From: Barthelona sp. PCE
Taxonomy: Eukaryota
DNA: 59,133 nt
Direction: 5' to 3'
NCBI GenBank assembly: GCA_040285745.1
Contig: JAUFOR010000004.1
Coordinates: 1,364,001-1,423,133 of the forward strand
Part shown: positions 1 through 59,133 of the stretch, in pieces
Layout of the letters: each line of letters opens with the position of its first letter
Position numbering within the stretch: position 1 is the first letter of the stretch
Notes under the pieces: generated by a model
Database searches by the model: none
Told to the model about the DNA's origin: nothing
What the model saw: only the letters and a program-made list of their open reading frames with translations
Program-made: the position numbers and the translations under genes

Positions 1-2
1 TT

Positions 3-3000
3 AGATGGCAGAGCGATTTCTTCTCACTTCATTACATCATTCCACTGTCCGATGATATGGGTAAATTCCACCCACTGATCACATATGCGGTGCTCGTTGC
101 CATCAGTGACCTTGAATCGTTTCATGTCAAGTCGTACGCAGATGATCTGACGAGTGTAATTCAGTACATGATTGAACATATGTATAATCATGCAATGGTC
201 GATATGCTTCCTGTATTCCTACACGATGAGAAACTTATGCAACGCGGTCGTATCAACTATAAATTCCCAGTTAGTGCATTTTCTGCATTAATGAAGTTGG
301 TTCTTGTTTGTATCGATCAATTATCTATGAAACACATTGAGCTATTGAGCGATTTCTGCTTCATAGAGAACTCTATTTTGGTTAAGAGTATGTATGACTT
401 TTTAATCGGAACAAACATGAAGACATTTTGTCTGTTCTTGCCTCATCTACTAACTCGAATGATGCTTGTACCACATGAGCACAACGGGCTTCTTGTACAG
501 CTGTGGGACCTGATCGTTTATCGCGTTACAAAAACTGATGAGCTGGATGCGTTTGTTACACGAACGTTGGTGGAGTGCTATATTTTATCGTTCATTAAAC
601 TTTCCCAACTGGGTGATTTGAACAATGTTTCGTTCTTGATGCGATATCCCAACGAAAGAGGACAGGTGAACGGGCAAGCTTTGTTACTTGTTTGGTTCTC
701 AGAATTAAAAAAATTGTTTTTTCCAAAAATGTACATTCTCGAGAGTGATCTCTTAAAGGTTAAGGCTCATCCATGTGAAATGCAACACGTTTCTTTTATC
801 GTTCACGCTCTTTCGTTGTACTCAAGTGAATACGGTTCCAAGTCAGCTAGATTTGTAAGTATTATGCGATACTACTTTAAACACAAGAGCATTGAGAGAA
901 AGTCAGACGTCTGGTTTGTGCTTCCGCTCTCTCATCTCGACGCAACTCTATCAAAAAGCGTCTTGTTATTTAAGGCTGTTCCGTATGAAGATATACAAGA
1001 TAAGTTAACAGCAACATTTTGTGAACTGATGAAGAGAATGACAGATACTCGTAATAGTCACGTTAGAAGTATTATTCTCGAAGACAAGCTCACCTTTGAC
1101 CGTATTTTTGCGTTTATGCATGATAGATTTATTATTGATGAAATTTTGTTGAAACCTGAATTTTCCAATAATCATTTACTTTTACTTTCCTTACCTCACT
1201 CGATCCATTCGGATAAGACAATTGATGTGACACATCAAAAACCCAGTGATCTAGGGTTCATAACCCGAGTATTAGTGAATTCAGGAGAATTGCAGCATTT
1301 GCCAGTTTTATTTTCTCGTTTTGATGATTTAGACACTGAAACAATATTCATACTGTTTAATAATGTCAAATTCGATATCAAACTGTTCAGACACCTCATT
1401 TCATTCATGTTAAAAGAAGAAAAACCAGCTTATCACTACAAACTTTTTGTTCCTTATGTTCAAGACTTTTTGAATGCTTTCTTTAAGCACCACACGTCTA
1501 AAACACTGTTTACGCATCTGATCAACATTCTTAGATCTTCACCTGATGCGTACACTCTTCTGAATAGTGCAGAACTGTTTATTACCATCCTACTTGGTTT
1601 CCATTTAAAAGATAACGTCGATGACATCATCATGTATTATTCCACAGTATACGGGATTGCATTTGATGCGGTTAGTTCACTGCTCATTGGTGACCGATCA
1701 TTTCAGATTTCAGTACTCATAAAATTATTTTTGCCAACGAATCTTTGCGATTATCGCGAGCTCATCATGCTGAGTCTAAGTCTTTTGAAGAAGCGTGCGT
1801 TTGACAATGAGAAGAGGTACATTTTACACGAGATTGTCAGTCAAACATTTTCATACCTTGAGCTTAAAGATGATAATGGATTTTTCCAGTTATTTTTTGA
1901 TGTTTATTCCGTATATGACTTTGATTTACTCGATTTCAACAATATCATGTCGTTTTTCCTTAATGTATCAGATAGCTGTAATTACAGTTGTGCATATAGA
2001 TTCCTCAAGAATCATATCATGGTTAAAAATTACATGACACAGTTCAAGAGTGTCAAGAATATTACCGGTGTGAAGTGTATTCAGCGCATTATAGAAGCTC
2101 TATCCCAGAGTCATCCTGAGATGTTTGTTGATATCATTAATACGCTCTCGGACGTTCCCCTCACATCATTGATCAAATTGAATACAAATATCGAAAACAT
2201 TGTTTTTACAATGATTTTCGTCTTGTATGGCACAAATTCAGCAGTTGTTGACTCAATAGTCTCATCTCACACTCTGCTGGGTAAGCTGTTGTCAATATCT
2301 CTCCTGCTAATGTGTTATAAATTGCAGTTCGCAGAGGAGTTGGGTGTTACAATTTTCAGACTTTTCCACACCATTGTAAGACTCCGTGCAAAATGCGCCG
2401 GTAATGCATATGAAGTCGACATTTCCGCCAATACTTTGAGTAGTATGTCAGAAGCTTCTCTAAATTGCTTTTTGAAGACAAAATTCTCCGTTGTTCTGGA
2501 TACTTCTTTCATTGATAACGTATGTTTCAAGTTTTTGAATGTTTTTTCAAACAAAGTACAGGCACACTGCTGCACTCTCTTATGTTCAGCTGTCAAGGAT
2601 GTTGTGTCAGATACATCAGTGATACATGACCCACTACTGCGGATTACACAGCTGCTAATTGTACTGTGTCAGAGCACTGACAAGGTCGAGTGTGTTGACA
2701 CTGTCTGTACTGTACTCCGTTGGTGCAACCAAATGGATGATCCTCGCAGGATTACGATGGTTCAGCTTTCTCTGTTGTTTTTCCTTGATCAATTGGAGTT
2801 CCACCACGGGTTTGAACAACTTTACCTCCATCCAGATGTCTTCTGGACCGTTGTTGGGTTGTTTACTGATTCAGAGCGAATTAATGTGGCATGCGTAGCA
2901 GCATATTTCGTATGCACATTTCTTACTCATGCAAAAGAAGTCATAGGAGATATAGACGTGCGCCTGAAGGTGAGCCAGGTCCTCCGTATGAATCAGACAC

Positions 3001-4157
3001 ACACACTTCATGATATAGGACAGAAATTATTAGACGCACATACGTATCATTACTATGTTACATTGATGCAGTTATGCTCAACACTCACTTTAGATAGGAT
3101 AGTTGAACCCAGTTCATTCCGTTTTATAAGATCGTTCACGGTACTTCTTCCTGTGTTCTTCAAGCGCGTGGTTGAACTTTTCACAATAGGGAAATTCCCA
3201 CTCGTTTACAAGCTGCCCATCGTTGAGAACGCTTGTAACGTACTCTACGACGAGCTTCTAGAACTGAATGAATGTATTCTGCAGGTGTGTACTTTAGCAG
3301 ATCTTGGAGGTTTCAAACAAGTTTGGAGCACGAACGTTGAACCTTTTATTCATGGAGACATAGAGTATAGCACATGTGATGAGTTGATTGTATTCATTAG
3401 TGATGTTTTTAAGCAATACCGCAACAGTTTAGGTGTTAATGACTTACATGAGCGCTATTTTGTAGAAATCAATACTTTTCAGTACCAAATCCTTAACTCA
3501 TATCTAGAAAACCGCTCAAAAAGTTCAATATTTGTTGGAAATCCCCTAAATATCCACCTACAAATGATGTTGGGAATTGAGCTCATATCTTTTGAAAGGC
3601 CAATGGATCAGACTGAACGTATAACGTTAGAGTCTCTCAGAGAAGATACGTGTGCCAAATTCTTTATGTTAAGCGATGAAAGTAAGAATTTAATAGATTT
3701 ACTTCATAATTTGATGGATGAGAGTGACTGTTTGCTTCCTAACGATGAACCAGCACTTTCTCTGGATCAGATTTTGTTAAAGACAACACAGGAGTATTGT
3801 AACATAAAATCAGTGATGCTGAACAGTATCGCTAACCCAATTGGTATTCGTTTACAACTTCCAGTGCGCAATACATACTTTAAACTCGCAGCAAAATACG
3901 CCCAGCGCTTCATTATAGTGTCTAGCTGCATGTTAAAGAACGAAGATCGTCCTGAAACGAATGAAAACATCACAGATCACTTAATTAGTGCATTTTTCGC
4001 AGTGAATGATACTAACAGACATGAAAGCATGATTCTTGATCAATACAAGACTGAACTATTCAATGACATACCGGATATTGCGCTTTCCTCAGCCAGTACC
4101 ATGCAGTTGATGCGCCCTTGGCCAAAACACAACAACTATGATACATTTTTACAATAA
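3..4157 (+). CDS. Large predicted alpha-helical (HEAT/ARM-like solenoid) protein of unknown function, probably 5'-truncated by the window edge
   Basis: The frame of the 1366-aa ORF is open from position 3 (RWQSDFFSLHYIIPLSDD-MGKF), so it probably runs off the left edge. It is Leu/Phe-rich and amphipathic throughout; no diagnostic motif recognised. Confidence 0.75.
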   Translation, partial: RWQSDFFSLHYIIPLSDDMGKFHPLITYAVLVAISDLESFHVKSYADDLTSVIQYMIEHMYNHAMVDMLPVFLHDEKLMQRGRINYKFPVSAFSALMKLVLVCIDQLSMKHIELLSDFCFIENSILVKSMYDFLIGTNMKTFCLFLPHLLTRMMLVPHEHNGLLVQLWDLIVYRVTKTDELDAFVTRTLVECYILSFIKLSQLGDLNNVSFLMRYPNERGQVNGQALLLVWFSELKKLFFPKMYILESDLLKVKAHPCEMQHVSFIVHALSLYSSEYGSKSARFVSIMRYYFKHKSIERKSDVWFVLPLSHLDATLSKSVLLFKAVPYEDIQDKLTATFCELMKRMTDTRNSHVRSIILEDKLTFDRIFAFMHDRFIIDEILLKPEFSNNHLLLLSLPHSIHSDKTIDVTHQKPSDLGFITRVLVNSGELQHLPVLFSRFDDLDTETIFILFNNVKFDIKLFRHLISFMLKEEKPAYHYKLFVPYVQDFLNAFFKHHTSKTLFTHLINILRSSPDAYTLLNSAELFITILLGFHLKDNVDDIIMYYSTVYGIAFDAVSSLLIGDRSFQISVLIKLFLPTNLCDYRELIMLSLSLLKKRAFDNEKRYILHEIVSQTFSYLELKDDNGFFQLFFDVYSVYDFDLLDFNNIMSFFLNVSDSCNYSCAYRFLKNHIMVKNYMTQFKSVKNITGVKCIQRIIEALSQSHPEMFVDIINTLSDVPLTSLIKLNTNIENIVFTMIFVLYGTNSAVVDSIVSSHTLLGKLLSISLLLMCYKLQFAEELGVTIFRLFHTIVRLRAKCAGNAYEVDISANTLSSMSEASLNCFLKTKFSVVLDTSFIDNVCFKFLNVFSNKVQAHCCTLLCSAVKDVVSDTSVIHDPLLRITQLLIVLCQSTDKVECVDTVCTVLRWCNQMDDPRRITMVQLSLLFFLDQLEFHHGFEQLYLHPDVFWTVVGLFTDSERINVACVAAYFVCTFLTHAKEVIGDIDVRLKVSQVLRMNQTHTLHDIGQKLLDAHTYHYYVTLMQLCSTLTLDRIVEPSSFRFIRSFTVLLPVFFKRVVELFTIGKFPLVYKLPIVENACNVLYDELLELNECILQVCTLADLGGFKQVWSTNVEPFIHGDIEYSTCDELIVFISDVFKQYRNSLGVNDLHERYFVEINTFQYQILNSYLENRSKSSIFVGNPLNIHLQMMLGIELISFERPMDQTERITLESLREDTCAKFFMLSDESKNLIDLLHNLMDESDCLLPNDEPALSLDQILLKTTQEYCNIKSVMLNSIANPIGIRLQLPVRNTYFKLAAKYAQRFIIVSSCMLKNEDRPETNENITDHLISAFFAVNDTNRHESMILDQYKTELFNDIPDIALSSASTMQLMRPWPKHNNYDTFLQ

Positions 4158-5318
4158 TTATTCTATCTCCAACAATTCTAAGATAGTTTCTGTGTCCTTC
4201 TCTGTAAATCCACAATTTCTAAACTCAAAATGCTCTAACCCTGTGCCCTGTTGCAACCCTGTGATGATATATCGAGCCATTGTATGGTGTAACGGGTTTG
4301 CAGAAATATTAAGGGTTTTCAGTCTTAATGATGGCATCATGGCAGAAAGTGTTTGTAAAGACGACTCTCCCAGTGCAGTTCCACTGATGTTTAAGTGCTC
4401 CAATGATGGATTTGATACCAAAGATTGGAGAATAAGTTTCACACCAGCATCTTTAAGCATGTTTAATCTTAAATCTAAACATTTAAGGGACTTATTCACT
4501 AACAATGCACTACCCAGAAAACCAGCACCCTCGATGCCGATCTGATTATTTGTTAGAACCAAGGTGTCAAAAAGACCTCGATGCTTAAGCAACTTTGCCA
4601 AATATCTCGCACCAGTATTCGTAATCTTGTTGGATTTCAAGCTCAGGAACATGAGGCTCTCGTTGAATCTCAGTCCTTTGCACAAGAGCTTTAATAAATC
4701 ATCATTAACTGAACTGGAATGAATGCCAAGATCAATGAGCTGAGAATCCTTTAGAGCAGATGCCAGTGACAGCATGTCGTCGAGGCGCATGCCGATGTTG
4801 TTGGCATCATATCCGTTGAGATCAAGCTTGAAATCATGTGTAATGTCATAAGATGCATAAGAAATTGTAAAAGACCGAAGATGTGTAAGTTTTGAGATGA
4901 TCTGACCCAAGGGGAAGTGGGATGGGCACTGCTTGAGCACAAGAGTCTGAACATATGGTGCACTAAGCTTCAGGGCGGAGTAAATGATATCGAAAGACTC
5001 AACATCCTTTGCTGTCTCAATCACTTCCGCAAGAAAGCGCTCGAAAAATAGCGTCTTCCAGCTCCCTTCATGCCTCGATACATCACAATTTACGAAAGAA
5101 TGCATACATCTTCGCTCCCAATATGTCTCATTGTCTATAGCTTTAGAAACAACGTCTAGGGGTAAAGATAGACTGAGTAACGAGATGATCGTATCGTGAT
5201 ACTGCTCTGGTACGTTATCTAACGATTGGATTTTGTCAAAATTCTTTGCGATGCTTTGGAGGCAAATTGTAACCAGTGAAGGCACGTATGCAGAGTTGTT
5301 GTATTCCTCGTTCTCCAT
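4158..5318 (-). CDS. DRC5: Dynein regulatory complex subunit 5 (TCTE1-like), leucine-rich repeat protein
   Basis: The N-terminal VPSLVTICLQSIAKNF...IDNETYWERRC...CDVSRHEGSWKTLFFERFL matches the TCTE1/DRC5 signature. It is followed by RI-type LRRs (LSLKSNKITNTGA, LVLTNNQIGIEGA, LDLRLNMLKDAG). Confidence 0.88.
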   Translation of the reverse strand: MENEEYNNSAYVPSLVTICLQSIAKNFDKIQSLDNVPEQYHDTIISLLSLSLPLDVVSKAIDNETYWERRCMHSFVNCDVSRHEGSWKTLFFERFLAEVIETAKDVESFDIIYSALKLSAPYVQTLVLKQCPSHFPLGQIISKLTHLRSFTISYASYDITHDFKLDLNGYDANNIGMRLDDMLSLASALKDSQLIDLGIHSSSVNDDLLKLLCKGLRFNESLMFLSLKSNKITNTGARYLAKLLKHRGLFDTLVLTNNQIGIEGAGFLGSALLVNKSLKCLDLRLNMLKDAGVKLILQSLVSNPSLEHLNISGTALGESSLQTLSAMMPSLRLKTLNISANPLHHTMARYIITGLQQGTGLEHFEFRNCGFTEKDTETILELLEIE

Positions 5319-5510
5319 TAAAGCTAAAAAATGTAAGATAGGGGTGGAAAATATGAAAACGCATTTGTTGCAATTATATGGCGAAGTTCAGGTGTTATTG
5401 CCATTAATAGACCATGTAATTGTCACTAAGACCATTGAAAAAACATATTATTAGTATAGAAAGTGCTTTTGTGCCTGTTAACCTGTTGAATTCCCTTTTC
5501 AATCAGTTAT

Positions 5511-5930
5511 ATGGAACCAGCAAACGAAAATTCGTCAGGGGCCACAGATTGGTTGTCTCTTGTCCAGCATCATGGAATAGAACCAAGTTTTCCTGAAATA
5601 GTGTATTTAGAGCAGCAGAAGATTGTTCCTGATCCAGAAATAGTAATGATGCATGATGGGGTATCACACTGTCTGCTAAAGTTAGAATTGAAACCAAAAC
5701 GCTTACCTGTTTTTTGTGAAATTTTTAAGCTTTATCCGTATAGGGATATTTATTGTTCAGGGTATCCTATATTCTACTCACCAGAGACCAGGATACTTGA
5801 AAAAAATACACAAAATATTAGTCCAATGACATATCCTCTCCAATACCATCCCAGTGCAATTTACTGGTTTGGTTTACATAATAATGAGACCATTAACAGG
5901 ATCGCAGACACTACAATGGTTGATGAATAG
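5511..5930 (+). CDS. Hypothetical protein (139 aa)
   Basis: ATG-started ORF filling the gap between two genes and ending 10 bp from the convergent neighbour; no motif recognised. Confidence 0.5.
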   Translation: MEPANENSSGATDWLSLVQHHGIEPSFPEIVYLEQQKIVPDPEIVMMHDGVSHCLLKLELKPKRLPVFCEIFKLYPYRDIYCSGYPIFYSPETRILEKNTQNISPMTYPLQYHPSAIYWFGLHNNETINRIADTTMVDE

Positions 5931-5939
5931 CATAGTTCT

Positions 5940-7082
5940 TTATTTGTACTGAAATTCAATTCTAGATTTTAACACTTCTCTAATTTGCTCATCTTTAATT
6001 TCCTCTTCTTCTAACGTTGAACTCATCAACAATACATTGGTTGATGTAGTTGCAGCAGCATGTGAATAAGCTAAATCCATATTTTGTTTTCTTAATGTAT
6101 CTATTTCGCTATTCAATCTATCCAGCTGGTTCTCCAATGATTCAACCCTCATTGAGTATGTTACATTCTGTCTTTGCGTTTCTTCTTGTTTACGTTTCAA
6201 AGAAAGATGCTCTTCATTCAAATCTTCCAACTGATGTTTTGTTTTAGTTAACTCAAATAACAAATCCTCGTTTTGTCTTTGTAAATCGTCAGTTGCAACA
6301 CTTCCTCCCGATTGGCCAATTAATAAACCTGCTCCTGAACTCATTTTAGTAGATTCTGTGGAGTTGGAGCTGTAATATGCATTTGCTTCATATTCATCCT
6401 TAATTTGTTGTAAAAGAGTGGAGTACGTGCCACCTTCAGCAATGATACGATCAAATAACTCACGAAATACTCGAATTCTAATAACACAAGGCTGTTGATC
6501 TTTTGCTTTAAGTTGTACAAGTCGCTCTGTCAACCAAACTTCAAAATCAACAGCCTTACTTCTGAATTGTTGTCGAGAAGAAGGTTTAACACGATCTTTT
6601 CTGTTCAAATTTTCCAGTGGGAGTTCATCAACTACATAAAACCCCTTTTCCCCTCCTCTTTTACGTTTATGTCTCATGAGGTCGTCCTCGTTGCCTAGGT
6701 TAATCTTGTTCTCCGCTGTAAATGTGTGGCGGAGCGCTTTGCTAATTTTTTGCCGGGAACCTTGAGCAGTCTTTGCTGCAATTGTACTTTTTGTGCTGAT
6801 ATCTGGTACCATTATTGCGTTGGGTGCTGTTTTTGGCCTCACCATCCTTCGAGAACTTGATTCCCGATTAGAATTTTGAGACATTGAACTTGCACTTCTA
6901 AAATTTCTTGATTTTGGTCTGTTGCGGTGGTGAACTAAGGAGTTACGTCGTGACTTAGAAAGATCTAAGCTCATTTGCTTCACAGAATAACGCGGTAAAG
7001 CTGCTTGGACTGAAACAGGTTGGAACGTCTTTGTGATGTGAAATTCCGCAGATCCAAGCTCACTTATGCTCCTTTTGGTCAT
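5940..7082 (-). CDS. Coiled-coil protein with a TSNAXIP1 N-terminal-like domain (cilia-associated family)
   Basis: RIRVFRELFDRIIAEGGTYSTLLQQIKDEYE resembles the TSNAXIP1_N motif. The N-terminus is basic and disordered, with a C-terminal coiled coil. First in-frame ATG is at 7082 (MTKRSISELG). Confidence 0.7.
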   Translation of the reverse strand: MTKRSISELGSAEFHITKTFQPVSVQAALPRYSVKQMSLDLSKSRRNSLVHHRNRPKSRNFRSASSMSQNSNRESSSRRMVRPKTAPNAIMVPDISTKSTIAAKTAQGSRQKISKALRHTFTAENKINLGNEDDLMRHKRKRGGEKGFYVVDELPLENLNRKDRVKPSSRQQFRSKAVDFEVWLTERLVQLKAKDQQPCVIRIRVFRELFDRIIAEGGTYSTLLQQIKDEYEANAYYSSNSTESTKMSSGAGLLIGQSGGSVATDDLQRQNEDLLFELTKTKHQLEDLNEEHLSLKRKQEETQRQNVTYSMRVESLENQLDRLNSEIDTLRKQNMDLAYSHAAATTSTNVLLMSSTLEEEEIKDEQIREVLKSRIEFQYK

Positions 7083-7243
7083 ACTTGAGCTGAGAAAGGG
7101 ATTGAAAATTGAAACAATTTTTTTTTCAATAATTGGTTTTCCAACCAACCCTGAAGATTCTCACCTGATTAAATAAAGATTTAAACAATGGATATCCATA
7201 AACATGCTGAATCAGTGTTTTTTCTTTTTCCACCTTTTTCAAC

Positions 7244-8293
7244 ATGGTACCTGCACAAAAATTAGGCGCTGGGCCATACAATGGAGGAAATATTGTTTGT
7301 GAGGAGACAGGCGTGAAAGTATCTTCTATTGAAGATTGCAATCATTTCCTGCTTAATTGTGCTGTTGAGGGCAAAAATTTTGATTGCTTCTTGGAAAATT
7401 CGTATCCTCCGCTGAAGTATGCACATAAAAAACCAGCTGGATCAGGTTTTATGCATATACAAACGAAAATTAGTCAGGATAAGGTTTCAGAGCTTGATAT
7501 ACGTTACTTTAATGATATTCTCAGTGACTCGCACATAACGCTATCTATTCCCTTTCCTTTAAGAAATAATTTCATCGATAATGTTGTCAGTGGTGATATA
7601 CTTCCATTGGATGAGCAGCATATTTTTTTTGTAATTAAAGAAACTGATGAAAACCACATATTAGGCGAAGTTCCACGGTGCTATATACTCAATATTTTTA
7701 ATGGAGCTTTCAATTGTGTAGGTGAGTATGATTATGGCAGAACAATATGTCCTTATTTTTTAATATTAGAGACACTATATGGATCTGGTTGCACGTATCA
7801 TTATAGATTCAATGCTATAGATATTAAAAAAAGTTCCCACCCAAACATACAAGTTATAGACAATGCCTATACCGGACGCTCAATATGTCTCAATGCTAAG
7901 TGTATGTGTTTTATAACTTATCGATATGGCACCAATTCTGCCGAGTCTCTTATCATCATGGACAGTCAGCGCAATAGTATTGATTTATTCAAAAATTTTC
8001 CACAGTTAAGAAATATGCAAACAAGCCACCTTTGTTATTTTGTTATATTCAGATTAACAGAGAAGGTTTTATCAATGATGTTCATATATAATCAGCAGTT
8101 TTGTGATTTCATCCACATAGAAAATGATGAAATGAAATCTGCAAGAGGCCAAATGAATTTTACTTATTATTGTTGTGATACTATTCATAATATCAATCTG
8201 ACAGAAGATTTCCACGATGAAAACTGTACTGTGTATGGATCTTCAATAGAAACAGGAGGATATGGTCCAGTTGAATATATGTGTAGTAGTTAA
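7244..8293 (+). CDS. Half-length divergent member of the ~700-aa variable beta-rich family
   Basis: Collinear motifs shared with 23118..25211: CAVEGKNF/SAIEGKDF, PLKY/PLQY, IPFP, ILPLDEQHIFF/IPMDENHLLF, CYILN, CVGEYD/CLGEYD, CLNAKC/CLNSDC, DSQRN, FPQL, HIENDE/HIENGE, YGPV/YGPI. Confidence 0.85.
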   Translation: MVPAQKLGAGPYNGGNIVCEETGVKVSSIEDCNHFLLNCAVEGKNFDCFLENSYPPLKYAHKKPAGSGFMHIQTKISQDKVSELDIRYFNDILSDSHITLSIPFPLRNNFIDNVVSGDILPLDEQHIFFVIKETDENHILGEVPRCYILNIFNGAFNCVGEYDYGRTICPYFLILETLYGSGCTYHYRFNAIDIKKSSHPNIQVIDNAYTGRSICLNAKCMCFITYRYGTNSAESLIIMDSQRNSIDLFKNFPQLRNMQTSHLCYFVIFRLTEKVLSMMFIYNQQFCDFIHIENDEMKSARGQMNFTYYCCDTIHNINLTEDFHDENCTVYGSSIETGGYGPVEYMCSS

Positions 8294-8352
8294 CTATGTT
8301 TATCACCTTACGAACTTTTCTGTTTTTTTTATTCCATCCTTATTGAGTCACA

Positions 8353-9333
8353 ATGCGGACTATTGAGTACAGGATGGTGTTACCGTTCACCGTAAAGGAG
8401 TTTAGGCGTGGATTACTGCTGCAGTATCTTGATACTATGGAGCGAATTTACAGTAGTGAAGATGTTGGTGCTGATGGTCTTATTCTACTCAATAGAACAG
8501 CAACGACGCATGTATTACATGGGCCTGGAGTTGTAGTGGACAGGATCTGGATTATGGACAGGTATCTTCCTGCTTTTTTTCGATTTCTTTTTGGAAATTT
8601 GATTATTAGAGAGCATAATGTGAGCTTTCCTGGTTATACGAATTCAGCATATCGGCTAGACGGATGGAATGAGTTTCTTGTGCATGTTGAAACACTTGTA
8701 CTTGAGGATGATGATGGGCATATTGAGAATGTGTTTGGGCATGATGAAGCAATGCAAAGGAATCGCAAAGTAAGATACCTTGATCTCTCGCGTGGTCCAA
8801 ATGAGACGAAGAGCAGTGGGGGACGCTTTGATCAAGAGATGCGTCATGTATTCGATTTTGACCCTTCAACCCACACCTTCACTGATAAGAGTGGTACATC
8901 AAGAGGCCCGTTTTCAGCCGGTTGGGTAATCGGGGTGAAGGAAAGGGGTGGAAGTTACTGCTGTGTGTATCGATCAGTAAGTGTCAAGTGTCCCGGGCTT
9001 TTTGGTGGTTTTATCAAAAACAAGATATATTCGTACTTTGAACTTGGATTTATGAACTATCACTTGAAGATGGTGTACGATGGAACGAGGGTGTGCGCTT
9101 CAACAGTTGCAATGTTACAGCAAATGGAAGAGAGTGTAGTACAGCATCAAATTGAGAGAAGTAGAGCTTTTTTAGCGGGACAGGGTGAATCCCGTCACCC
9201 AATCATCAACAACGAGGATCTTTCGGTGGACCAATCATCTACATTAACAAGTACTATTCAGTCTGATGAAGAAGAAGCTGGTGAAGAGAATTTTGCTGAA
9301 ACATTTGACTCATTTGCAACTCACACACAGTAA
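8353..9333 (+). CDS. Phosphatidylinositol transfer protein (PITP/IP_trans family), divergent
   Basis: MRTIEYRMVLPFTVKEF, HIENVF, RKVRYLDL, FDPSTH...SGTSRGPFSAGW and YCCVYRSVSVK correspond to PITP family motifs; acidic C-terminal tail. Confidence 0.82.
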   Translation: MRTIEYRMVLPFTVKEFRRGLLLQYLDTMERIYSSEDVGADGLILLNRTATTHVLHGPGVVVDRIWIMDRYLPAFFRFLFGNLIIREHNVSFPGYTNSAYRLDGWNEFLVHVETLVLEDDDGHIENVFGHDEAMQRNRKVRYLDLSRGPNETKSSGGRFDQEMRHVFDFDPSTHTFTDKSGTSRGPFSAGWVIGVKERGGSYCCVYRSVSVKCPGLFGGFIKNKIYSYFELGFMNYHLKMVYDGTRVCASTVAMLQQMEESVVQHQIERSRAFLAGQGESRHPIINNEDLSVDQSSTLTSTIQSDEEEAGEENFAETFDSFATHTQ

Positions 9334-9351
9334 AACACTAAAAAATTTACT

Positions 9352-12300
9352 CTATTTCTCATAAATGTGCGACGTACGCTCATCAAAGAAGAAAAGACCA
9401 CTGGAGTTCATGCAGAGACGAACATGCTCCCATTGCTCCATAGTCTTGCGTTTGATATCCTTACGCAGTTCAGAATCACCGTTTTTAATCTGGAAGTTCT
9501 TTGATACTTCATCAAAAAAGTGCATGCCATAGAAAGCACGCTCAATTGATATTGAGTTCAGAACAAAGCACAAACCAAGTGCAAACCCGTCATTGACAAA
9601 TGATCCGGCTTTGGCTTCGGCGCCAACCATGCTCTTGGTAAAGAGAAGGTCTGACTCCTTGATCATGTGCGCGACATGCGATACAAGAAGTGCAGGGGTG
9701 AGGTACAGGAATAGCTCGAGGTGTGAGCTCTTGGAAAACTCTTCCTGGAAGATAGAGCAAAGCATTGGAAGGTAGTCAAAGTTGTCACTCAACTGGGAAA
9801 TGACTGATTGCAATACCTCATAAGCACGCTCACCAGCATGCCCCAGGCCCTCTGGCTTCTCGGGGATGGTCATACGTTTTGAGTGACCCATAACATCAAG
9901 ACCACCGACGTGCAACATGCGTACAAATCCCAACGCGTTACCAATTGCAGTTACAAGATCCATTAGTCTGTCTATGGGATTCCTGCCCTCCAGACTGGTG
10001 TCGAGACCTCGGATATCTTTGATGACCTTTTCAGCCTTACCGTATTCATACGGCTCAGTAGTATCATAGTCCTTCATCTCGCGCATAAGACGTGAGCGGA
10101 CATAATCATCCATGAGGAATTGACCGAGAACACGCAGCTTACGGATCAGAAAATGGCTATATATGAAGTTAACTGTGGAATTTAAAACACCGACACCGTG
10201 AACACGAACACTGTTTGAGATGTGGTTAAGCGTAAGCGTCTGGATGTACTTGTTCTTCGTCTTGATCTTGGAAATGAAGAACTGTCCGCTAAGACTGTAG
10301 TTGTGCGCAGTCACAAATGAGTTGATGTTACGCATGATCTCGAGCACATCGAGCGTTTGATCGAGTGTGTTGGGCGGCAGCTGGCTGTCAAACACCTCCA
10401 AATTGTACTTTGAGCGGGCCAAATGTCTGATGAAGCGGAAAATAAAGTACTGATGCGATTGTAGTACAATATGGTTGTATGATCTCTGACTGATAACGGA
10501 AGAGACAAGGGAGCGGATATCAACAATGCTTGACGCGAGCGTCTCGCGGATATCGAGGAAGGGATCTAGGTTCAGGGGTTCACCTTGATAGACAGGTAAA
10601 ATATCGAGTAAGAACGATGTATGAAACCTAAGATCAACCTCAATGATCTCAGCCAAAGGTTCAACGATCTTTTCATCGATCAAAACCTTCATGACGTCAA
10701 AGTAGTGCTGCTCAAACTTAACAGTGTTGTTTGAATGAACTTTCAGAGAGAAAATATCATTAAGACCCTGGAAAACGCAACCCAGGTTGTAGGCGACAGC
10801 TCCCAGACCGTCAGCTTCCTTCTTGATCTGCTTCTCAGGGGGCACTTGCAACAGAACACCGAAATAATCCTTGAAACGTATCAACAATGAAAGATCCTGC
10901 AAGCGATGAACAGTAGTCTCGATGACAGAAGTGAATTTGATGATGAACAACTGGTTCTCAACGAACTTCCGGTCTGAATTTGATAAATGGAAGGATATGA
11001 GACTGAAGAGCATCTCGATCATATCATAATTACCATTGAACTGTTCAACTGCCTGGATTATGAGACAGAATGCACTATATAGCTCGAGTTTGCGTCCACT
11101 CATGAGTTTATCGAGATATCCACTGAGAACATCTGCAATCTGCTGCCTAATCTCGGTGAACACGTCCAAATGAGATTTGAATGGTAGACGCACCTTGTAC
11201 TTGATCAAACCAATGCAGTCAAGCATTCCGTTGTAGACACGGCGCTTGAACTGTGTATTAAGAAGTTGTGTCCACATAAGAAGACTATAAACGTGCAATT
11301 TCGCCATTGTTTTAACGTTTGTTAAAAACTCAAGCGTCTTAAATTCTGTGATCTTATGGGCATCTAACAACATCTGAAAGATCTGAGTCCTATCTGAGAA
11401 ATGCAACATATTATCAGTGAAAGCGTCATAGTTCTCACGGGTCATGAGGTGAGTCTGCATGTTTTGCATGATAGCAGGGTATCCAGTGAGCTCGGAAATG
11501 TAGAAACTAAAAACGAACTCTAATCCGCCACACAAGGGAATGTAAGGGAAAAGCTTCTCAAAATTGAAATAATCCCTTAGCATCTTGTTTGAGACTGGGT
11601 TGGAGAGAGGGATACGCAACAATGGGTTGTCCTGTTCGGCAGGATAGGAAGGAAGCGGCGAGAGAGTCATGTTAAAAACAATCAAGCCTAGTAGACCGAG
11701 GTATTGACCAACAAAATTCAATGAATTTGATGTCATCTTTGACATATCAAACAATGTAAAGCGAAAGTTGATATATGTAGTAAGGTGGTTCTGAAACACT
11801 GTGTTCTTGGACAGCTTTGTCATTTGAGGTAATGTAAATTGTGACTCTAAAAATGTAGCAAAAATTCTAAAATCAAATACACCAACTTTGATGATATCCA
11901 GGACACTATCAAGAGTGTTAGCTGCGTCCAATGTCGTACCGTATCTGTTGGGTTCAAGTTTAGATGCCTTGACTAAGTTATGGAAACGCAGGAAACCATT
12001 GTAAAGTTTCGTGTTGCGCTTAATGGCAACGTCCAACTCAATGAACAGACATAAAAGACGTGAAAAGACAGAGAAAAACATATCACCGTTTGATTTGTTA
12101 AATGCATCAATACGACTACGTCCATCTGCACTGACCGGAAAACCGTTCTTACTGTAAAAAAGACTTAACTGACGAACGAAATAAACACCAACCTCATTGA
12201 GGGCGTATATGTATGTGTTAAGGTCCTTTAAGATGGGGAGAAACTCGCTCATCTGAATTTGGACGAAACCTTCGTTGTTCAATGAAGCATCAATTTTTTC

Positions 12301-12648
12301 CTCGTCCAACTCATCGTCGTAGAGAGTTATTTTTGGAAGAAAATGGTCAAAGCCCTTTGATAACAACGATTCCAACTTCTGAACTGTATGGTAAAGTGTT
12401 TTGAACAGTTTATCAAAAACAAGTGAGCTGGAATTGCTTGTATTCAAAAGCCCAGTACTTTGCATACCGAGATCATTGACTTTGAAGACCGGTTCATTTC
12501 TTAAAAGATTGCTTGGACGTTGTTCGTAAGCAAATTGCAAGCTCTTGAGCTTCTTAACATGATTTTGTACAAATCTGTGTGCATTGTCATCGAGAATCGA
12601 TGTAGAAACAGACGTTGTCTGGCTGAAGAAGTTAAAATCCGTCGACAT
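9352..12648 (-). CDS. WASHC4: WASH complex subunit 4 (SWIP/KIAA1033)
   Basis: LPPNTLDQTLDVLEIMRNINSFV, ISNSVRVHGVGVLNSTVNFIY, IGNALGFVRM and FVNDGFALGLCFVL match WASH-7 mid and C-terminal motifs. About 1100 aa; first ATG at 12648 (MSTDF). Confidence 0.92.
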   Translation of the reverse strand: MSTDFNFFSQTTSVSTSILDDNAHRFVQNHVKKLKSLQFAYEQRPSNLLRNEPVFKVNDLGMQSTGLLNTSNSSSLVFDKLFKTLYHTVQKLESLLSKGFDHFLPKITLYDDELDEEKIDASLNNEGFVQIQMSEFLPILKDLNTYIYALNEVGVYFVRQLSLFYSKNGFPVSADGRSRIDAFNKSNGDMFFSVFSRLLCLFIELDVAIKRNTKLYNGFLRFHNLVKASKLEPNRYGTTLDAANTLDSVLDIIKVGVFDFRIFATFLESQFTLPQMTKLSKNTVFQNHLTTYINFRFTLFDMSKMTSNSLNFVGQYLGLLGLIVFNMTLSPLPSYPAEQDNPLLRIPLSNPVSNKMLRDYFNFEKLFPYIPLCGGLEFVFSFYISELTGYPAIMQNMQTHLMTRENYDAFTDNMLHFSDRTQIFQMLLDAHKITEFKTLEFLTNVKTMAKLHVYSLLMWTQLLNTQFKRRVYNGMLDCIGLIKYKVRLPFKSHLDVFTEIRQQIADVLSGYLDKLMSGRKLELYSAFCLIIQAVEQFNGNYDMIEMLFSLISFHLSNSDRKFVENQLFIIKFTSVIETTVHRLQDLSLLIRFKDYFGVLLQVPPEKQIKKEADGLGAVAYNLGCVFQGLNDIFSLKVHSNNTVKFEQHYFDVMKVLIDEKIVEPLAEIIEVDLRFHTSFLLDILPVYQGEPLNLDPFLDIRETLASSIVDIRSLVSSVISQRSYNHIVLQSHQYFIFRFIRHLARSKYNLEVFDSQLPPNTLDQTLDVLEIMRNINSFVTAHNYSLSGQFFISKIKTKNKYIQTLTLNHISNSVRVHGVGVLNSTVNFIYSHFLIRKLRVLGQFLMDDYVRSRLMREMKDYDTTEPYEYGKAEKVIKDIRGLDTSLEGRNPIDRLMDLVTAIGNALGFVRMLHVGGLDVMGHSKRMTIPEKPEGLGHAGERAYEVLQSVISQLSDNFDYLPMLCSIFQEEFSKSSHLELFLYLTPALLVSHVAHMIKESDLLFTKSMVGAEAKAGSFVNDGFALGLCFVLNSISIERAFYGMHFFDEVSKNFQIKNGDSELRKDIKRKTMEQWEHVRLCMNSSGLFFFDERTSHIYEK

Positions 12649-12763
12649 GAAGAAGAAAAGCAAAAACGAGATACTATTATGATCGGTTCTTTATTATCCT
12701 ATTAAATGGTATAAATCTCCCAAAAATGTTACTTTACCCATAAAAAAATTTGATACAAAATCG

Positions 12764-13024
12764 ATGAATCCTGAATTTATTTTTTCATCCCTTTCCATGG
12801 AAATTGAACAACAGATATCTCCTCTGAACGAAGCAGATTTACTGGATAATGAATTAGCTGAACCATTCCAAGTTTCTGCAGAGCCTACGGGAAGACTCTC
12901 TTTAACATCGCAACATCCCTGCGATTACTGCTCCAGGATGATTGGAAGCGGTGCAATCATCGATAAAGACCACATATTCTGCACTTCTCAATGTTTTAAC
13001 GATTGGAAGAGAAGAAATCAATAA
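12764..13024 (+). CDS. Small protein with a C-terminal CxxC...FCxxxC zinc-finger-like motif
   Basis: CDYCSRMIGSGAIIDKDHIFCTSQC resembles FCS/TRASH-type fingers; acidic N-terminus. Start may be 12764 or 12797. Confidence 0.6.
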   Translation: MNPEFIFSSLSMEIEQQISPLNEADLLDNELAEPFQVSAEPTGRLSLTSQHPCDYCSRMIGSGAIIDKDHIFCTSQCFNDWKRRNQ

Positions 13025-13441
13025 ATATGTCAATATGTATATTACGGTAAAATGCATCAACTGTCCTGGTAATTGACAGTATTTCAACTCCAAATATGTT
13101 ACATTTTAAAATTGTATGACTTAAACAAATGTTAATAATTTAAATCTTGATTAACATACATTACAACTTAAATATGCCCATGAATCAACTTAATATGCCA
13201 TATGGTGAAAATTAATCTCAACCATCACAAAAAATTATCTTCACAATTTTGAAAAAGGTGAAAGAACAGTATAGCAATACTTTTGCCTTAAACTTATAGC
13301 TTAAGTTGAGATATTGAGCACCTATCAGCACATTTTGAGTAATAATAATGCTTGTAAATAGAAACAGAACTGAGATTCCATGCCATGTCATATTCAAACA
13401 AATTCCCTTTTTCACACTTTTCTACACTTCTTTTATTTGCA

Positions 13442-13657
13442 ATGGATATTCCCACAGCTGTATGGGTTTTAATTTTTGTCGTACTTGCTATTGCTTGTGC
13501 CGTAACCGTTTGTTATTGTCGTATTAAGATGTTGGCCAAGCGAAAAGCCATCGAAGCTGCCAAAGTGATTGGCCGCGAAGCTTTAGGATATGTTAAAGAT
13601 AAGATTGATGAAAAAAATTCTGAAAACAATTCCAATGCTTCTTATCAAACTGTATAA
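13442..13657 (+). CDS. Small single-pass membrane protein
   Basis: MDIPTAVWVLIFVVLAIACAVTVCYC is a hydrophobic helix followed by basic RIKMLAKRK; the ATG follows a pyrimidine-rich tract. Confidence 0.65.
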   Translation: MDIPTAVWVLIFVVLAIACAVTVCYCRIKMLAKRKAIEAAKVIGREALGYVKDKIDEKNSENNSNASYQTV

Positions 13658-13784
13658 CCCTGAAATAATGTCTATATTGTAAATACACACCCATTAGTCC
13701 ACATGAAAATTTCTGAAGAAGTCTCAGATATCATTTCCATTTCTACATCCTTTTCATTGATTTGTGAACTTTTCAAAACTCAAA

Positions 13785-15221
13785 ATGGTAGATTTCACAG
13801 GCATGACGCTCGAGCAGTTAGAGAATTTTGATAGAACAACACTCGATACCAAAGAACGCAAGAAGTTAAAGCGTAAGCTTGGTAAAATTCGTAAGAAGGC
13901 ACAAGCACAGGGCTCGGCACACACAGCCAACAGTACAAACCCACTTGAGGGTAATTCATTTATTAAGCAACCTGTTGCACCTAAGTTTTTTTCCGAGAAA
14001 CCTGAACAACTAGAAGGTGCAGTGCAGCCTCTTTTCATCGGTACTGATAACCCTAGACCAATTATTGAACATAGTGATCAGTATATTACCCCTATTGAAG
14101 GAGAATATAACCTTGACATGAATTGGGCTGGCCCTGAAACCCCTGTTGTTATGCAGTACCCCAACGGGTTCCCCACAGGCGAGTGGCAACCTTATGCCGG
14201 CTCAAAGAACACAAATATGGCCGAAGCTCTAGAATCTGAGCGTGTGATGAATTCTTCAGAGTATGCTATTTCATGTCTGCGAAGAGGCGCTGCTGTCCAC
14301 CGCCAGACACGTAGGTGGATCCAATCCTTCATTAAACCAGGTATGGATATCTCTTCATGCGTTGATCACGTAGATCGAACAAACAGAAAACTCATCGGCT
14401 ATGACCCGTTGAACCCCACAGCTTGCGGTCTGGCTTTCCCATGTGGCATGTCCGTCAACGAATGCGCAGCACACTATCAGCCTATGCCCGGTGAGACTAG
14501 GATATTCAACAAGAGCGATGTCGTCAAGGTAGATTTTGGAACTCATGTGGACGGTTTTGTCATTGATTCTGCATTTACAGTTGCCTGGGACGACGAATAC
14601 CTGGCCTTACTTGACTGCGCACGCGATGCTACTAATACCGGTATTGCCACTGCTGGTGCTGATGTCCGTCTTTGCGATGTCGGTGAAGCTATTGAGGAAG
14701 TTATGCTGTCATACACTGTTGCTGGAAAACAAGTTCAGCCGGTCCGCAACCTTACGGGACATATGGTCGGAAAATACCGTGTACATGCTGGCAAGTCTAT
14801 TCCACTTTACAACAATAATGATACAACAAAGATGTTGGAAGGTGAGACATATGCCCTTGAGACTTTCGCATCAACAGGTCTTGGTGTGGTTGATCATGAT
14901 GGCCCATCGTCACACTTTATGATCAACTTTGCAAAGTTCAATGAGCCAATTAACAACAGGAAGGAGAGAGATTTAATGGCTGTGCTTAAGAATCAGTTCA
15001 GTTCTTTGGCTTGGTGTCACAGATGGCTCAAGCAGATCGGTACCACAAAGTACATGCCCACACTTCGCAACCTTATCCGTAACAATTTTGTTAACGATTA
15101 CCCCCCATTGACTGATTTTGGTAAAGAGAATGGAAAGGCTTGTCATGTTGCCCAATTCGAACACACATTCATCATCGGAGATACTGGAAAGGAAGTATTT
15201 ACCAGATGCGATGACTACTAA
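13785..15221 (+). CDS. METAP2: Methionine aminopeptidase 2
   Basis: AFPCGMSVNECAAHY, KVDFGTHVDGFVIDSAFT, NLTGH, YALETF and AQFEHT supply the D,D,H,E,E metal ligands. The type-2 insertion and terminal RCDDY are present. Confidence 0.97.
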   Translation: MVDFTGMTLEQLENFDRTTLDTKERKKLKRKLGKIRKKAQAQGSAHTANSTNPLEGNSFIKQPVAPKFFSEKPEQLEGAVQPLFIGTDNPRPIIEHSDQYITPIEGEYNLDMNWAGPETPVVMQYPNGFPTGEWQPYAGSKNTNMAEALESERVMNSSEYAISCLRRGAAVHRQTRRWIQSFIKPGMDISSCVDHVDRTNRKLIGYDPLNPTACGLAFPCGMSVNECAAHYQPMPGETRIFNKSDVVKVDFGTHVDGFVIDSAFTVAWDDEYLALLDCARDATNTGIATAGADVRLCDVGEAIEEVMLSYTVAGKQVQPVRNLTGHMVGKYRVHAGKSIPLYNNNDTTKMLEGETYALETFASTGLGVVDHDGPSSHFMINFAKFNEPINNRKERDLMAVLKNQFSSLAWCHRWLKQIGTTKYMPTLRNLIRNNFVNDYPPLTDFGKENGKACHVAQFEHTFIIGDTGKEVFTRCDDY

Positions 15222-15276
15222 TCAAGTAAAGACTGTGTTTTTTTATTTTACCCTTATCAAAATTTCACAAATTTCT

Positions 15277-16365
15277 GTGGAAGAAAACTGTATCAGTGAG
15301 GTTGTCAGGCGCCTCTACGACCCAAAGCATGAGCTGATGTTTCGAGAAGAGGAAGAAGAAAAGATTTCTCATTTTTTTGAAAAGCATGAAGACACTAACG
15401 GTATGTTATTATTGTTAGGTACCGAGGGATCTGGTAAGATAGAGCTTCTGAACAAGTGTATAAGTGAGAATGATGTCTTTTTGAAGAAGCCAAAGATTTT
15501 TTGTGATCTTAAAGGTTTTCAGAGTGATGGTGAAATCATACAACGACTATTATCGCTCATAAGCGTGGAGATTCCCCAACTATTTAAGGAATTTAAGCGC
15601 GACAACTCGAACAAGATGGATGTTATTTTGTTACAGCGAATTTTGGAACAATGTCCACTTGTTTTGGTGCTAGACTCGTTCAACACGCTCACCCTTGGTG
15701 ATCGTAACTCTCTTTTTTACACTTTTGTCAATACCATCAATGATTCTGAAGAGCTTGTTATGATCATGATTGCACAACATGCTGAATTCCTAATGAATAT
15801 GGAGAAGCGTATTGAGAGCCGTATGCGCTACCATTTTGTACTGTTCGCACCACTTTGTCCAAGTCAAATTGAGATCATTCTGAGGAAACGGTTGTTTTTT
15901 AAAGATGCTGATGAATTTGATAAGAGTTTGTTTTGCCGATATGTTGCAATGTTTTCATGTGTTAAGGACCTCTTCAGTGGCATCACATCCCTTTTTGTTG
16001 AAGAAAGTGATATTTCAATCGAAACCTTCAATCAATTAGTAGTTGATTACTTTGATCACTATAATGATTTTGACCTGCCTCAGCTGACCCGTTTACAACT
16101 ATCCGTACTGGCTCATTTGCATGTTCTGTGTAGATATGCACGTGAATACAAGGTTTCATTCAATAAGTTGTTGGAGCAAACTGGATACTCATTTGCTTTA
16201 TTGGACAACGTCTTGTTAGATTTAGATAATATTGATGTTATAAATTTATTGAACGATAAACAGCAGAGTATCCAATGTTGCATTACTCAAAGTGATATGA
16301 AAAAGATGTTGGCTCATCATGATCATTCCCTATTACTTTCATTTGAATCAAAATTTAACTTATAA
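15277..16365 (+). CDS. ORC4: ORC4-like AAA+ ATPase (origin recognition complex subunit 4); start uncertain (GTG 15277, ATG 15211 or ATG 15337)
   Basis: Walker A-like LLLLGTEGSGKI, Walker B-like LVLVLDSF followed by RNSLFYTF, and MEKRIESRM, which corresponds to ORC4 LEKRVKSRF. The C-terminus is winged-helix sized. Confidence 0.7.
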   Translation: MEENCISEVVRRLYDPKHELMFREEEEEKISHFFEKHEDTNGMLLLLGTEGSGKIELLNKCISENDVFLKKPKIFCDLKGFQSDGEIIQRLLSLISVEIPQLFKEFKRDNSNKMDVILLQRILEQCPLVLVLDSFNTLTLGDRNSLFYTFVNTINDSEELVMIMIAQHAEFLMNMEKRIESRMRYHFVLFAPLCPSQIEIILRKRLFFKDADEFDKSLFCRYVAMFSCVKDLFSGITSLFVEESDISIETFNQLVVDYFDHYNDFDLPQLTRLQLSVLAHLHVLCRYAREYKVSFNKLLEQTGYSFALLDNVLLDLDNIDVINLLNDKQQSIQCCITQSDMKKMLAHHDHSLLLSFESKFNL

Positions 16366-19019
16366 TCTGATAGTATCTGAAATTCTTTGTTGTCAATCAT
16401 ATGTATACCTATGGAAATATTTGAACCAAACAAGTTCTTCGGTATATTGAAAACTTGATCAGATACACAAACAAAAGTATTTGAATCAACTTGTGATGCA
16501 TCATTGTGGATCTGTAGAGAAAACTTTGTAATGTCATTTGAATTATTGTTCTTGATAAAGAACGTGAAAAATGATGATATAAACAAATTACTGATACAAT
16601 TCTCTAGGAGGATTACGTATTTCATACGCATAGGATATACTTTTAATGACGGTTCAATGTGAATGATTGGTTTGCGTTCAAAGAAGGTTAATTTTAATTT
16701 TGTGATATTAGGGGGTAAGTCAGTCAGATCAATGGTATCGAAGAAATTTTCAACGTTAGGAATCTCAGAGAACTGAAAGTCAAAATGTTGTTGAAGAATT
16801 TGAATCCATTTTTCCACTAATTTTGACCATGTATCATTTTGAAGTGTGTTTTTAAAACATGAAAGCATAAATGAAAATGTACTACGTAACACATGACCAT
16901 TGTTTACCGAATAACTGTGGTAAAGAACAAAAAACTCGATAAAAACTAACAAATCATATTCATCAAGCTTAGATTTTTCCTGAACTGAACATTTTAAGTA
17001 TGAAAGGTAATATATAAATTCATTTCTTAAGATATACTGTTCTTTGTTAAGTAAAATATCATCCAGTGTTGCGTTCTCAAAAAGGGAGATATCTGCATCA
17101 CTAAATGACTGAACAGGAAGTGGTGGTAAGTGCTCTAGCACATAAGACAGTTCACTATTAGCTGTAATCAAGGTACGTAGGAAGGTTGAATCTGAAAAAA
17201 CAGGGCAATCTTTAAGAATAGTAGAAATATCTTGGGAAGGAAGCAAATGCGGCAATACACGCAGTGCGTGTTCAAAGCGTTGATCCAAAAAACATTGTGG
17301 AAATACACTTTTCCGAATAAATATATTAAAGGTTTCGAAAAGCATCATACAAGTTTCATTGTCTAAAAAATCAAATGAGACAAAGTCACGAGCGATAAAA
17401 TCACTCAATAGAACAAATATTCCGATTCTTTCTGTTTCTGACAGATTGAATATCACAGAAAATTGTTTCCTTTGTTGATCAGTAATTGATTCATTAAAAT
17501 GAAAGAACTCTTGAAATAGATATATACCAAACCGTACCAACTCAAATAATAACATATGAGAAAAATTAGGGAGATCCTCTTTATCAACTAATAATTGCAT
17601 CATAAACAATCGGAGTTCAGTATTATCTTCATTGTAAAAATCAAAAAAGCAATTAATTAGATCATTCCGAATGCTTGTTTGAGGATTTGTATCTTTTAAA
17701 TTAACAATACAGTCAAGAGTCTCTTTTAAGAACAGTCTAATACAGTGTAAATCATCAATGTAATGAGAGACAAAATATAGAGTACCACAAAATGCGGTGA
17801 CTTCAATAGCGTCCTTGTTTATACTGTCAACAGTATTCTTATGCCTGGAGTCGTTGTGAAATAATTTCTTTCGTGGCATTTTCTTCCTTAGCTGTTCCAG
17901 TTCTGCTGGCATCTGTAAAACTCCTTGTGTAACAACATAATGGATGTTATTAAACATTGAGTATGCTTCATCACGTGTACATAATCTATTGTGTATAGCG
18001 TTCGGTAATAAAAATAACCCGGTTGTTTCTGAAAGACAGTGAAACGTATAATAATTGCCAATCATGGGTAAAAACTTAAAAATAGAACGAATGAGTACGC
18101 TACGTAATTTTTGATTCGAGGAATAAAACAGTAAATGTGAAAAAGATATATAACAAATATCAATAATGCAAGCAACTCGGTCGGAAGCCTTTAAATTAAA
18201 GTGCTGTAAGCAAGCATTGGGAAATAATGCTGATAAAATTGGTATATTACCAAAAAACACTTGTGCTTGACCATAATTATCAACTAACTTCATCAACACT
18301 TTAATCAAAATAAATTGGTTCGAAAACACCTGTTCATCATGCAAAGCTCCAATTAGATACGGAACTAAATCAAGTACAGCCTTTTCAAACCCTTTTTTAA
18401 TGATTAACAATGCCATATCGTTAAGATCTTTCAGGAATTGGAAACGTTGTGCTAAAGTGAGATCCATGATAGCTGAGACAGCAATGGATGTGAATGAGCT
18501 GGCTGTTAAAGGCTGCCCATTATACCTTAAGAAATGAGGGCTGCCGAATAAATGCAACACAATTGAAATATTCAAGGAAGATATATCCTGTTCAATGTTT
18601 AATCGCTCAATATACTGCAACTGGTTGGTTGAGACAGATGGAAGTGATTTTCCCTGAAAAGATTTCAATTTATCCAAATATTTTGGTAATACATCAGTAA
18701 CATTTGAATCTATGAAGCAAAGAGACTCTAGGTTGCATAAGTTGCTTTTCTGAAAGACATGATAAGAAAAATAATTGACACTCTTTATCATTAAATGCTT
18801 TAACTTCGGACAATCGAAAATTTGAATAGAGGGAAGCATACCGGACAAAACTAATACTTCTGCGTTCGGTAAATGAATAGGAAATCCATCTCCCTGGTGC
18901 TGTAAATCCAAAATAGCATCATCACAAAAATGTAACTTAAGTTGAAACACGTCATATGCCCTCTCTTCACAAAAAGATTTGAATGTACCTTCGTATATTG
19001 ACTTAGGTACCCCTTCCAT
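16323..19019 (-). CDS. Hypothetical protein with N-terminal LRR-like repeats and a helical body (898 aa)
   Basis: Long ORF. LPNAEVLVL, CPKLKHLMI, LCNLESLCF and LDKLKSF are LRR-like. The 3' end overlaps the ORC4-like gene by 43 bp. Confidence 0.75.
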   Translation of the reverse strand: MEGVPKSIYEGTFKSFCEERAYDVFQLKLHFCDDAILDLQHQGDGFPIHLPNAEVLVLSGMLPSIQIFDCPKLKHLMIKSVNYFSYHVFQKSNLCNLESLCFIDSNVTDVLPKYLDKLKSFQGKSLPSVSTNQLQYIERLNIEQDISSLNISIVLHLFGSPHFLRYNGQPLTASSFTSIAVSAIMDLTLAQRFQFLKDLNDMALLIIKKGFEKAVLDLVPYLIGALHDEQVFSNQFILIKVLMKLVDNYGQAQVFFGNIPILSALFPNACLQHFNLKASDRVACIIDICYISFSHLLFYSSNQKLRSVLIRSIFKFLPMIGNYYTFHCLSETTGLFLLPNAIHNRLCTRDEAYSMFNNIHYVVTQGVLQMPAELEQLRKKMPRKKLFHNDSRHKNTVDSINKDAIEVTAFCGTLYFVSHYIDDLHCIRLFLKETLDCIVNLKDTNPQTSIRNDLINCFFDFYNEDNTELRLFMMQLLVDKEDLPNFSHMLLFELVRFGIYLFQEFFHFNESITDQQRKQFSVIFNLSETERIGIFVLLSDFIARDFVSFDFLDNETCMMLFETFNIFIRKSVFPQCFLDQRFEHALRVLPHLLPSQDISTILKDCPVFSDSTFLRTLITANSELSYVLEHLPPLPVQSFSDADISLFENATLDDILLNKEQYILRNEFIYYLSYLKCSVQEKSKLDEYDLLVFIEFFVLYHSYSVNNGHVLRSTFSFMLSCFKNTLQNDTWSKLVEKWIQILQQHFDFQFSEIPNVENFFDTIDLTDLPPNITKLKLTFFERKPIIHIEPSLKVYPMRMKYVILLENCISNLFISSFFTFFIKNNNSNDITKFSLQIHNDASQVDSNTFVCVSDQVFNIPKNLFGSNISIGIHMIDNKEFQILSDYKLNFDSNESNRE

Positions 19020-19529
19020 GCCCGATGATGAGGAAATAGGTTATTAAGACGAATACAGCTATTTCAAGTTTAAAGGCAAGATCTTCAAAAATTGGTGGAT
19101 AAACAGCTTTATAAAACAATTTTAACCCATTATTTCAGTCTAAATATTCAATATTATGATGATAGTATGATTTATTCAGATTTATTTGGAAATAATATTC
19201 TGTATGATAAATTGGATCGTTCATACATCTTGTTAATCTGTATTAACTGCGGATCCCTGTTTAAAATGGCCTAATATCGACAAATTGGAAAAACAAAAAG
19301 CAGGTCTTTAAGATCTTCCGTTTTTATAATGTTTCAACACCGTAAGCAGGATTTTTACATCATAAAAGCACTCTTTCAGTGAAGAAAAAATTGTTTAATC
19401 CTGTTTTTGCGTAATTTCGCTTTTTTAATCAAGTCAGCTTTAACACAGCTTCTACAGCTTTGCACAACTAAGCACAGTTAATTGAACCCCATAAATACTC
19501 AAAAAAACTTTATAAAGTAACTTTATCAA

Positions 19530-19982
19530 ATGGTTTGGTACGATTTTTATACAAAGCTCAGTTTACCTTTTTTCAAAGGTGAAAAGATTGAGACTCTCGT
19601 CTTTGGGCTCAAGTTATCATCTATTGTTTCAATGATTTATCACATTTTAATGTTTATCTTAATGACTGTGGCAAACAGTTATGATAGAAGTACAACAGCA
19701 TTAGTGACATTCCTCTCGTGGTGGTCACTGATGATTGGCATTTGTAGTGCAACCCTATTCAGTTTTATTAGGAAGAAGAGCAAAACTACAAGCTGGATCG
19801 GCTATGGTTTAATTTTACTGTCATTAACAGAAGTAGTTTTAAGTCTATTCCTCCTTGGTAACTATGTTGGACCTGCTCTCTTGTTTTTCTTAGGTGGTAT
19901 GAGCGGTTTTTATTTTGGTAGTGCCGCAATTGCCTTAAGTGAACGCCCCTCTTTCAAACCAATTGATTTCTCCAAAGTCTAG
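19530..19982 (+). CDS. Small multi-pass (about 4 TM) membrane protein
   Basis: Four hydrophobic stretches in 150 aa; ATG start. Confidence 0.7.
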   Translation: MVWYDFYTKLSLPFFKGEKIETLVFGLKLSSIVSMIYHILMFILMTVANSYDRSTTALVTFLSWWSLMIGICSATLFSFIRKKSKTTSWIGYGLILLSLTEVVLSLFLLGNYVGPALLFFLGGMSGFYFGSAAIALSERPSFKPIDFSKV

Positions 19983-20066
19983 TCTATAGTAATAAAAATT
20001 GTTGTTTTTCAATAATAAAATAAATTGAGATGCACCTAGAAAAAAAATTCTCTAATGACACTATCA

Positions 20067-20597
20067 CTAAGAATCTTCTAACTTGATGTAGAATGCTGTT
20101 GCTGTGGTTTCCAAGTCATTCCTATCTTGATAATAAGCTGAAACCTGTACATTCAAGCCACAAGACTGTAAAACTCCCTCAATTATTCCAGCAAGGAAGA
20201 ATTCGGGATTGAAACGACCATAAGATTGTTGTGATATGTACTGGCTTAATACCGCTTCTTTTAGCTTTATCATATAATCATTTTTCTGTCTTGCTCTCTC
20301 CAAAGAAATTTTTGCAAGATTTCTGTCAAATAAGAAGCCAAACAAAGACTTACACACTACTTTTTGAATTATATCTTCAGGATCGCTTAAACGACGAGAA
20401 CGCTCAGTAATGCTGATCAATTCAAGAAAGCGTACACCAATTTGTTTGCCACAATCACTTAACATCTGCTGTAGTTCAGTTACAGAGTTTGTCTGCTCAT
20501 TAAAAAACTTAATAAGCTCACAAAAAAATAGTGAAAATGTTTTAACTGGGACCCGTGATTTAATTGAGGGCAGAGGCTGAGAAAAAATCGATGACAT
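20067..20597 (-). CDS. TRAPPC5: TRAPP complex subunit 5 (Trs31)
   Basis: VPVKTFSLFFCELIKF...SVTELQQMLSDCGKQIGVRFLELI and FNPEFFLAGIIEGVL...VSAY match Trs31/TRAPPC5 of the Bet3 family. Confidence 0.88.
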   Translation of the reverse strand: MSSIFSQPLPSIKSRVPVKTFSLFFCELIKFFNEQTNSVTELQQMLSDCGKQIGVRFLELISITERSRRLSDPEDIIQKVVCKSLFGFLFDRNLAKISLERARQKNDYMIKLKEAVLSQYISQQSYGRFNPEFFLAGIIEGVLQSCGLNVQVSAYYQDRNDLETTATAFYIKLEDS

Positions 20598-20853
20598 GCA
20601 CAATTCGCAAACAATTTACGACAAAAATAATGAAGAGAGAAAGATTTGCAAAAACGACATACTTTATATAAAGGTACATTACTATATCATTAAATTCTTG
20701 CAATATCATTTTTAAACTTATTACAGATAGTATTAAAGGAAAAAACATTGCCAAAAACGAGTTTTGAATTATTTACCTCATTCACACATTTTGTTACGTT
20801 TTGTTGCAGTTGTTGAGCACTAAAATTGTCATTCGGATCCACCAAATATTTCA

Positions 20854-22404
20854 ATGACAAGCAGACGAGAAAGCAAACGACAAAGTAAGCAATTGGCCGA
20901 TGAGCAGTATGAAAATCCCTTCACAATGCCCGACCCCGACCAGATTTTTGAACTGAGGGAGAAGGAGCAGATTCAAAAAAGAAAAAGAAGGGAAGAGCTG
21001 GCAAAATTACCAATTTGGGAAAAGAATACTCATTCATCAACTGTATCAACGCACAAGTTTAATTTCAGACTGGAAGATGAAGAGGAGGATGAAAACAAGG
21101 GCGAAACTGAAGAAGAACGTCAGGCAAGAATTAAAAAAGAAGCAGCTGAAGCTGCTGCTGAAACTCTCTTTACTCAAAAGCAGGGCAAAGAAGACCTTAA
21201 TACTTTTGTATCGCGCAAGAAGGAGATGTTCTTTCTGCACCTTAACTACAACATTAAGCGTCGTGAGATTCAAAAATTGGAGACTGCCATCAAAAAGCGT
21301 GAAGATATGTTGAAGAAGGAAGAGGAAATCTACAACGAGAACAAAAAGAGGTTCGAGAAGACAGTTCAACAAGCCGATAAACAAGCTGTTTTGGCTATCA
21401 AGAAAGCAGATCAACAAATACGAAAAAGAGCTGAAAAGATTGCCGAGTTGAAGAAACTAAACATCACTTTGGCTGCCATTGAGAGTGAGAAGAGTAGATA
21501 TCTTGAGCAATTGAGTGAGAATAGACGTATCAAGGATTTCCTGGACAGTTTGATTCCTCAGGATTTCAAAAAACAACAGTATACCAAGTTAGCTGAGATA
21601 TATGACTTAGCAAATGTCAGTGATGTTACACAGGAGATGTTTGATAATTCTGCTGAGCAATATTGGGTTAATTCAGAGCGTCTACTTAACATTTTTAGCG
21701 ATCTTGAAGAGAAGAATCTCAGTTTGATTCAAACAAAGCAAGAACGTGAAGAACAGTTTGAGGTACTGAAGAAGCAGTACGAAGAGTCTTTATTAGAACT
21801 TCAAAAGAAGCAAAATAGCTTAGACAGTCAGGTTAATGAATTGCAAGAATTAATTCACAAAGAAGAGATCGAACAGAGTAGTGGATCTGTTGAAACGATG
21901 AAGATAGTTGGTAACTTTGACTATTCAAAGATAGAACAGCAGATAGCCAATCTTTATTCAATGATACAAGACCAAAACAACCGTAATGAAATTTCTGCAT
22001 CAATGGTTGAAGATTTTAAGGTCAATGAAGATGGGCAGCAAGCTGAAAAAGATAACACTAACCTATCATCGATTACACATATGCTCACAGAGATTGAAAC
22101 GTATTTAGATGGAATGTTTGGACGATTGAGATCACTTGATCCAAAGATTCTCGCTCATGCAGTTAAGATCAAGGAACAGCGAGAGTCGGAAAGGCGTCGT
22201 AAAGAATTAATTATCAAGAACGAAAAGGAACGTCAGGCACGTATCAAAAAAGTATTGGAAAGAGCAACTGCACCTGTTAAGAAGAGAAAGGGTAAGCCTA
22301 TTATGTTCCGCTCCAGACCATCTAAAAAGATTAAGAAGGTTGTGAAGGTTGAAAAAGACGATAACAAGAATGAAATCGATGTATATGCTGATTTCTGGGA
22401 ATAA
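20854..22404 (+). CDS. CFAP100: Cilia- and flagella-associated protein 100 (CCDC37-like, DUF4200)
   Basis: ENPFTMP, FVSRKKEMF...IKRREIQKLE, LEEKNLSLIQ and C-terminal RATAPVKKRKGKPIMFRSRP are CFAP100 motifs; long coiled coils. Confidence 0.88.
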   Translation: MTSRRESKRQSKQLADEQYENPFTMPDPDQIFELREKEQIQKRKRREELAKLPIWEKNTHSSTVSTHKFNFRLEDEEEDENKGETEEERQARIKKEAAEAAAETLFTQKQGKEDLNTFVSRKKEMFFLHLNYNIKRREIQKLETAIKKREDMLKKEEEIYNENKKRFEKTVQQADKQAVLAIKKADQQIRKRAEKIAELKKLNITLAAIESEKSRYLEQLSENRRIKDFLDSLIPQDFKKQQYTKLAEIYDLANVSDVTQEMFDNSAEQYWVNSERLLNIFSDLEEKNLSLIQTKQEREEQFEVLKKQYEESLLELQKKQNSLDSQVNELQELIHKEEIEQSSGSVETMKIVGNFDYSKIEQQIANLYSMIQDQNNRNEISASMVEDFKVNEDGQQAEKDNTNLSSITHMLTEIETYLDGMFGRLRSLDPKILAHAVKIKEQRESERRRKELIIKNEKERQARIKKVLERATAPVKKRKGKPIMFRSRPSKKIKKVVKVEKDDNKNEIDVYADFWE

Positions 22405-22423
22405 ACTGTATTATATTTGAAAA

Positions 22424-22789
22424 ATGCTTTTCTTCCAAGTCTCATCCATGTTAACGGGTAGTTAGGGAGAGTAAACAGACTCTTTACAGAGAATTAAGTT
22501 TGGAAGTTCATGGCACGCTTGTGAATAACACGCTATTTCGTAGGAGTAAATCTACTGAGGAGTAGACACGCGGTCTTCCCTCTTGTACTCTGTGAGTACT
22601 TACATCATTTCTTTCTCCCCTTTTATTTTTAAAAAAAGGGCTCTAGAACAATTCTCAGTGCAAGCACAGCACTCGAGGGAGCTTGCAACTCCCGTACAAG
22701 TGTCTAACTCCGAAGTAAATTTACAACCTCCTACGAACATCTGAAAGTATAGTATTTCAATATTGATAGTACAAAAATAAATAGGAAAC
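22424..22789 (+). repeat. Left direct repeat of cassette A, interrupted by a ~230-bp insert
   Basis: AGTTTGGAAGT (22497-22507) and ACATCTGAAAGTATAGTATTTCAATATTGATAGTACAAAAATAAATAGGAAAC (22737-22789) match the contiguous repeat at 42006-42076 and 25359-25432. Confidence 0.8.
22508..22736. other. Highly self-complementary insert (structured-RNA-like or MITE-like)
   Basis: Absent from the three other repeat copies. Inverted repeats: TTCGTAGGAG (22537-46) / CTCCTACGAA (22728-37), GTAAATCTACT / AGTAAATTTAC, AGACAC / GTGTCT, plus internal hairpins. Confidence 0.7.
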
Positions 22790-22852
22790 CGTAAAAGAAT
22801 AAAATTTGGGTTGTAGTTCATCTGCAAAACACTCAAATATATTATCTGCAAT

Positions 22853-23117
22853 CGTACCACAACGCAGCAAAAAAGTGCCCCACAACCAAGCCAATGCCCG
22901 CACGCGTCAAAAATCTTACGTGTCACGCGCTACAAGCCCTGCGAACCACATCAATAAATCTGTGAGGGGATAGAAATTCGAATGCAGTCCTGTTTCACAT
23001 TCGCGCTTTCTGTTTACGCTTCACGTGTATTATATCATCTTTATATGCCACGTGCAAGCACTAATATTTAATATATGCAAGCTATCTTAATATTCACCTA
23101 CTTCATTACAGCTATAT
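22853..23117 (+). promoter_or_regulatory. Conserved ~265-bp upstream element of the variable family (copy A)
   Basis: Near-identical to 42140-42404 and to the reverse of 56872-57139. Frame-breaking indels between copies indicate non-coding conservation. Contains CACGTG at 23022 and 23049. Confidence 0.6.
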
Positions 23118-25211
23118 ATGCCTAGGGTTCGTAAATTCGAGGAAGACCTTGTCATGCAGGCTTATCCTGAGGGGCAGATGATATTTGAGGGCCAGGGCGT
23201 AGTATTGCTTAAGTCAAGAGGAAACATCAGCCTCATTGAAAGCGCTATTGAAGGCAAGGACTTCGTTGGATACGTGGAGAATACGCGTGAGCCTCTTCAA
23301 TACACATCCAAATTAAAAGCTGGAGAATCTTACATCATCGAAGAGCTTCGTGAAAATCGTTTAGTAACCCATTTTGATATCTTATTATTTGATCATATCA
23401 TGAGTGATGAACATACAAGAGGGAGAATACCCTTCCCTTTTGCGAACAATCCAAATATACGTCTATTAGGTAGAATGATTCCGATGGATGAAAACCACCT
23501 ACTATTCACCATTATGGATAGAGAAATCTTTAATAATAATGGGCGATATATCCATTGTTACATATTAAATGTGCAAACGGAGGAATATAGATGTCTTGGA
23601 GAGTATGACTCTCAACCAACCGTTAATTCAAACTACATTTTGTTAAAGAAATGCCAAGATGATACCATATGGCATTACAATTTTTCTGCAGATGACATAG
23701 ACGAGGCACATGAACCTAATATTGAGCAGTTGCATGGTATTGATTCAAGATACTTCGGGTGTTTAAACTCGGATTGCATTTTCTCAGTCCTTCAAGGTCA
23801 TAGATATGGTGAATTGGTAATATTTGACAGTCAAAGGAACCAAGTTAACTTGACAGAAAGGTTTCCACAGCTTAAAGGATTGAATATTAGCAGATTCTCG
23901 AATTTTGCATTATTAACGCTCACTCAAGATGTTTTGTCAATGGTATTCATTGATTTAAGATTTGTGGAAGTGATTCATATCGAAAATGGTGAATTGAAAA
24001 TGTCAAAGGGTGAAATGAATTTGAGTATTGTACGCTTCAATGACTTGAAGCATATAGATTTGAACGATAATTCCTTTCATCATGAAGATTGTGTTTTTTG
24101 TGGTGTTGACAAAATTACAAGACGTTATGGCCCAATCAAATTCAGAGCAGTTGATAATGAGGTTGTGCGTTTGGCAAGCCTTGAACCAGCAGAAGTATTT
24201 TTTGATGGAATAGCGGAAGTGGATAACGGTTCGATAAGATATTACTTTTTTTTCAAAGAAAGGAAGCTTATTGTGCTGCGTGGGTGTAGGCCGGTTTCAC
24301 ATACGAGCTGCGAGATCCGATCAGTTCATCCAAATGAAGGAGATGATTTTTTTGTAATGGCAGAGAAGCATAGTGAAACAAATACATATGTCAAAATTCA
24401 CTGGCGCTGGTCAGAATCCAAGCCTGTCACAACCATTTTACCTCATTGCGGTTCTAATAACCGTGGTTTTATTCAAGGGTTGCCTGTCAATGTTGACCGT
24501 CTTGAGGATCGTACAGGCTTGGTGTATTTGGGAAGTAAGCTGCTTTTGGATCTTCCCCCGAATATTTATGTTCGAGGTGTTCATCGTTCACATTTTGATA
24601 ATTCAGCATGCATTCTGTGTAGAGATACAATCCATTTTTTTCGGTTCAATGTCAACGGGTATGTTGTGGAGGTTCAAAAGCACATTGTGTTTGAACATGA
24701 ATATTTATATGATGTTTACTTCAACCCTCGTCCATTGGCTGAAACACCTGATCATCAGCTGTTTGTTGTATATACACGCAGTAGGGCTGCAACAACGCAA
24801 CATTTACACTGTCTTGATTGGTCAACAGGAAGCTTCTTAGAGCCTGTTCACCTTTATCAGTATTATAAGAATGAAAAAATTAAGGAAGGTAACTTTTTCC
24901 GTAATTTCGTGGGAGATTCATACATACAGGTGAGGGGTGGTATCATTAAAGTATACGTTGAAGATGGTGCAATTGAAACGCATTTTTACATAAACGACAG
25001 TTTACCATATGAATTGAACATAAGCCACGATCAAAATCTGCTCAATAACACTATTCAAGACATGTCATACGAAGAAGAGACCAAGACAATGGTGCTGAAA
25101 ACTTACAATATTGAGGAAGACCCGGAATCGATCAATCCCACAGTGGAATCGTTCCACCTTCCATCGTTCCTGGCCGAGGCGTCCATCGTTGAGTATTACA
25201 TGCCAGATTAA
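23118..25211 (+). CDS. Lineage-specific ~700-aa beta-rich (possibly double beta-propeller) protein, family copy A
   Basis: 697-aa ORF, close paralog of 42405..44546 and 54748..56871. No signal peptide or TM segment is evident. The fold is inferred from the strand-like pattern only. Confidence 0.9.
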   Translation: MPRVRKFEEDLVMQAYPEGQMIFEGQGVVLLKSRGNISLIESAIEGKDFVGYVENTREPLQYTSKLKAGESYIIEELRENRLVTHFDILLFDHIMSDEHTRGRIPFPFANNPNIRLLGRMIPMDENHLLFTIMDREIFNNNGRYIHCYILNVQTEEYRCLGEYDSQPTVNSNYILLKKCQDDTIWHYNFSADDIDEAHEPNIEQLHGIDSRYFGCLNSDCIFSVLQGHRYGELVIFDSQRNQVNLTERFPQLKGLNISRFSNFALLTLTQDVLSMVFIDLRFVEVIHIENGELKMSKGEMNLSIVRFNDLKHIDLNDNSFHHEDCVFCGVDKITRRYGPIKFRAVDNEVVRLASLEPAEVFFDGIAEVDNGSIRYYFFFKERKLIVLRGCRPVSHTSCEIRSVHPNEGDDFFVMAEKHSETNTYVKIHWRWSESKPVTTILPHCGSNNRGFIQGLPVNVDRLEDRTGLVYLGSKLLLDLPPNIYVRGVHRSHFDNSACILCRDTIHFFRFNVNGYVVEVQKHIVFEHEYLYDVYFNPRPLAETPDHQLFVVYTRSRAATTQHLHCLDWSTGSFLEPVHLYQYYKNEKIKEGNFFRNFVGDSYIQVRGGIIKVYVEDGAIETHFYINDSLPYELNISHDQNLLNNTIQDMSYEEETKTMVLKTYNIEEDPESINPTVESFHLPSFLAEASIVEYYMPD

Positions 25212-25289
25212 CATGCCCAGATGAATAATGAATAGTTTCCATGACTACGGAGATATAGGAATACACATTTTCTCCTATTGTTTATAAGG

Positions 25290-25432
25290 ATGATTTTCTT
25301 TTCCTGGTTTCATCACTGAAGTTCGGATATGGTGCCGCAAAACGGGTACCTTCTTCAGAGTTTGGAAGTCCATACATCTGAAAAATAGTAGTATTTCAAT
25401 TACTAAATAGTACAATAAAATAAATAGGAAAC
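25290..25432 (+). repeat. Right direct repeat of cassette A
   Basis: ATGATTTTCTTTTCCTGGTTTCATC...CAGAGTTTGGAAGTCCATACATCTGAAAAATAGTAGTATTTCAAT...AATAAATAGGAAAC aligns to the upstream repeat 41932-42076. Confidence 0.8.
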
Positions 25433-25520
25433 TGAGAAATTGAAATACACCCGCATACGTTCTATTCCATTCTTTGTTTAAAATAAATTACAGGATCGTC
25501 CTGATCAGTGACAGTAATTG

Positions 25521-26075
25521 TTATTCAAAGTATTTCAAAAGGAAATTACGATATTGCGTTAGTGTAAGTGGATATTTTGAATTTGTTTCAATTTTTTTTT
25601 TGCATATTGAAAGCAAATTTTGGAATTCAGAAAAGGAATCATCACTGTTGAAATAATGCAAAACATGGGCGACTGCTCGAAACATCCCATCTACTGTGGA
25701 ATCTACCTCAAAAATTGGAATATCACTTTCATTTGTTAAGAAACGCCATTCGTCTACACAATCAACACTGATTATCCCACATAGAGACCGATTAAGCATC
25801 TTTGGTGTGGACATTTCACGTGGAATAGTTATAATATCTGGGCTAGCAATCTTGAAGCTTTCTACAGCACTTAAATAACAATAGTTGAACACAAGATCGA
25901 TACCAATGTCCAGGAAAAACAACGAGAGTGTGGTTTCCCATTGAATTGAGCATCCTGAACCACCCAAAATTGCAATACGAAGATCTCCTTTCCTAGAATT
26001 ATAATCATATGAAGGTAGAAGGTTACCCAAGTCCAAACTCTGTCCCTTTGCCACACAACAATGTCCCACACTCAT
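25521..26075 (-). CDS. Hypothetical protein (184 aa)
   Basis: ATG-started ORF after a pyrimidine tract, with an alpha/beta pattern (LRIAILGG, PDIITI, IPIFEVD). Its stop abuts the right end of cassette A. Confidence 0.6.
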   Translation of the reverse strand: MSVGHCCVAKGQSLDLGNLLPSYDYNSRKGDLRIAILGGSGCSIQWETTLSLFFLDIGIDLVFNYCYLSAVESFKIASPDIITIPREMSTPKMLNRSLCGIISVDCVDEWRFLTNESDIPIFEVDSTVDGMFRAVAHVLHYFNSDDSFSEFQNLLSICKKKIETNSKYPLTLTQYRNFLLKYFE

Positions 26076-26392
26076 ACAAAGAAAGGATAAATTGTGAAAT
26101 ACAACTACTCCACTTGAAGTGAATTAGTATATCAACCTATTTCCATTCACTTTAGTATTTAATCCACAAAAAAGAATGTCAAACCTAAAATGTTGCTGAT
26201 ACTACAATAAAATGAATGTAAACAAACTAACTATTACACAGCTATTCAACATCATAATATCGCTCAATTTTCTCTTAAAGCTCATAAAACACAAATATAA
26301 TATCAAAAAAAAGATGCAACAGTTGGTTTGCATTTTCTCACTCCTTTTTATTTACTTTTTTTACTTTTGCATACACAACATATAATAGTAAC

Positions 26393-28975
26393 ATGCCAAC
26401 AACGTTGAGGAACACTTTTGAAAAGCAAACTGTTATTCAGAACATATATAGTCATAAAGAACCTCAGACATGTACTTTAAGTGGGTCTGAGTATCTTTTC
26501 ACAATCTGCGATGGAACAGTTCTCATGATGAACGACGCCTGCGAAGTTGTGAAGCAATTTATGGGAAATGCCCAGTCAATTACATGTTTTTCCGTTTGCA
26601 GCATCAATGAGTTGTTGTACGTGGTTGACAGGTCCAACATGATGCTCATATATGCGCTTGACGATGACGAAAGCGCATTGCATGAGGTGAAAATTGGATC
26701 TAAATGCCCTATATCGATTTCGCTCGACTCAACAGGACGATTTGCTGCCGTGGGTTCTTCTGACAACACTATCCGTGTGTTTGATGTCAGCCTTCGTCAC
26801 ATGACACATCTTTTCAGGTGCGGTCGTGTACCTGAGATCATCTCGTTCATACCTGGAGAACTACAATTTTTAGTCGCTGCCCAAAGCGATCCTGTGATCA
26901 AGGTGTACGATTTGCATGAGAAAAAGCAGGTTGGATCTCTTAGGAATCATCTTTCGAGCATTGCGTACATGCGCTTTCTTTTTGATGGAAAGTTTTTGCT
27001 ATCAACTGGTTCAGACAACGTTATTTGTTTATTTGATGTTAAGGAAAGACGCTTTTTGACAGAATTCACAGCAATGGAGACAATTCATACCATCTTGGTG
27101 CTTGAAGAAATATGTGATTCACCAATCGCCAACTCCGATGTCATTGCACGTGTTCTTGTAGCAGGAGAGTCCAACAACGTGCGCATTGTGGACGTAACTC
27201 TTGATCGTTTCAAGGTGAAGTCAGAATATAAACTCCCAATCACCAATTCCAGTCGGAAAAACTATGCATCTGATTATATCAGGCATGGTGTCCTTTTAAA
27301 TGGCCGTGCCATGCTCTTCTCAACCCTCACTCATATCTCAGTATTGTCTGAAACATTTGATGCGATTGATTTTTCTATTCTAGGTTACTGTGATACTGTT
27401 ATCTCAACAGGTTTCTTACCCTGGAAAAAGGAAGAAATGGTGGTTGTCACAAACGATGCATTCGTCGTGCACCGCCGTCTGGGCTCCATGATGGGTCAAC
27501 TATTGTTTGCTCACACTGAGCCAGTGCTTTCTGCATGCATCTCTGCCCGATCAAAACATATGGTAACAGTCAGTAGGGACAAGTCCTCTGTGTTGTGGGA
27601 ATACGAAGATGGATCTTTTGTGCCGCTTGTGAGACTCACGGGCCACACATCAAGTGTTACGGGTGCCTCCATCTTTTCATATTCCGAAATAGAGATGGCT
27701 GTTTACACAGTTTCAGCAGATAGGACGCTGAAACGCTTCGATATCAACACACACAACATCAACGGCGATGCAAAAGCCACATGGACTCAGATTATCCATG
27801 AGACGGATATTAACTCCATAGATATTTCGCCCAACGGCAATCTTATCGCCACTGGCTCCCAAGACAAGACCATTGCAATCCATACCTGCGATGGTGAGTT
27901 TGTTGATAGGCTACGAGGTCACAAGCGAGGTGTATGGAACGTTCATTTCTCACACAAAACAAAACTTTTAGCCTCTTGTTCATCGGACGGCACAGTTCGA
28001 TTATGGTCGATGGAAAACTACGAGCTCATGAAAACGTTGAAACTCGTCGAAAGCGGCGCTGTTTTGGACGTGTGTCTTATTTCTAATGATATGCAAATTG
28101 CTGCCGTCTATTCAACAGGTGTTGTTGCTGTTATCAATATCAAAACAAGTGAGATGGCGTTCGGTACCGATGCACACGACGGATCTAGAGTGTGGACTAT
28201 CAAATCGTATGACGATGGTGATCATTTGCTAACGGGTGGCAGTGACGGAAGTGTCATATTCTGGCATGATAAGACTGAGGAAGCCATTCGTCTTGAGGAA
28301 GAAGACAAGCAGGCAAAGTTGGAGCTCCAACAGAAGCTGTGGAACTTTATCAAAGCAAAGAGGTATGTAGAGGCCGCACATATTTGTTTGGAGCTCAATT
28401 TTTCTAAAAGATTATTGACTGTTATCGGAATGATGAATGACAAGTCGCTTCATCAATTTTTGTTTGAAACTGCAAAGAAAGATATTCCAAACATCCTTTT
28501 ATTGCAGGAAAGAAACAGCAGAAATGAAGAGAAAGAAGAGCTTGAGGTTCTTGAGACCAATAGTCGTAACCTCGGCATGGAAACAACTGACATGGGTACC
28601 ATCCTGGATGTCAAGCGTGATGAAAAGAAGGTTATAAGCCTAATGCTGAGATTATTCAAGTTCTGTAGAGACTGGATGTGTCATTCACGAACGTACACAG
28701 AAGCAGTCCGCATAATCACCAAACAGCTTGAAATACACGCTCTTGACCGCTTTTCTGAGTTGCTTTCTCTGGATATGTCTAATTCGAAGTTTATAATTCT
28801 TACTGTTCAGAGTTATTTACAAAAGCACATAAATAGGTTACACAGGATGTTGCATACTGCTTATATTCTGAAACAATACACGGGAATGGATTCTTTTGAA
28901 GAAGAAGAAGACGGTGAAAAACCACGTATAGTTGCTGTTGAGAATGCACTAAATGATATTAAGAACAGTCTTTAA
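26393..28975 (+). CDS. UTP13: U3 snoRNA-associated protein 13 (TBL3), WD40 repeats plus Utp13 C-terminal domain
   Basis: HETDINSIDISPNGNLIATGSQDKT, LRGHKRGVWNVHFS, LLTGGSDGSVIFWHDKTEE, QQKLWNFIKAKRY and FCRDW are characteristic of TBL3/Utp13. Confidence 0.9.
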   Translation: MPTTLRNTFEKQTVIQNIYSHKEPQTCTLSGSEYLFTICDGTVLMMNDACEVVKQFMGNAQSITCFSVCSINELLYVVDRSNMMLIYALDDDESALHEVKIGSKCPISISLDSTGRFAAVGSSDNTIRVFDVSLRHMTHLFRCGRVPEIISFIPGELQFLVAAQSDPVIKVYDLHEKKQVGSLRNHLSSIAYMRFLFDGKFLLSTGSDNVICLFDVKERRFLTEFTAMETIHTILVLEEICDSPIANSDVIARVLVAGESNNVRIVDVTLDRFKVKSEYKLPITNSSRKNYASDYIRHGVLLNGRAMLFSTLTHISVLSETFDAIDFSILGYCDTVISTGFLPWKKEEMVVVTNDAFVVHRRLGSMMGQLLFAHTEPVLSACISARSKHMVTVSRDKSSVLWEYEDGSFVPLVRLTGHTSSVTGASIFSYSEIEMAVYTVSADRTLKRFDINTHNINGDAKATWTQIIHETDINSIDISPNGNLIATGSQDKTIAIHTCDGEFVDRLRGHKRGVWNVHFSHKTKLLASCSSDGTVRLWSMENYELMKTLKLVESGAVLDVCLISNDMQIAAVYSTGVVAVINIKTSEMAFGTDAHDGSRVWTIKSYDDGDHLLTGGSDGSVIFWHDKTEEAIRLEEEDKQAKLELQQKLWNFIKAKRYVEAAHICLELNFSKRLLTVIGMMNDKSLHQFLFETAKKDIPNILLLQERNSRNEEKEELEVLETNSRNLGMETTDMGTILDVKRDEKKVISLMLRLFKFCRDWMCHSRTYTEAVRIITKQLEIHALDRFSELLSLDMSNSKFIILTVQSYLQKHINRLHRMLHTAYILKQYTGMDSFEEEEDGEKPRIVAVENALNDIKNSL

Positions 28976-31037
28976 TTAACCCAGATAAACGAGCATCGCT
29001 TCTGAGAACCTTAAGCATATTTGGAAACCTTAAAGTAAAAAACAAACTCAATTCTCTATCCTTGGTTAGACTAATACGCTTTTCATATATCTTAATTTCA
29101 CGGATTAGATCAGCAATTTTGAAGTTAAATTGATGCAATATTTCAACAGGAGTAATTACAAAAATTTTTTCAATAAAACGTAACATATGAATATCTAATA
29201 ACCCATTATGACCAATAAAAAGTATATTCAACCAATTTTGGTAAGCAAAAAACGATTGCTTCTGATGAAAATTGATGTATACAGGCAGCATTTTATCAAA
29301 AAAAGTAAAGAAAAATGTTGGAAAATTCAATCTTGTAACAGGTGATACATTCAAAATCCTCACAAAACGAATAGGATCATTCACATACGACTGACATACT
29401 ATATTAAATACCTGTGATGCATATTTTTTCTCAATGTGATCAAGAATAAATGAAGGATACACGAATTGATCCTCCTCACATGGAATTAAATGCTCAAAGT
29501 CTGCATTCATTAACAAGTCAATCATCAAAATTGCCTCTTCCTTTTCATCTGCTGATAATTCTCTCCCGGAAAGATTAGCGAAAAAAGTTTCTATCTTGGG
29601 AAACCCTCCTGTAAAACAAACCATTACATTACAATCATGATACAAAGCGTTAAAAAGAATACCAACCTCAGCACTTGAATATACCTCCACGTCTTCTGGT
29701 TGATCACATGCAAAAAAAGCTAGCAACTCGGTATCAATGAGAATGCACTCTTGCAAAATTGAAGAAATGCATGTTCCACCATCCCACTCTTGTACCAACT
29801 GCGTCATCTGTGATTCGAAGATTGAAAGACCAAAAAAAGTCTTTTGGATTGTCTTTAACACCTTTACGATTTCAAAAATCGAAAAAAGAGAAGATTCTGT
29901 TGATCTTATAGAATTCAAACAAATAAGTGAATTAACATGATTGGATACGATAGAGTAATCATACGCACCCTCTTCAACAAACTTGGAAAGGCTCCATACT
30001 ATTCTCTGTGCCAATTTCTGAATTGGTAAATCAAAAAAAGTTTCGATAACGGTTTCATCGTTGTTACTTGCAAAAAAAGCATTACAAGCACGACACATGC
30101 GGTATATATCTCTACATGTCACACTTTGGGGTTCAAACAAAGACAACACTGCACTTATGTAATCACGAGGAGCATAATTGAAGAGATGCACATTCTTACA
30201 TAATGATCTAAAATCGCTTTCCTTAATTAAGTTAATTATGTGTTCCCTACCAATTAAACAAGATACCTTATCAATCTCAACAATGGAAAATTTCTCAGTA
30301 AATGTGAGCTTAGAAAAATTCTGCATAAATATCCCCATTTCTTCATCATTCAAAGTCAAACCCAGAACCATTAAACCGCAAACTGTGTCACATACTTGGC
30401 GTGGAGTGTTTTTATCATTGTAAATTAAGTGAAGATGATCAACAAGAAGTTGCTGTGGAAACCTGTAGAGCGAAATATATCGAGATTTTAATCTATTAAA
30501 AAATATTGAATCATCAATGTGTGTGCGAAATATGGCATGTATATTGGATACAAACTTATTTTCCACTTTTTCCTGCTCAAACCAATTCATACCAAAAACA
30601 GCCTCCGTCTTCTCACATGTAATTGTGTTCAATTGGGCGCACGACTTCAAGTAAGCGTAGTACTGCTCGTACTGCGAACATAAAACATACTCTGCAAAAA
30701 CAATTGCAATAAATTTGTGAAACTTGGAAATATGATTTTCTATTTGAAGGTGGTGATCATATATCAACCTTACAGCGACTGGTATAATGTCCTTAGGTGC
30801 AAAATGTGTGCTTTCATGCAATAAATAATCGACAAAAACAGTAAACAATTGTTCTTGCAGCAAAAAGGCTGCCCGACCAACAAACTGAATGAAATGCTGG
30901 ATCTCGTCTGCAGTAAGACTCGATATAGATGCAAACTTCCTCTGTATAATCTCATTAACTTCTAATTGGATATTTGAGATATACAATCCTCCATCAACAG
31001 TATTCTCACTTGAAATGATGTCGAATTCTGCTTCCAT
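28959..31037 (-). CDS. Hypothetical helical protein (692 aa)
   Basis: Long ATG-started ORF; its 3' end overlaps UTP13 by 17 bp; no motif recognised. Confidence 0.75.
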   Translation of the reverse strand: MEAEFDIISSENTVDGGLYISNIQLEVNEIIQRKFASISSLTADEIQHFIQFVGRAAFLLQEQLFTVFVDYLLHESTHFAPKDIIPVAVRLIYDHHLQIENHISKFHKFIAIVFAEYVLCSQYEQYYAYLKSCAQLNTITCEKTEAVFGMNWFEQEKVENKFVSNIHAIFRTHIDDSIFFNRLKSRYISLYRFPQQLLVDHLHLIYNDKNTPRQVCDTVCGLMVLGLTLNDEEMGIFMQNFSKLTFTEKFSIVEIDKVSCLIGREHIINLIKESDFRSLCKNVHLFNYAPRDYISAVLSLFEPQSVTCRDIYRMCRACNAFFASNNDETVIETFFDLPIQKLAQRIVWSLSKFVEEGAYDYSIVSNHVNSLICLNSIRSTESSLFSIFEIVKVLKTIQKTFFGLSIFESQMTQLVQEWDGGTCISSILQECILIDTELLAFFACDQPEDVEVYSSAEVGILFNALYHDCNVMVCFTGGFPKIETFFANLSGRELSADEKEEAILMIDLLMNADFEHLIPCEEDQFVYPSFILDHIEKKYASQVFNIVCQSYVNDPIRFVRILNVSPVTRLNFPTFFFTFFDKMLPVYINFHQKQSFFAYQNWLNILFIGHNGLLDIHMLRFIEKIFVITPVEILHQFNFKIADLIREIKIYEKRISLTKDRELSLFFTLRFPNMLKVLRSDARLSGLIKDCS

Positions 31038-31229
31038 GGAAATATTAGCCAGTTATAAACAACCGATAAACAAAGGTAAGAGAAATATAATAAAACAGGC
31101 ATGAACTAGTGCTATATCGCCATATGCTCCCATTGACAGTGGCAATAAAAAACAAAGAGATAGAGGTGACCGTTGGATGGTTCAAAAGCCCACTCAAACT
31201 TGCTATATTTTTTTTTCGCTTTATTCATT

Positions 31230-32747
31230 ATGGAACCCGTCGATCGCACTGTTGCCCAATTCGGTGACCTTCCCCTCAACATGTCTCAAACCCGTGAGTA
31301 CCTTAAGTTCACCAAGGTTGAGGAACTCACCGCCGAGCTCGATGGTCAGTCCGTCCTTGTTCGTGCACGTGTCCAGCGTGTTCGTGGCCGTGGTAAGAGC
31401 GCTTTCGTGCTTCTTCGCGAGCAATTCGCCACTGTTCAGTGTTGCTGTTTCGCTTCTGAGGAGATTCCCCGCCCTATGGTCAAGTACATCCAGAAGATTC
31501 AGCCCGAGTCTATGATTGATATTGTCGGTACGGTTACTATCCCTCCCAAGCCCATCAGCGGTGCCTCTCAGCCCGTTGAGGTCCAGATCGAGAAGGTGTA
31601 CGTCGTTAACCGCTCTGTCCCCACCCTCCCCTTCCAGATGAACGATGCACTCATGACCCCCGCCACCCGCGCTGAAAAGGGAATCGGTGAGATCTCCCGT
31701 GACAAACGTCTCGACAACCGTGTCTTTGACCTCCGTGTCCCCACCAACCTCGCCATCTTTAAGATTCAGGCCATGATCGGCCAGCTCTTCCGTGAGTTCC
31801 TCATGAAGAACAACTTCCTCGAGATTCACTCCCCCAAGATTATTGGCGGTTCTTCTGAGGGTGGCTCCAACGTCTTCTTCCTTGAGTACTTTGGCAGAGA
31901 GGCTGCTCTTGCCCAGTCCCCCCAGCTGTACAAGCAGATGGCCATCTGCGCTGACTTTGGCCGTGTTTTCGAGGTTGCCCCCGTCTTCCGTGCCGAGAAC
32001 TCAATGACTCACCGTCACATGACCGAGTTCGTTGGTTTCGATGTCGAGATGGAGATCAAGGAGCACTACCACGAGGCCCTCGAGCTCTGGGGCGAGCTCA
32101 TGATCTACATCCTCAAGAACGTTGAGGAGCGTTGCGCCAAGGAGATTGAGATTGTCCGCGAGCAGTACCCTGCCGAGCCCTTCCTGATCCCCGATGAGGT
32201 TCCCATCTTCACCTACGCTCAGGCTGTCGAGTGGTTGAACAACGATCTCCAGAACCGAATCATCCCTCAGGTTGAGAGTGGCGAGCTTGAGCTCACTAAG
32301 GAGGAGAAGGAGTCCTACGTTATGCTCGAACCCACAGATGACATTGACACATGCAACGAGAAGCGTCTGGGTGTCATCATCCACAACATGCATGGAACTG
32401 ATTTGTACACCATTGACAAGTTCCCTCTGTCCCACCGACCCTTCTACACCATGCCCGATCCCGTCGATCCCACCATCACCAACTCTTATGATATCTTCCT
32501 TCGCGGTGAGGAGATCTGTTCTGGTGCCCAGCGTATCCACGAAGTCGAGGCTCTGCTTAAGAGAGCTGAGGAGTGCGGATTGGACGTCAACACCTTGAAA
32601 GATTACGCCGAGTCCTTCCAATACGGTGCCACTGCTATGGCTGGCGCTGGATTCGGTTGCGAGCGTTTGGTGCTCTTCTATTTGGGCATTGACAACATCA
32701 GGAATTGTTCCTTGTTCCCCCGTGATCCCAAGAGGCTTTACCCTTAA
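31230..32747 (+). CDS. DARS1: Aspartate--tRNA ligase, cytosolic eukaryotic type
   Basis: OB-fold N-terminus, RLDNRVFDLR, SSEGGSNVF, LAQSPQLYKQM, motif 2 VFRAENSMTHRHMTEF, GEEICSGAQRIH and terminal LFPRDPKRLYP. Strong C-ending codon bias. First ATG at 31230. Confidence 0.97.
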   Translation: MEPVDRTVAQFGDLPLNMSQTREYLKFTKVEELTAELDGQSVLVRARVQRVRGRGKSAFVLLREQFATVQCCCFASEEIPRPMVKYIQKIQPESMIDIVGTVTIPPKPISGASQPVEVQIEKVYVVNRSVPTLPFQMNDALMTPATRAEKGIGEISRDKRLDNRVFDLRVPTNLAIFKIQAMIGQLFREFLMKNNFLEIHSPKIIGGSSEGGSNVFFLEYFGREAALAQSPQLYKQMAICADFGRVFEVAPVFRAENSMTHRHMTEFVGFDVEMEIKEHYHEALELWGELMIYILKNVEERCAKEIEIVREQYPAEPFLIPDEVPIFTYAQAVEWLNNDLQNRIIPQVESGELELTKEEKESYVMLEPTDDIDTCNEKRLGVIIHNMHGTDLYTIDKFPLSHRPFYTMPDPVDPTITNSYDIFLRGEEICSGAQRIHEVEALLKRAEECGLDVNTLKDYAESFQYGATAMAGAGFGCERLVLFYLGIDNIRNCSLFPRDPKRLYP

Positions 32748-33009
32748 ATTGAATAAATCAATTATCTGTTTTTTCAACATAATTTCGTGTGTTCAGCAGT
32801 GTAAATAGCTTCAAAAACGTTTTCAATTGTAAAAAAATTTCCAAAAAAGATTGGGTAAAAATATCGATACAGAAAGCTCTTATGGTAGTCATCGCAAGTC
32901 CAACCCCGTTAAACGTTAGATACGACACCCCATGGCCTGTAAATTCTATCAGTTATGCTTCTATGTTCCTGAAACAGTTTTATTTACCCATTTCTGTCTG
33001 ATTTCTGCA

Positions 33010-34887
33010 ATGCACATCTTCAATTCTTTCTCTTTCACCAAAGAACAGTTCCTTGAGGTCATTGAATTCGCCGTTGATGTCAAGGCTCATCCCGAGAACT
33101 ACTCAACAGCTTTAAAAGGCAAGACCCTTCTTGGTCTTTACTCCAAACCTTCCCTCCGTACTCGTGTCTCCTTTGAAACATTGATGACTGATTGTGGTGG
33201 TCACCAAATCTACTACAATATGGGTACATCACCTCTCGGTGTTAAGGAGTCCTTTGAAGATACTGGCGCTGTCCTCTCCCGCATGGTTGATGTTGTCACT
33301 GCCCGTGTCAAGTCCTTCAAGGAGATTGAAGGTCTTGCTAAGCACTCCACCATCCCGATCATCAACGCTCTTGATGATCAAGGTCACCCTATGCAGATGC
33401 TTGCTGATTTCCTCACCATCTACGAGAAGAAGGGTACCTTCGAAGGTCTCAAGATGGTTTACGCTGGTGATTGTTGCAACAATGTTACTTACGATCTCAT
33501 GCGTACTTGTGCTCTCCTTGGTATGGATATGACTGTTTCTTCCCCCGACCACGCTGATTACAAGTGTGCTGACTTCATCTGGGAAGAGATCAAGCCCTAC
33601 TGTGAGGCTTCTGGTTCAAAGATTAATTGGACTCCCATTGCTGCAGAGGCTTTTGTTAATGCTGATGTTATCTACGCCGACTCTTGGTTCTCCTACGGTA
33701 TTCCTATGGAAGAGAAGCAAATTCGTGTTGATGCTCTTATGCCCTACCAAGTTAACATGGAAATGTGCGCACTTGCTAACAAGGATCACATTTTCATGAA
33801 CTGTCTCCCCGCCATGCGTGGATACGAGCAGACTGCCGAGGTCATTGATGGTCCCAACTCTGTCGTCTTTGACGAAGCAGAGAACAGATTGCACGCCCAG
33901 AAGGCCTGTCTCATTTGGATGCTTACAGATATCCGCCCTCAACCCAAGAAGCGTCTTGTTGTTGCTTTGGGTGGAAACGCTCTCCGTCAACGTCACGAAA
34001 GCGGTTCTTTTGAGGAGACGTACGCTAACTGTGTCACCACCTGTAACGAACTTGCCAAGATCATTAAGGAAGGTTACGATATCACCATTGGTCACGGAAA
34101 CGGACCTCAGGTGGGTTCTATTCTCAAGCAAAACGAGACCGCCGCTGCTACCGTCCCCGCACAACCTCTTCCTATCTGTGGTGCTATGTCCCAAGGTCAG
34201 ATTGGTTACATGCTCCAACAAGCTCTTCAGAACACCTTTGCCAGAGAGGGAATCAACCAGCCCGTCGCAACTCTCGTCACCCAGGTTGAGGTTTCTATGC
34301 AGGATCCCGCTTGGACTAACCCCCAAAAGCCCATTGGTTCTTTCATGAGCGAGGCTGAGGCCCGTGAGCTCGAGAAGGAAGGCAAGACCGTCAAGGAAGA
34401 CAGTGGTCGTGGTTGGAGAGAGGTTGTTGCCTCCCCCACCCCCATTTCCATTGCTGAGTACCCCGCTATCGAGACACTCGTCAAGAACGGTTTCGCCGTC
34501 ATCGCCTCCGGTGGTGGTGGTGTCCCTGTTGTCCGTAACGAGGACGGTACCCTTGAGGGTCGTCCTGCCGTTATCGATAAGGATCTTGCTACACAACTCA
34601 TGGCCAAGATGCTTCACGCTGATACTTACATGATTCTTACTGATGTTGAATTCGTCTACGTCCACTACCGTGACCCCGAGAAGCGCAAGGCTCTTCGCGA
34701 TCTCACAGTTGCTGAGGCCGAAGAATACATGGCTGATGGTGAGTTCGCCGCTGGTTCCATGGGTCCCAAGGTCAAGGCCTGTATCAAGTTCGTTAAGGAA
34801 ACTGGTCGCCCTGCTATCATTACTTCCCTTAACAAGGCTCTCGATGCTTTGAACGGTTTGACTGGTACCAAAATTGTCCCCAACTAA
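33010..34887 (+). CDS. Ornithine transcarbamylase-carbamate kinase fusion protein (arginine deiminase pathway)
   Basis: OTC half: KPSLRTRVSFE, HPMQMLAD, DSWFSYG, FMNCLPA, EAENRLHAQKA. CK half: VVALGGNAL, HGNGPQVG, NPQKPIG, EDSGRGWREVVASP, GGGGVPV, VIDKDLA, GSMGPKV. Single uninterrupted frame; likely ATG at 33010. Confidence 0.95.
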   Translation: MHIFNSFSFTKEQFLEVIEFAVDVKAHPENYSTALKGKTLLGLYSKPSLRTRVSFETLMTDCGGHQIYYNMGTSPLGVKESFEDTGAVLSRMVDVVTARVKSFKEIEGLAKHSTIPIINALDDQGHPMQMLADFLTIYEKKGTFEGLKMVYAGDCCNNVTYDLMRTCALLGMDMTVSSPDHADYKCADFIWEEIKPYCEASGSKINWTPIAAEAFVNADVIYADSWFSYGIPMEEKQIRVDALMPYQVNMEMCALANKDHIFMNCLPAMRGYEQTAEVIDGPNSVVFDEAENRLHAQKACLIWMLTDIRPQPKKRLVVALGGNALRQRHESGSFEETYANCVTTCNELAKIIKEGYDITIGHGNGPQVGSILKQNETAAATVPAQPLPICGAMSQGQIGYMLQQALQNTFAREGINQPVATLVTQVEVSMQDPAWTNPQKPIGSFMSEAEARELEKEGKTVKEDSGRGWREVVASPTPISIAEYPAIETLVKNGFAVIASGGGGVPVVRNEDGTLEGRPAVIDKDLATQLMAKMLHADTYMILTDVEFVYVHYRDPEKRKALRDLTVAEAEEYMADGEFAAGSMGPKVKACIKFVKETGRPAIITSLNKALDALNGLTGTKIVPN

Positions 34888-34942
34888 TTCTCCTCCTAGT
34901 AAATCTTTTTTTTAAATTTTCACATTTACTATTATTGCTCAA

Positions 34943-36232
34943 TTATTGTTCTGTCTTTTTAGCAGATGATGACTCATCAGGTCCCAAATTTGTACATGTG
35001 TATAAATCATAAACATTGGGCAGAGAAAAAGAAAACCGTGTATTCGAAGGTACGTGAACATCTTTTAATGTTATGGAAGGAATCGGTGCTTTCTTAACGC
35101 TCTCCGGTATTTCAACTGTAGGAAACACAAATCTTTGCTTGTTCTGAGGTTGAAAACTGGACTGCATTGCAGACTTAAGACTCCAACGTGATTCTAATTC
35201 TGTTCTTGACGTGCCACAATCCATCAGGAACTGCTGTAGCGTACAGTGTGTGTCTTCAATATAGTCAGATCTATCCTTTGCTGTACCAACATCTTCCGCA
35301 ATCATCTCGCCAAATCTTTCCAAATTAAACGGATCTTTCACTACAGGCATTGAAACAGTGGGCTTAAAGCATGGTTTGACAGCCACATGTGAAGTTGTGG
35401 ATACTTGATGATATCTCTTCTTTTGTACTCTGTAGATCTGTGGGTTCTCACTACTTACCTCTATACGATGCTCCTTATTGTGGCATATGTACCAGATGGG
35501 AGGGAAGACCACCTTTTTAGTGCTGGCCTTGGCGACGCATGCTTCCGGTGAGATGTGATCCCAAACATCAGGTTCCTTCATGACTTGCATGTCTTCTTTG
35601 GTAAAGGAATCTTCATCTGGCCCACGTTCATGCAGATACATACAGTCTGGGTTGGAACACGGCATGTTACGGATGAAGTGCGAACAGTACTTTGTTGTTC
35701 CAAAGCGAACCCGTAACTCACAACCATTCAACACAAGACCATCAGTAGCAGCTATAGCGCTGGTAGCAGCCTCCTTTGTTCTGAACGTTATGTATGCGGT
35801 CACAGTCGCCCTGTTGGTTGATTGATTAACAACAACTTTGACGATCTCACCGTACTGACCAAAATATTGGAATGATTTCAGTCGTGCTGGTTGTGCAATT
35901 ACCCGCGGTAATCCAACAACATACACAAGGTTATATCGCCGTACACGTATACTTGCAAGTTGTTGCCTGGAATATTTAGAACCCAAAGCCTTGCCCTGTG
36001 AATTTCTTCGCTTCTTCTTGCGATCATCGGATTGTAAATCAACGTCCATGTTGTTTTTCCTCACGAAGTTAGCTTCTGTGTATGAATTTCGGCACTGAGG
36101 ACATTGGTTGTTCGTTTCCTGAATTCTGTTAAAGCAAAATGCACATAGCTGAAATCCGCATGTGCATGGGAAGAACTGAAGATCTCCCACATCCATGGGT
36201 TGGTAACAAATAGGGCAGATGTTGTCCTTCAT
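34943..36232 (-). CDS. NOT4: CCR4-NOT subunit 4 (RING E3 ligase with RRM and C3H1 finger)
   Basis: C4C4 RING CPICYQPM...FFPCTCGFQLCAFC...CPQCR, RRM NLVYVVGL...YFGQYGEIVKVVV, and FGTTKYC...CSNPDCMYLHE. Confidence 0.95.
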   Translation of the reverse strand: MKDNICPICYQPMDVGDLQFFPCTCGFQLCAFCFNRIQETNNQCPQCRNSYTEANFVRKNNMDVDLQSDDRKKKRRNSQGKALGSKYSRQQLASIRVRRYNLVYVVGLPRVIAQPARLKSFQYFGQYGEIVKVVVNQSTNRATVTAYITFRTKEAATSAIAATDGLVLNGCELRVRFGTTKYCSHFIRNMPCSNPDCMYLHERGPDEDSFTKEDMQVMKEPDVWDHISPEACVAKASTKKVVFPPIWYICHNKEHRIEVSSENPQIYRVQKKRYHQVSTTSHVAVKPCFKPTVSMPVVKDPFNLERFGEMIAEDVGTAKDRSDYIEDTHCTLQQFLMDCGTSRTELESRWSLKSAMQSSFQPQNKQRFVFPTVEIPESVKKAPIPSITLKDVHVPSNTRFSFSLPNVYDLYTCTNLGPDESSSAKKTEQ

Positions 36233-36642
36233 TGAGAAAGAAGTATATAAAGCAAAAGCAATAATTTTAACCTAACTTGTTTGATGTTATGAAACACATT
36301 CAATCATGCATCTACGATTAACCTGATAAGTAAGTGAATTACAGAAATGCAAAAACCGGCGCTCTTAACGTTAATAAAACCATATAATGTTACATATTTA
36401 TCACAATTGTGGACTTACAACCTGAATAGTTCACATTAAAACTTCCTTAACATGTTAGTATGAAGAATCATATTTTCTTCTGTATGTGTAATCGAATTTT
36501 GTGGTGATTTAGATGCCTTTAAGGACAGTAAATTCCTTAAAAACACCATTCAATCAAGTAATAATTACCAAAACGAAATTATAAGTGATTTAACTGTCAA
36601 TAGCTCGTTACTCGTTATTACCCCTTTTTCGTAATAGTTAGC

Positions 36643-36876
36643 ATGAAAAAAGTTTGCGCCTTAGCATTGGTGGGCACTGTTGCTGCTGCTGGATTGGCTT
36701 ACAAATTCAGAGAAGATATTGGTGAGAAGGTTGTTAGCTTCCGCAAATTTCTGAAGAACAAGTTGTGTAGCGAACGCAAATGCCCCTTCGGTAGCTGTGA
36801 GGACTGTGAAAGCCACGATGAGACAGAACTTTTACCTGCTGAGGAACAAGAGCAATCTGTTGCTGAAGAGTTTTAA
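36643..36876 (+). CDS. Small protein with an N-terminal hydrophobic anchor and acidic, Cys-containing tail (77 aa)
   Basis: MKKVCALALVGTVAAAGLAYKFR; preceded by the TTACCC-type upstream motif seen before other genes. Confidence 0.65.
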   Translation: MKKVCALALVGTVAAAGLAYKFREDIGEKVVSFRKFLKNKLCSERKCPFGSCEDCESHDETELLPAEEQEQSVAEEF

Positions 36877-36991
36877 ATATACGCTCTATTAACCTGCTTG
36901 TTAATGTCATATTAGTAAAAACACCTGTTTTATTGTTCTTTTCTTTTTTGCATACTTATCTTTTTTGGTTTTTGCATATTTCTTTATAAAC

Positions 36992-39097
36992 ATGGACGAT
37001 ACATTGGACATAAAGGAGATTACTGATATATTGTCGAATCTAGATCTGGACGAGGAAGAGATTGATTTTCTATCAACGTACTTAAACGAGGAATCAACTC
37101 CGCTTGAGGCAAGGGATAAGGTTGACGCCGAGATAACGGCGTTGATTGAAGAGATTACAGTATCTCTCAGTTCATTCGAGAGTTTTAAGCAAATTGATGA
37201 GGAGTTCGATTACAACCTAAAATCAGTGAGTGATCTTGAGAACTGGTTCACATCCACGTTCACCATGCTTGAGTCTCTGAAGAGAGAGGTAATGAAGATC
37301 AGGGATGGTAATCTAATTGTAGAACGAAAGAACATGAATCAGCAGAGCCTGTTTAGTCGCCTGGAGACTCTTTTGGAGTCCATAACATTCAAGAAAAGCA
37401 CAGTTGATTTGCTTGAAGAAGCCAAGTCGAATGAGTTCGTGCAGAAAATGGGAACCATGCGTCGCTACACTCAAAGAGTAGATAATGCACTTGATGATAT
37501 CCTCAGGGTACACAACCACAATCTGCCAGAGTATTTCAACCAGATGATTGTTGTTAAAATGGCCCTGCGCGACTGTCATAACGCTATCGAGTTGGTTGGC
37601 AGCAAACTAGTAGAACATCTACGCATCATGCTCAGTAACAAGAGCGTTGAGATAATGAACTCAACTGGGAAGATGAACCTCGTCTGCACCGACTTCCGTG
37701 ATGTGATATGCAAGCATGAAATCTCACTCGTTTCTGTCTGTCAACTGCCTGTTGGAGTAGATCATGTAGAGACACTACTCAGCATCTTCTGCCAATACAA
37801 CACACAGTATCATATCAAACGATTCAACAGCACGTACGAAGGGTTCAGGTTAGACGATGTCAGCACGATCGACTCAACGCTGTTGAATTCTATGAACGAG
37901 AAACTGTGTAGCAAGTACAATGCGCAGCGCATAAGCCACGACTACAGCCAGATAGACTCTGCGGAAAGCTATCTCCCATTGAGTGTGAGCGACACTACGC
38001 CATCGAAACGAGATAATTCAGCGTTCTATCGCATCTTGGTCTATGAGTTTGCATGCGCAGTTGCTCGCGAAGAGGTGTTTCTGTCATCTTTGAAAGTTAT
38101 TGAAAAAGTGGCTGGTGATGAGAGTGTTGAGAATACCGTCATGGGTTATATTAAAACAATGCTTTTTCCAGCATTCCAGATTGTTGCCGACAAGCTAAAG
38201 AAAGAGATCAAACGCATTGACCCGTTTCTGTTGTTCAGTGCTGCGCTTGACCTGAAGCGGTGGGTTGCCATTTTTGATTTGAACCATAAGCCTTATGTCA
38301 GCGAGTTTTTGATGACGCAGCTGACGGGACTGGTTGGTGACTTTGACCAGTTCTGCCACAAGCAGGCAACAACCTTGAAGAAAGTCAAGACAAGTCTTCG
38401 CAAATCTGATGTGGTCATCCCTATTCAACGTACAATCAGTTTTGTTGGGCGCCTTGGGCTCAGCGTCGCGTTTGTGTTGAAGAATTCGTGTGAAAGAGCA
38501 GATTCAACCGTGAATCAATCAATGTTGGAACTCGCCCACTCGATCGCACGTGAGTTCCCACACCGAATCTTCAGATGGCTTTTGGATATCAAGGAGGACC
38601 TGGCAAAGTATCTCCATATCAGTCTATATCAAAATTTCAGCTTCCTCGCACACAATATCAACAAGAATTTATTTCCAGAGTTCAATCTTGTAGATATAAA
38701 AGAAGAGTGTATGAGACGTGCTGAACAACATCTTCACAATTACTGTGAGGTGCTTTGTGGCCAGTATTTCTCTGAAATGACACTATTTCTGGACGCGCTC
38801 ATCGAGGTAACTGGATTGCTGGATCCAATAGAAGTACCATACCAAGTCGACTTTGCACCTGATAAGCTTCGGGGGCAGGTTGTTGAAATCGAGAAATCGT
38901 TCCAGTCTCGGTTGAACGTTGTACACAGAAAGATAAGTAAGCATTTGTCAGGTACGCCTGAATATATTGAGTTGGTTATGGACCAATTCCACAGACATAT
39001 GGCTCAGATGCTAATCCAACTGGGTGATATCCGTAAGCGCTGCTTTCCATTTGAGAATTGGTCATTCGAGGATCTTCTCAATCACATTAATGATTGA
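36992..39097 (+). CDS. SEC3: Exocyst component Sec3/EXOC1-like
   Basis: The coiled coil LENWFTSTFTMLESLKREVMKIRDGNLIVERKNMNQQSLFSRLETLL and the C-terminal YQNFSFL, YFSEMTLF...PIEVPYQ and RKISKHL resemble Sec3. First ATG at 36992. Confidence 0.72.
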   Translation: MDDTLDIKEITDILSNLDLDEEEIDFLSTYLNEESTPLEARDKVDAEITALIEEITVSLSSFESFKQIDEEFDYNLKSVSDLENWFTSTFTMLESLKREVMKIRDGNLIVERKNMNQQSLFSRLETLLESITFKKSTVDLLEEAKSNEFVQKMGTMRRYTQRVDNALDDILRVHNHNLPEYFNQMIVVKMALRDCHNAIELVGSKLVEHLRIMLSNKSVEIMNSTGKMNLVCTDFRDVICKHEISLVSVCQLPVGVDHVETLLSIFCQYNTQYHIKRFNSTYEGFRLDDVSTIDSTLLNSMNEKLCSKYNAQRISHDYSQIDSAESYLPLSVSDTTPSKRDNSAFYRILVYEFACAVAREEVFLSSLKVIEKVAGDESVENTVMGYIKTMLFPAFQIVADKLKKEIKRIDPFLLFSAALDLKRWVAIFDLNHKPYVSEFLMTQLTGLVGDFDQFCHKQATTLKKVKTSLRKSDVVIPIQRTISFVGRLGLSVAFVLKNSCERADSTVNQSMLELAHSIAREFPHRIFRWLLDIKEDLAKYLHISLYQNFSFLAHNINKNLFPEFNLVDIKEECMRRAEQHLHNYCEVLCGQYFSEMTLFLDALIEVTGLLDPIEVPYQVDFAPDKLRGQVVEIEKSFQSRLNVVHRKISKHLSGTPEYIELVMDQFHRHMAQMLIQLGDIRKRCFPFENWSFEDLLNHIND

Positions 39098-39111
39098 TTT
39101 TACTGTATTTA

Positions 39112-39522
39112 TCACTGTTCGATTATATCGTTATTGACATCAACGATGCGCTGGTAGTCTGTTTTTAGTTTTTCAATTGCCTGCATGTATTTCAGTAACG
39201 CAGACCGTTGTCCTATATTATGATACGATCTCCAAGTCTTAATAATGATTATATCTAGCGGACTGCGAGTCTTTTTTGATTCAACGCTATGATATCTATT
39301 CATGTATACGGAATAGTTTCCATGAGTGGATTGTAGAATGAGTGCACGAATACGTACGAGGTTGTGCATGTTCTTTGCAAGCACACGGCACCAGATTGCG
39401 TCTTTAGCAAGATGATTAAAGCCTGGAATTTCTTGAACGCAAGCGAAAAGTTCTGTGCAGTCATGGTTGCACAATTCAACTGCGATAAGAGGGTTGAGGC
39501 GCGGCATGCTTTGTTGAGACAT
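39112..39522 (-). CDS. Hypothetical protein (136 aa)
   Basis: ATG-started ORF convergent with SEC3 (14-bp gap); no motif recognised. Confidence 0.6.
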   Translation of the reverse strand: MSQQSMPRLNPLIAVELCNHDCTELFACVQEIPGFNHLAKDAIWCRVLAKNMHNLVRIRALILQSTHGNYSVYMNRYHSVESKKTRSPLDIIIIKTWRSYHNIGQRSALLKYMQAIEKLKTDYQRIVDVNNDIIEQ

Positions 39523-39939
39523 GAAAAAGCAAAATGATACTTAAATCTAAAAGCAAAAGCTATTAGGATTGAAAAGTTTTTTTTTTTGGATATCTACAGT
39601 TGATATTTAGATATTGTTGCGTGGTATTAATTTTGATTTTGTGCATTGTTGTGAGTAAATCATTGACTTCTTGAGATTAAGTTTTATTTCACACTTCTTG
39701 AGCAATAAATATGTTTAAAATCAGACTATGCTGTAATAAGCAAGTGTCAAACCACATCGTGTGACTTATATGGGAATATTCACATTCACAGATAACAAAA
39801 AAAAATTCCTAGCCTAAAAATTAACAATTTGTAAATATTCAAGGGATTGCCCGTACAAAACTCCAACACAACTTGAACGGAGCAATCTTAAATGTCAGAA
39901 TGCGTTTTCACACATATATACTTTTTTCAAAGATCATAG

Positions 39940-41880
39940 ATGACTGACGTATTTTTTACATCGCAGTCTCAGGTCAACGCACGTAGGAGAGTGCAGAGAT
40001 CAGAGCCGGAACGCCCAGTAACCCCAAGAGATGGAGACCGTCGTCTTTTTAACAACCGCGAAGTGATTCCTGAACGACCACAGAGTGCATTTGGATTCAC
40101 AACGGACGACTACATCAATTCACTGCGTCCGCCAACAGCAAGATCTTCAGTTGAGAGAATAGCTGTTCCACCTACTCGTCATGGTCGCCCGTTCTCAGGT
40201 AGTGATCGGCCACCCTCAGGCTCGACTTCAAGCCGCATTAAGTCAGCAAAGACTGTAGGGGAGGTTATTGAGTTGTTCCAAGAGGGTCCTGATAGCACAG
40301 AGTCACGTAAGCTGTTAAAGCAACTGAACCGTGTATTAAAAAAGCGTGAACGATTAAGTGTACAGGAGCGTGCAGACATTCAAGAGGTTTTGGGACAATT
40401 CTTTGATTTCGACACCCCTAAGTTGCTCATCACAAGTATCAAGATTATTTTGCAATATCAGCTGTCATCCAGTGCAACAGCAAATGCGATTCGTGCGCTG
40501 TTCAAGCTGTCGAGAAAAAAGGTGAACGACCAACATATTAATAGTTCGACAATTTATACTTTGACATTTGCGGTTATTAGGAAGATAATGCTCAACACTG
40601 AGAAGGAGTACGATGATATTTTGATCTATGCGATTGCCTTCCTTAAGAATGCTGCATCGAACAAATCACATACAGGTCTCGTAGAACGAGATGGAATCAA
40701 CTTGACCACTGAACTAATTCAAATAGCTCTGGACAGAAACGATGCAAAGGTAGACCAGGTTCTTATTCAGCTCACTGGTCTTCTGAGACAATTGGCTGGC
40801 TTCCCCGATATTTCTTTGGCTGATCATATTCAGTTTATTGTCGCAGAGTTGCTTACCATTAAAGGGTATGTAGAGGAGATAACATTTAACATCTCTCGAA
40901 TTGTATCAAAAACATCACTTTTGCAAGAAGCACGCGAATCACTCCTTGATATTAGATGTCTTTCTGTGCTGGTTGACATTATGCAGAGATATCGCGTGAA
41001 GTTAGACATCCTCGTGCGCATAGCGTTTGCTTTAGGGAATTTGTGCACATACTCTGACGATGCGCGTTGCAGAATGGCATTCGACTGTGCCGCAGTTCCA
41101 AGAATCATGGATACAATGCAAATGATAGGCAATTCATTAGTGAGTGATCCAGGCGACGACATTATTGATGCATTTGCAAAGATGGTTCGACTAGTGGCCA
41201 ATCTTGCCATCAACAGCGATGTAGGTGTAATTGTTTCTGGTCAGCAGACCATAGCATGCCTGCTACCTGTCTTGGAAACTTTAGTTCAGCGCTCTGGTAA
41301 TACGGTCGATGAAGCAATGCTAAATTCTGTTGCAGCAATCACAAACCTTTCTTTCTACTTTAATCAGAACAGTGTATTGATTGATTTGTACCCTCAGCTC
41401 ACTATGACTATGTTAAAGGTTGTATCGAGTCCGACCATTGAGATTCAATACGAAATATGTAGAGCCCTTGGTAATCTTTCGAGAACATCCGAGGTTCGTG
41501 GTATTTTGACCGAGAACGATGTCTTTTTGGAGCTGCTTGAACTGTTGCAGTCGTCAACCATTGAAATTGTTGAAGCGGTGTGTGGAGTTCTCTTGAATAT
41601 TGCAGCTGATGAGGATCTTTTCTTTGATTATCACAAGATGCTTTCTGGTATAGTAGGTCTCCTGCACCAAGAGTGGATGAAGACCGAGATCAACGTCCTA
41701 GCAATTGTATTAAAGGATGTGTTCAATCTAGTTCTTAATTTTAAACGTCAACTGCGCAACGATTCTTTAGATTCACTGCGTTACGCAATGGATGGACTCG
41801 TTTCAGTTATTCAAAGAGATGATACTCCAGACCTGCTTCAGTCAATCTTTGTGCGCATAGATTCTCTGTTGGGAGAGTAG
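39940..41880 (+). CDS. ARMC2: Armadillo repeat-containing protein 2
   Basis: NISRIVSKTS, LVRIAFALGNL, KMVRLVANLAINSDVG, AAITNLSFY, RALGNLSR and VCGVLLNI match ARMC2; the disordered N-terminus is rich in RP(x)S/T. Confidence 0.85.
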   Translation: MTDVFFTSQSQVNARRRVQRSEPERPVTPRDGDRRLFNNREVIPERPQSAFGFTTDDYINSLRPPTARSSVERIAVPPTRHGRPFSGSDRPPSGSTSSRIKSAKTVGEVIELFQEGPDSTESRKLLKQLNRVLKKRERLSVQERADIQEVLGQFFDFDTPKLLITSIKIILQYQLSSSATANAIRALFKLSRKKVNDQHINSSTIYTLTFAVIRKIMLNTEKEYDDILIYAIAFLKNAASNKSHTGLVERDGINLTTELIQIALDRNDAKVDQVLIQLTGLLRQLAGFPDISLADHIQFIVAELLTIKGYVEEITFNISRIVSKTSLLQEARESLLDIRCLSVLVDIMQRYRVKLDILVRIAFALGNLCTYSDDARCRMAFDCAAVPRIMDTMQMIGNSLVSDPGDDIIDAFAKMVRLVANLAINSDVGVIVSGQQTIACLLPVLETLVQRSGNTVDEAMLNSVAAITNLSFYFNQNSVLIDLYPQLTMTMLKVVSSPTIEIQYEICRALGNLSRTSEVRGILTENDVFLELLELLQSSTIEIVEAVCGVLLNIAADEDLFFDYHKMLSGIVGLLHQEWMKTEINVLAIVLKDVFNLVLNFKRQLRNDSLDSLRYAMDGLVSVIQRDDTPDLLQSIFVRIDSLLGE

Positions 41881-41931
41881 AAAAGTAGAAAACGGATATG
41901 AGAGTGACACAATAAATTTGTATTCAACACT

Positions 41932-42076
41932 ATGATTTTCTTCCAGAGTCTCATCCATGTTAACGGGTAGTAAGGGAGAGTAAACAAACTCTTTACAGAG
42001 AATTAAGTTTGGAAGTCTATACATCTGAAAGTTTATAGTATTTCAATATTGAAAGTACAAAAAATAAATAGGAAAC
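41932..42076 (+). repeat. Left direct repeat of cassette B (uninterrupted)
   Basis: ATGATTTTCTTCCAGAGTCTCATC...CAGAGAATTAAGTTTGGAAGTCTATACATCTGAAA...TAGTATTTCAAT...AATAAATAGGAAAC. Confidence 0.8.
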
Positions 42077-42139
42077 CGTAAAAGAATAAAATTTGGGTTG
42101 TAGTTCATCTGCAAAACACTCAAATATATTATCTGCAAT

Positions 42140-42404
42140 CGTACCACAACGCAGCAAAAAAGTGCCCCACAACCAAACCAATGCCCGCACGCGTCAAAAA
42201 TCTTACGTGTCACGCGCTACAAGCCCTGCGAACCACATCAATAAATGTGTGAGGGGATAGAAATGCGAATGCAGTTCTGTTTCACATTTTCGCTTTCTGT
42301 TTACGCTTCACATGTATTATATCATTTGTATATGCCACGTGCAAGCACTAATATTTAGTATATACATGCTATCTCAATTTTCACCTGCATCATCACGGCT
42401 ATTC
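42140..42404 (+). promoter_or_regulatory. Conserved upstream element of the variable family (copy B)
   Basis: Near-identical to 22853-23117. Confidence 0.6.
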
Positions 42405-44546
42405 ATGCCTAGGGTTCGTAAATTCGAGGACGACCTTATCATCAGGGCATATCCCGAGGGGCAGCTGATATTTGAGGGAGAGGGCGTAGCATTGATTAAT
42501 TCAAGAGAAATCACCGAAATCAGCCTCATTGAAAGCGCTATTGAAGACAAGGACTTTGTTGGATATGTGGAGGATACGCGTAAGCCTCTTCAATACACAT
42601 CCAAATTAAAAGCTGGAGAATCTTATATGATCATCGATATGATTAGTGATGACAGTGGTATTATAACCCATCTTGATATCTTATTATTTGATCATATCAT
42701 GAGCGATGAGCATATAAGAAGGAGAATACCATTTCCATTGTGCTTGACCAAATTCTTGGTAATAGATATAATTCCGATGGATGAAAACCACCTACTATTA
42801 ACCATTGATGAAACCGTTAATAACAGGCAAGTGATTCTGTGCTACATATTAAGTGCGCTAACCGACGAATATAGATGTCTTGGAGAGTATGACTTAATTG
42901 AATCAAACATCAATTCAAACTACATTATGTTAAGGAAATACCAAGATGATACCACATGGCATTACAATTTTTCTGTTGATGACATGGACGAGGCACATGA
43001 ACCTGATATTGAGCAGTTACATGGAATCTATTCAGGATACATCATGTGGTGTTGGTGTTTGAACTCGGATTGCATTTGCCTAGTTAGCTTTCGCGATCAA
43101 GAAATTGATGAACTAATAATATTTGACTGTCAGAGGAACCGCGTTAATTTAACAGAAAGGTTTCCACAGCTTAAAGGATTGAATATTAACAGATACTCGA
43201 GTTTTTCATTATTAACGCTCACTCAGAATGTATTGTCAATGATATTCATTTATTCAAGATGTGTGGTAGTTCATATCGAAAATGGTGAATTGAAGATGTC
43301 AGAGGGTAAACTGAATTTTAAGAACGTAATTTGCGATGGCTGGAAGCATATAGACTTGAACGATAATTACTTTCATGATGAAGATTGTGTTTTTTATAGT
43401 GTTGATAAAATAACAGGACGTTGTGGCCTAATCAAATTCAGAACAGTTGATAATGAGGTGTTTTGGTTGAACAGTCTTCAACCAAACCGCATTTTTTTTG
43501 ATGGAATAACGGAAGTGTATGGTCATAACGCTTCAATAAGATGTTACTTTTTTTTCAAAGAAAGGAAGCTTATTGTGCTGCGTGGGTGTAGGAAACCGTT
43601 TTCACATACGAGCTGCGAGATCCGATCAGTTCATCCAAATGAAGGAGATGATTTTTTTGTAATGGCAGAGGACCGTGGTGAAACAAATACATATGTCAAA
43701 TTATGCTGGACCGGCTCAGAATTTAAGCCAATCACAACCATTTTGCCTCATTGTGGTTCAGAAAACTATGGTTTTATTCAAGGGTTGCCCTTAAATGTTG
43801 ACCGTCGTGCGGGTCGTGCAGGGTTGGTGTATTTGGGAGAAAAGATGATTTTGGATCTTCCACCGAATTTTTATGTTCTAAGTGTTCATGGTTCACATTT
43901 TGATAATTCAGCGTGCATTGTATGTATTGAAGCAACCCATTTCTTTCAACTTAATGTCAACGGGTATGACGTGGAGGTTCAAAAGCACATTATTTTTGAA
44001 CATGAATATTTATATGATGTTTACTTCAACCCTCGTCCATTGGCTGAAACACCTGATCATCAGCTGTTTGTTGTATGTACACACAGTAGGGTTGCAACAA
44101 CGCAACATTTACACTGTTTAGATTGGTCAACAGGAAGATTCTTAGAGCCTGTTCACCTTTATCAGAATAATAAGAATGAAAAAATTGAGGAAGGCCACAG
44201 TTTCCGTAATTTCCTGGGAGATTCATACATACACGTAGTGGGAGGCATCATTAAAGTATACGTTGAAGATGGTGCAATTGAAACGCATTTTTACACAAAC
44301 GACAATTTACCATATTCTCTTGATATGAAGATAAGCCACGATCCAAATCTACCTAACAACGTTATTCAAGACATGTCATACGAAGAAGAGACCAAGACAA
44401 TGGTGTTGAAAACATATAACGTTGAGGAAGATCCGGAATCGATCAATCCCACAGTGGAAACGTTCCACCTTCCATCGTTCCTGGCCGAGGCGTCCATCGT
44501 TGAGTATTACATGCCCGATTATCATGAACATTATCATAATGAATAG
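42405..44546 (+). CDS. Variable beta-rich family protein, copy B
   Basis: Paralog of 23118..25211. Start placed at the conserved MPRVRKFE because the 31-aa upstream extension is closed in copy A and begins with GTG in copy C. Confidence 0.9.
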   Translation: MPRVRKFEDDLIIRAYPEGQLIFEGEGVALINSREITEISLIESAIEDKDFVGYVEDTRKPLQYTSKLKAGESYMIIDMISDDSGIITHLDILLFDHIMSDEHIRRRIPFPLCLTKFLVIDIIPMDENHLLLTIDETVNNRQVILCYILSALTDEYRCLGEYDLIESNINSNYIMLRKYQDDTTWHYNFSVDDMDEAHEPDIEQLHGIYSGYIMWCWCLNSDCICLVSFRDQEIDELIIFDCQRNRVNLTERFPQLKGLNINRYSSFSLLTLTQNVLSMIFIYSRCVVVHIENGELKMSEGKLNFKNVICDGWKHIDLNDNYFHDEDCVFYSVDKITGRCGLIKFRTVDNEVFWLNSLQPNRIFFDGITEVYGHNASIRCYFFFKERKLIVLRGCRKPFSHTSCEIRSVHPNEGDDFFVMAEDRGETNTYVKLCWTGSEFKPITTILPHCGSENYGFIQGLPLNVDRRAGRAGLVYLGEKMILDLPPNFYVLSVHGSHFDNSACIVCIEATHFFQLNVNGYDVEVQKHIIFEHEYLYDVYFNPRPLAETPDHQLFVVCTHSRVATTQHLHCLDWSTGRFLEPVHLYQNNKNEKIEEGHSFRNFLGDSYIHVVGGIIKVYVEDGAIETHFYTNDNLPYSLDMKISHDPNLPNNVIQDMSYEEETKTMVLKTYNVEEDPESINPTVETFHLPSFLAEASIVEYYMPDYHEHYHNE

Positions 44547-44600
44547 TTTCCATGACTACGGAGATATAGGAATACACATTTTCTCCTATTGTTTATAAGG

Positions 44601-44736
44601 ATGATTTTCTTTTCCTGGTCTCATCACTGAAGTTCGGATATGGTGCCGCAAAACGGTACCTTCTTCAGAGTTTGGAAGTACATACATCTGAAAAATAGTA
44701 GTATTTCAATTACTAAATAGTACAAATAAAATAAAT
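44601..44736 (+). repeat. Right direct repeat of cassette B
   Basis: Nearly identical to 25290-25432 and alignable to 41932-42076. Confidence 0.8.
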
Positions 44737-44963
44737 GTGAGAAATTGAAATACACCCGCATACGTTCTATTCCATTCTTTGTTTAAAATAAATTACAGGA
44801 TCGTCCTGATCAGGGCCAGCATTTGCCAGGTCACAAAATTTTTTTTTGCTGACCAGTAAATTTTGTGTCCATAATCGCTATAAACATTTACATGGCCTAC
44901 AATGGTTAGGTTTGAGCGTTCTATTTAAAATAAACGCTGTTTATCAACATTCATCCTTTTCTT

Positions 44964-47900
44964 ATGGACATTTTTCAAAGATTATGTGGGGAAGAGTTAA
45001 GATATGATGACCTCTTTAGAAGGTTGTATGAGGCTAACATAAATTTGGCATTAGTTAATTTTCAAGAACTGGTCTCTATTAAAGCCCAACGTATTTACTT
45101 AGATCTAAGCATATCCAAGAAGGGTTATGAAGAAGTCTACCAGATAGGACTGTCAACCAGGACCAGTTGGATTAGAAAGTACGTTGCCAATCTGTTTAAG
45201 ACACGGCCCAAGTTCTTTCATCATATCATCACCAGGAATGACTTTTATGAAGTATTTAGTGCTGCGCCACAGGCATTTCGTACACGAATAATAAGTCAAC
45301 TAATTAGATATGGAAAGCATGGTTGCTATTCCACTATTGCTGACAGTTTTATCACTAACAAAGCTTGGAGTCAACTATTAAATGGCAATCAGCTCCACAC
45401 CCTTTATGTGTGTGCTTCACCTAGTGTTGCAAAGGATCATATATGGAAACAATTCATTGCAACTCTATCAATTCCCATTGAATTTGTTCAGCCCCGTTTC
45501 TATGATATTGTTTATAATTTCTACCTGAAAGCAATAGCATGTTATCTTGATAAAGAGTTGTATTCGTCAAGTGCAAACCATATACGCTTTAATAGCTGGG
45601 TATTATCATCGAGAAAAAGATGTGAACCAATATTCAGACATTTGATCACTATAAAGGGCAGTATAAATTGTTTAATTAGGCTTTTTGATGGATCTTCCAT
45701 TGCAAAGTGCGATCTGCCAAGTCGTGTAATTCACATGTTTGCAGTTCAAGAACCTGTGTTTTTTTGTGAACATCTTTTTTCAAACCAAAAATATCACTAT
45801 AGCAAATTCTTTGATATAATGCCATATTTCATAAAATATCATAATGATGATGTTGCAATGGAGGCATTCGAAATTTATTCTAGACACACAAATGTATCTA
45901 TGCATGAAATTTGCAACTGCAACAAACGTGGTTATTCGTTTTCAACCGATCCCAACAGTCTTTTTGTGCGAATTCTTGAATGTGTATTGTGCAATGACCG
46001 TATAAGTAAGCTAAAAGTGGAAAAGAAACCTTCATATCTGAAACGTGGTCATGTATTTGATAATTTTTTTCTTGTTGAAGATATATTTACAATAACAAAC
46101 AGGGCATTACTACTTCTTCCTCAAGTGCATGAGTATAAAAAGGCAGTATCCAACCAATTATATGAACTTCTTGAGAATGAAAGGTATTGGAAAAAATTTT
46201 TCAATCCCACTCATTTTTCTGGTGTTCTTGGTCATATTATTCCCTTTATAACACTTGATAGGGCCTCTTTACCTCAATCAAAATATAATATTTGTATCTC
46301 AGGAAAAACGCATGAGGTTAGTCATATCATGTATCTTTTTGTTGGTAATAATGGTCTGCTTCATATCAAACCCAACGATGCTTTATTTCGTTTACTGCAA
46401 AGATTCATTTGCACTGGTGATTGGAGCGAGTGGAATGTATTTCAAACCATTAGTCCCCACATTCTGAAAAGAATTGAGGGTGCTGCAGTGTACATTCGTC
46501 TTGAGTATGATCTTTACTCAAATTTTTACAATCGCGAAACAGTTGACAACATCACTGAATATTTTATGGATAACATTGATCACCGTATCATTCAGCGAAT
46601 GTTTAAATACACTGATGTTTTTCAGTGCATGGTAAACCATAAATTGGCGAGACAATATTTCCCTCTTGAGGACATGCAGTACTTTTTTGATAAAATGATG
46701 GAGGTTTTAACTTTTTTCACAGAAAAAGTCATGAACAAAAGTGAAGAATTTCAATCTTGTGTCTCGTTGTCGTTGAAGGATTTACGTGATGTGTACATAT
46801 CACACCCATACCGTGTACTACCCCACTACTTCGAACGCGGCCGAGGATGTAGTTTACAGATGCTTGAAGTTAAAAGAAAAAGCCATGATAGATATAACAA
46901 ACCCGTTAACTATGTATCTGATGAAATGTTTTGCTATGTCATGAATGATCTCATTGCTCGTCAATCTGCTGCTGGAACGGATGACTGTGTCTTTCAACAA
47001 ATTTTCTCATATCTGGTTAAATACTTAAACAAACGCTCGGTTTGGAACTACACAGAGAGAAAACTGTATCGTGACAACCAAAAGCTGATCAGGATGTACA
47101 CCTTTGATCAGTATCTACCATTGTGTAACGGTAATTCTGCAAACAATCTCAAACTTTTGCACCTAGAGTCAAATGAAAATCCTGGTGCAACGACAGTTTA
47201 TCCCATTGCTCGCCACAAGGCCCGCCACAAGGTTGTCAAGGGTTACCAAGACCCCTTAACGAACAGCCGTATCATTACTCGCAGTGACTTCGTTAGCAAG
47301 ATGTACAGAATCAGCTCCGTCTATGACATCCCCAACGTTGAGCGCTTCGATTCCCTTGCTATCCAGGTTCGCGATGAGATTGCTCATTACTTTGATCCCC
47401 TCGACAAGCTGTTCGGTCTTTACACCGATCTCGAGGAGCTCGACCGCGATATCTCCGAGATGAGCGACCGCGACATCGAGGATGAGGAGGCCGAAGCTGA
47501 GTACAAGGAGATGCTTCAGTCCCGCCGTGACCTCGTCGAGAGCATCTCTGATCTAATCAACAGCACCCTGGACGTGAACGAGATTAACAACATGCTCCGT
47601 ACTCTGCAGTTATCCCTTCGCTTCTCCACAACCTTCCTCAATGAAGAGTTCGTCAAGCGCATCATTGGCTTCACACACCTTTCCAACCGTGCTTTCACCA
47701 ACTCAAACATCCTTGAGCTCTTCAAACGCGTCATCTTCATCCTCGGCCGCATTATGTGCCTCACCGATCTCTCTTTCGCTGAGATGGCCCGCTCCGCGCT
47801 TCTCACTGCCCTCACTATCCCCAAGTCTGCTCCTTTCGTGCGCACTCTTCTCGAGGGATATGTCATGCACACGTCTGTCGAGGAGCAGAAGCGTCTTTTC

Positions 47901-49337
47901 GATGATCTCATTGCTCTCGCATATTCCGATGAGTGGCGCTTCGGCATCACTCCCATGAAGATGATCATCGGTGTTGTCCAGGCACTATCCCGTCAGAACG
48001 CTGGCGTTAACCCCGCCGCCTTCCTAAAGGTTATGTGGGACCAGGAGACCATGGCAGTCGATGTCCGTCTTGTTCTGCTCAACTTCGCCGTTGATCAGAT
48101 CTCTCTCATGCTCAACAAGGGATGGAGCGATTCCGTTTTCGAGAGTGAGTACTGGCAGCTCGTCGGTCTCGCTGCACGCCGTTTCTACGGTGTTGTTGTG
48201 ATTGTCGAGCGCATCGTTGAGTTCATCACCTTCCTCTACAACAAGATCGGCACCGAGCACTGGAACGATGCCTTCAATTGTGTTGTTGGCCACTGGCTCT
48301 GCCCCATCATGGAGAAGGAATTCCGTGACACTCGTACCGACTACAAGAACGTCGAGATCGTCCTTAATTCCATCATTAATGCCTCTCTTCACACCCAAGG
48401 TTACTCTCTTGTTAACGTATCGCTCCCTGACCGCTTCCTGCAGTTCTGTGAGCAGTACGCCCAGCCCATCTTCCGCTACTTCAGCCGCTTCACCGAGATG
48501 ATCTGCCTCGTCTTCTCTCAGCGTCGTGATAGCAAGCGCCTCCTTAAGATGCTCGAGCCTCTCAAGGACACTTTCCGCGAGAACCTCACTGTTTCTATCG
48601 AGCAGCACTTGGCAAAGGCCCGCGATCGCACCCACCAGTTGTATGTGCCTTTCTTGAACAACAATTTGGTTGCTCAGAAGCTTAATGACGTGTGCAAGTA
48701 CTATCTGAAGGACGATATTGCTCTCACACGGGAGTTCTTCAGAACCATCTCTACTTTCATGCTTGAGTGTTACAACGAGATCGATGGATTCCATATCGGA
48801 GAGGTATGGTGGCAAATGTACATTGCAAGTCATTTCGACCTTGTTTCAGCAATTAAATCTATTGTTGATCTGTACAAGCAAGACGCTCTTGTTCCCCACA
48901 TTTCATATAATGGGGTGCCATTTTCAATATTAAGTGTGATCATGAAGAAGGACAGTGCACGTAGTGAAACGGCAGAAAGTTTGTGTAATGCCATGAATGT
49001 GATAAATGATTCCGAACTTAAAGAATCTTTGAAGCTAAGATGGCTCATGATCATTCTAAAACTTTTTAACGAAGGTGGTATTGGTTTTAATCCAATTCAT
49101 GCATACCCCTCTGATTATATAGACCATATTCCTCTGGACAAGTTTCTTCGCGCAAATGTGTCCGACATTTGCTATTTTGAAGTTTTGAATAAGTTTCTAA
49201 ATAACACTCGCAGTTATCATTTTCCGAACAACATTGTTTCAAGCTCAATTACTGCCTTAAGCATTGGTTTGAGAACTGTAGAAAGCAAAAGTGTTATAGA
49301 ACCTTATATCCGACCTATAGTTCGCCAAAACTTATAA
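44964..49337 (+). CDS. Large hypothetical helical protein (1457 aa) with an internal segment of distinct codon usage
   Basis: Single long ORF. AT-rich codons at both ends, strongly C-ending codons at about 47200-48800. Confidence 0.85.
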   Translation: MDIFQRLCGEELRYDDLFRRLYEANINLALVNFQELVSIKAQRIYLDLSISKKGYEEVYQIGLSTRTSWIRKYVANLFKTRPKFFHHIITRNDFYEVFSAAPQAFRTRIISQLIRYGKHGCYSTIADSFITNKAWSQLLNGNQLHTLYVCASPSVAKDHIWKQFIATLSIPIEFVQPRFYDIVYNFYLKAIACYLDKELYSSSANHIRFNSWVLSSRKRCEPIFRHLITIKGSINCLIRLFDGSSIAKCDLPSRVIHMFAVQEPVFFCEHLFSNQKYHYSKFFDIMPYFIKYHNDDVAMEAFEIYSRHTNVSMHEICNCNKRGYSFSTDPNSLFVRILECVLCNDRISKLKVEKKPSYLKRGHVFDNFFLVEDIFTITNRALLLLPQVHEYKKAVSNQLYELLENERYWKKFFNPTHFSGVLGHIIPFITLDRASLPQSKYNICISGKTHEVSHIMYLFVGNNGLLHIKPNDALFRLLQRFICTGDWSEWNVFQTISPHILKRIEGAAVYIRLEYDLYSNFYNRETVDNITEYFMDNIDHRIIQRMFKYTDVFQCMVNHKLARQYFPLEDMQYFFDKMMEVLTFFTEKVMNKSEEFQSCVSLSLKDLRDVYISHPYRVLPHYFERGRGCSLQMLEVKRKSHDRYNKPVNYVSDEMFCYVMNDLIARQSAAGTDDCVFQQIFSYLVKYLNKRSVWNYTERKLYRDNQKLIRMYTFDQYLPLCNGNSANNLKLLHLESNENPGATTVYPIARHKARHKVVKGYQDPLTNSRIITRSDFVSKMYRISSVYDIPNVERFDSLAIQVRDEIAHYFDPLDKLFGLYTDLEELDRDISEMSDRDIEDEEAEAEYKEMLQSRRDLVESISDLINSTLDVNEINNMLRTLQLSLRFSTTFLNEEFVKRIIGFTHLSNRAFTNSNILELFKRVIFILGRIMCLTDLSFAEMARSALLTALTIPKSAPFVRTLLEGYVMHTSVEEQKRLFDDLIALAYSDEWRFGITPMKMIIGVVQALSRQNAGVNPAAFLKVMWDQETMAVDVRLVLLNFAVDQISLMLNKGWSDSVFESEYWQLVGLAARRFYGVVVIVERIVEFITFLYNKIGTEHWNDAFNCVVGHWLCPIMEKEFRDTRTDYKNVEIVLNSIINASLHTQGYSLVNVSLPDRFLQFCEQYAQPIFRYFSRFTEMICLVFSQRRDSKRLLKMLEPLKDTFRENLTVSIEQHLAKARDRTHQLYVPFLNNNLVAQKLNDVCKYYLKDDIALTREFFRTISTFMLECYNEIDGFHIGEVWWQMYIASHFDLVSAIKSIVDLYKQDALVPHISYNGVPFSILSVIMKKDSARSETAESLCNAMNVINDSELKESLKLRWLMIILKLFNEGGIGFNPIHAYPSDYIDHIPLDKFLRANVSDICYFEVLNKFLNNTRSYHFPNNIVSSSITALSIGLRTVESKSVIEPYIRPIVRQNL

Positions 49338-49496
49338 ATAAACAGTTTAAGTACAAGGACAATCAGCTACAAGATTATAAAGACCTTGAAATGAATAATT
49401 GAAATCTTCAAAATGTTTGTTAGTATCGTGTGTGTGTTGCATTATCCTTTTCTATCTCTTTCATTCACATTTTTTTTTTGTGAAAACAGCATATTG

Positions 49497-50255
49497 ATGC
49501 AGCCAAGTTTATTTGAAGAGCAAGGTATAGATTTCAAAACCATGACAGAGGCACTAAAGCGAGAATCATCATTTCTTCAACGAATACCGCTACAGCCACA
49601 TCAGTTCCCAACCCAATCTACTTTTTTAAGTGATTCTGACAACCAAAGGGCTTCAGTATCATATATGTATAACCTACATGAATTATCAAAAAAGCTAGGC
49701 TTTCCACAACAATGTTACAATCAAGAACAGTTAAATTCAATCACATGCGACTGCGAACAACAAATTCAGCTCATCATAATTTTCATCTTCAGCATTTACC
49801 TTAATGTACCGGATCTATTGGACAGAGATACACTCCGTGAGACATTAAATGATTTCAGGTTATTTGAAACGGTTGATGCGCTGGGAAATATTTCGGATGC
49901 AGTGATGTTTAATGCCAATCCATCAAACTTTTATTCGCTCAATTTGGATACGTATGAATTGCTCAACGCAATATCTCATAAGTATTGGTTATACCATGAT
50001 GTTGATATTTTTAAAGACGAGCTTAGATACTGCCCAAAGGAGAATATGGTGCATTGGCCTTATTGTTTAGTTCATAAACCTTGTTTATCCGCTCTAAAAC
50101 TTTTTTCTGAAGGTGGTTCGTTGCTTGCTATGCCCAACAATCCCTTATTTGCTCATATATATAAGTACATGATTGACAGAATTGACCATGAGAATTTTGA
50201 TTTATTAGTGAGGAAAGATTATGTAGCGATGGAGAATTTCATTCATTTACAGTGA
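49497..50255 (+). CDS. Hypothetical protein
   Basis: ORF of 280 aa from 49413. The first 28 codons look like pyrimidine-rich leader, so the ATG at 49497 (MQPSLFEE) is preferred. Confidence 0.6.
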   Translation: MQPSLFEEQGIDFKTMTEALKRESSFLQRIPLQPHQFPTQSTFLSDSDNQRASVSYMYNLHELSKKLGFPQQCYNQEQLNSITCDCEQQIQLIIIFIFSIYLNVPDLLDRDTLRETLNDFRLFETVDALGNISDAVMFNANPSNFYSLNLDTYELLNAISHKYWLYHDVDIFKDELRYCPKENMVHWPYCLVHKPCLSALKLFSEGGSLLAMPNNPLFAHIYKYMIDRIDHENFDLLVRKDYVAMENFIHLQ

Positions 50256-50269
50256 TTTATTTAATTTTT

Positions 50270-52843
50270 TCAGTGCTCTCTATACTCATTTAACAAAAAA
50301 TTGTTTAATGCAAAAGGCTTATCCGAATATTCAGAGAAAAAGTCGATGAAACCAATGTGCTCAATGACCGACTCAATCTTTTGTTTTGGCATTATTGAAC
50401 AAAGGTATTTGTACACTACGCACTGACACGGAATCCTGCACTTCCCCTTCAATTGCTCCTTGAATAGAATAATCTGACTGATAAAGTTTCCTTTGTAAAA
50501 ATCTTGGTGTTCATGATGTGGAGGAGGATATTTGTCATCTAACATGTTTTCGATCCAAAAAACAGTGTTTTGATCGTATTCCCTTGATTCATCAAAATTT
50601 AGATTCATCAAATGATCCATTTCTAAACGCTGAAAATAAACAGCACATTTTAAATGGTTAGTTAAAATCAAATAATTCCTCACCATATCTACTAAAATTG
50701 AAACATCTTCAAACGAAAATTCCATAAACAATACTTTGAATATGGAATTGATAACAACACTGTAGCTATCTTTCTCCACAACCTTTAAATCAAATCTTAC
50801 ATTGGCGGCATTCATAGCAGCATCAACTAGCTTAGGTGGTAGTTCATGAAAAGATGGCTCCAACAAACACTTAATCGCATCTGGTTCTCTTGGTGGATCA
50901 AAATCTATGAGATCGGGAATTTGAATCTCTGTGGTAAGATCATCACTGATGTGAGGTGTGAATTCAAATTTCTGTAGTGCAAGACCTTTTCTAGCTACAT
51001 AAGCGACATTATCATCTGTGGTATTAGCTGCTGATCTATTCTGCTGCTGCATGGCGCGTGCCATTGAGGATAACGACTCAGCCATCTTTGCTAACGAAGT
51101 TGATACTTCTTGCATAAACACGCTCTGTGTTGCCACAAGCGTATCGACAGTCCTAGCGAGGGATGCAACCTGTTCACTTAACATATCTTGTTTATGGGAG
51201 TTGGTTTGCTTATGAGTGGGAGATTGCTTTTCTGTAATGAACAAATCATCAACTTCAACTACATTTGTCTTCTTCTTCTTTTTCTTTGGTTTTGCCTTTG
51301 ATTTAGACACCTTGAGAACTGCATCATCATTGTGCCTTTCTTCGCTAACGTAGTTTGGCATTGGAACGTAATTAAAGTCTACAAGAACGGAAGGATGTAT
51401 TTGATGAAAGTTTTTAAAAATCTTTTGAGGAAAACTGAACTGAAGGAAAAATTCCAAACGTTTGTACTTGATACGCTTCAACAGGACCTTGTTTACCGTA
51501 TAAGTACGAGAAAGAGCTCCAAAAACATAAAAATCAGGTAAATATCTATCTGATGAATTCTTCCTTTCATGTATCACCGCCAAAGGTTCAGCTATGTGAC
51601 TGGGGTAGTCAAACTTAAAGAGACCGCCAGCAATCATGCGAGCAACAGTGTTTATCTCCTGAGTCAATGGGGAATTGCGAAGTTTAGTGATATGATCGAT
51701 GAGCGCCTGTTGGCTATAACTCATCAAATCCTTCACAAATGTATTTCCCATCAACTCTGCCAATCCGTCATGTAATGCCTGTTTGGTCTGCCTGTTAATC
51801 TCTGGTAAACATTTTGTCGAATTAAACAAAGCTATGCATATAAATGAAATGCGTTCAATACTCCTGAATTCCATGAACCTAGTATAGCCAGGCAGACGCT
51901 CTACTGCTGCAGAAATCGCTTTCTTATTGATTACTGACTGGATAACTTCAACGTTCTTCTTTTTCGTTGGCTGTGCAAAAAAAGCATCTATCAAATTTGT
52001 TTCTTTTTGAGGCTCTACTTCCATCTTTGCTGCTCTGATCTGCTGTTTGGGTTTATCAATCAATATTGCACCGTCTAATGAGAAGGAGTTTTCATTCATT
52101 ATTGATACACAAATCTTGTAACATTTTTCAAATATTTCAGAACTATAAACACGTTTGAATGCATCCTCAACAACTTCAACGGGCAATGGAGCCAGGATAC
52201 TGCAATAAAATGACAAAAATGGTACGCCCAAAGATGCAAACCTATTATCTCTTACAGAAGACTTTGCCAACCTTGGAAAATGTTGAATAAGACACAATAA
52301 CAGTAATAACTCCGGAATAACAAACTGGTTGGGCATCTGCTGCTCATTCTTAATTGCTAAAAAAAGTCTAAAACCATGAGCTCTTTCATCCTTAATATCG
52401 TAAAATGAGTGAAGGAACCGAGTTATGTGTTTCTTGACCAGTCTGTCTAAATCATCAGCAATTTCATCATCATAATTACAAAACTCAACAATTGGGGAGC
52501 TTCTCAAATGTTGAGCTATAGCAGATAGTCTTTCACTGTCAAAGTACTTACAAATTACAGATTTAATAGGTCCAATGTCGAAACTTACCCTGTTTGTATG
52601 GAATAAAAGCTTGAAAAAGTGGCATTCAAAGCGGGATAAACCATAATCATGTAATACTTGCAGTTCCGCAATAGTTAGTGGCCTATCCCGGAGATTTGTC
52701 ATTGGTAACCTCTTTGGAAGCTGAGACAAATGAAATTGTTCTGAAAGAGAGGATGATAAAGTGAATTCTCCAATATTACTTCTTTTAAGCATAATATGCC
52801 ACGTATAAGGTCGAAAATACATAGTAACAAAGGTGTTATACAT
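50270..52843 (-). CDS. Hypothetical protein (up to 857 aa) with a poly-Lys tract and short coiled coil; start uncertain
   Basis: Long ORF; KSKAKPKKKKKK is a possible NLS. Downstream ATGs (MLKRSN, MTNLRD) are alternative starts. Confidence 0.75.
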   Translation of the reverse strand: MYNTFVTMYFRPYTWHIMLKRSNIGEFTLSSSLSEQFHLSQLPKRLPMTNLRDRPLTIAELQVLHDYGLSRFECHFFKLLFHTNRVSFDIGPIKSVICKYFDSERLSAIAQHLRSSPIVEFCNYDDEIADDLDRLVKKHITRFLHSFYDIKDERAHGFRLFLAIKNEQQMPNQFVIPELLLLLCLIQHFPRLAKSSVRDNRFASLGVPFLSFYCSILAPLPVEVVEDAFKRVYSSEIFEKCYKICVSIMNENSFSLDGAILIDKPKQQIRAAKMEVEPQKETNLIDAFFAQPTKKKNVEVIQSVINKKAISAAVERLPGYTRFMEFRSIERISFICIALFNSTKCLPEINRQTKQALHDGLAELMGNTFVKDLMSYSQQALIDHITKLRNSPLTQEINTVARMIAGGLFKFDYPSHIAEPLAVIHERKNSSDRYLPDFYVFGALSRTYTVNKVLLKRIKYKRLEFFLQFSFPQKIFKNFHQIHPSVLVDFNYVPMPNYVSEERHNDDAVLKVSKSKAKPKKKKKKTNVVEVDDLFITEKQSPTHKQTNSHKQDMLSEQVASLARTVDTLVATQSVFMQEVSTSLAKMAESLSSMARAMQQQNRSAANTTDDNVAYVARKGLALQKFEFTPHISDDLTTEIQIPDLIDFDPPREPDAIKCLLEPSFHELPPKLVDAAMNAANVRFDLKVVEKDSYSVVINSIFKVLFMEFSFEDVSILVDMVRNYLILTNHLKCAVYFQRLEMDHLMNLNFDESREYDQNTVFWIENMLDDKYPPPHHEHQDFYKGNFISQIILFKEQLKGKCRIPCQCVVYKYLCSIMPKQKIESVIEHIGFIDFFSEYSDKPFALNNFLLNEYREH

Positions 52844-52918
52844 TGTTCTCCTTCATATTGCATTTTTGAGCCTATTAAACCTAATGATGAGATTGAAAGA
52901 TCAAATATCAACACATTT

Positions 52919-54737
52919 ATGGTTGCAGCTGATTTTGAGAGGCGTATAAAGCTTCCTGTTAATGAAATGAAACTGTATAAGTCCTGTCATAATTGTGTCT
53001 ATGAAACAGGTAACAATACAGTTGCATTTTTCAATTTTAATGGATCTGGTTTTGAAGAAATGGGAAGGATATCAATCAGTAGCTTTTTTGGATGTGAATT
53101 TTCCAAATCAACTGTTACAGTATTGAGCGAAGATATTCTTATTATGAATATTTCAAGACGTACTTACATTGCAAACATATCACAAAACGAGTGCATTGAG
53201 TACCCAGATGTGAGACTTTGGTGCAAGCTTTCAAGAATTACTGTTCTAGTTTCAGAGCAAAAAAAGTATATGATACCGATGCTGGGCAGTGATGGTAAAG
53301 TAGACATGGTGTACCTTCCTTTTCAAACAAATATAGATATTGCTATTGAAGTTGTGAACTCAGAAAACCCAACATGTTTCTTTGGCATTAGTAGTAAATT
53401 ATATTTAGTGAGTATATTTGAAAGAAATGCTGAAGTAATTGACTACCAAATTGATGTATGGTTCAACCGGATGAATTCTCCAAAGGAGGCTATTTGTTTG
53501 AACGGGTACTGTTATTTTTCACTCACCATTACAAGCCTCTATGATTGCTTTTCGCCGCTTAGATGACGGTAAGATACTACGTAGCATCGAGGTTAGTAAT
53601 TCACACTTCAGAAGATTTTTGTGCTTTGAAGGAATCGTTTTTGGTGTGTATAGCGATTATATTTATCCATTTATTGTTTTGCATAACATTGATGGATTTG
53701 CAATTATTCCTAATATGCCATTCGGTCTGTCAGACACAAATACAATTTGCCGCATGCCGATGTTTTCATCAACGCAACATTCTGCACATTTTGATATTTT
53801 TAGCAATTTCGGTCCTCGTGCAATCATCCATGTGGTTGATGAGAAAAAATCATGCAACATGCTTGTTAATGTGAAGGTATGTATCAATGATGGTGAATTA
53901 ACCGTTCTTAGGTTGCTTTACGGAGACGATAGGTGTTCAACCTTTTTAGGAGATGATTGTTTAGCAAAGGTATCAATGACTATAGATGATCATGCTATAC
54001 ATTCAGACTTACTCACTTTTACTTCAAATGGCGTAGTGAGAATTTCTCAAAAGTTTGAAAACAATATGTACATCAATAATTCCGTTATCAAAGTGCCATA
54101 TCAAGCTGAAGACTGGTTTGATGCAACCATAGTGGATAATATAATATGGGTAGGCGGCTCTAATTGTACCGGTATTGTTGTTCTTAATCAGTGTGGAAAC
54201 GTTGTTGATTTCCAAACAATAGAAACTTCTGTTCCGTTTATGGTGCCCAATCCCAATCCTTACAATCCGTACAGTGCACTGATTGCCAGTAGTCGTTTAG
54301 TTGCATTACTTTATTATGATATGGAGAGCAAAAAATTCAGAGAAAAAATAGTTGAAGAAAATTTTAATGTTGGGCAAAAATTCTTCTTCATAAACGAAAC
54401 AATGTTTATTATTGGTAACCAGTTGTTTGAGTTTACTGAGGGAAGCGTTAACTTGGTGAATAATCAACTACCGTGGGTGTGTTTCAACTCTTTGGAGTTT
54501 TACTATTATTCAGCCTCAAAGAATACAATATCTCGACTACACATGAGGCTTAAAGGTTACGATATGGTTGTAGATGTGCTTACGCTCGATGGTTCTCATT
54601 GTTACTCAATAGATGAGAATAGATGTAATGTAGTTACTTTACTGTCAGAATGTAATGAATTGTTCACCATTTCGAGTATACGGGACGATTTGATCAAAGA
54701 AACAAGCTTATATCACAATTACCATCATCATTTCTAA
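52919..54737 (+). pseudogene. Frameshifted ~605-codon beta-rich gene (pseudogene or sequencing indel), possible distant relative of the variable family
   Basis: ORFs 52796..53566 and 53541..54737 overlap in different frames. Removing one G from AACGGGTAC (53504-06) gives a continuous reading ...ICLNG-TVIFHSPLQASMIAF... Confidence 0.6.
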
Positions 54738-54747
54738 ATGGTAGACG

Positions 54748-56871
54748 CTATTCATTATGAAAATGCTCATGATAATCGGGCATGTGGTACTCAACGATGG
54801 AAGCCTCCGCCAGGAACGATGGAAGGTGGAACGATTCCACTGTGGGATTGATCGATTCCGGGTCTTCCTCAATATTGTAAGTTTTCAGCACCATTGTTTT
54901 GGTCTCTTCTTCGTATGACATGTCTTGAATAACGTTGTTAGGTAGATTTGGATCGTGGATTATATTCACATAAGGGAAATTATTGTTAGTGAAAAAACGC
55001 GTCTTAATTGTACCGTGTTCAACGTATACTTTAATGATACCACCCCTCACGTGTATGTATGAATCTCCCACGAAATTACGGAAATAGTTGCCTTCCTCCG
55101 TTCCATCATCATATGATCCCTTCCAAAGGAGAACAGGCTCTAAGAAGCTTCCTGTTGACCAATCAAGACAGTGTAAATGTTGCGTTTCAAAACCTTCATC
55201 ATCTTCATGTACAACAAACAGCTGATGATCAGGTGTTTCAGCCAATGGACGAGGGTTGAAGTAAACATCATATAAATATTCATGTTCAAAAACAATGTGC
55301 TTTTGAACCTCCACGTCATACCCGTTGACATTAAGCTGAAAAAAATGGATTGCTTCACTACATAAAATGCACGCTGAATTATCAAAATGTGAACCATGAA
55401 CACTTCGAATATAAATATTCGGGGGAAGCTCTAAAATCACCTTTTCTCCCAAATACACCAGTTCTGTATCTTCACGATAGTCAACATTTAAGGGCAACCC
55501 TTGAATAAAACCATAGTTTTCTGAACCACAATGAGGCAAAATGGTTGTGATTGGCTTAAATTCTGAGCCGTTCCAGCATAATTTGACATATGTAGTTACT
55601 ACTTCACTACGTATCACTTCTTCTATTACAATAAAATCACCTGCTTCATTTGGTTGAACTGATTGGATCTCGCAGCTCGTATGTGAAAACGGTTTCCTAC
55701 ACCCACGCAGCACAATAAGCTTCCTTTCTTTGAAAAAAAAGTAACATCTTATTGAAGCGTTATTATCATACACTTCCGCTATTCCATCAAAAAACATTTT
55801 CTTTGGGTGAAGACTGTTCAAACGAAACACCTCCTTACTAGCCTCTCTAAATTTGATTGGGCCATAACGTCCTGTTATTTCATCAAAACCATAAAAAACA
55901 CAATCTTCATCACGAAAGTAATTATCGTTCAAGTCTATATGTTGCAAGTCATTGCAGAGTACATTCAAAAAATTCAGTTTACCCTCTAACATCTTCAATT
56001 CACCGTTTTCGATATGAACTACCACATATCTTGAACCAATAAGTAGCATTGACAAAACATCTTGAGTGAGCGTCAATAATGCAAATTTTGAGTCTCTGTC
56101 AATATTCAATCCTTTAAGCTGTGGAAATCTTTCTGTCAAGTTAACTTGGTTCCTCTGAGCATCAAATATTATTAGTTCACCAACTTTATATCCGTCAAAG
56201 CCAACAAAACAAGTGCAATCCGAGTTTAAACACCCGAAGTATCTTGAAGGGATATCACGCAACTGCTCAATATCAGGTTCATGTGCCTCGTCCATGTCAT
56301 CAACAGAAAAATTGTAATGCCATATGGAATTATCTTGATATTTCCTCAACAAAATGTAGTTTGAATTAATGGTTGGTTGAGAGCCATACTCTTCAAGACA
56401 TCTATATTCCTCGGTTAGCACATTTAATATGTAGCACTGCCTCACTTGCCTGTTATTAACGGTATCACTAATGGTGAATAGTAAGTGGTTTTCATCCATC
56501 GGAAATATTCTGCTGCATTGCCTCATAAAGTTGTTCATCTCAAATGGGAAGTGTATTCTCCTTCTTGTATGTTCATCACTCATGATATGATCAAATAATA
56601 AGATATCAAGATGGGTTACAATATTATGGTCACCAAGTAGCTGTTTGATGATCATGTAAGATTCTCCAGCTTTTAATTTGGATGTGTACTTAAGAGGCTT
56701 ACGCGTATCCTCCACATATCCAACAAAGTACTTGCCTTCAATGGCGCTTTCAATGAGGCTGATGTTTTCTCTTGATTGAAGCAATACTACGCCCTTTCCC
56801 TCAAATATCATCTGCCCCTCAGGATAAGCATTGATGATAAGGTCGTCCTCGAATTTTCGAACCCTAGGCAT
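54748..56871 (-). CDS. Variable beta-rich family protein, copy C (last long intact ORF before the terminal repeat)
   Basis: Paralog of copies A and B, starting MPRVRKFE at 56871. Shares the upstream element but not the direct repeats or the 3' flank. Confidence 0.9.
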   Translation of the reverse strand: MPRVRKFEDDLIINAYPEGQMIFEGKGVVLLQSRENISLIESAIEGKYFVGYVEDTRKPLKYTSKLKAGESYMIIKQLLGDHNIVTHLDILLFDHIMSDEHTRRRIHFPFEMNNFMRQCSRIFPMDENHLLFTISDTVNNRQVRQCYILNVLTEEYRCLEEYGSQPTINSNYILLRKYQDNSIWHYNFSVDDMDEAHEPDIEQLRDIPSRYFGCLNSDCTCFVGFDGYKVGELIIFDAQRNQVNLTERFPQLKGLNIDRDSKFALLTLTQDVLSMLLIGSRYVVVHIENGELKMLEGKLNFLNVLCNDLQHIDLNDNYFRDEDCVFYGFDEITGRYGPIKFREASKEVFRLNSLHPKKMFFDGIAEVYDNNASIRCYFFFKERKLIVLRGCRKPFSHTSCEIQSVQPNEAGDFIVIEEVIRSEVVTTYVKLCWNGSEFKPITTILPHCGSENYGFIQGLPLNVDYREDTELVYLGEKVILELPPNIYIRSVHGSHFDNSACILCSEAIHFFQLNVNGYDVEVQKHIVFEHEYLYDVYFNPRPLAETPDHQLFVVHEDDEGFETQHLHCLDWSTGSFLEPVLLWKGSYDDGTEEGNYFRNFVGDSYIHVRGGIIKVYVEHGTIKTRFFTNNNFPYVNIIHDPNLPNNVIQDMSYEEETKTMVLKTYNIEEDPESINPTVESFHLPSFLAEASIVEYHMPDYHEHFHNE

Positions 56872-57139
56872 ATATAGCCGTGATGATGTAGGTGAATATT
56901 GAGATAGCATATATATATTAAATATTAGTGCTTGTACGTGGCATATATAGATGATATAATACACGTGAAGCGAAAACAGAAAGCGAGAATATGAAACAGA
57001 ACTGCATTCGCATTTCTATCCGCTCACAGTTTTGTTGATGTGGTTTGCAGGGCTCTTGTAGCGCGTAGCACGTAAGATTTTGGACGCTTTCGGGCATTGT
57101 TTTGATTGTGGGGCACTTTTTTGCTGCGTTGTGGGTACG
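56872..57139 (-). promoter_or_regulatory. Conserved upstream element of the variable family (copy C)
   Basis: The reverse complement aligns with 22853-23117; homology stops abruptly at 57139. Confidence 0.6.
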
Positions 57140-58525
57140 GCTCGCGCCTTTTGGACGTGCTTCATTGCACATTCATAAGCATTCAGTAAACACCGCTGCA
57201 TGCGTCGCTGGCAGCTGGACATCGCCAAAACTTCTGTTTCCAAATTTTCAGCCTAATTCTCATCTGATTTTCCTGATTTACACCGTAAAGCGCGAACGTG
57301 AGGACGACGATATCGACGTCCAAACGCCTTTTGAGTATGTACTGGACTTGAACCACTCTTTTGGTGGCATTACGAAAGTTCATGATGCCAATCTTGTCGC
57401 CAACGATACCAATTTTAGTGACATTATTTAGGAAAAAATCCAGTTGCCAACAGGCTGTGCGACTGATGTTTGTTTGTTGAAAAAGACGATGGTTTAAAAA
57501 TTGAATAATAAGAGGGAGAATTGAAATTCTTTTTTTTATACAAGGGTATCGTTACAAATGGATGTACGATATGGGTGCTTCATAAGAATATTGTACAACT
57601 GCATCTGCTTACAAATCACTAATTTTCAGATTTGTAGTTAATCACTCAGAAGGTATCACTCAGAGAATGTTGTGTTTTAATGTTTTCTATTTCTTTATTA
57701 GGAATCGGGATATTGAGATATTCCATATGTTTTTGCAGTATCCCAGTGACACAATGCCTCTCATCATTGATGTGCATCATCATGACAGTGAATATTGAGA
57801 ATAACTTGATGGTAATTATGAATATGCACTGCAGCAGTGGAATCAACGTTTGCTGAGACCGTCAAGTTGGTACAGCGTGACCCCAGCGTTGTCTTATATC
57901 GATAATAAATACGTGAATATTAAGTTTAAACTTTTTTGAAAACAGAAATGAAAGTATTCTTTTGTCGTGACTGGTTGGAGCAGCATTTTGAATTTTTTTT
58001 GAGTGAGCATATTACCGTGTTGTGTATGCGTTTATCCGTTGTAAGCCTGGCATAGCTCGGTGCATACAGAGATACAGTTGCAGGTTCATGCATGCGGCAT
58101 CTCTGGCTATTTTAATGTGTTGTGCAATTGGTCTGTATGTACTTATAAGTGGTGCAGCTCTGGTATAGCAATAAATTTGAGCTCAAAAAAAGAAAAAAAT
58201 GTTGCGCGCACCTGCAATGCTCTGTGCATATTTCCGTCGTGATGGGGTTGATATATATGATATGTATTGCAGCGTGTAGCAGGACTGCGAGTGGAATCTC
58301 AATGGAAAAAAAGATACGTTTTTTCTCGGCGCTGCGTGGCTATTTTTTCATTTCAATCAAGTTTAGTGTTAGTATATGTGCTTCTTATGCGTGGAGACCA
58401 ATTTTGATTGAGAGCGCGAATTCTTATGAGGAGAAATGAGCTCTTAGAAATTCCCAACTAGAAAGTTACCCCTAATAAGTCTGCTAATAAATTGAGAGAA
58501 ATGCTACCGTGGAAATTTGGGTTTG

Positions 58526-58944
58526 TTAATATTTTTATTAGTATTGGGTGTGAGTTGAGTTTTGAAAACTATTGACACGATACATCACAGATGTGATATA
58601 TACAATAGACATTATCAAATTCAAACTGTAATATATGATTTTATCAGGAATGGACCTTATTCTGATTTCACTAATATAATATATTAGCGATTCTTTTGAA
58701 TATTCGCGTGGAATTTAGTATTTTGCTAATATTTGTGTTAGTGAACTTTTTGAGTTCGCATCACTATTGTTAAGATTTTTTTGTGATGCCCAACTTTTGG
58801 AATTCACTAATATTTTTATTAGCAATTCGCTTAAAGTGAGCACAAGCGAATTTTTTTATTAGGCGCTAATGAATTATATTAGGGAGAAAATGAATAATTG
58901 GCGAGAAATCCCCGTTTACTAACATTTTTATTACTAATATTTTT
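58526..58944. repeat. Cluster of six imperfect palindromes, consensus CTAATATTTTTATTAG
   Basis: Copies at 58526-41, 58671-87, 58726-41, 58807-22, 58866-82 and 58919-34. Confidence 0.7.
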
Positions 58945-59022
58945 GAGATGGTCAAAACAAATCAAACTCCGCCGAAACGCGCATAGACCAAAAATCTTGG
59001 TCTATTTTCAATTTTGTTCTAC

Positions 59023-59132
59023 TGGTCTATATGGTCTATATGGTCTATATGGTCTATATGGTCTATATGGTCTATATGGTCTATATGGTCTATATGGTCT
59101 ATATGGTCTATATGGTCTATATGGTCTATATG
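59023..59132 (+). repeat. Perfect 9-bp tandem array (TGGTCTATA)12 running to the window end; candidate telomeric repeat
   Basis: 12 exact units at 59023-59130 plus a partial unit, following about 2 kb without convincing genes. Confidence 0.9.
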
Positions 59133-59133
59133 T

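Follow-up and report, generated by a model that had tools for sequence, protein, structure and literature searches.

A unit of about 2.9 kb carrying a variable orphan gene is present at two loci in the analysed DNA of Barthelona sp. PCE, a stretch of 59,133 nucleotides referred to here as the window. Our preferred explanation, to which we assign a probability of about 0.5, is that one self-contained gene unit was copied recently and that ectopic gene conversion later overwrote its interior. Unit A (22424..25520, + strand) spans everything that is shared with unit B (41932..44825, + strand), as seen by blastn and in the identity profile, and the two lie 19.5 kb apart. Blastn aligned A 22424-22507 with B 41932-42016 at 95% over 85 columns and A 22737-25520 with B 42021-44825 at 86.6% over 2835 columns. 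Past both ends the flanking DNA of A and B is without relatedness, so that the collinearity of the two units and their unrelated surroundings, claimed in the initial annotation, were confirmed. A Pfam scan assigned the left neighbour of A to DUF4200 (CFAP100-type coiled coil), and the left neighbour of B contains Arm repeats. According to the ORF coordinates, removal of A leaves a spacer of 19 bp between convergent genes and removal of B one of 189 bp between tandem genes; without the unit both loci look like ordinary intergenic spacers, and both resemble filled sites. Identical end points had been proposed for the two units. This is correct for the left end, which is common to both and is the start of the left repeat, but only partly for the right end, where just 12 of the last 16 bp of A and B agree. 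A candidate 14-nt leftward extension of the homology (22400-22412 versus 41911-41924) was rejected as not significant, its score being reached by 275 of 2000 shuffles.

In unit A, the left repeat is represented at 22424..22507 (+) by its edge block and the first 11 nt of its core, which belong to the outer frame and are identical to B 41932-42016 at 81/84 positions. A 229-bp insertion (22508..22736, +) follows, and then the rest of the left core (to 22789) together with a spacer specific for A and B (22737..22852, +; 115/116 identical to B 42021-42139), which was not found upstream of a third full copy, C. Homology between A and C begins at 22853, the start of a family-conserved upstream region of 265 bp (22853..23117, +; 245/265 identical to B and 239/265 to C) that probably comprises the promoter and 5' leader. 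The ORF at 23118..25211 (+) encodes an orphan protein of 697 aa, predicted to be all-beta, and is followed by the right copy of the ~140-bp direct repeat (25290..25432, +), with the edge block from 25290 and the core at 25359-25432. Unit B is built alike, with the left repeat at 41932-42076, the upstream region at 42140-42404, a coding sequence for 713 aa at 42405-44546 (interior elements located by blastn, + strand) and the right repeat at 44601-44736. The product of B is an annotated protein and is 96% identical to PCE1_001178, which is encoded on a different contig, of 1.59 Mb, and could represent a third copy of the whole unit.

The identity between A and B is distributed unevenly. The outer frames, i.e., the two left stretches and the 3' flank (A 25236-25520; 271/278), are identical at 467/478 positions (97.7%), and within the window no further copy of them exists beyond A and B. 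The interior consists of the upstream region, with the value given above, and the coding sequence, which agrees at 1777/2073 positions (85.7%). Steps of 100 bp give identities of 0.98-0.99 at either edge and of 0.67-0.80 in the interior; the drop starts about 80 bp inward of the point where homology to C begins, and identity recovers just past the stop codon, where homology to C ends.

Among the three full copies available for comparison at the DNA level (A, B, and C), sites at which two copies agree against the third (n=442) fall into 210 runs versus 292 +/- 10 after shuffling (0/5000), and the longest run comprises 21 sites versus 6.4 in shuffles. The dS per 80 codons varies from 0.05 to 0.48. 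A mosaic test of the family proteins, in which 31 of 42 rows were used, revealed 20 of 465 protein pairs that are identical over 40 or more successive polymorphic sites, compared with a mean of 1.3 pairs (maximum 3) in 100 column permutations. Residues 226-350 of protein A are 98-100% identical to P0020, a pair that shares about 70% overall, and copy C is a patchwork of P0016, P0010, P0014, and P0011. Family members are thus strong mosaics of one another, with many paralogs involved, and on this pattern the family appears to be actively reshuffled by ectopic gene conversion. Conserved flanking blocks that could guide the exchange are present in the form of the 265-bp upstream region, which is 90-92.5% identical across A, B, and C, and the nearly invariant N- and C-termini of the proteins.

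The family comprises 63 proteins (1.2% of all proteins of Barthelona sp. PCE), is restricted to this organism and is distributed over seven contigs, where it occupies more than 50 separate sites of the 10.2-Mb genome, as single sites between housekeeping genes. Three gaps of 2 or less were counted between members versus 1.7 expected, which places adjacency at random level, and six members with 88-98% identity are spread across four contigs. Since the members are singletons on seven contigs with random adjacency, the distribution points to some recurrent seeding of new loci. Barthelona sp. PCE has the smallest genome reported among free-living eukaryotes, with 10.2 Mb, 5064 proteins and 4.46% repeats (PMC11316075). 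By our estimate, the ~54 full-length genes with their upstream regions make up about 1.3% of the DNA, which would amount to a large part of all sequence scored as repetitive. The text of PMC11316075 makes no mention of gene families, and its supplements may list repeat families or orthogroups that include the orphan family. A literature search yielded no paper joining Barthelona with gene conversion, and for family expansion only unrelated papers were among the matches listed. Searches of metagenome contigs with the family profile gave 97 pattern matches, of which none was confirmed, and an invariant 29-nt stretch of the upstream region had no match there; in viral contigs, 98 pattern matches were obtained and none was confirmed.

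The description of the genes as a variable orphan family stood up to analysis, with 63 members dispersed as singletons and 0 Pfam families (WD40 or any other profile) at E <= 0.01 for proteins A and B. The AF2 model of protein A has a pLDDT of 75.1. In the model, residues about 350-680 match many propellers of a generic kind with Z 10-13.4 (e.g., 5uzw_A with Z 13.4, rmsd 5.4, 291 aligned), and the N-terminal half is all-beta by prediction. Foldseek retrieved double-propeller proteins at E 1e-10 with a TM of just 0.2-0.3, and in the protein atlas beta-propeller look-alikes lay below the threshold, with a best feature score of 0.81. The models predict soluble, all-beta proteins of ~700 aa with a beta-propeller in the C-terminal half. 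A crude hydropathy scan gave a maximum 19-aa Kyte-Doolittle mean of 1.41 and detected neither a hydrophobic N-terminus nor a membrane-type segment; the family product looks intracellular.

The cassette had been described for two loci. Units A and B bear this out, but the window contains two further family members, C and D. Copy C is located on the - strand, with the upstream region at 57139-56872 and a coding sequence for 707 aa at 56871-54748 (blastn, 84.5-86.2% to A and B). Flank alignments against A and B revealed neither an outer frame nor the repeats, and the stop codon of C is separated by 10 bp from the end of a convergent ORF. The reading frames of A, B, and C are all intact. Member D (7244..8293, +; 349 aa; tblastn 35% identity) is an annotated protein that corresponds to the N-terminal half alone (hmmsearch positions 16-344, E 1e-86) and is without the conserved upstream region.

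In both A and B, the ORF of ~700 aa is flanked by one upstream and one downstream copy of the ~140-bp direct repeat. The repeat consists of two conserved blocks, an edge block of 24-26 bp and a core of 74 bp; both blocks align between left and right copies, and the sequence between them does not. As proposed earlier, the left copy begins exactly at the unit boundary: the edge block lies at the extreme left edge, and the score of B 41932-41955 against B 44601-44625 was reached by 0/2000 shuffles. An arbitrary breakpoint, as would be expected of a one-off copy, would fall on the start of a repeat by chance alone. The core is 86.5% identical between B 42006-42076 and A 25359-25432 (E 1e-17), and it occurs just four times in the 59-kb window, which contains no solo repeat and no further core copy. 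The proposed repeat with a core of ~70 bp was therefore found on both sides of the gene, but nothing past the core is alignable between left and right (972 and 1118 of 2000 shuffles reach the score), and in A the left core is interrupted by the insertion, which had been overlooked. The right repeat ends at 25432 (A) or 44736 (B), 88-89 bp before the right end, and this remainder is unalignable. Extension of the left repeat of B by eye to the stop codon of the neighbouring gene was rejected, 1929 and 1895 of 2000 shuffles scoring equally. Within one unit the left and right cores are 82-86% identical, and the same repeat compared between A and B is 96-99% identical; because the former differ far more than the latter, the repeats were not made at insertion, and on this comparison they appear to predate the A/B copy event. 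They would most simply represent what is left of a head-to-tail junction between genes, or else a 3'-end module that was duplicated. In both units the left repeat lies 19-51 bp past the stop codon of the co-oriented upstream gene, and the core terminates in AATAAA-type hexamers, as read from the sequence. The right repeat folds somewhat better than shuffled sequences (z -2.8) and the left copy does not (z 0.2), so the repeat copies are without a common structure. Rfam identified no RNA gene at gathering thresholds over the window and none at E <= 1 over 22380-23140, and no tRNA was found.

In the preferred reading, A and B would be sister loci of the 63-member family, generated by the recent insertion of a copy of one self-contained unit (~2.9 kb) into another intergenic spacer, with a non-homologous join. 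The copied unit would have comprised, in this order, a 140-bp 3'-end-like module, the spacer, the 265-bp upstream region, the coding sequence and the 3' flank, the latter including another and older copy of the 140-bp module. Ectopic gene conversion may subsequently have replaced, piece by piece, the part from the upstream region to the stop codon, which is homologous to ~60 paralogs. The outer frames would have kept their near-identity because most donor loci have no homologue of them, and the converted interior between spared frames would give the impression of a conserved cassette that surrounds a variable gene. Less easily reconciled with a one-off copy are the resemblance of both loci to filled sites, the left end at the start of a repeat, the dispersal of the family as singletons and the possible third copy of the unit at PCE1_001178. 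As conversion resets the similarity of the interior, the frame-less copy C is no proof that frames never existed at its locus.

An alternative, which we regard as possible but unlikely, takes the unit to be a mobile cassette, non-autonomous and with defined ends, whose repeated insertion gave rise to the dispersed family. Mobilisation would depend on an enzyme encoded elsewhere or proceed through circles or linear fragments released from head-to-tail copies. Such a dispersing unit had been proposed in the initial annotation. It is favoured by the two ends shared in unrelated contexts, the left one at the repeat start, by the typical spacers restored upon removal, and by the 63 members, as singletons on seven contigs, with the six highly similar ones across four contigs. 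The adjacent pairs PCE1_002815/002816 and 002784/002785 fit as well, and the foldback insertion in A suggests some mobile DNA in this genome. However, the frame exists in just two copies in the window and C has neither end; the repeats are far older than the split of A and B, the right one stops 88 bp short of the right end, and solo repeats or other core copies are absent within the 59 kb. The earlier statement that no transposase, reverse transcriptase or target-site duplication is visible was upheld: none of the 26 window ORFs scanned has a transposase, RT or integrase domain, and no duplication of at least 4 bp common to A and B lies within +/-6 bp of the ends. Terminal inverted repeats are likewise absent, the local score of the 60-nt ends being reached by 917 and 364 of 1000 shuffles. 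Without inverted repeats and target-site duplication, TIR DNA transposons, MITEs, and Pack-type elements were discarded. An LTR-, TRIM- or LARD-type element was rejected in view of the position of the right repeat, the greater divergence of the repeats within one unit than between A and B, and the missing flanking duplication. Helitrons have 5' TC and 3' CTRR termini, insert between A and T and carry a subterminal 3' hairpin. The ends of A and B read ATG(C/A)TTTTC... and ...TTG, which does not fit; 17 bp from the right end is a hairpin whose stem measures 5 bp, a type counted 107 times in the window. Collinear copies, unrelated flanks and the absence of element hallmarks correspond to a dispersed segmental duplication, and the results so far do not show the 3-kb unit to be a jumping element. 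In a distinctly unlikely elaboration, the mobile gene cassette would be self-insulated, running from a 3'-end module through promoter and gene to a second 3'-end module, and the loci it seeds would serve as donors and acceptors of conversion that diversifies an intracellular beta-propeller recognition protein. On that reading, a free-living bacterivore would possess a repertoire of contingency or immune-like type, and the element spreading it would be of a kind without any known hallmark.

It is also conceivable, though quite improbable, that the frames are functional regulatory modules, an upstream terminator or insulator and a downstream 3'-end signal, kept alike through selection or by gene conversion between A and B, in which case their high identity would be uninformative on recent copying. 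The restriction of left-right similarity to edge block and core is the pattern expected of constraint, and the hexamers at the core end and the position of the left repeat behind the upstream gene agree with it. Copy C, however, is intact and annotated without either module, and the 115/116 and 271/278 identities include stretches that look unconstrained. Highly implausible is the assumption that the mosaicism is an artefact of polishing with short reads that stem from many paralogs and that the family really diverges plainly. The assembly does consist of Nanopore data corrected with Illumina reads (PMC11316075), but the tracts alternate between identities of about 100% and about 70% on a scale of hundreds of bases, and do so between contigs as well. 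This far exceeds the changes made by polishing, and the three copies in the window keep intact frames.

The proposed duplication and conversion have parallels in known systems. Silent VSG gene cassettes of Trypanosoma brucei possess upstream 70-bp repeats and conserved 3' ends. The resemblance lies in a variable gene framed upstream and downstream by conserved homology blocks, in numerous dispersed or arrayed paralogs and in new mosaic variants that would arise by segmental gene conversion. In contrast, Barthelona is free-living, its product has no signal peptide or membrane segment in a simple hydropathy scan, and the family is not known to have an expression site. Family-wide conservation concerns the 265-bp upstream region and the termini of the coding sequence; the 70-bp core was found at A and B only. 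Fungal NLR-type WD40 recognition domains (HET-E/D/R type) contain hypervariable, recombining repeats, and resemble the family in that a predicted intracellular beta-propeller scaffold would be diversified by recombination or conversion among similar units. There, exchange takes place among repeats within genes that also carry NACHT and effector domains, whereas in Barthelona whole dispersed genes of ~700 aa with 0 Pfam domains exchange tracts. Pack-MULEs and gene captures by Helitrons likewise bring a host-type gene and its flanking DNA to several unrelated sites and lack an internal enzyme; A and B differ by the missing inverted repeats, target-site duplications and Helitron-type termini, and their gene retains its own conserved upstream region and an intact frame. 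Ordinary segmental duplication with interlocus gene conversion shares the two collinear copies, the unrelated flanks, the absence of element hallmarks and an interior homogenised or overwritten by paralogs. It differs in that the left end shared by A and B falls on the start of a direct repeat inside the unit and that the family was seeded at more than 50 sites. Ectopic conversion dynamics are textbook knowledge for parasite antigen families, and a conversion-driven family with an intracellular-looking product is unexpected in a streamlined free-living heterotroph. If the shared frame is the vehicle of dispersal, it would constitute an unusual gene-moving unit; if not, A and B would be a clean case of conversion making a plain duplication resemble a cassette.

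Finally, two small features of unit A deserve mention. A small hairpin (5-bp stem, 3-nt loop; 25491-25503) overlaps the palindrome CTGATCAG (25501-25508), the pair spanning 25491..25508 on the + strand as read from the sequence. The initial annotation took them as marking the right end, and they are indeed present and kept in B, but as an end signal they were dismissed for their chance-level frequency: the 107 hairpins counted in the window are all perfect ones with a 5-bp stem and 3-nt loop, and CTGATCAG occurs 3 times versus 0.9 expected. The 229-bp insertion in the left core is specific for A, being missing from B and from both right repeats, and has no second copy in the window. Within it lies a foldback of 201 bp (22537-22737) whose inverted ends are imperfect and whose RNA/DNA fold reaches a z of -5.7 (0/200 shuffles).

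The initial annotation had interpreted unit A (22424-25520, plus strand; CDS 23118-25211) and unit B (41932-44825, plus strand; CDS 42405-44546) as a dispersing, non-autonomous cassette. Their collinearity was reproduced by blastn, which yielded two matching blocks (A 22424-22507 vs. B 41932-42016 with 95% identity, and A 22737-25520 vs. B 42021-44825 with 86.6% identity over 2835 columns) and unrelated DNA beyond both ends of A and B. The neighboring genes in the window are ordinary ones, encoding DUF4200, Arm repeats, WD40/Utp13, tRNA synthetase, TRAPP, WASH and others. No transposase, RT or integrase domain was detected in the 26 window ORFs scanned and neither TSD nor TIR was found at the unit ends, in agreement with the earlier statement that no transposase, RT or TSD is visible. 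The hairpin and palindrome described as marking the right end both exist, but such hairpins occur 107 times in the window, which is chance level. After removal of A and B in silico, spacers of 19 bp and 189 bp remain, and both loci resemble filled sites. By ORF coordinates, convergent ORFs elsewhere overlap or abut at their stops (28959-28975, -17 bp; 16323-16365, -43 bp; 4157-4158, 0 bp), which indicates that little spacer is tolerated elsewhere in the genome.

The outer frames, i.e., the flanks common to A and B outside of the upstream region and the CDS, are identical at 467 of 478 positions (81/84, 115/116 and 271/278), vs. 245/265 in the upstream region and 1777/2073 in the CDS. Per 100 bp, the identity amounts to 0.99, 0.99, 0.94 and 0.87, then varies between 0.67 and 0.95 within the CDS and is back at 0.98-0.99 beyond the stop codon. 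The dS of the CDS (0.19-0.24, with dN/dS of 0.63-0.72) exceeds that of the non-coding frames, measured as divergence, many-fold. Their near-identity indicates that A and B descend from one recent copy event of a discrete unit. A third close copy, C (minus strand, 57139-54748; CDS 56871-54748), had been overlooked; blastn aligns it to A and B at 84.5-86.2% identity. Its homology runs from 265 bp before the ATG to the stop codon, and a convergent ORF has its own stop 10 bp away. In the flanks of C, alignments revealed nothing of either the outer frames or the repeat. A/B identity falls and recovers where the homology to C begins and ends, and this stretch is the part open to conversion by other paralogs. 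The 265-bp upstream region (22853-23117, 42140-42404 and 57139-56872) is 90-92.5% identical in the three copies and contains two CACGTG boxes as well as one ACGCGT palindrome; for a promoter in a genome this compact, its length is considerable. Upstream of C, about 2 kb (57140-59133) are free of ORFs of at least 100 aa on either strand (longest 84 aa), which is unusual as most spacers in the window are below 200 bp, and neither a family fragment nor an Rfam match was found there. A fourth member, D (7244-8293, plus strand), likewise missed before, is truncated to the N-terminal half; a six-frame profile search found no further family fragments in the window.

Mosaicism is strong at three levels, and the gene is as variable as had been claimed. 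Sites at which two of A, B and C agree against the third are clustered (210 runs vs. 292 +/- 10; 0/5000 shuffles). In 50-residue windows, A, B and C are each 98-100% identical to different paralogs from other contigs in turn. The third comparison covered 31 full-length proteins of the 42 aligned rows; the other 11 are a 602-aa protein and P0032-P0041, ten rows that are divergent or truncated. Of the 465 pairs, 20 agree without interruption over at least 40 polymorphic sites, vs. a permutation mean of 1.3. The B protein is only 73% identical to that of A and 96% identical to PCE1_001178 from another contig, with the differences in patches.

The direct repeat of about 140 bp with its core of about 70 bp, reported on both sides of the gene, is real and comprises two conserved islands: an edge block of 24-26 bp at the extreme left of the unit (B 41932-41955 vs. 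44601-44625; 0/2000 shuffles) and a core of 74 bp (86.5% match, E about 1e-17). Neither the 45-50 bases separating the islands nor the sequence after the core can be aligned between repeat copies. All four occurrences of the core within the 59 kb are at A or B. Since left and right copies are far more diverged than A from B, the repeats were not made by the A/B copy event. At A as well as at B, a neighbor gene in the same orientation has its stop ahead of the left copy, and AATAAA-type hexamers, read by eye, lie at the end of the core; from the sequence we infer a putative role as 3′-end module. The layout is a 3′-flank-like module, upstream region, gene and again the module, and may represent an excerpt slightly exceeding a single period of two head-to-tail genes or, alternatively, a duplicated 3′-end module.

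A word-indexed search identified 41 relatives, and 1.84 billion representatives scanned in full with HMMER gave only 21 clusters at 50% identity. All named family members are hypothetical proteins of Barthelona sp. PCE, and the gene was rightly called an orphan. Including cluster members, the family comprises 63 proteins, 54 with at least 660 aa and nine truncated (144-602 aa). The published genome has 10.2 Mb, eight contigs, 5064 proteins and 4.46% repeats (PMC11316075), and the family thus makes up 1.2% of the proteome. No published description of the family was found, although the supplements of the genome paper may bear on this; relatives in metagenome or viral contigs were not found either. 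By locus-tag order the members occur as singletons on seven contigs: against a null based on approximate per-contig tag ranges, gaps of up to two tags were observed three times (1.7 expected) and gaps of up to 12 nine times (9.5 expected). Two member pairs are adjacent (002815/002816 and 002784/002785). Six members (P0033 and P0063-P0067) are 88-98% identical and located on four contigs, a sign of recent spread or else of recent homogenisation. In addition to the 63, P0042 (PCE1_002956) on another contig, a protein kinase of 958 aa (PF07714/PF00069), matches the family N-terminus with 77% identity over its first ~70 residues; it is either a recombination chimera or a merged gene model.

We assign a probability of about one half to an origin of A and B through one recent copy event of a discrete unit plus later ectopic gene conversion. 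Both would descend from one recent copying of the unit, and its interior would later have been rewritten by the rest of the family. The identical ends of A and B, the coincidence of the left end with the repeat start, the filled-site appearance of both loci and the dispersal of the family as singletons would also suit a recurrent mobile cassette, but only two copies of the unit are known, it carries the hallmarks of no known element class and its repeats are old; recurrent mobility is the less likely of the two readings. The frameless C also speaks against it, albeit weakly, because under conversion the similarity of the interior is no longer tied to the age of the locus.

The family protein has no Pfam match, and a simple scan detected neither a hydrophobic N-terminus nor a membrane-type segment. 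An AlphaFold model from the family alignment is all-beta (pLDDT 75.1, pTM 0.54); residues about 350-680 match many beta-propellers (Z 10-13.4), and double-propeller proteins are among the Foldseek matches at low TM. The fold is uninformative on function. Both termini are nearly invariant across the family, and variability is distributed along the chain, with maxima around residues 101-120, 381-400, 541-560 and 581-600. The reading frame of A stops eight codons early (25198-25211 compared with B, 44534-44546, and C, 54748-54760), with TAA in place of TAT; B and C read on into a His-rich tail, and after ...MPD the length and frame of the tail vary across the family.

The left repeat of A, and of no other copy, is split by a 229-bp insertion (22508-22736), at whose site B has four bases and both downstream repeats likewise carry no extra bases. 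It is single copy in the window and folds as a long imperfect hairpin (z -5.7; 0/200 shuffles), with a 201-bp foldback and imperfect inverted ends (22537-22563 and 22707-22737) whose arms extend exactly to the right junction. The insertion looks like a foldback or MITE-like element. Elsewhere in the window, a single 651-aa ORF (32932-34887) combines ornithine/aspartate carbamoyltransferase domains (PF02729, PF00185) with an amino-acid (carbamate-type) kinase domain (PF00696) and appears to be an enzyme fusion.

Follow-up and report, generated by a model that had tools for sequence, protein, structure and literature searches.

Three close paralogs lie in the 59,133-nucleotide stretch of Barthelona sp. 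PCE DNA analyzed here (the window; contig JAUFOR010000004.1). Copy A (P0003; 23118..25211, plus strand) encodes 697 amino acids, predicted to form a tandem beta-propeller. Copy B (P0043; 42405..44546, plus strand) encodes 713 amino acids and is 96% identical to P0002 on a different contig, and copy C (P0001; 54748..56871, minus strand) encodes 707 amino acids and was modeled with AlphaFold2. At the DNA level the three are 85–87% identical, and the coding indels among them preserve the reading frame. The window also holds a fourth, distant family member overlooked in the initial annotation, P0057 (7244..8293, plus strand), which has only the N-terminal half (349 amino acids; family profile E value 2e-113). 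The neighbor at 52796-54737 has a family-like start but no homology to the family. There were no Rfam or tRNA matches within the window.

Similarity extends into the non-coding flanks. The 5′ flank of A (22737..23117, plus strand) is 94.5% identical to B 42021-42404, and its last 265 bases are ~90% identical to C 56872-57139. The 3′ flank of A (25236..25520, plus strand) agrees with B 44547-44825 at 97.5% of aligned bases and is absent in C. A direct repeat of ~60 bases 3′ of A (25374..25432, plus strand) matches the upstream sequence at 22737-22789 (83%), and a corresponding repeat surrounds B (42006-42069 and 44669-44736, 82%). A and B differ at 4.2% of bases in the non-coding flanks versus 18.5% at synonymous sites (p 2e-14), as if the gene interiors had been overwritten after the cassette was copied.

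The closest pair among A, B, and C changes along the gene. The initial annotation placed a partner switch at a 12-mer, which occurs once in each copy (A 24384..24395, plus strand; B 43689-43700; C 55582-55593, minus strand, as the reverse complement), and the mismatch counts bear this out. In the 110 alignment columns 5′ of the 12-mer, mismatches number 5/101 for A-B, 21/101 for A-C, and 17/104 for B-C; in the 102 columns on its 3′ side, they number 1/102 for B-C and 22/102 for both A-B and A-C. The B-C tract (B 43701..43802, plus strand; C 55581-55480) includes 91 bases of exact identity. Further 3′, A (24774..24881, plus strand) matches B (44079-44186) while C diverges. The proposed GENECONV-style check, performed like all our DNA-level tests on A, B, and C only, gave raw p values (from six tests) of 2e-4 for this A-B tract, 2e-4 for the B-C tract (43701-43793 / 55581-55489), and a weak 0.02–0.03 for the strongest A-C tract. 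The 442 two-against-one sites fall into 210 runs versus 292 ± 10 expected (p 1e-4). All of the motif pairings listed in the initial annotation are present; FALLTL.. (12/33 members) and TVNNRQV (11/33) are common family alleles, and others are rare (4/33). Because only one unrooted tree exists for three sequences, counts from A, B, and C alone cannot separate conversion from local bursts of change in a single copy. Adding a fourth member gave clustered, mutually incompatible topologies in 12 of 29 quartets after Bonferroni correction.

The data do not support A, B, and C as a self-contained trio in which conversion stays internal. They rank 6th to 20th among one another's relatives, which rules out a recent tandem triplication as their origin, and since they are not mutual closest relatives, donors come from the dispersed family. 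For their longest shared tracts, the partners are other members, mainly on different contigs. Residues 372-520 of A (24231..24677, plus strand) are identical over all 149 residues to P0029, a protein from another contig that is 79% identical overall, and this is why A appears to differ 3′ of the 12-mer. Residues 227-349 of A (23796..24164, plus strand) share 123 identical residues with P0027, which is 69% identical outside the tract; this tract carries 11 alleles found in no more than 4 of 32 members. Likewise, residues 563-702 of C (54766..55185, minus strand) are identical over 140 residues to P0010 (74% outside), and residues 179-294 (55990..56337, minus strand) over 116 residues to P0007 (77% outside, other contig). 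Copies that are ~70–80% alike elsewhere have 100–140 identical residues in common, mostly between contigs. Among tracts of 60 or more residues, 15 of 17 connect different contigs; identity averages 0.726 for pairs on one contig and 0.727 for pairs on separate contigs. Differences between B and its near-twin P0002 cluster in two patches, with C/P0006-type and A-type alleles. P0032 is 80–100% like a divergent subfamily up to residue 560 and then 88–95% like the main subfamily (561-680); the two subfamilies joined in it are only ~50% alike.

Homology searches assigned 62 proteins to the family, 58 under the name Barthelona sp. PCE plus the four encoded in the window. The family thus has at least 62 proteins, or ~1.2% of the 5064 predicted, with copies spread over 7 contigs. 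The length-restricted search covered predicted proteins of up to 1248 amino acids; searches for shorter family proteins gave no match but were insensitive, since short members are known. At least 650 amino acids are retained in 53 of 60 aligned members, which suggests, for predicted proteins, that the family is not chiefly a pseudogene archive. The remaining seven are shorter. P0058 is a truncated member, and P0042 is a stray fusion of the family N-terminus to an unrelated kinase. No relatives were confirmed among 115 pattern matches in metagenome contigs or 65 in viral contigs. We found no published account of the family in the freely readable literature on Barthelona and gene conversion. At 10.2 Mb, with 4.46% repeats, the genome is described in the assembly paper as smaller than that of any other known free-living eukaryote; the main text of the paper does not mention a gene family, expansion, propeller, or WD40, and its six text-searchable supplements do not mention a propeller, WD40, or gene family (PMC11316075).

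Next, we consider recombination across the family, using predicted proteins from the single assembly. The PHI-type test, AU test, and simulations covered 32 of the 62 proteins (full-length, at least 62% identical to A) and left out P0029, which is truncated, along with every distant or short member. The PHI-type z was -24, compared with values between -0.2 and +4.5 across all 20 single-tree simulations that kept site rates in place; restricting the test to 343 gap-distant columns gave -9.4, and removing 10 tract partners gave -21.4. Five identical tracts of 100 or more residues were found among 489 pairs no more than 85% identical, and none in any simulation. When the gene was divided into 6 segments, the AU test on every segment rejected the trees of the remaining 5 as well as that of the whole gene (p ≤0.002), and partitioning by segment gained 1314 likelihood units versus 402 ± 41 in 22 random-column partitions. 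The PHI-type and AU tests, simulations, and tracts all point to sequence exchange between loci, and the tracts, quartets, and permutation tests point to segmental gene conversion among related donors. The family is mosaic and its copies are dispersed; historical recombination among its members is very highly probable. The recombinational mosaicism proposed for three genes is thus strongly supported and extends well past them.

The AlphaFold2 model of copy C (pLDDT 84.7, pTM 0.75) has four-stranded blades closing into two propellers, which span residues ~66–342 and ~348–682, plus short termini. Two models agree in strand order, and fold searches were run on the first. Foldseek matched tandem WD40-type double propellers at E values of 1e-11 to 1e-8, with TM-scores of only 0.16–0.31, identity of at most 12%, and no single match standing out. 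VIA-align of the second propeller gave Z scores up to 12.1 and an rmsd of 5.3 over 296 residues, and the ESM Atlas yielded weak propeller leads only. The protein is therefore predicted to be a tandem beta-propeller of the fold class seen in IFT-A subunits, SSU-processome Utp proteins, Elp2, and EML1. Those are conserved single-copy genes, unlike this multicopy family. There was no PDB sequence match and no Pfam family common to members, and the WD40 sequence signature is absent from 60 members at E values up to 1. A hydropathy scan of 33 members found neither a hydrophobic leader at the N-terminus nor an anchor stretch at the C-terminus; 19-residue values peaked at 1.2–1.7 in 32 members and at 2.07 in the remaining one, the highest peaks being internal, and C-termini are polar. 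The proteins are probably cytosolic. Neither blastn within the DNA nor blastp of copy C detected internal repeats, which rules out blade-level shuffling. As the blades are not near-identical repeats, exchange takes place between genes in matching register rather than among repeats.

Variation is concentrated in particular loops. Entropy is 1.27–1.36 in the D-A and B-C loops versus 0.52–0.55 in the A-B and C-D loops (p 1e-7), and the contrast is seen again, at p 6.5e-4 and 1.7e-6, in two further member sets. Length variants recur in 14 of 23 D-A/B-C loops versus 2 of 24 loops of the other class, and the framework strands, A-B/C-D loops, and termini are conserved. Blade labels were assigned from the order of the DSSP strands, read next to the entropy track, and not from coordinates, so we infer, rather than observe, that the variable loops share one face; packing against the other propeller may instead account for conservation of the opposite loops. 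The 17 variable loops have 19–27 distinct alleles each among 32 members, and these reassort, which makes the earlier description of a "combinatorially diversified repertoire" plausible. Positive selection on these loops is only suggested, with omega ranging from 1.0 to 1.6 depending on the model. Under a shared synonymous rate, omega is 1.6 in the D-A/B-C loops (p 5e-4). A separate synonymous rate for these loops exceeds that elsewhere 1.74-fold (p 0.009) and brings omega down to 1.03–1.08, no longer above 1. Whole-gene omega of 0.7–0.85 indicates weak overall constraint. Four-fold sites are polymorphic at 9/36 in variable loops versus 6/46 and 12/69 elsewhere, although the sites are few.

We propose that copies swap in-register segments of tens of bases to ~450 by ectopic homologous recombination, as gene conversion and sometimes crossover, irrespective of chromosome. 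The conserved strands, A-B/C-D loops, and termini would supply the homology that permits exchange, and the D-A and B-C loops, on the canonical propeller ligand face, would hold many alleles for recombination to reassort. Conversion may take place during double-strand-break repair; metamonads as a group are reported to have no NHEJ and to depend on homologous recombination (PMC8516963). Loop diversity is most likely maintained by selection for new binding specificities, and the role could be recognition, for instance of proteins of viruses, intracellular bacteria, or prey. A lineage-specific, dispersed family is the best explanation of the data, and we somewhat favor the whole reading, in which it forms a recombining, selected, cytosolic repertoire of predicted tandem beta-propellers; its step of a selected recognition repertoire, taken separately, is reasonably likely.

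A neutral origin is possible, if doubtful: in a weakly constrained, expanding family of a lineage in which breaks are repaired chiefly by homologous recombination, conversion would act on every repeat more than ~85% identical, and loops would vary because they are exposed and unconstrained. The reported absence of NHEJ in metamonads (PMC8516963) fits, as do an omega of ~1.0 in variable loops under the free-rate model (0.82–0.85 overall) and signs of birth and death such as the truncated members and the stray fusion. However, the other loop class is likewise inter-strand yet conserved in three member sets, long open frames persist in most members, the A/B/C indels are in frame, and ~60 copies are kept in a 10.2-Mb genome with 4.46% repeats. 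We consider it quite improbable that a selfish or mobile cassette copied gene and flanks to new sites with mosaicism as a by-product of copy number. The ~380 upstream and 280 downstream bases shared by A and B, with a direct repeat on each side, the copies on 7 contigs, and the kinase fusion in P0042 would suit such an element. Against it, none of the members has a domain of the transposase, integrase, or reverse transcriptase type, it is not obvious how a propeller would aid mobility, the shared A/B sequence runs past the direct repeats, and both repeats are missing from C.

Chimeras of paralogs, produced in assembly from error-prone nanopore reads or in polishing with Illumina data, are less probable again. 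The assembly was indeed built from Albacore R9.5 reads with ABruijn, Nanopolish, and Unicycler, but at 66x long-read and 308x short-read coverage, with Merqury completeness of 98.4% and 3 duplicated BUSCOs (PMC11316075). So few duplicated BUSCOs also rule out separated haplotypes. The tracts carry rare alleles private to 2–4 members, not the family consensus, many are near-identical instead of fully identical, P0032 combines very dissimilar subfamilies, and the PHI-type signal persists without long-tract partners. An ordinary short read would be longer than the 91-base exact B-C tract. Polishing artefacts are thus unlikely to lie behind the mosaics. Least probable of all is trypanosome-style antigenic variation, with a single expressed surface copy rewritten from a silent archive. 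Donor identity of 85–87% is within the range supporting VSG mosaics (≥73%; PMC3708902), and some members are truncated, yet leader and anchor are absent, members are mostly intact, mosaicism affects many members rather than one site, and Barthelona sp. PCE is free-living.

The comparison with VSG made in the initial annotation stands for the process, segmental in-frame conversion among related donors as in mosaic VSG of Trypanosoma brucei (PMC3708902), and fails for the surface protein: by hydropathy these proteins have no signal peptide or GPI-type tail, are predicted all-beta propellers from mostly intact copies, and have no known expression site or host antibody pressure. A closer parallel is the HNWD/NWD (het-d, het-e) WD40 repertoire of Podospora anserina, with a beta-propeller recognition surface (predicted here), exchange among dispersed members, and d-a/b-c loops that vary on a homogenized framework (blade labels here being from DSSP order); the selected residues of HET-E lie in these loops (PMC1805685). 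HNWD/NWD genes show positive selection on these residues and act in non-self recognition, whereas here selection is only suggested and recognition is a putative role. Unlike them, the Barthelona family has no central NACHT or N-terminal HET domain by Pfam in 60 members, no Pfam WD40, and no near-identical repeats exchanged within the gene. Pfam matches of F-box, BTB, or SOCS type are also absent from these 60 members. Nematode F-box/MATH-BTB and plant F-box genes, which are rapidly evolving cytosolic substrate-receptor families, are a tentative parallel in their large size, variable binding surface, and conserved terminal module, and differ in having those domains.

Overall, the family looks like an intracellular binding-protein repertoire rather than a trypanosome-style surface coat. 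More tentatively, it might be an effector-less repertoire of cytosolic double-propeller receptors, under selection and still reshuffled between chromosomes, and thus an independently evolved innate-immune-like system in a free-living metamonad. At least 1.2% of the genes of this organism belong to one unannotated family that exchanges segments across chromosomes. If neutral, the family would still document ectopic conversion cleanly, in a lineage for which end-joining repair is reported to be absent. If selection is confirmed, it would be a candidate recognition repertoire, with a short list of loops, in a free-living protist, a group in which immunity-like systems are little known.

The window is eukaryotic DNA densely packed with genes. 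Three of its ORFs, copy A (23118-25211, plus strand), copy B (42405-44546, plus strand) and copy C (56871-54748, minus strand), can be aligned over their full span with 85–87% DNA and 74–77% protein identity. A fourth, half-length member of the family lies at 7244-8293. Of the 42 proteins found in a profile search, 40 carry the name “Barthelona sp. PCE” and the other two are A and C. Adding cluster members and the matches of an exhaustive scan with HMMER gave a family of 62 proteins (58 named from Barthelona sp. PCE and 4 encoded in the window) spread over seven contigs. The HMMER scan of 1.84 billion representatives gave 19 matches, none in other organisms.

The initial annotation described A, B and C as mosaics whose closest pairing switches at a shared 12-mer (24384-24395 in A). 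We confirmed this switch, with A and B differing at 5 of 101 positions before it and B and C at 1 of 102 after it, and every motif pairing listed for the three copies is present. Two-against-one sites are clustered, forming 210 runs vs 292 ± 10 expected. As incompatible trees cannot appear with three sequences, we ran family-wide tests on 32 close, full-length members. The PHI-type test yielded z = −24, and incompatibility climbed from 0.61 at 1–5 residues to a plateau of ~1.3 past ~75 residues; on columns distant from gaps, z was −9.4. We then simulated 20 data sets under the best single tree, keeping the rate of each site at its position. These gave z values of −0.2 to +4.5 and no identical tracts of 100 residues, compared with five such tracts in 489 pairs of the real data, a comparison that is somewhat generous because variability was spatially clustered only about half as strongly in the simulations (0.19–0.27 vs 0.44) and the simulated sequences were slightly less identical (0.69 vs 0.73). 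No one tree fits all windows: each of six segments rejects every other tree, and the mosaicism stands. Partitioned trees gained 1314 likelihood units vs 402 ± 41 for 22 random partitions, and 12 of 29 quartets of A, B, C and one other member were significant after Bonferroni correction.

We consider it very improbable that the mosaics are polishing chimeras, as tract alleles are private to 2–4 of the 32 members rather than consensus, near-identical tracts occur beside identical ones, coding indels maintain the frame, and the signal persists with the long tracts taken out (z = −21.4 without ten long-tract partners). The longest matches of the three copies are to other family proteins. A is identical to P0029 over 149 residues and to P0027 over 123; C to P0010, P0007 and P0004 over 140, 116 and 108; and B to P0005 and P0006 over 114 and 106. 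A, B and C rank 6th to 20th among each other’s relatives, within-contig identity equals between-contig identity, and 15 of 17 long tracts link different contigs. Therefore, the patchwork is mostly draws from a family-wide pool, and of the proposed three-copy conversion the mosaicism holds, while direct exchange among A, B and C is neither needed nor shown. P0002, a 96% twin of B, differs from it mostly in two patches, one with C/P0006-type alleles and the other with A-type alleles. P0032 is a chimera of two subfamilies that are ~50% divergent (residues 1–560 divergent, 561–680 main), and its junction near residue 560 sits at a conserved block. The non-coding flanks shared by A and B differ at 28 of 659 bases vs 83 of 449 synonymous sites, which fits a cassette that was copied and may have had its interior overwritten later; this low divergence would also be expected if the flanks were under strong constraint or had been converted.

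Other features of the locus and of the family were also observed. Upstream of A, ~230 bases (22508-22736) absent upstream of B split a shared upstream repeat, carry a 10-base inverted repeat (22537-22546/22728-22737) and have no Rfam match; this is possibly a small mobile element. In P0042 (958 aa), on another contig, ~74 family N-terminal residues are joined to a protein that is otherwise unrelated, has weak WD40-like matches and carries a C-terminal kinase domain, a possible capture of the family 5′ end and promoter. On the plus strand at 52796-54737, tail to tail with C, ORFs of 256 and 398 aa overlap in different reading frames around the T run near 53514. They are either a single ~650-aa gene that has a frameshift or contains a small intron, or the product of an error in the homopolymer. 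They have a family-like start, yet no homology, and were rejected as a member. Pfam identified a phosphatidylinositol transfer protein (8353-9333, plus) directly after the truncated fourth member, a WASH complex subunit 4/7 homolog (9352-12690, minus), and a single ORF (33010-34887, plus) in which ornithine carbamoyltransferase (PF02729, PF00185) is joined to a domain of the amino-acid kinase family (PF00696). This domain is probably carbamate kinase, which would make the ORF an arginine deiminase pathway fusion. Four long ORFs had no Pfam match: 44964-49337 (plus, 1457 aa), 50270-52852 (minus, 860 aa), 16323-19040 (minus, 905 aa) and 28959-31052 (minus, 697 aa).

The family matches neither an entry in Pfam nor a sequence in the PDB. 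An AlphaFold2 model from a 60-row alignment (pLDDT 84.7, pTM 0.75) is built almost entirely of four-strand blades, and the model of a distant member has identical strand order. Fold searches returned tandem WD40-type and other propellers, with no clear best match. In a hydropathy scan the proteins lacked a leader and had polar C-termini. With blades labeled by DSSP order, entropy is 1.27 in D-A and 1.36 in B-C loops (top) vs 0.52 in A-B and 0.55 in C-D loops (bottom; 23 vs 24 loops, p = 1e-7). The same bias recurs in the eight proteins of the divergent subfamily and in 13 distant members. In Podospora HET-E (PMC1805685), D-A and B-C loops form the top interaction platform with selected residues.

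Omega is 0.7–0.85 overall. With one synonymous rate, structure-defined loops gave 1.6 for top, 0.45 for bottom and 0.65 for the rest (top > 1, p = 5e-4). A better fit came from a model in which the top loops had a separate synonymous rate (1.74-fold higher, p = 0.009), and this lowered their omega to ~1.05. Entropy-defined segments gave 1.6–2.2 by counting, which the segment definition biases upward. Therefore, these values suggest diversifying selection without demonstrating it, and retention of old alleles, changes of several bases at once or a relaxation of constraint could play a part.

Most likely, breaks would be repaired by homologous recombination templated on an ectopic paralog. At group level, metamonads are reported without NHEJ (PMC8516963), and DMC1 is reported in another strain, PAP020 (bioRxiv 2025.05.23.655837). 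The conserved framework would make in-register exchange possible, and the loop alleles are reassorted; when a pair has one loop allele in common, the next is also common in only 24%, vs a 3% baseline. Mechanisms of this kind are already known. In how it works, the family resembles the HNWD repertoire of Podospora WD40 proteins, but is not a member of it. The VSG-like repertoire first proposed is borne out in its segmental conversion, a feature shared with VSG (PMC3708902), but not in VSG membership. Literature searches and the assembly paper (PMC11316075) gave no prior description of the family, the stand-alone double-propeller form or its host. The result would be a putative combinatorial set of binding surfaces, carried by a scaffold that stays constant and has conserved ends, and we infer that the family proteins may have a role in cytosolic recognition.
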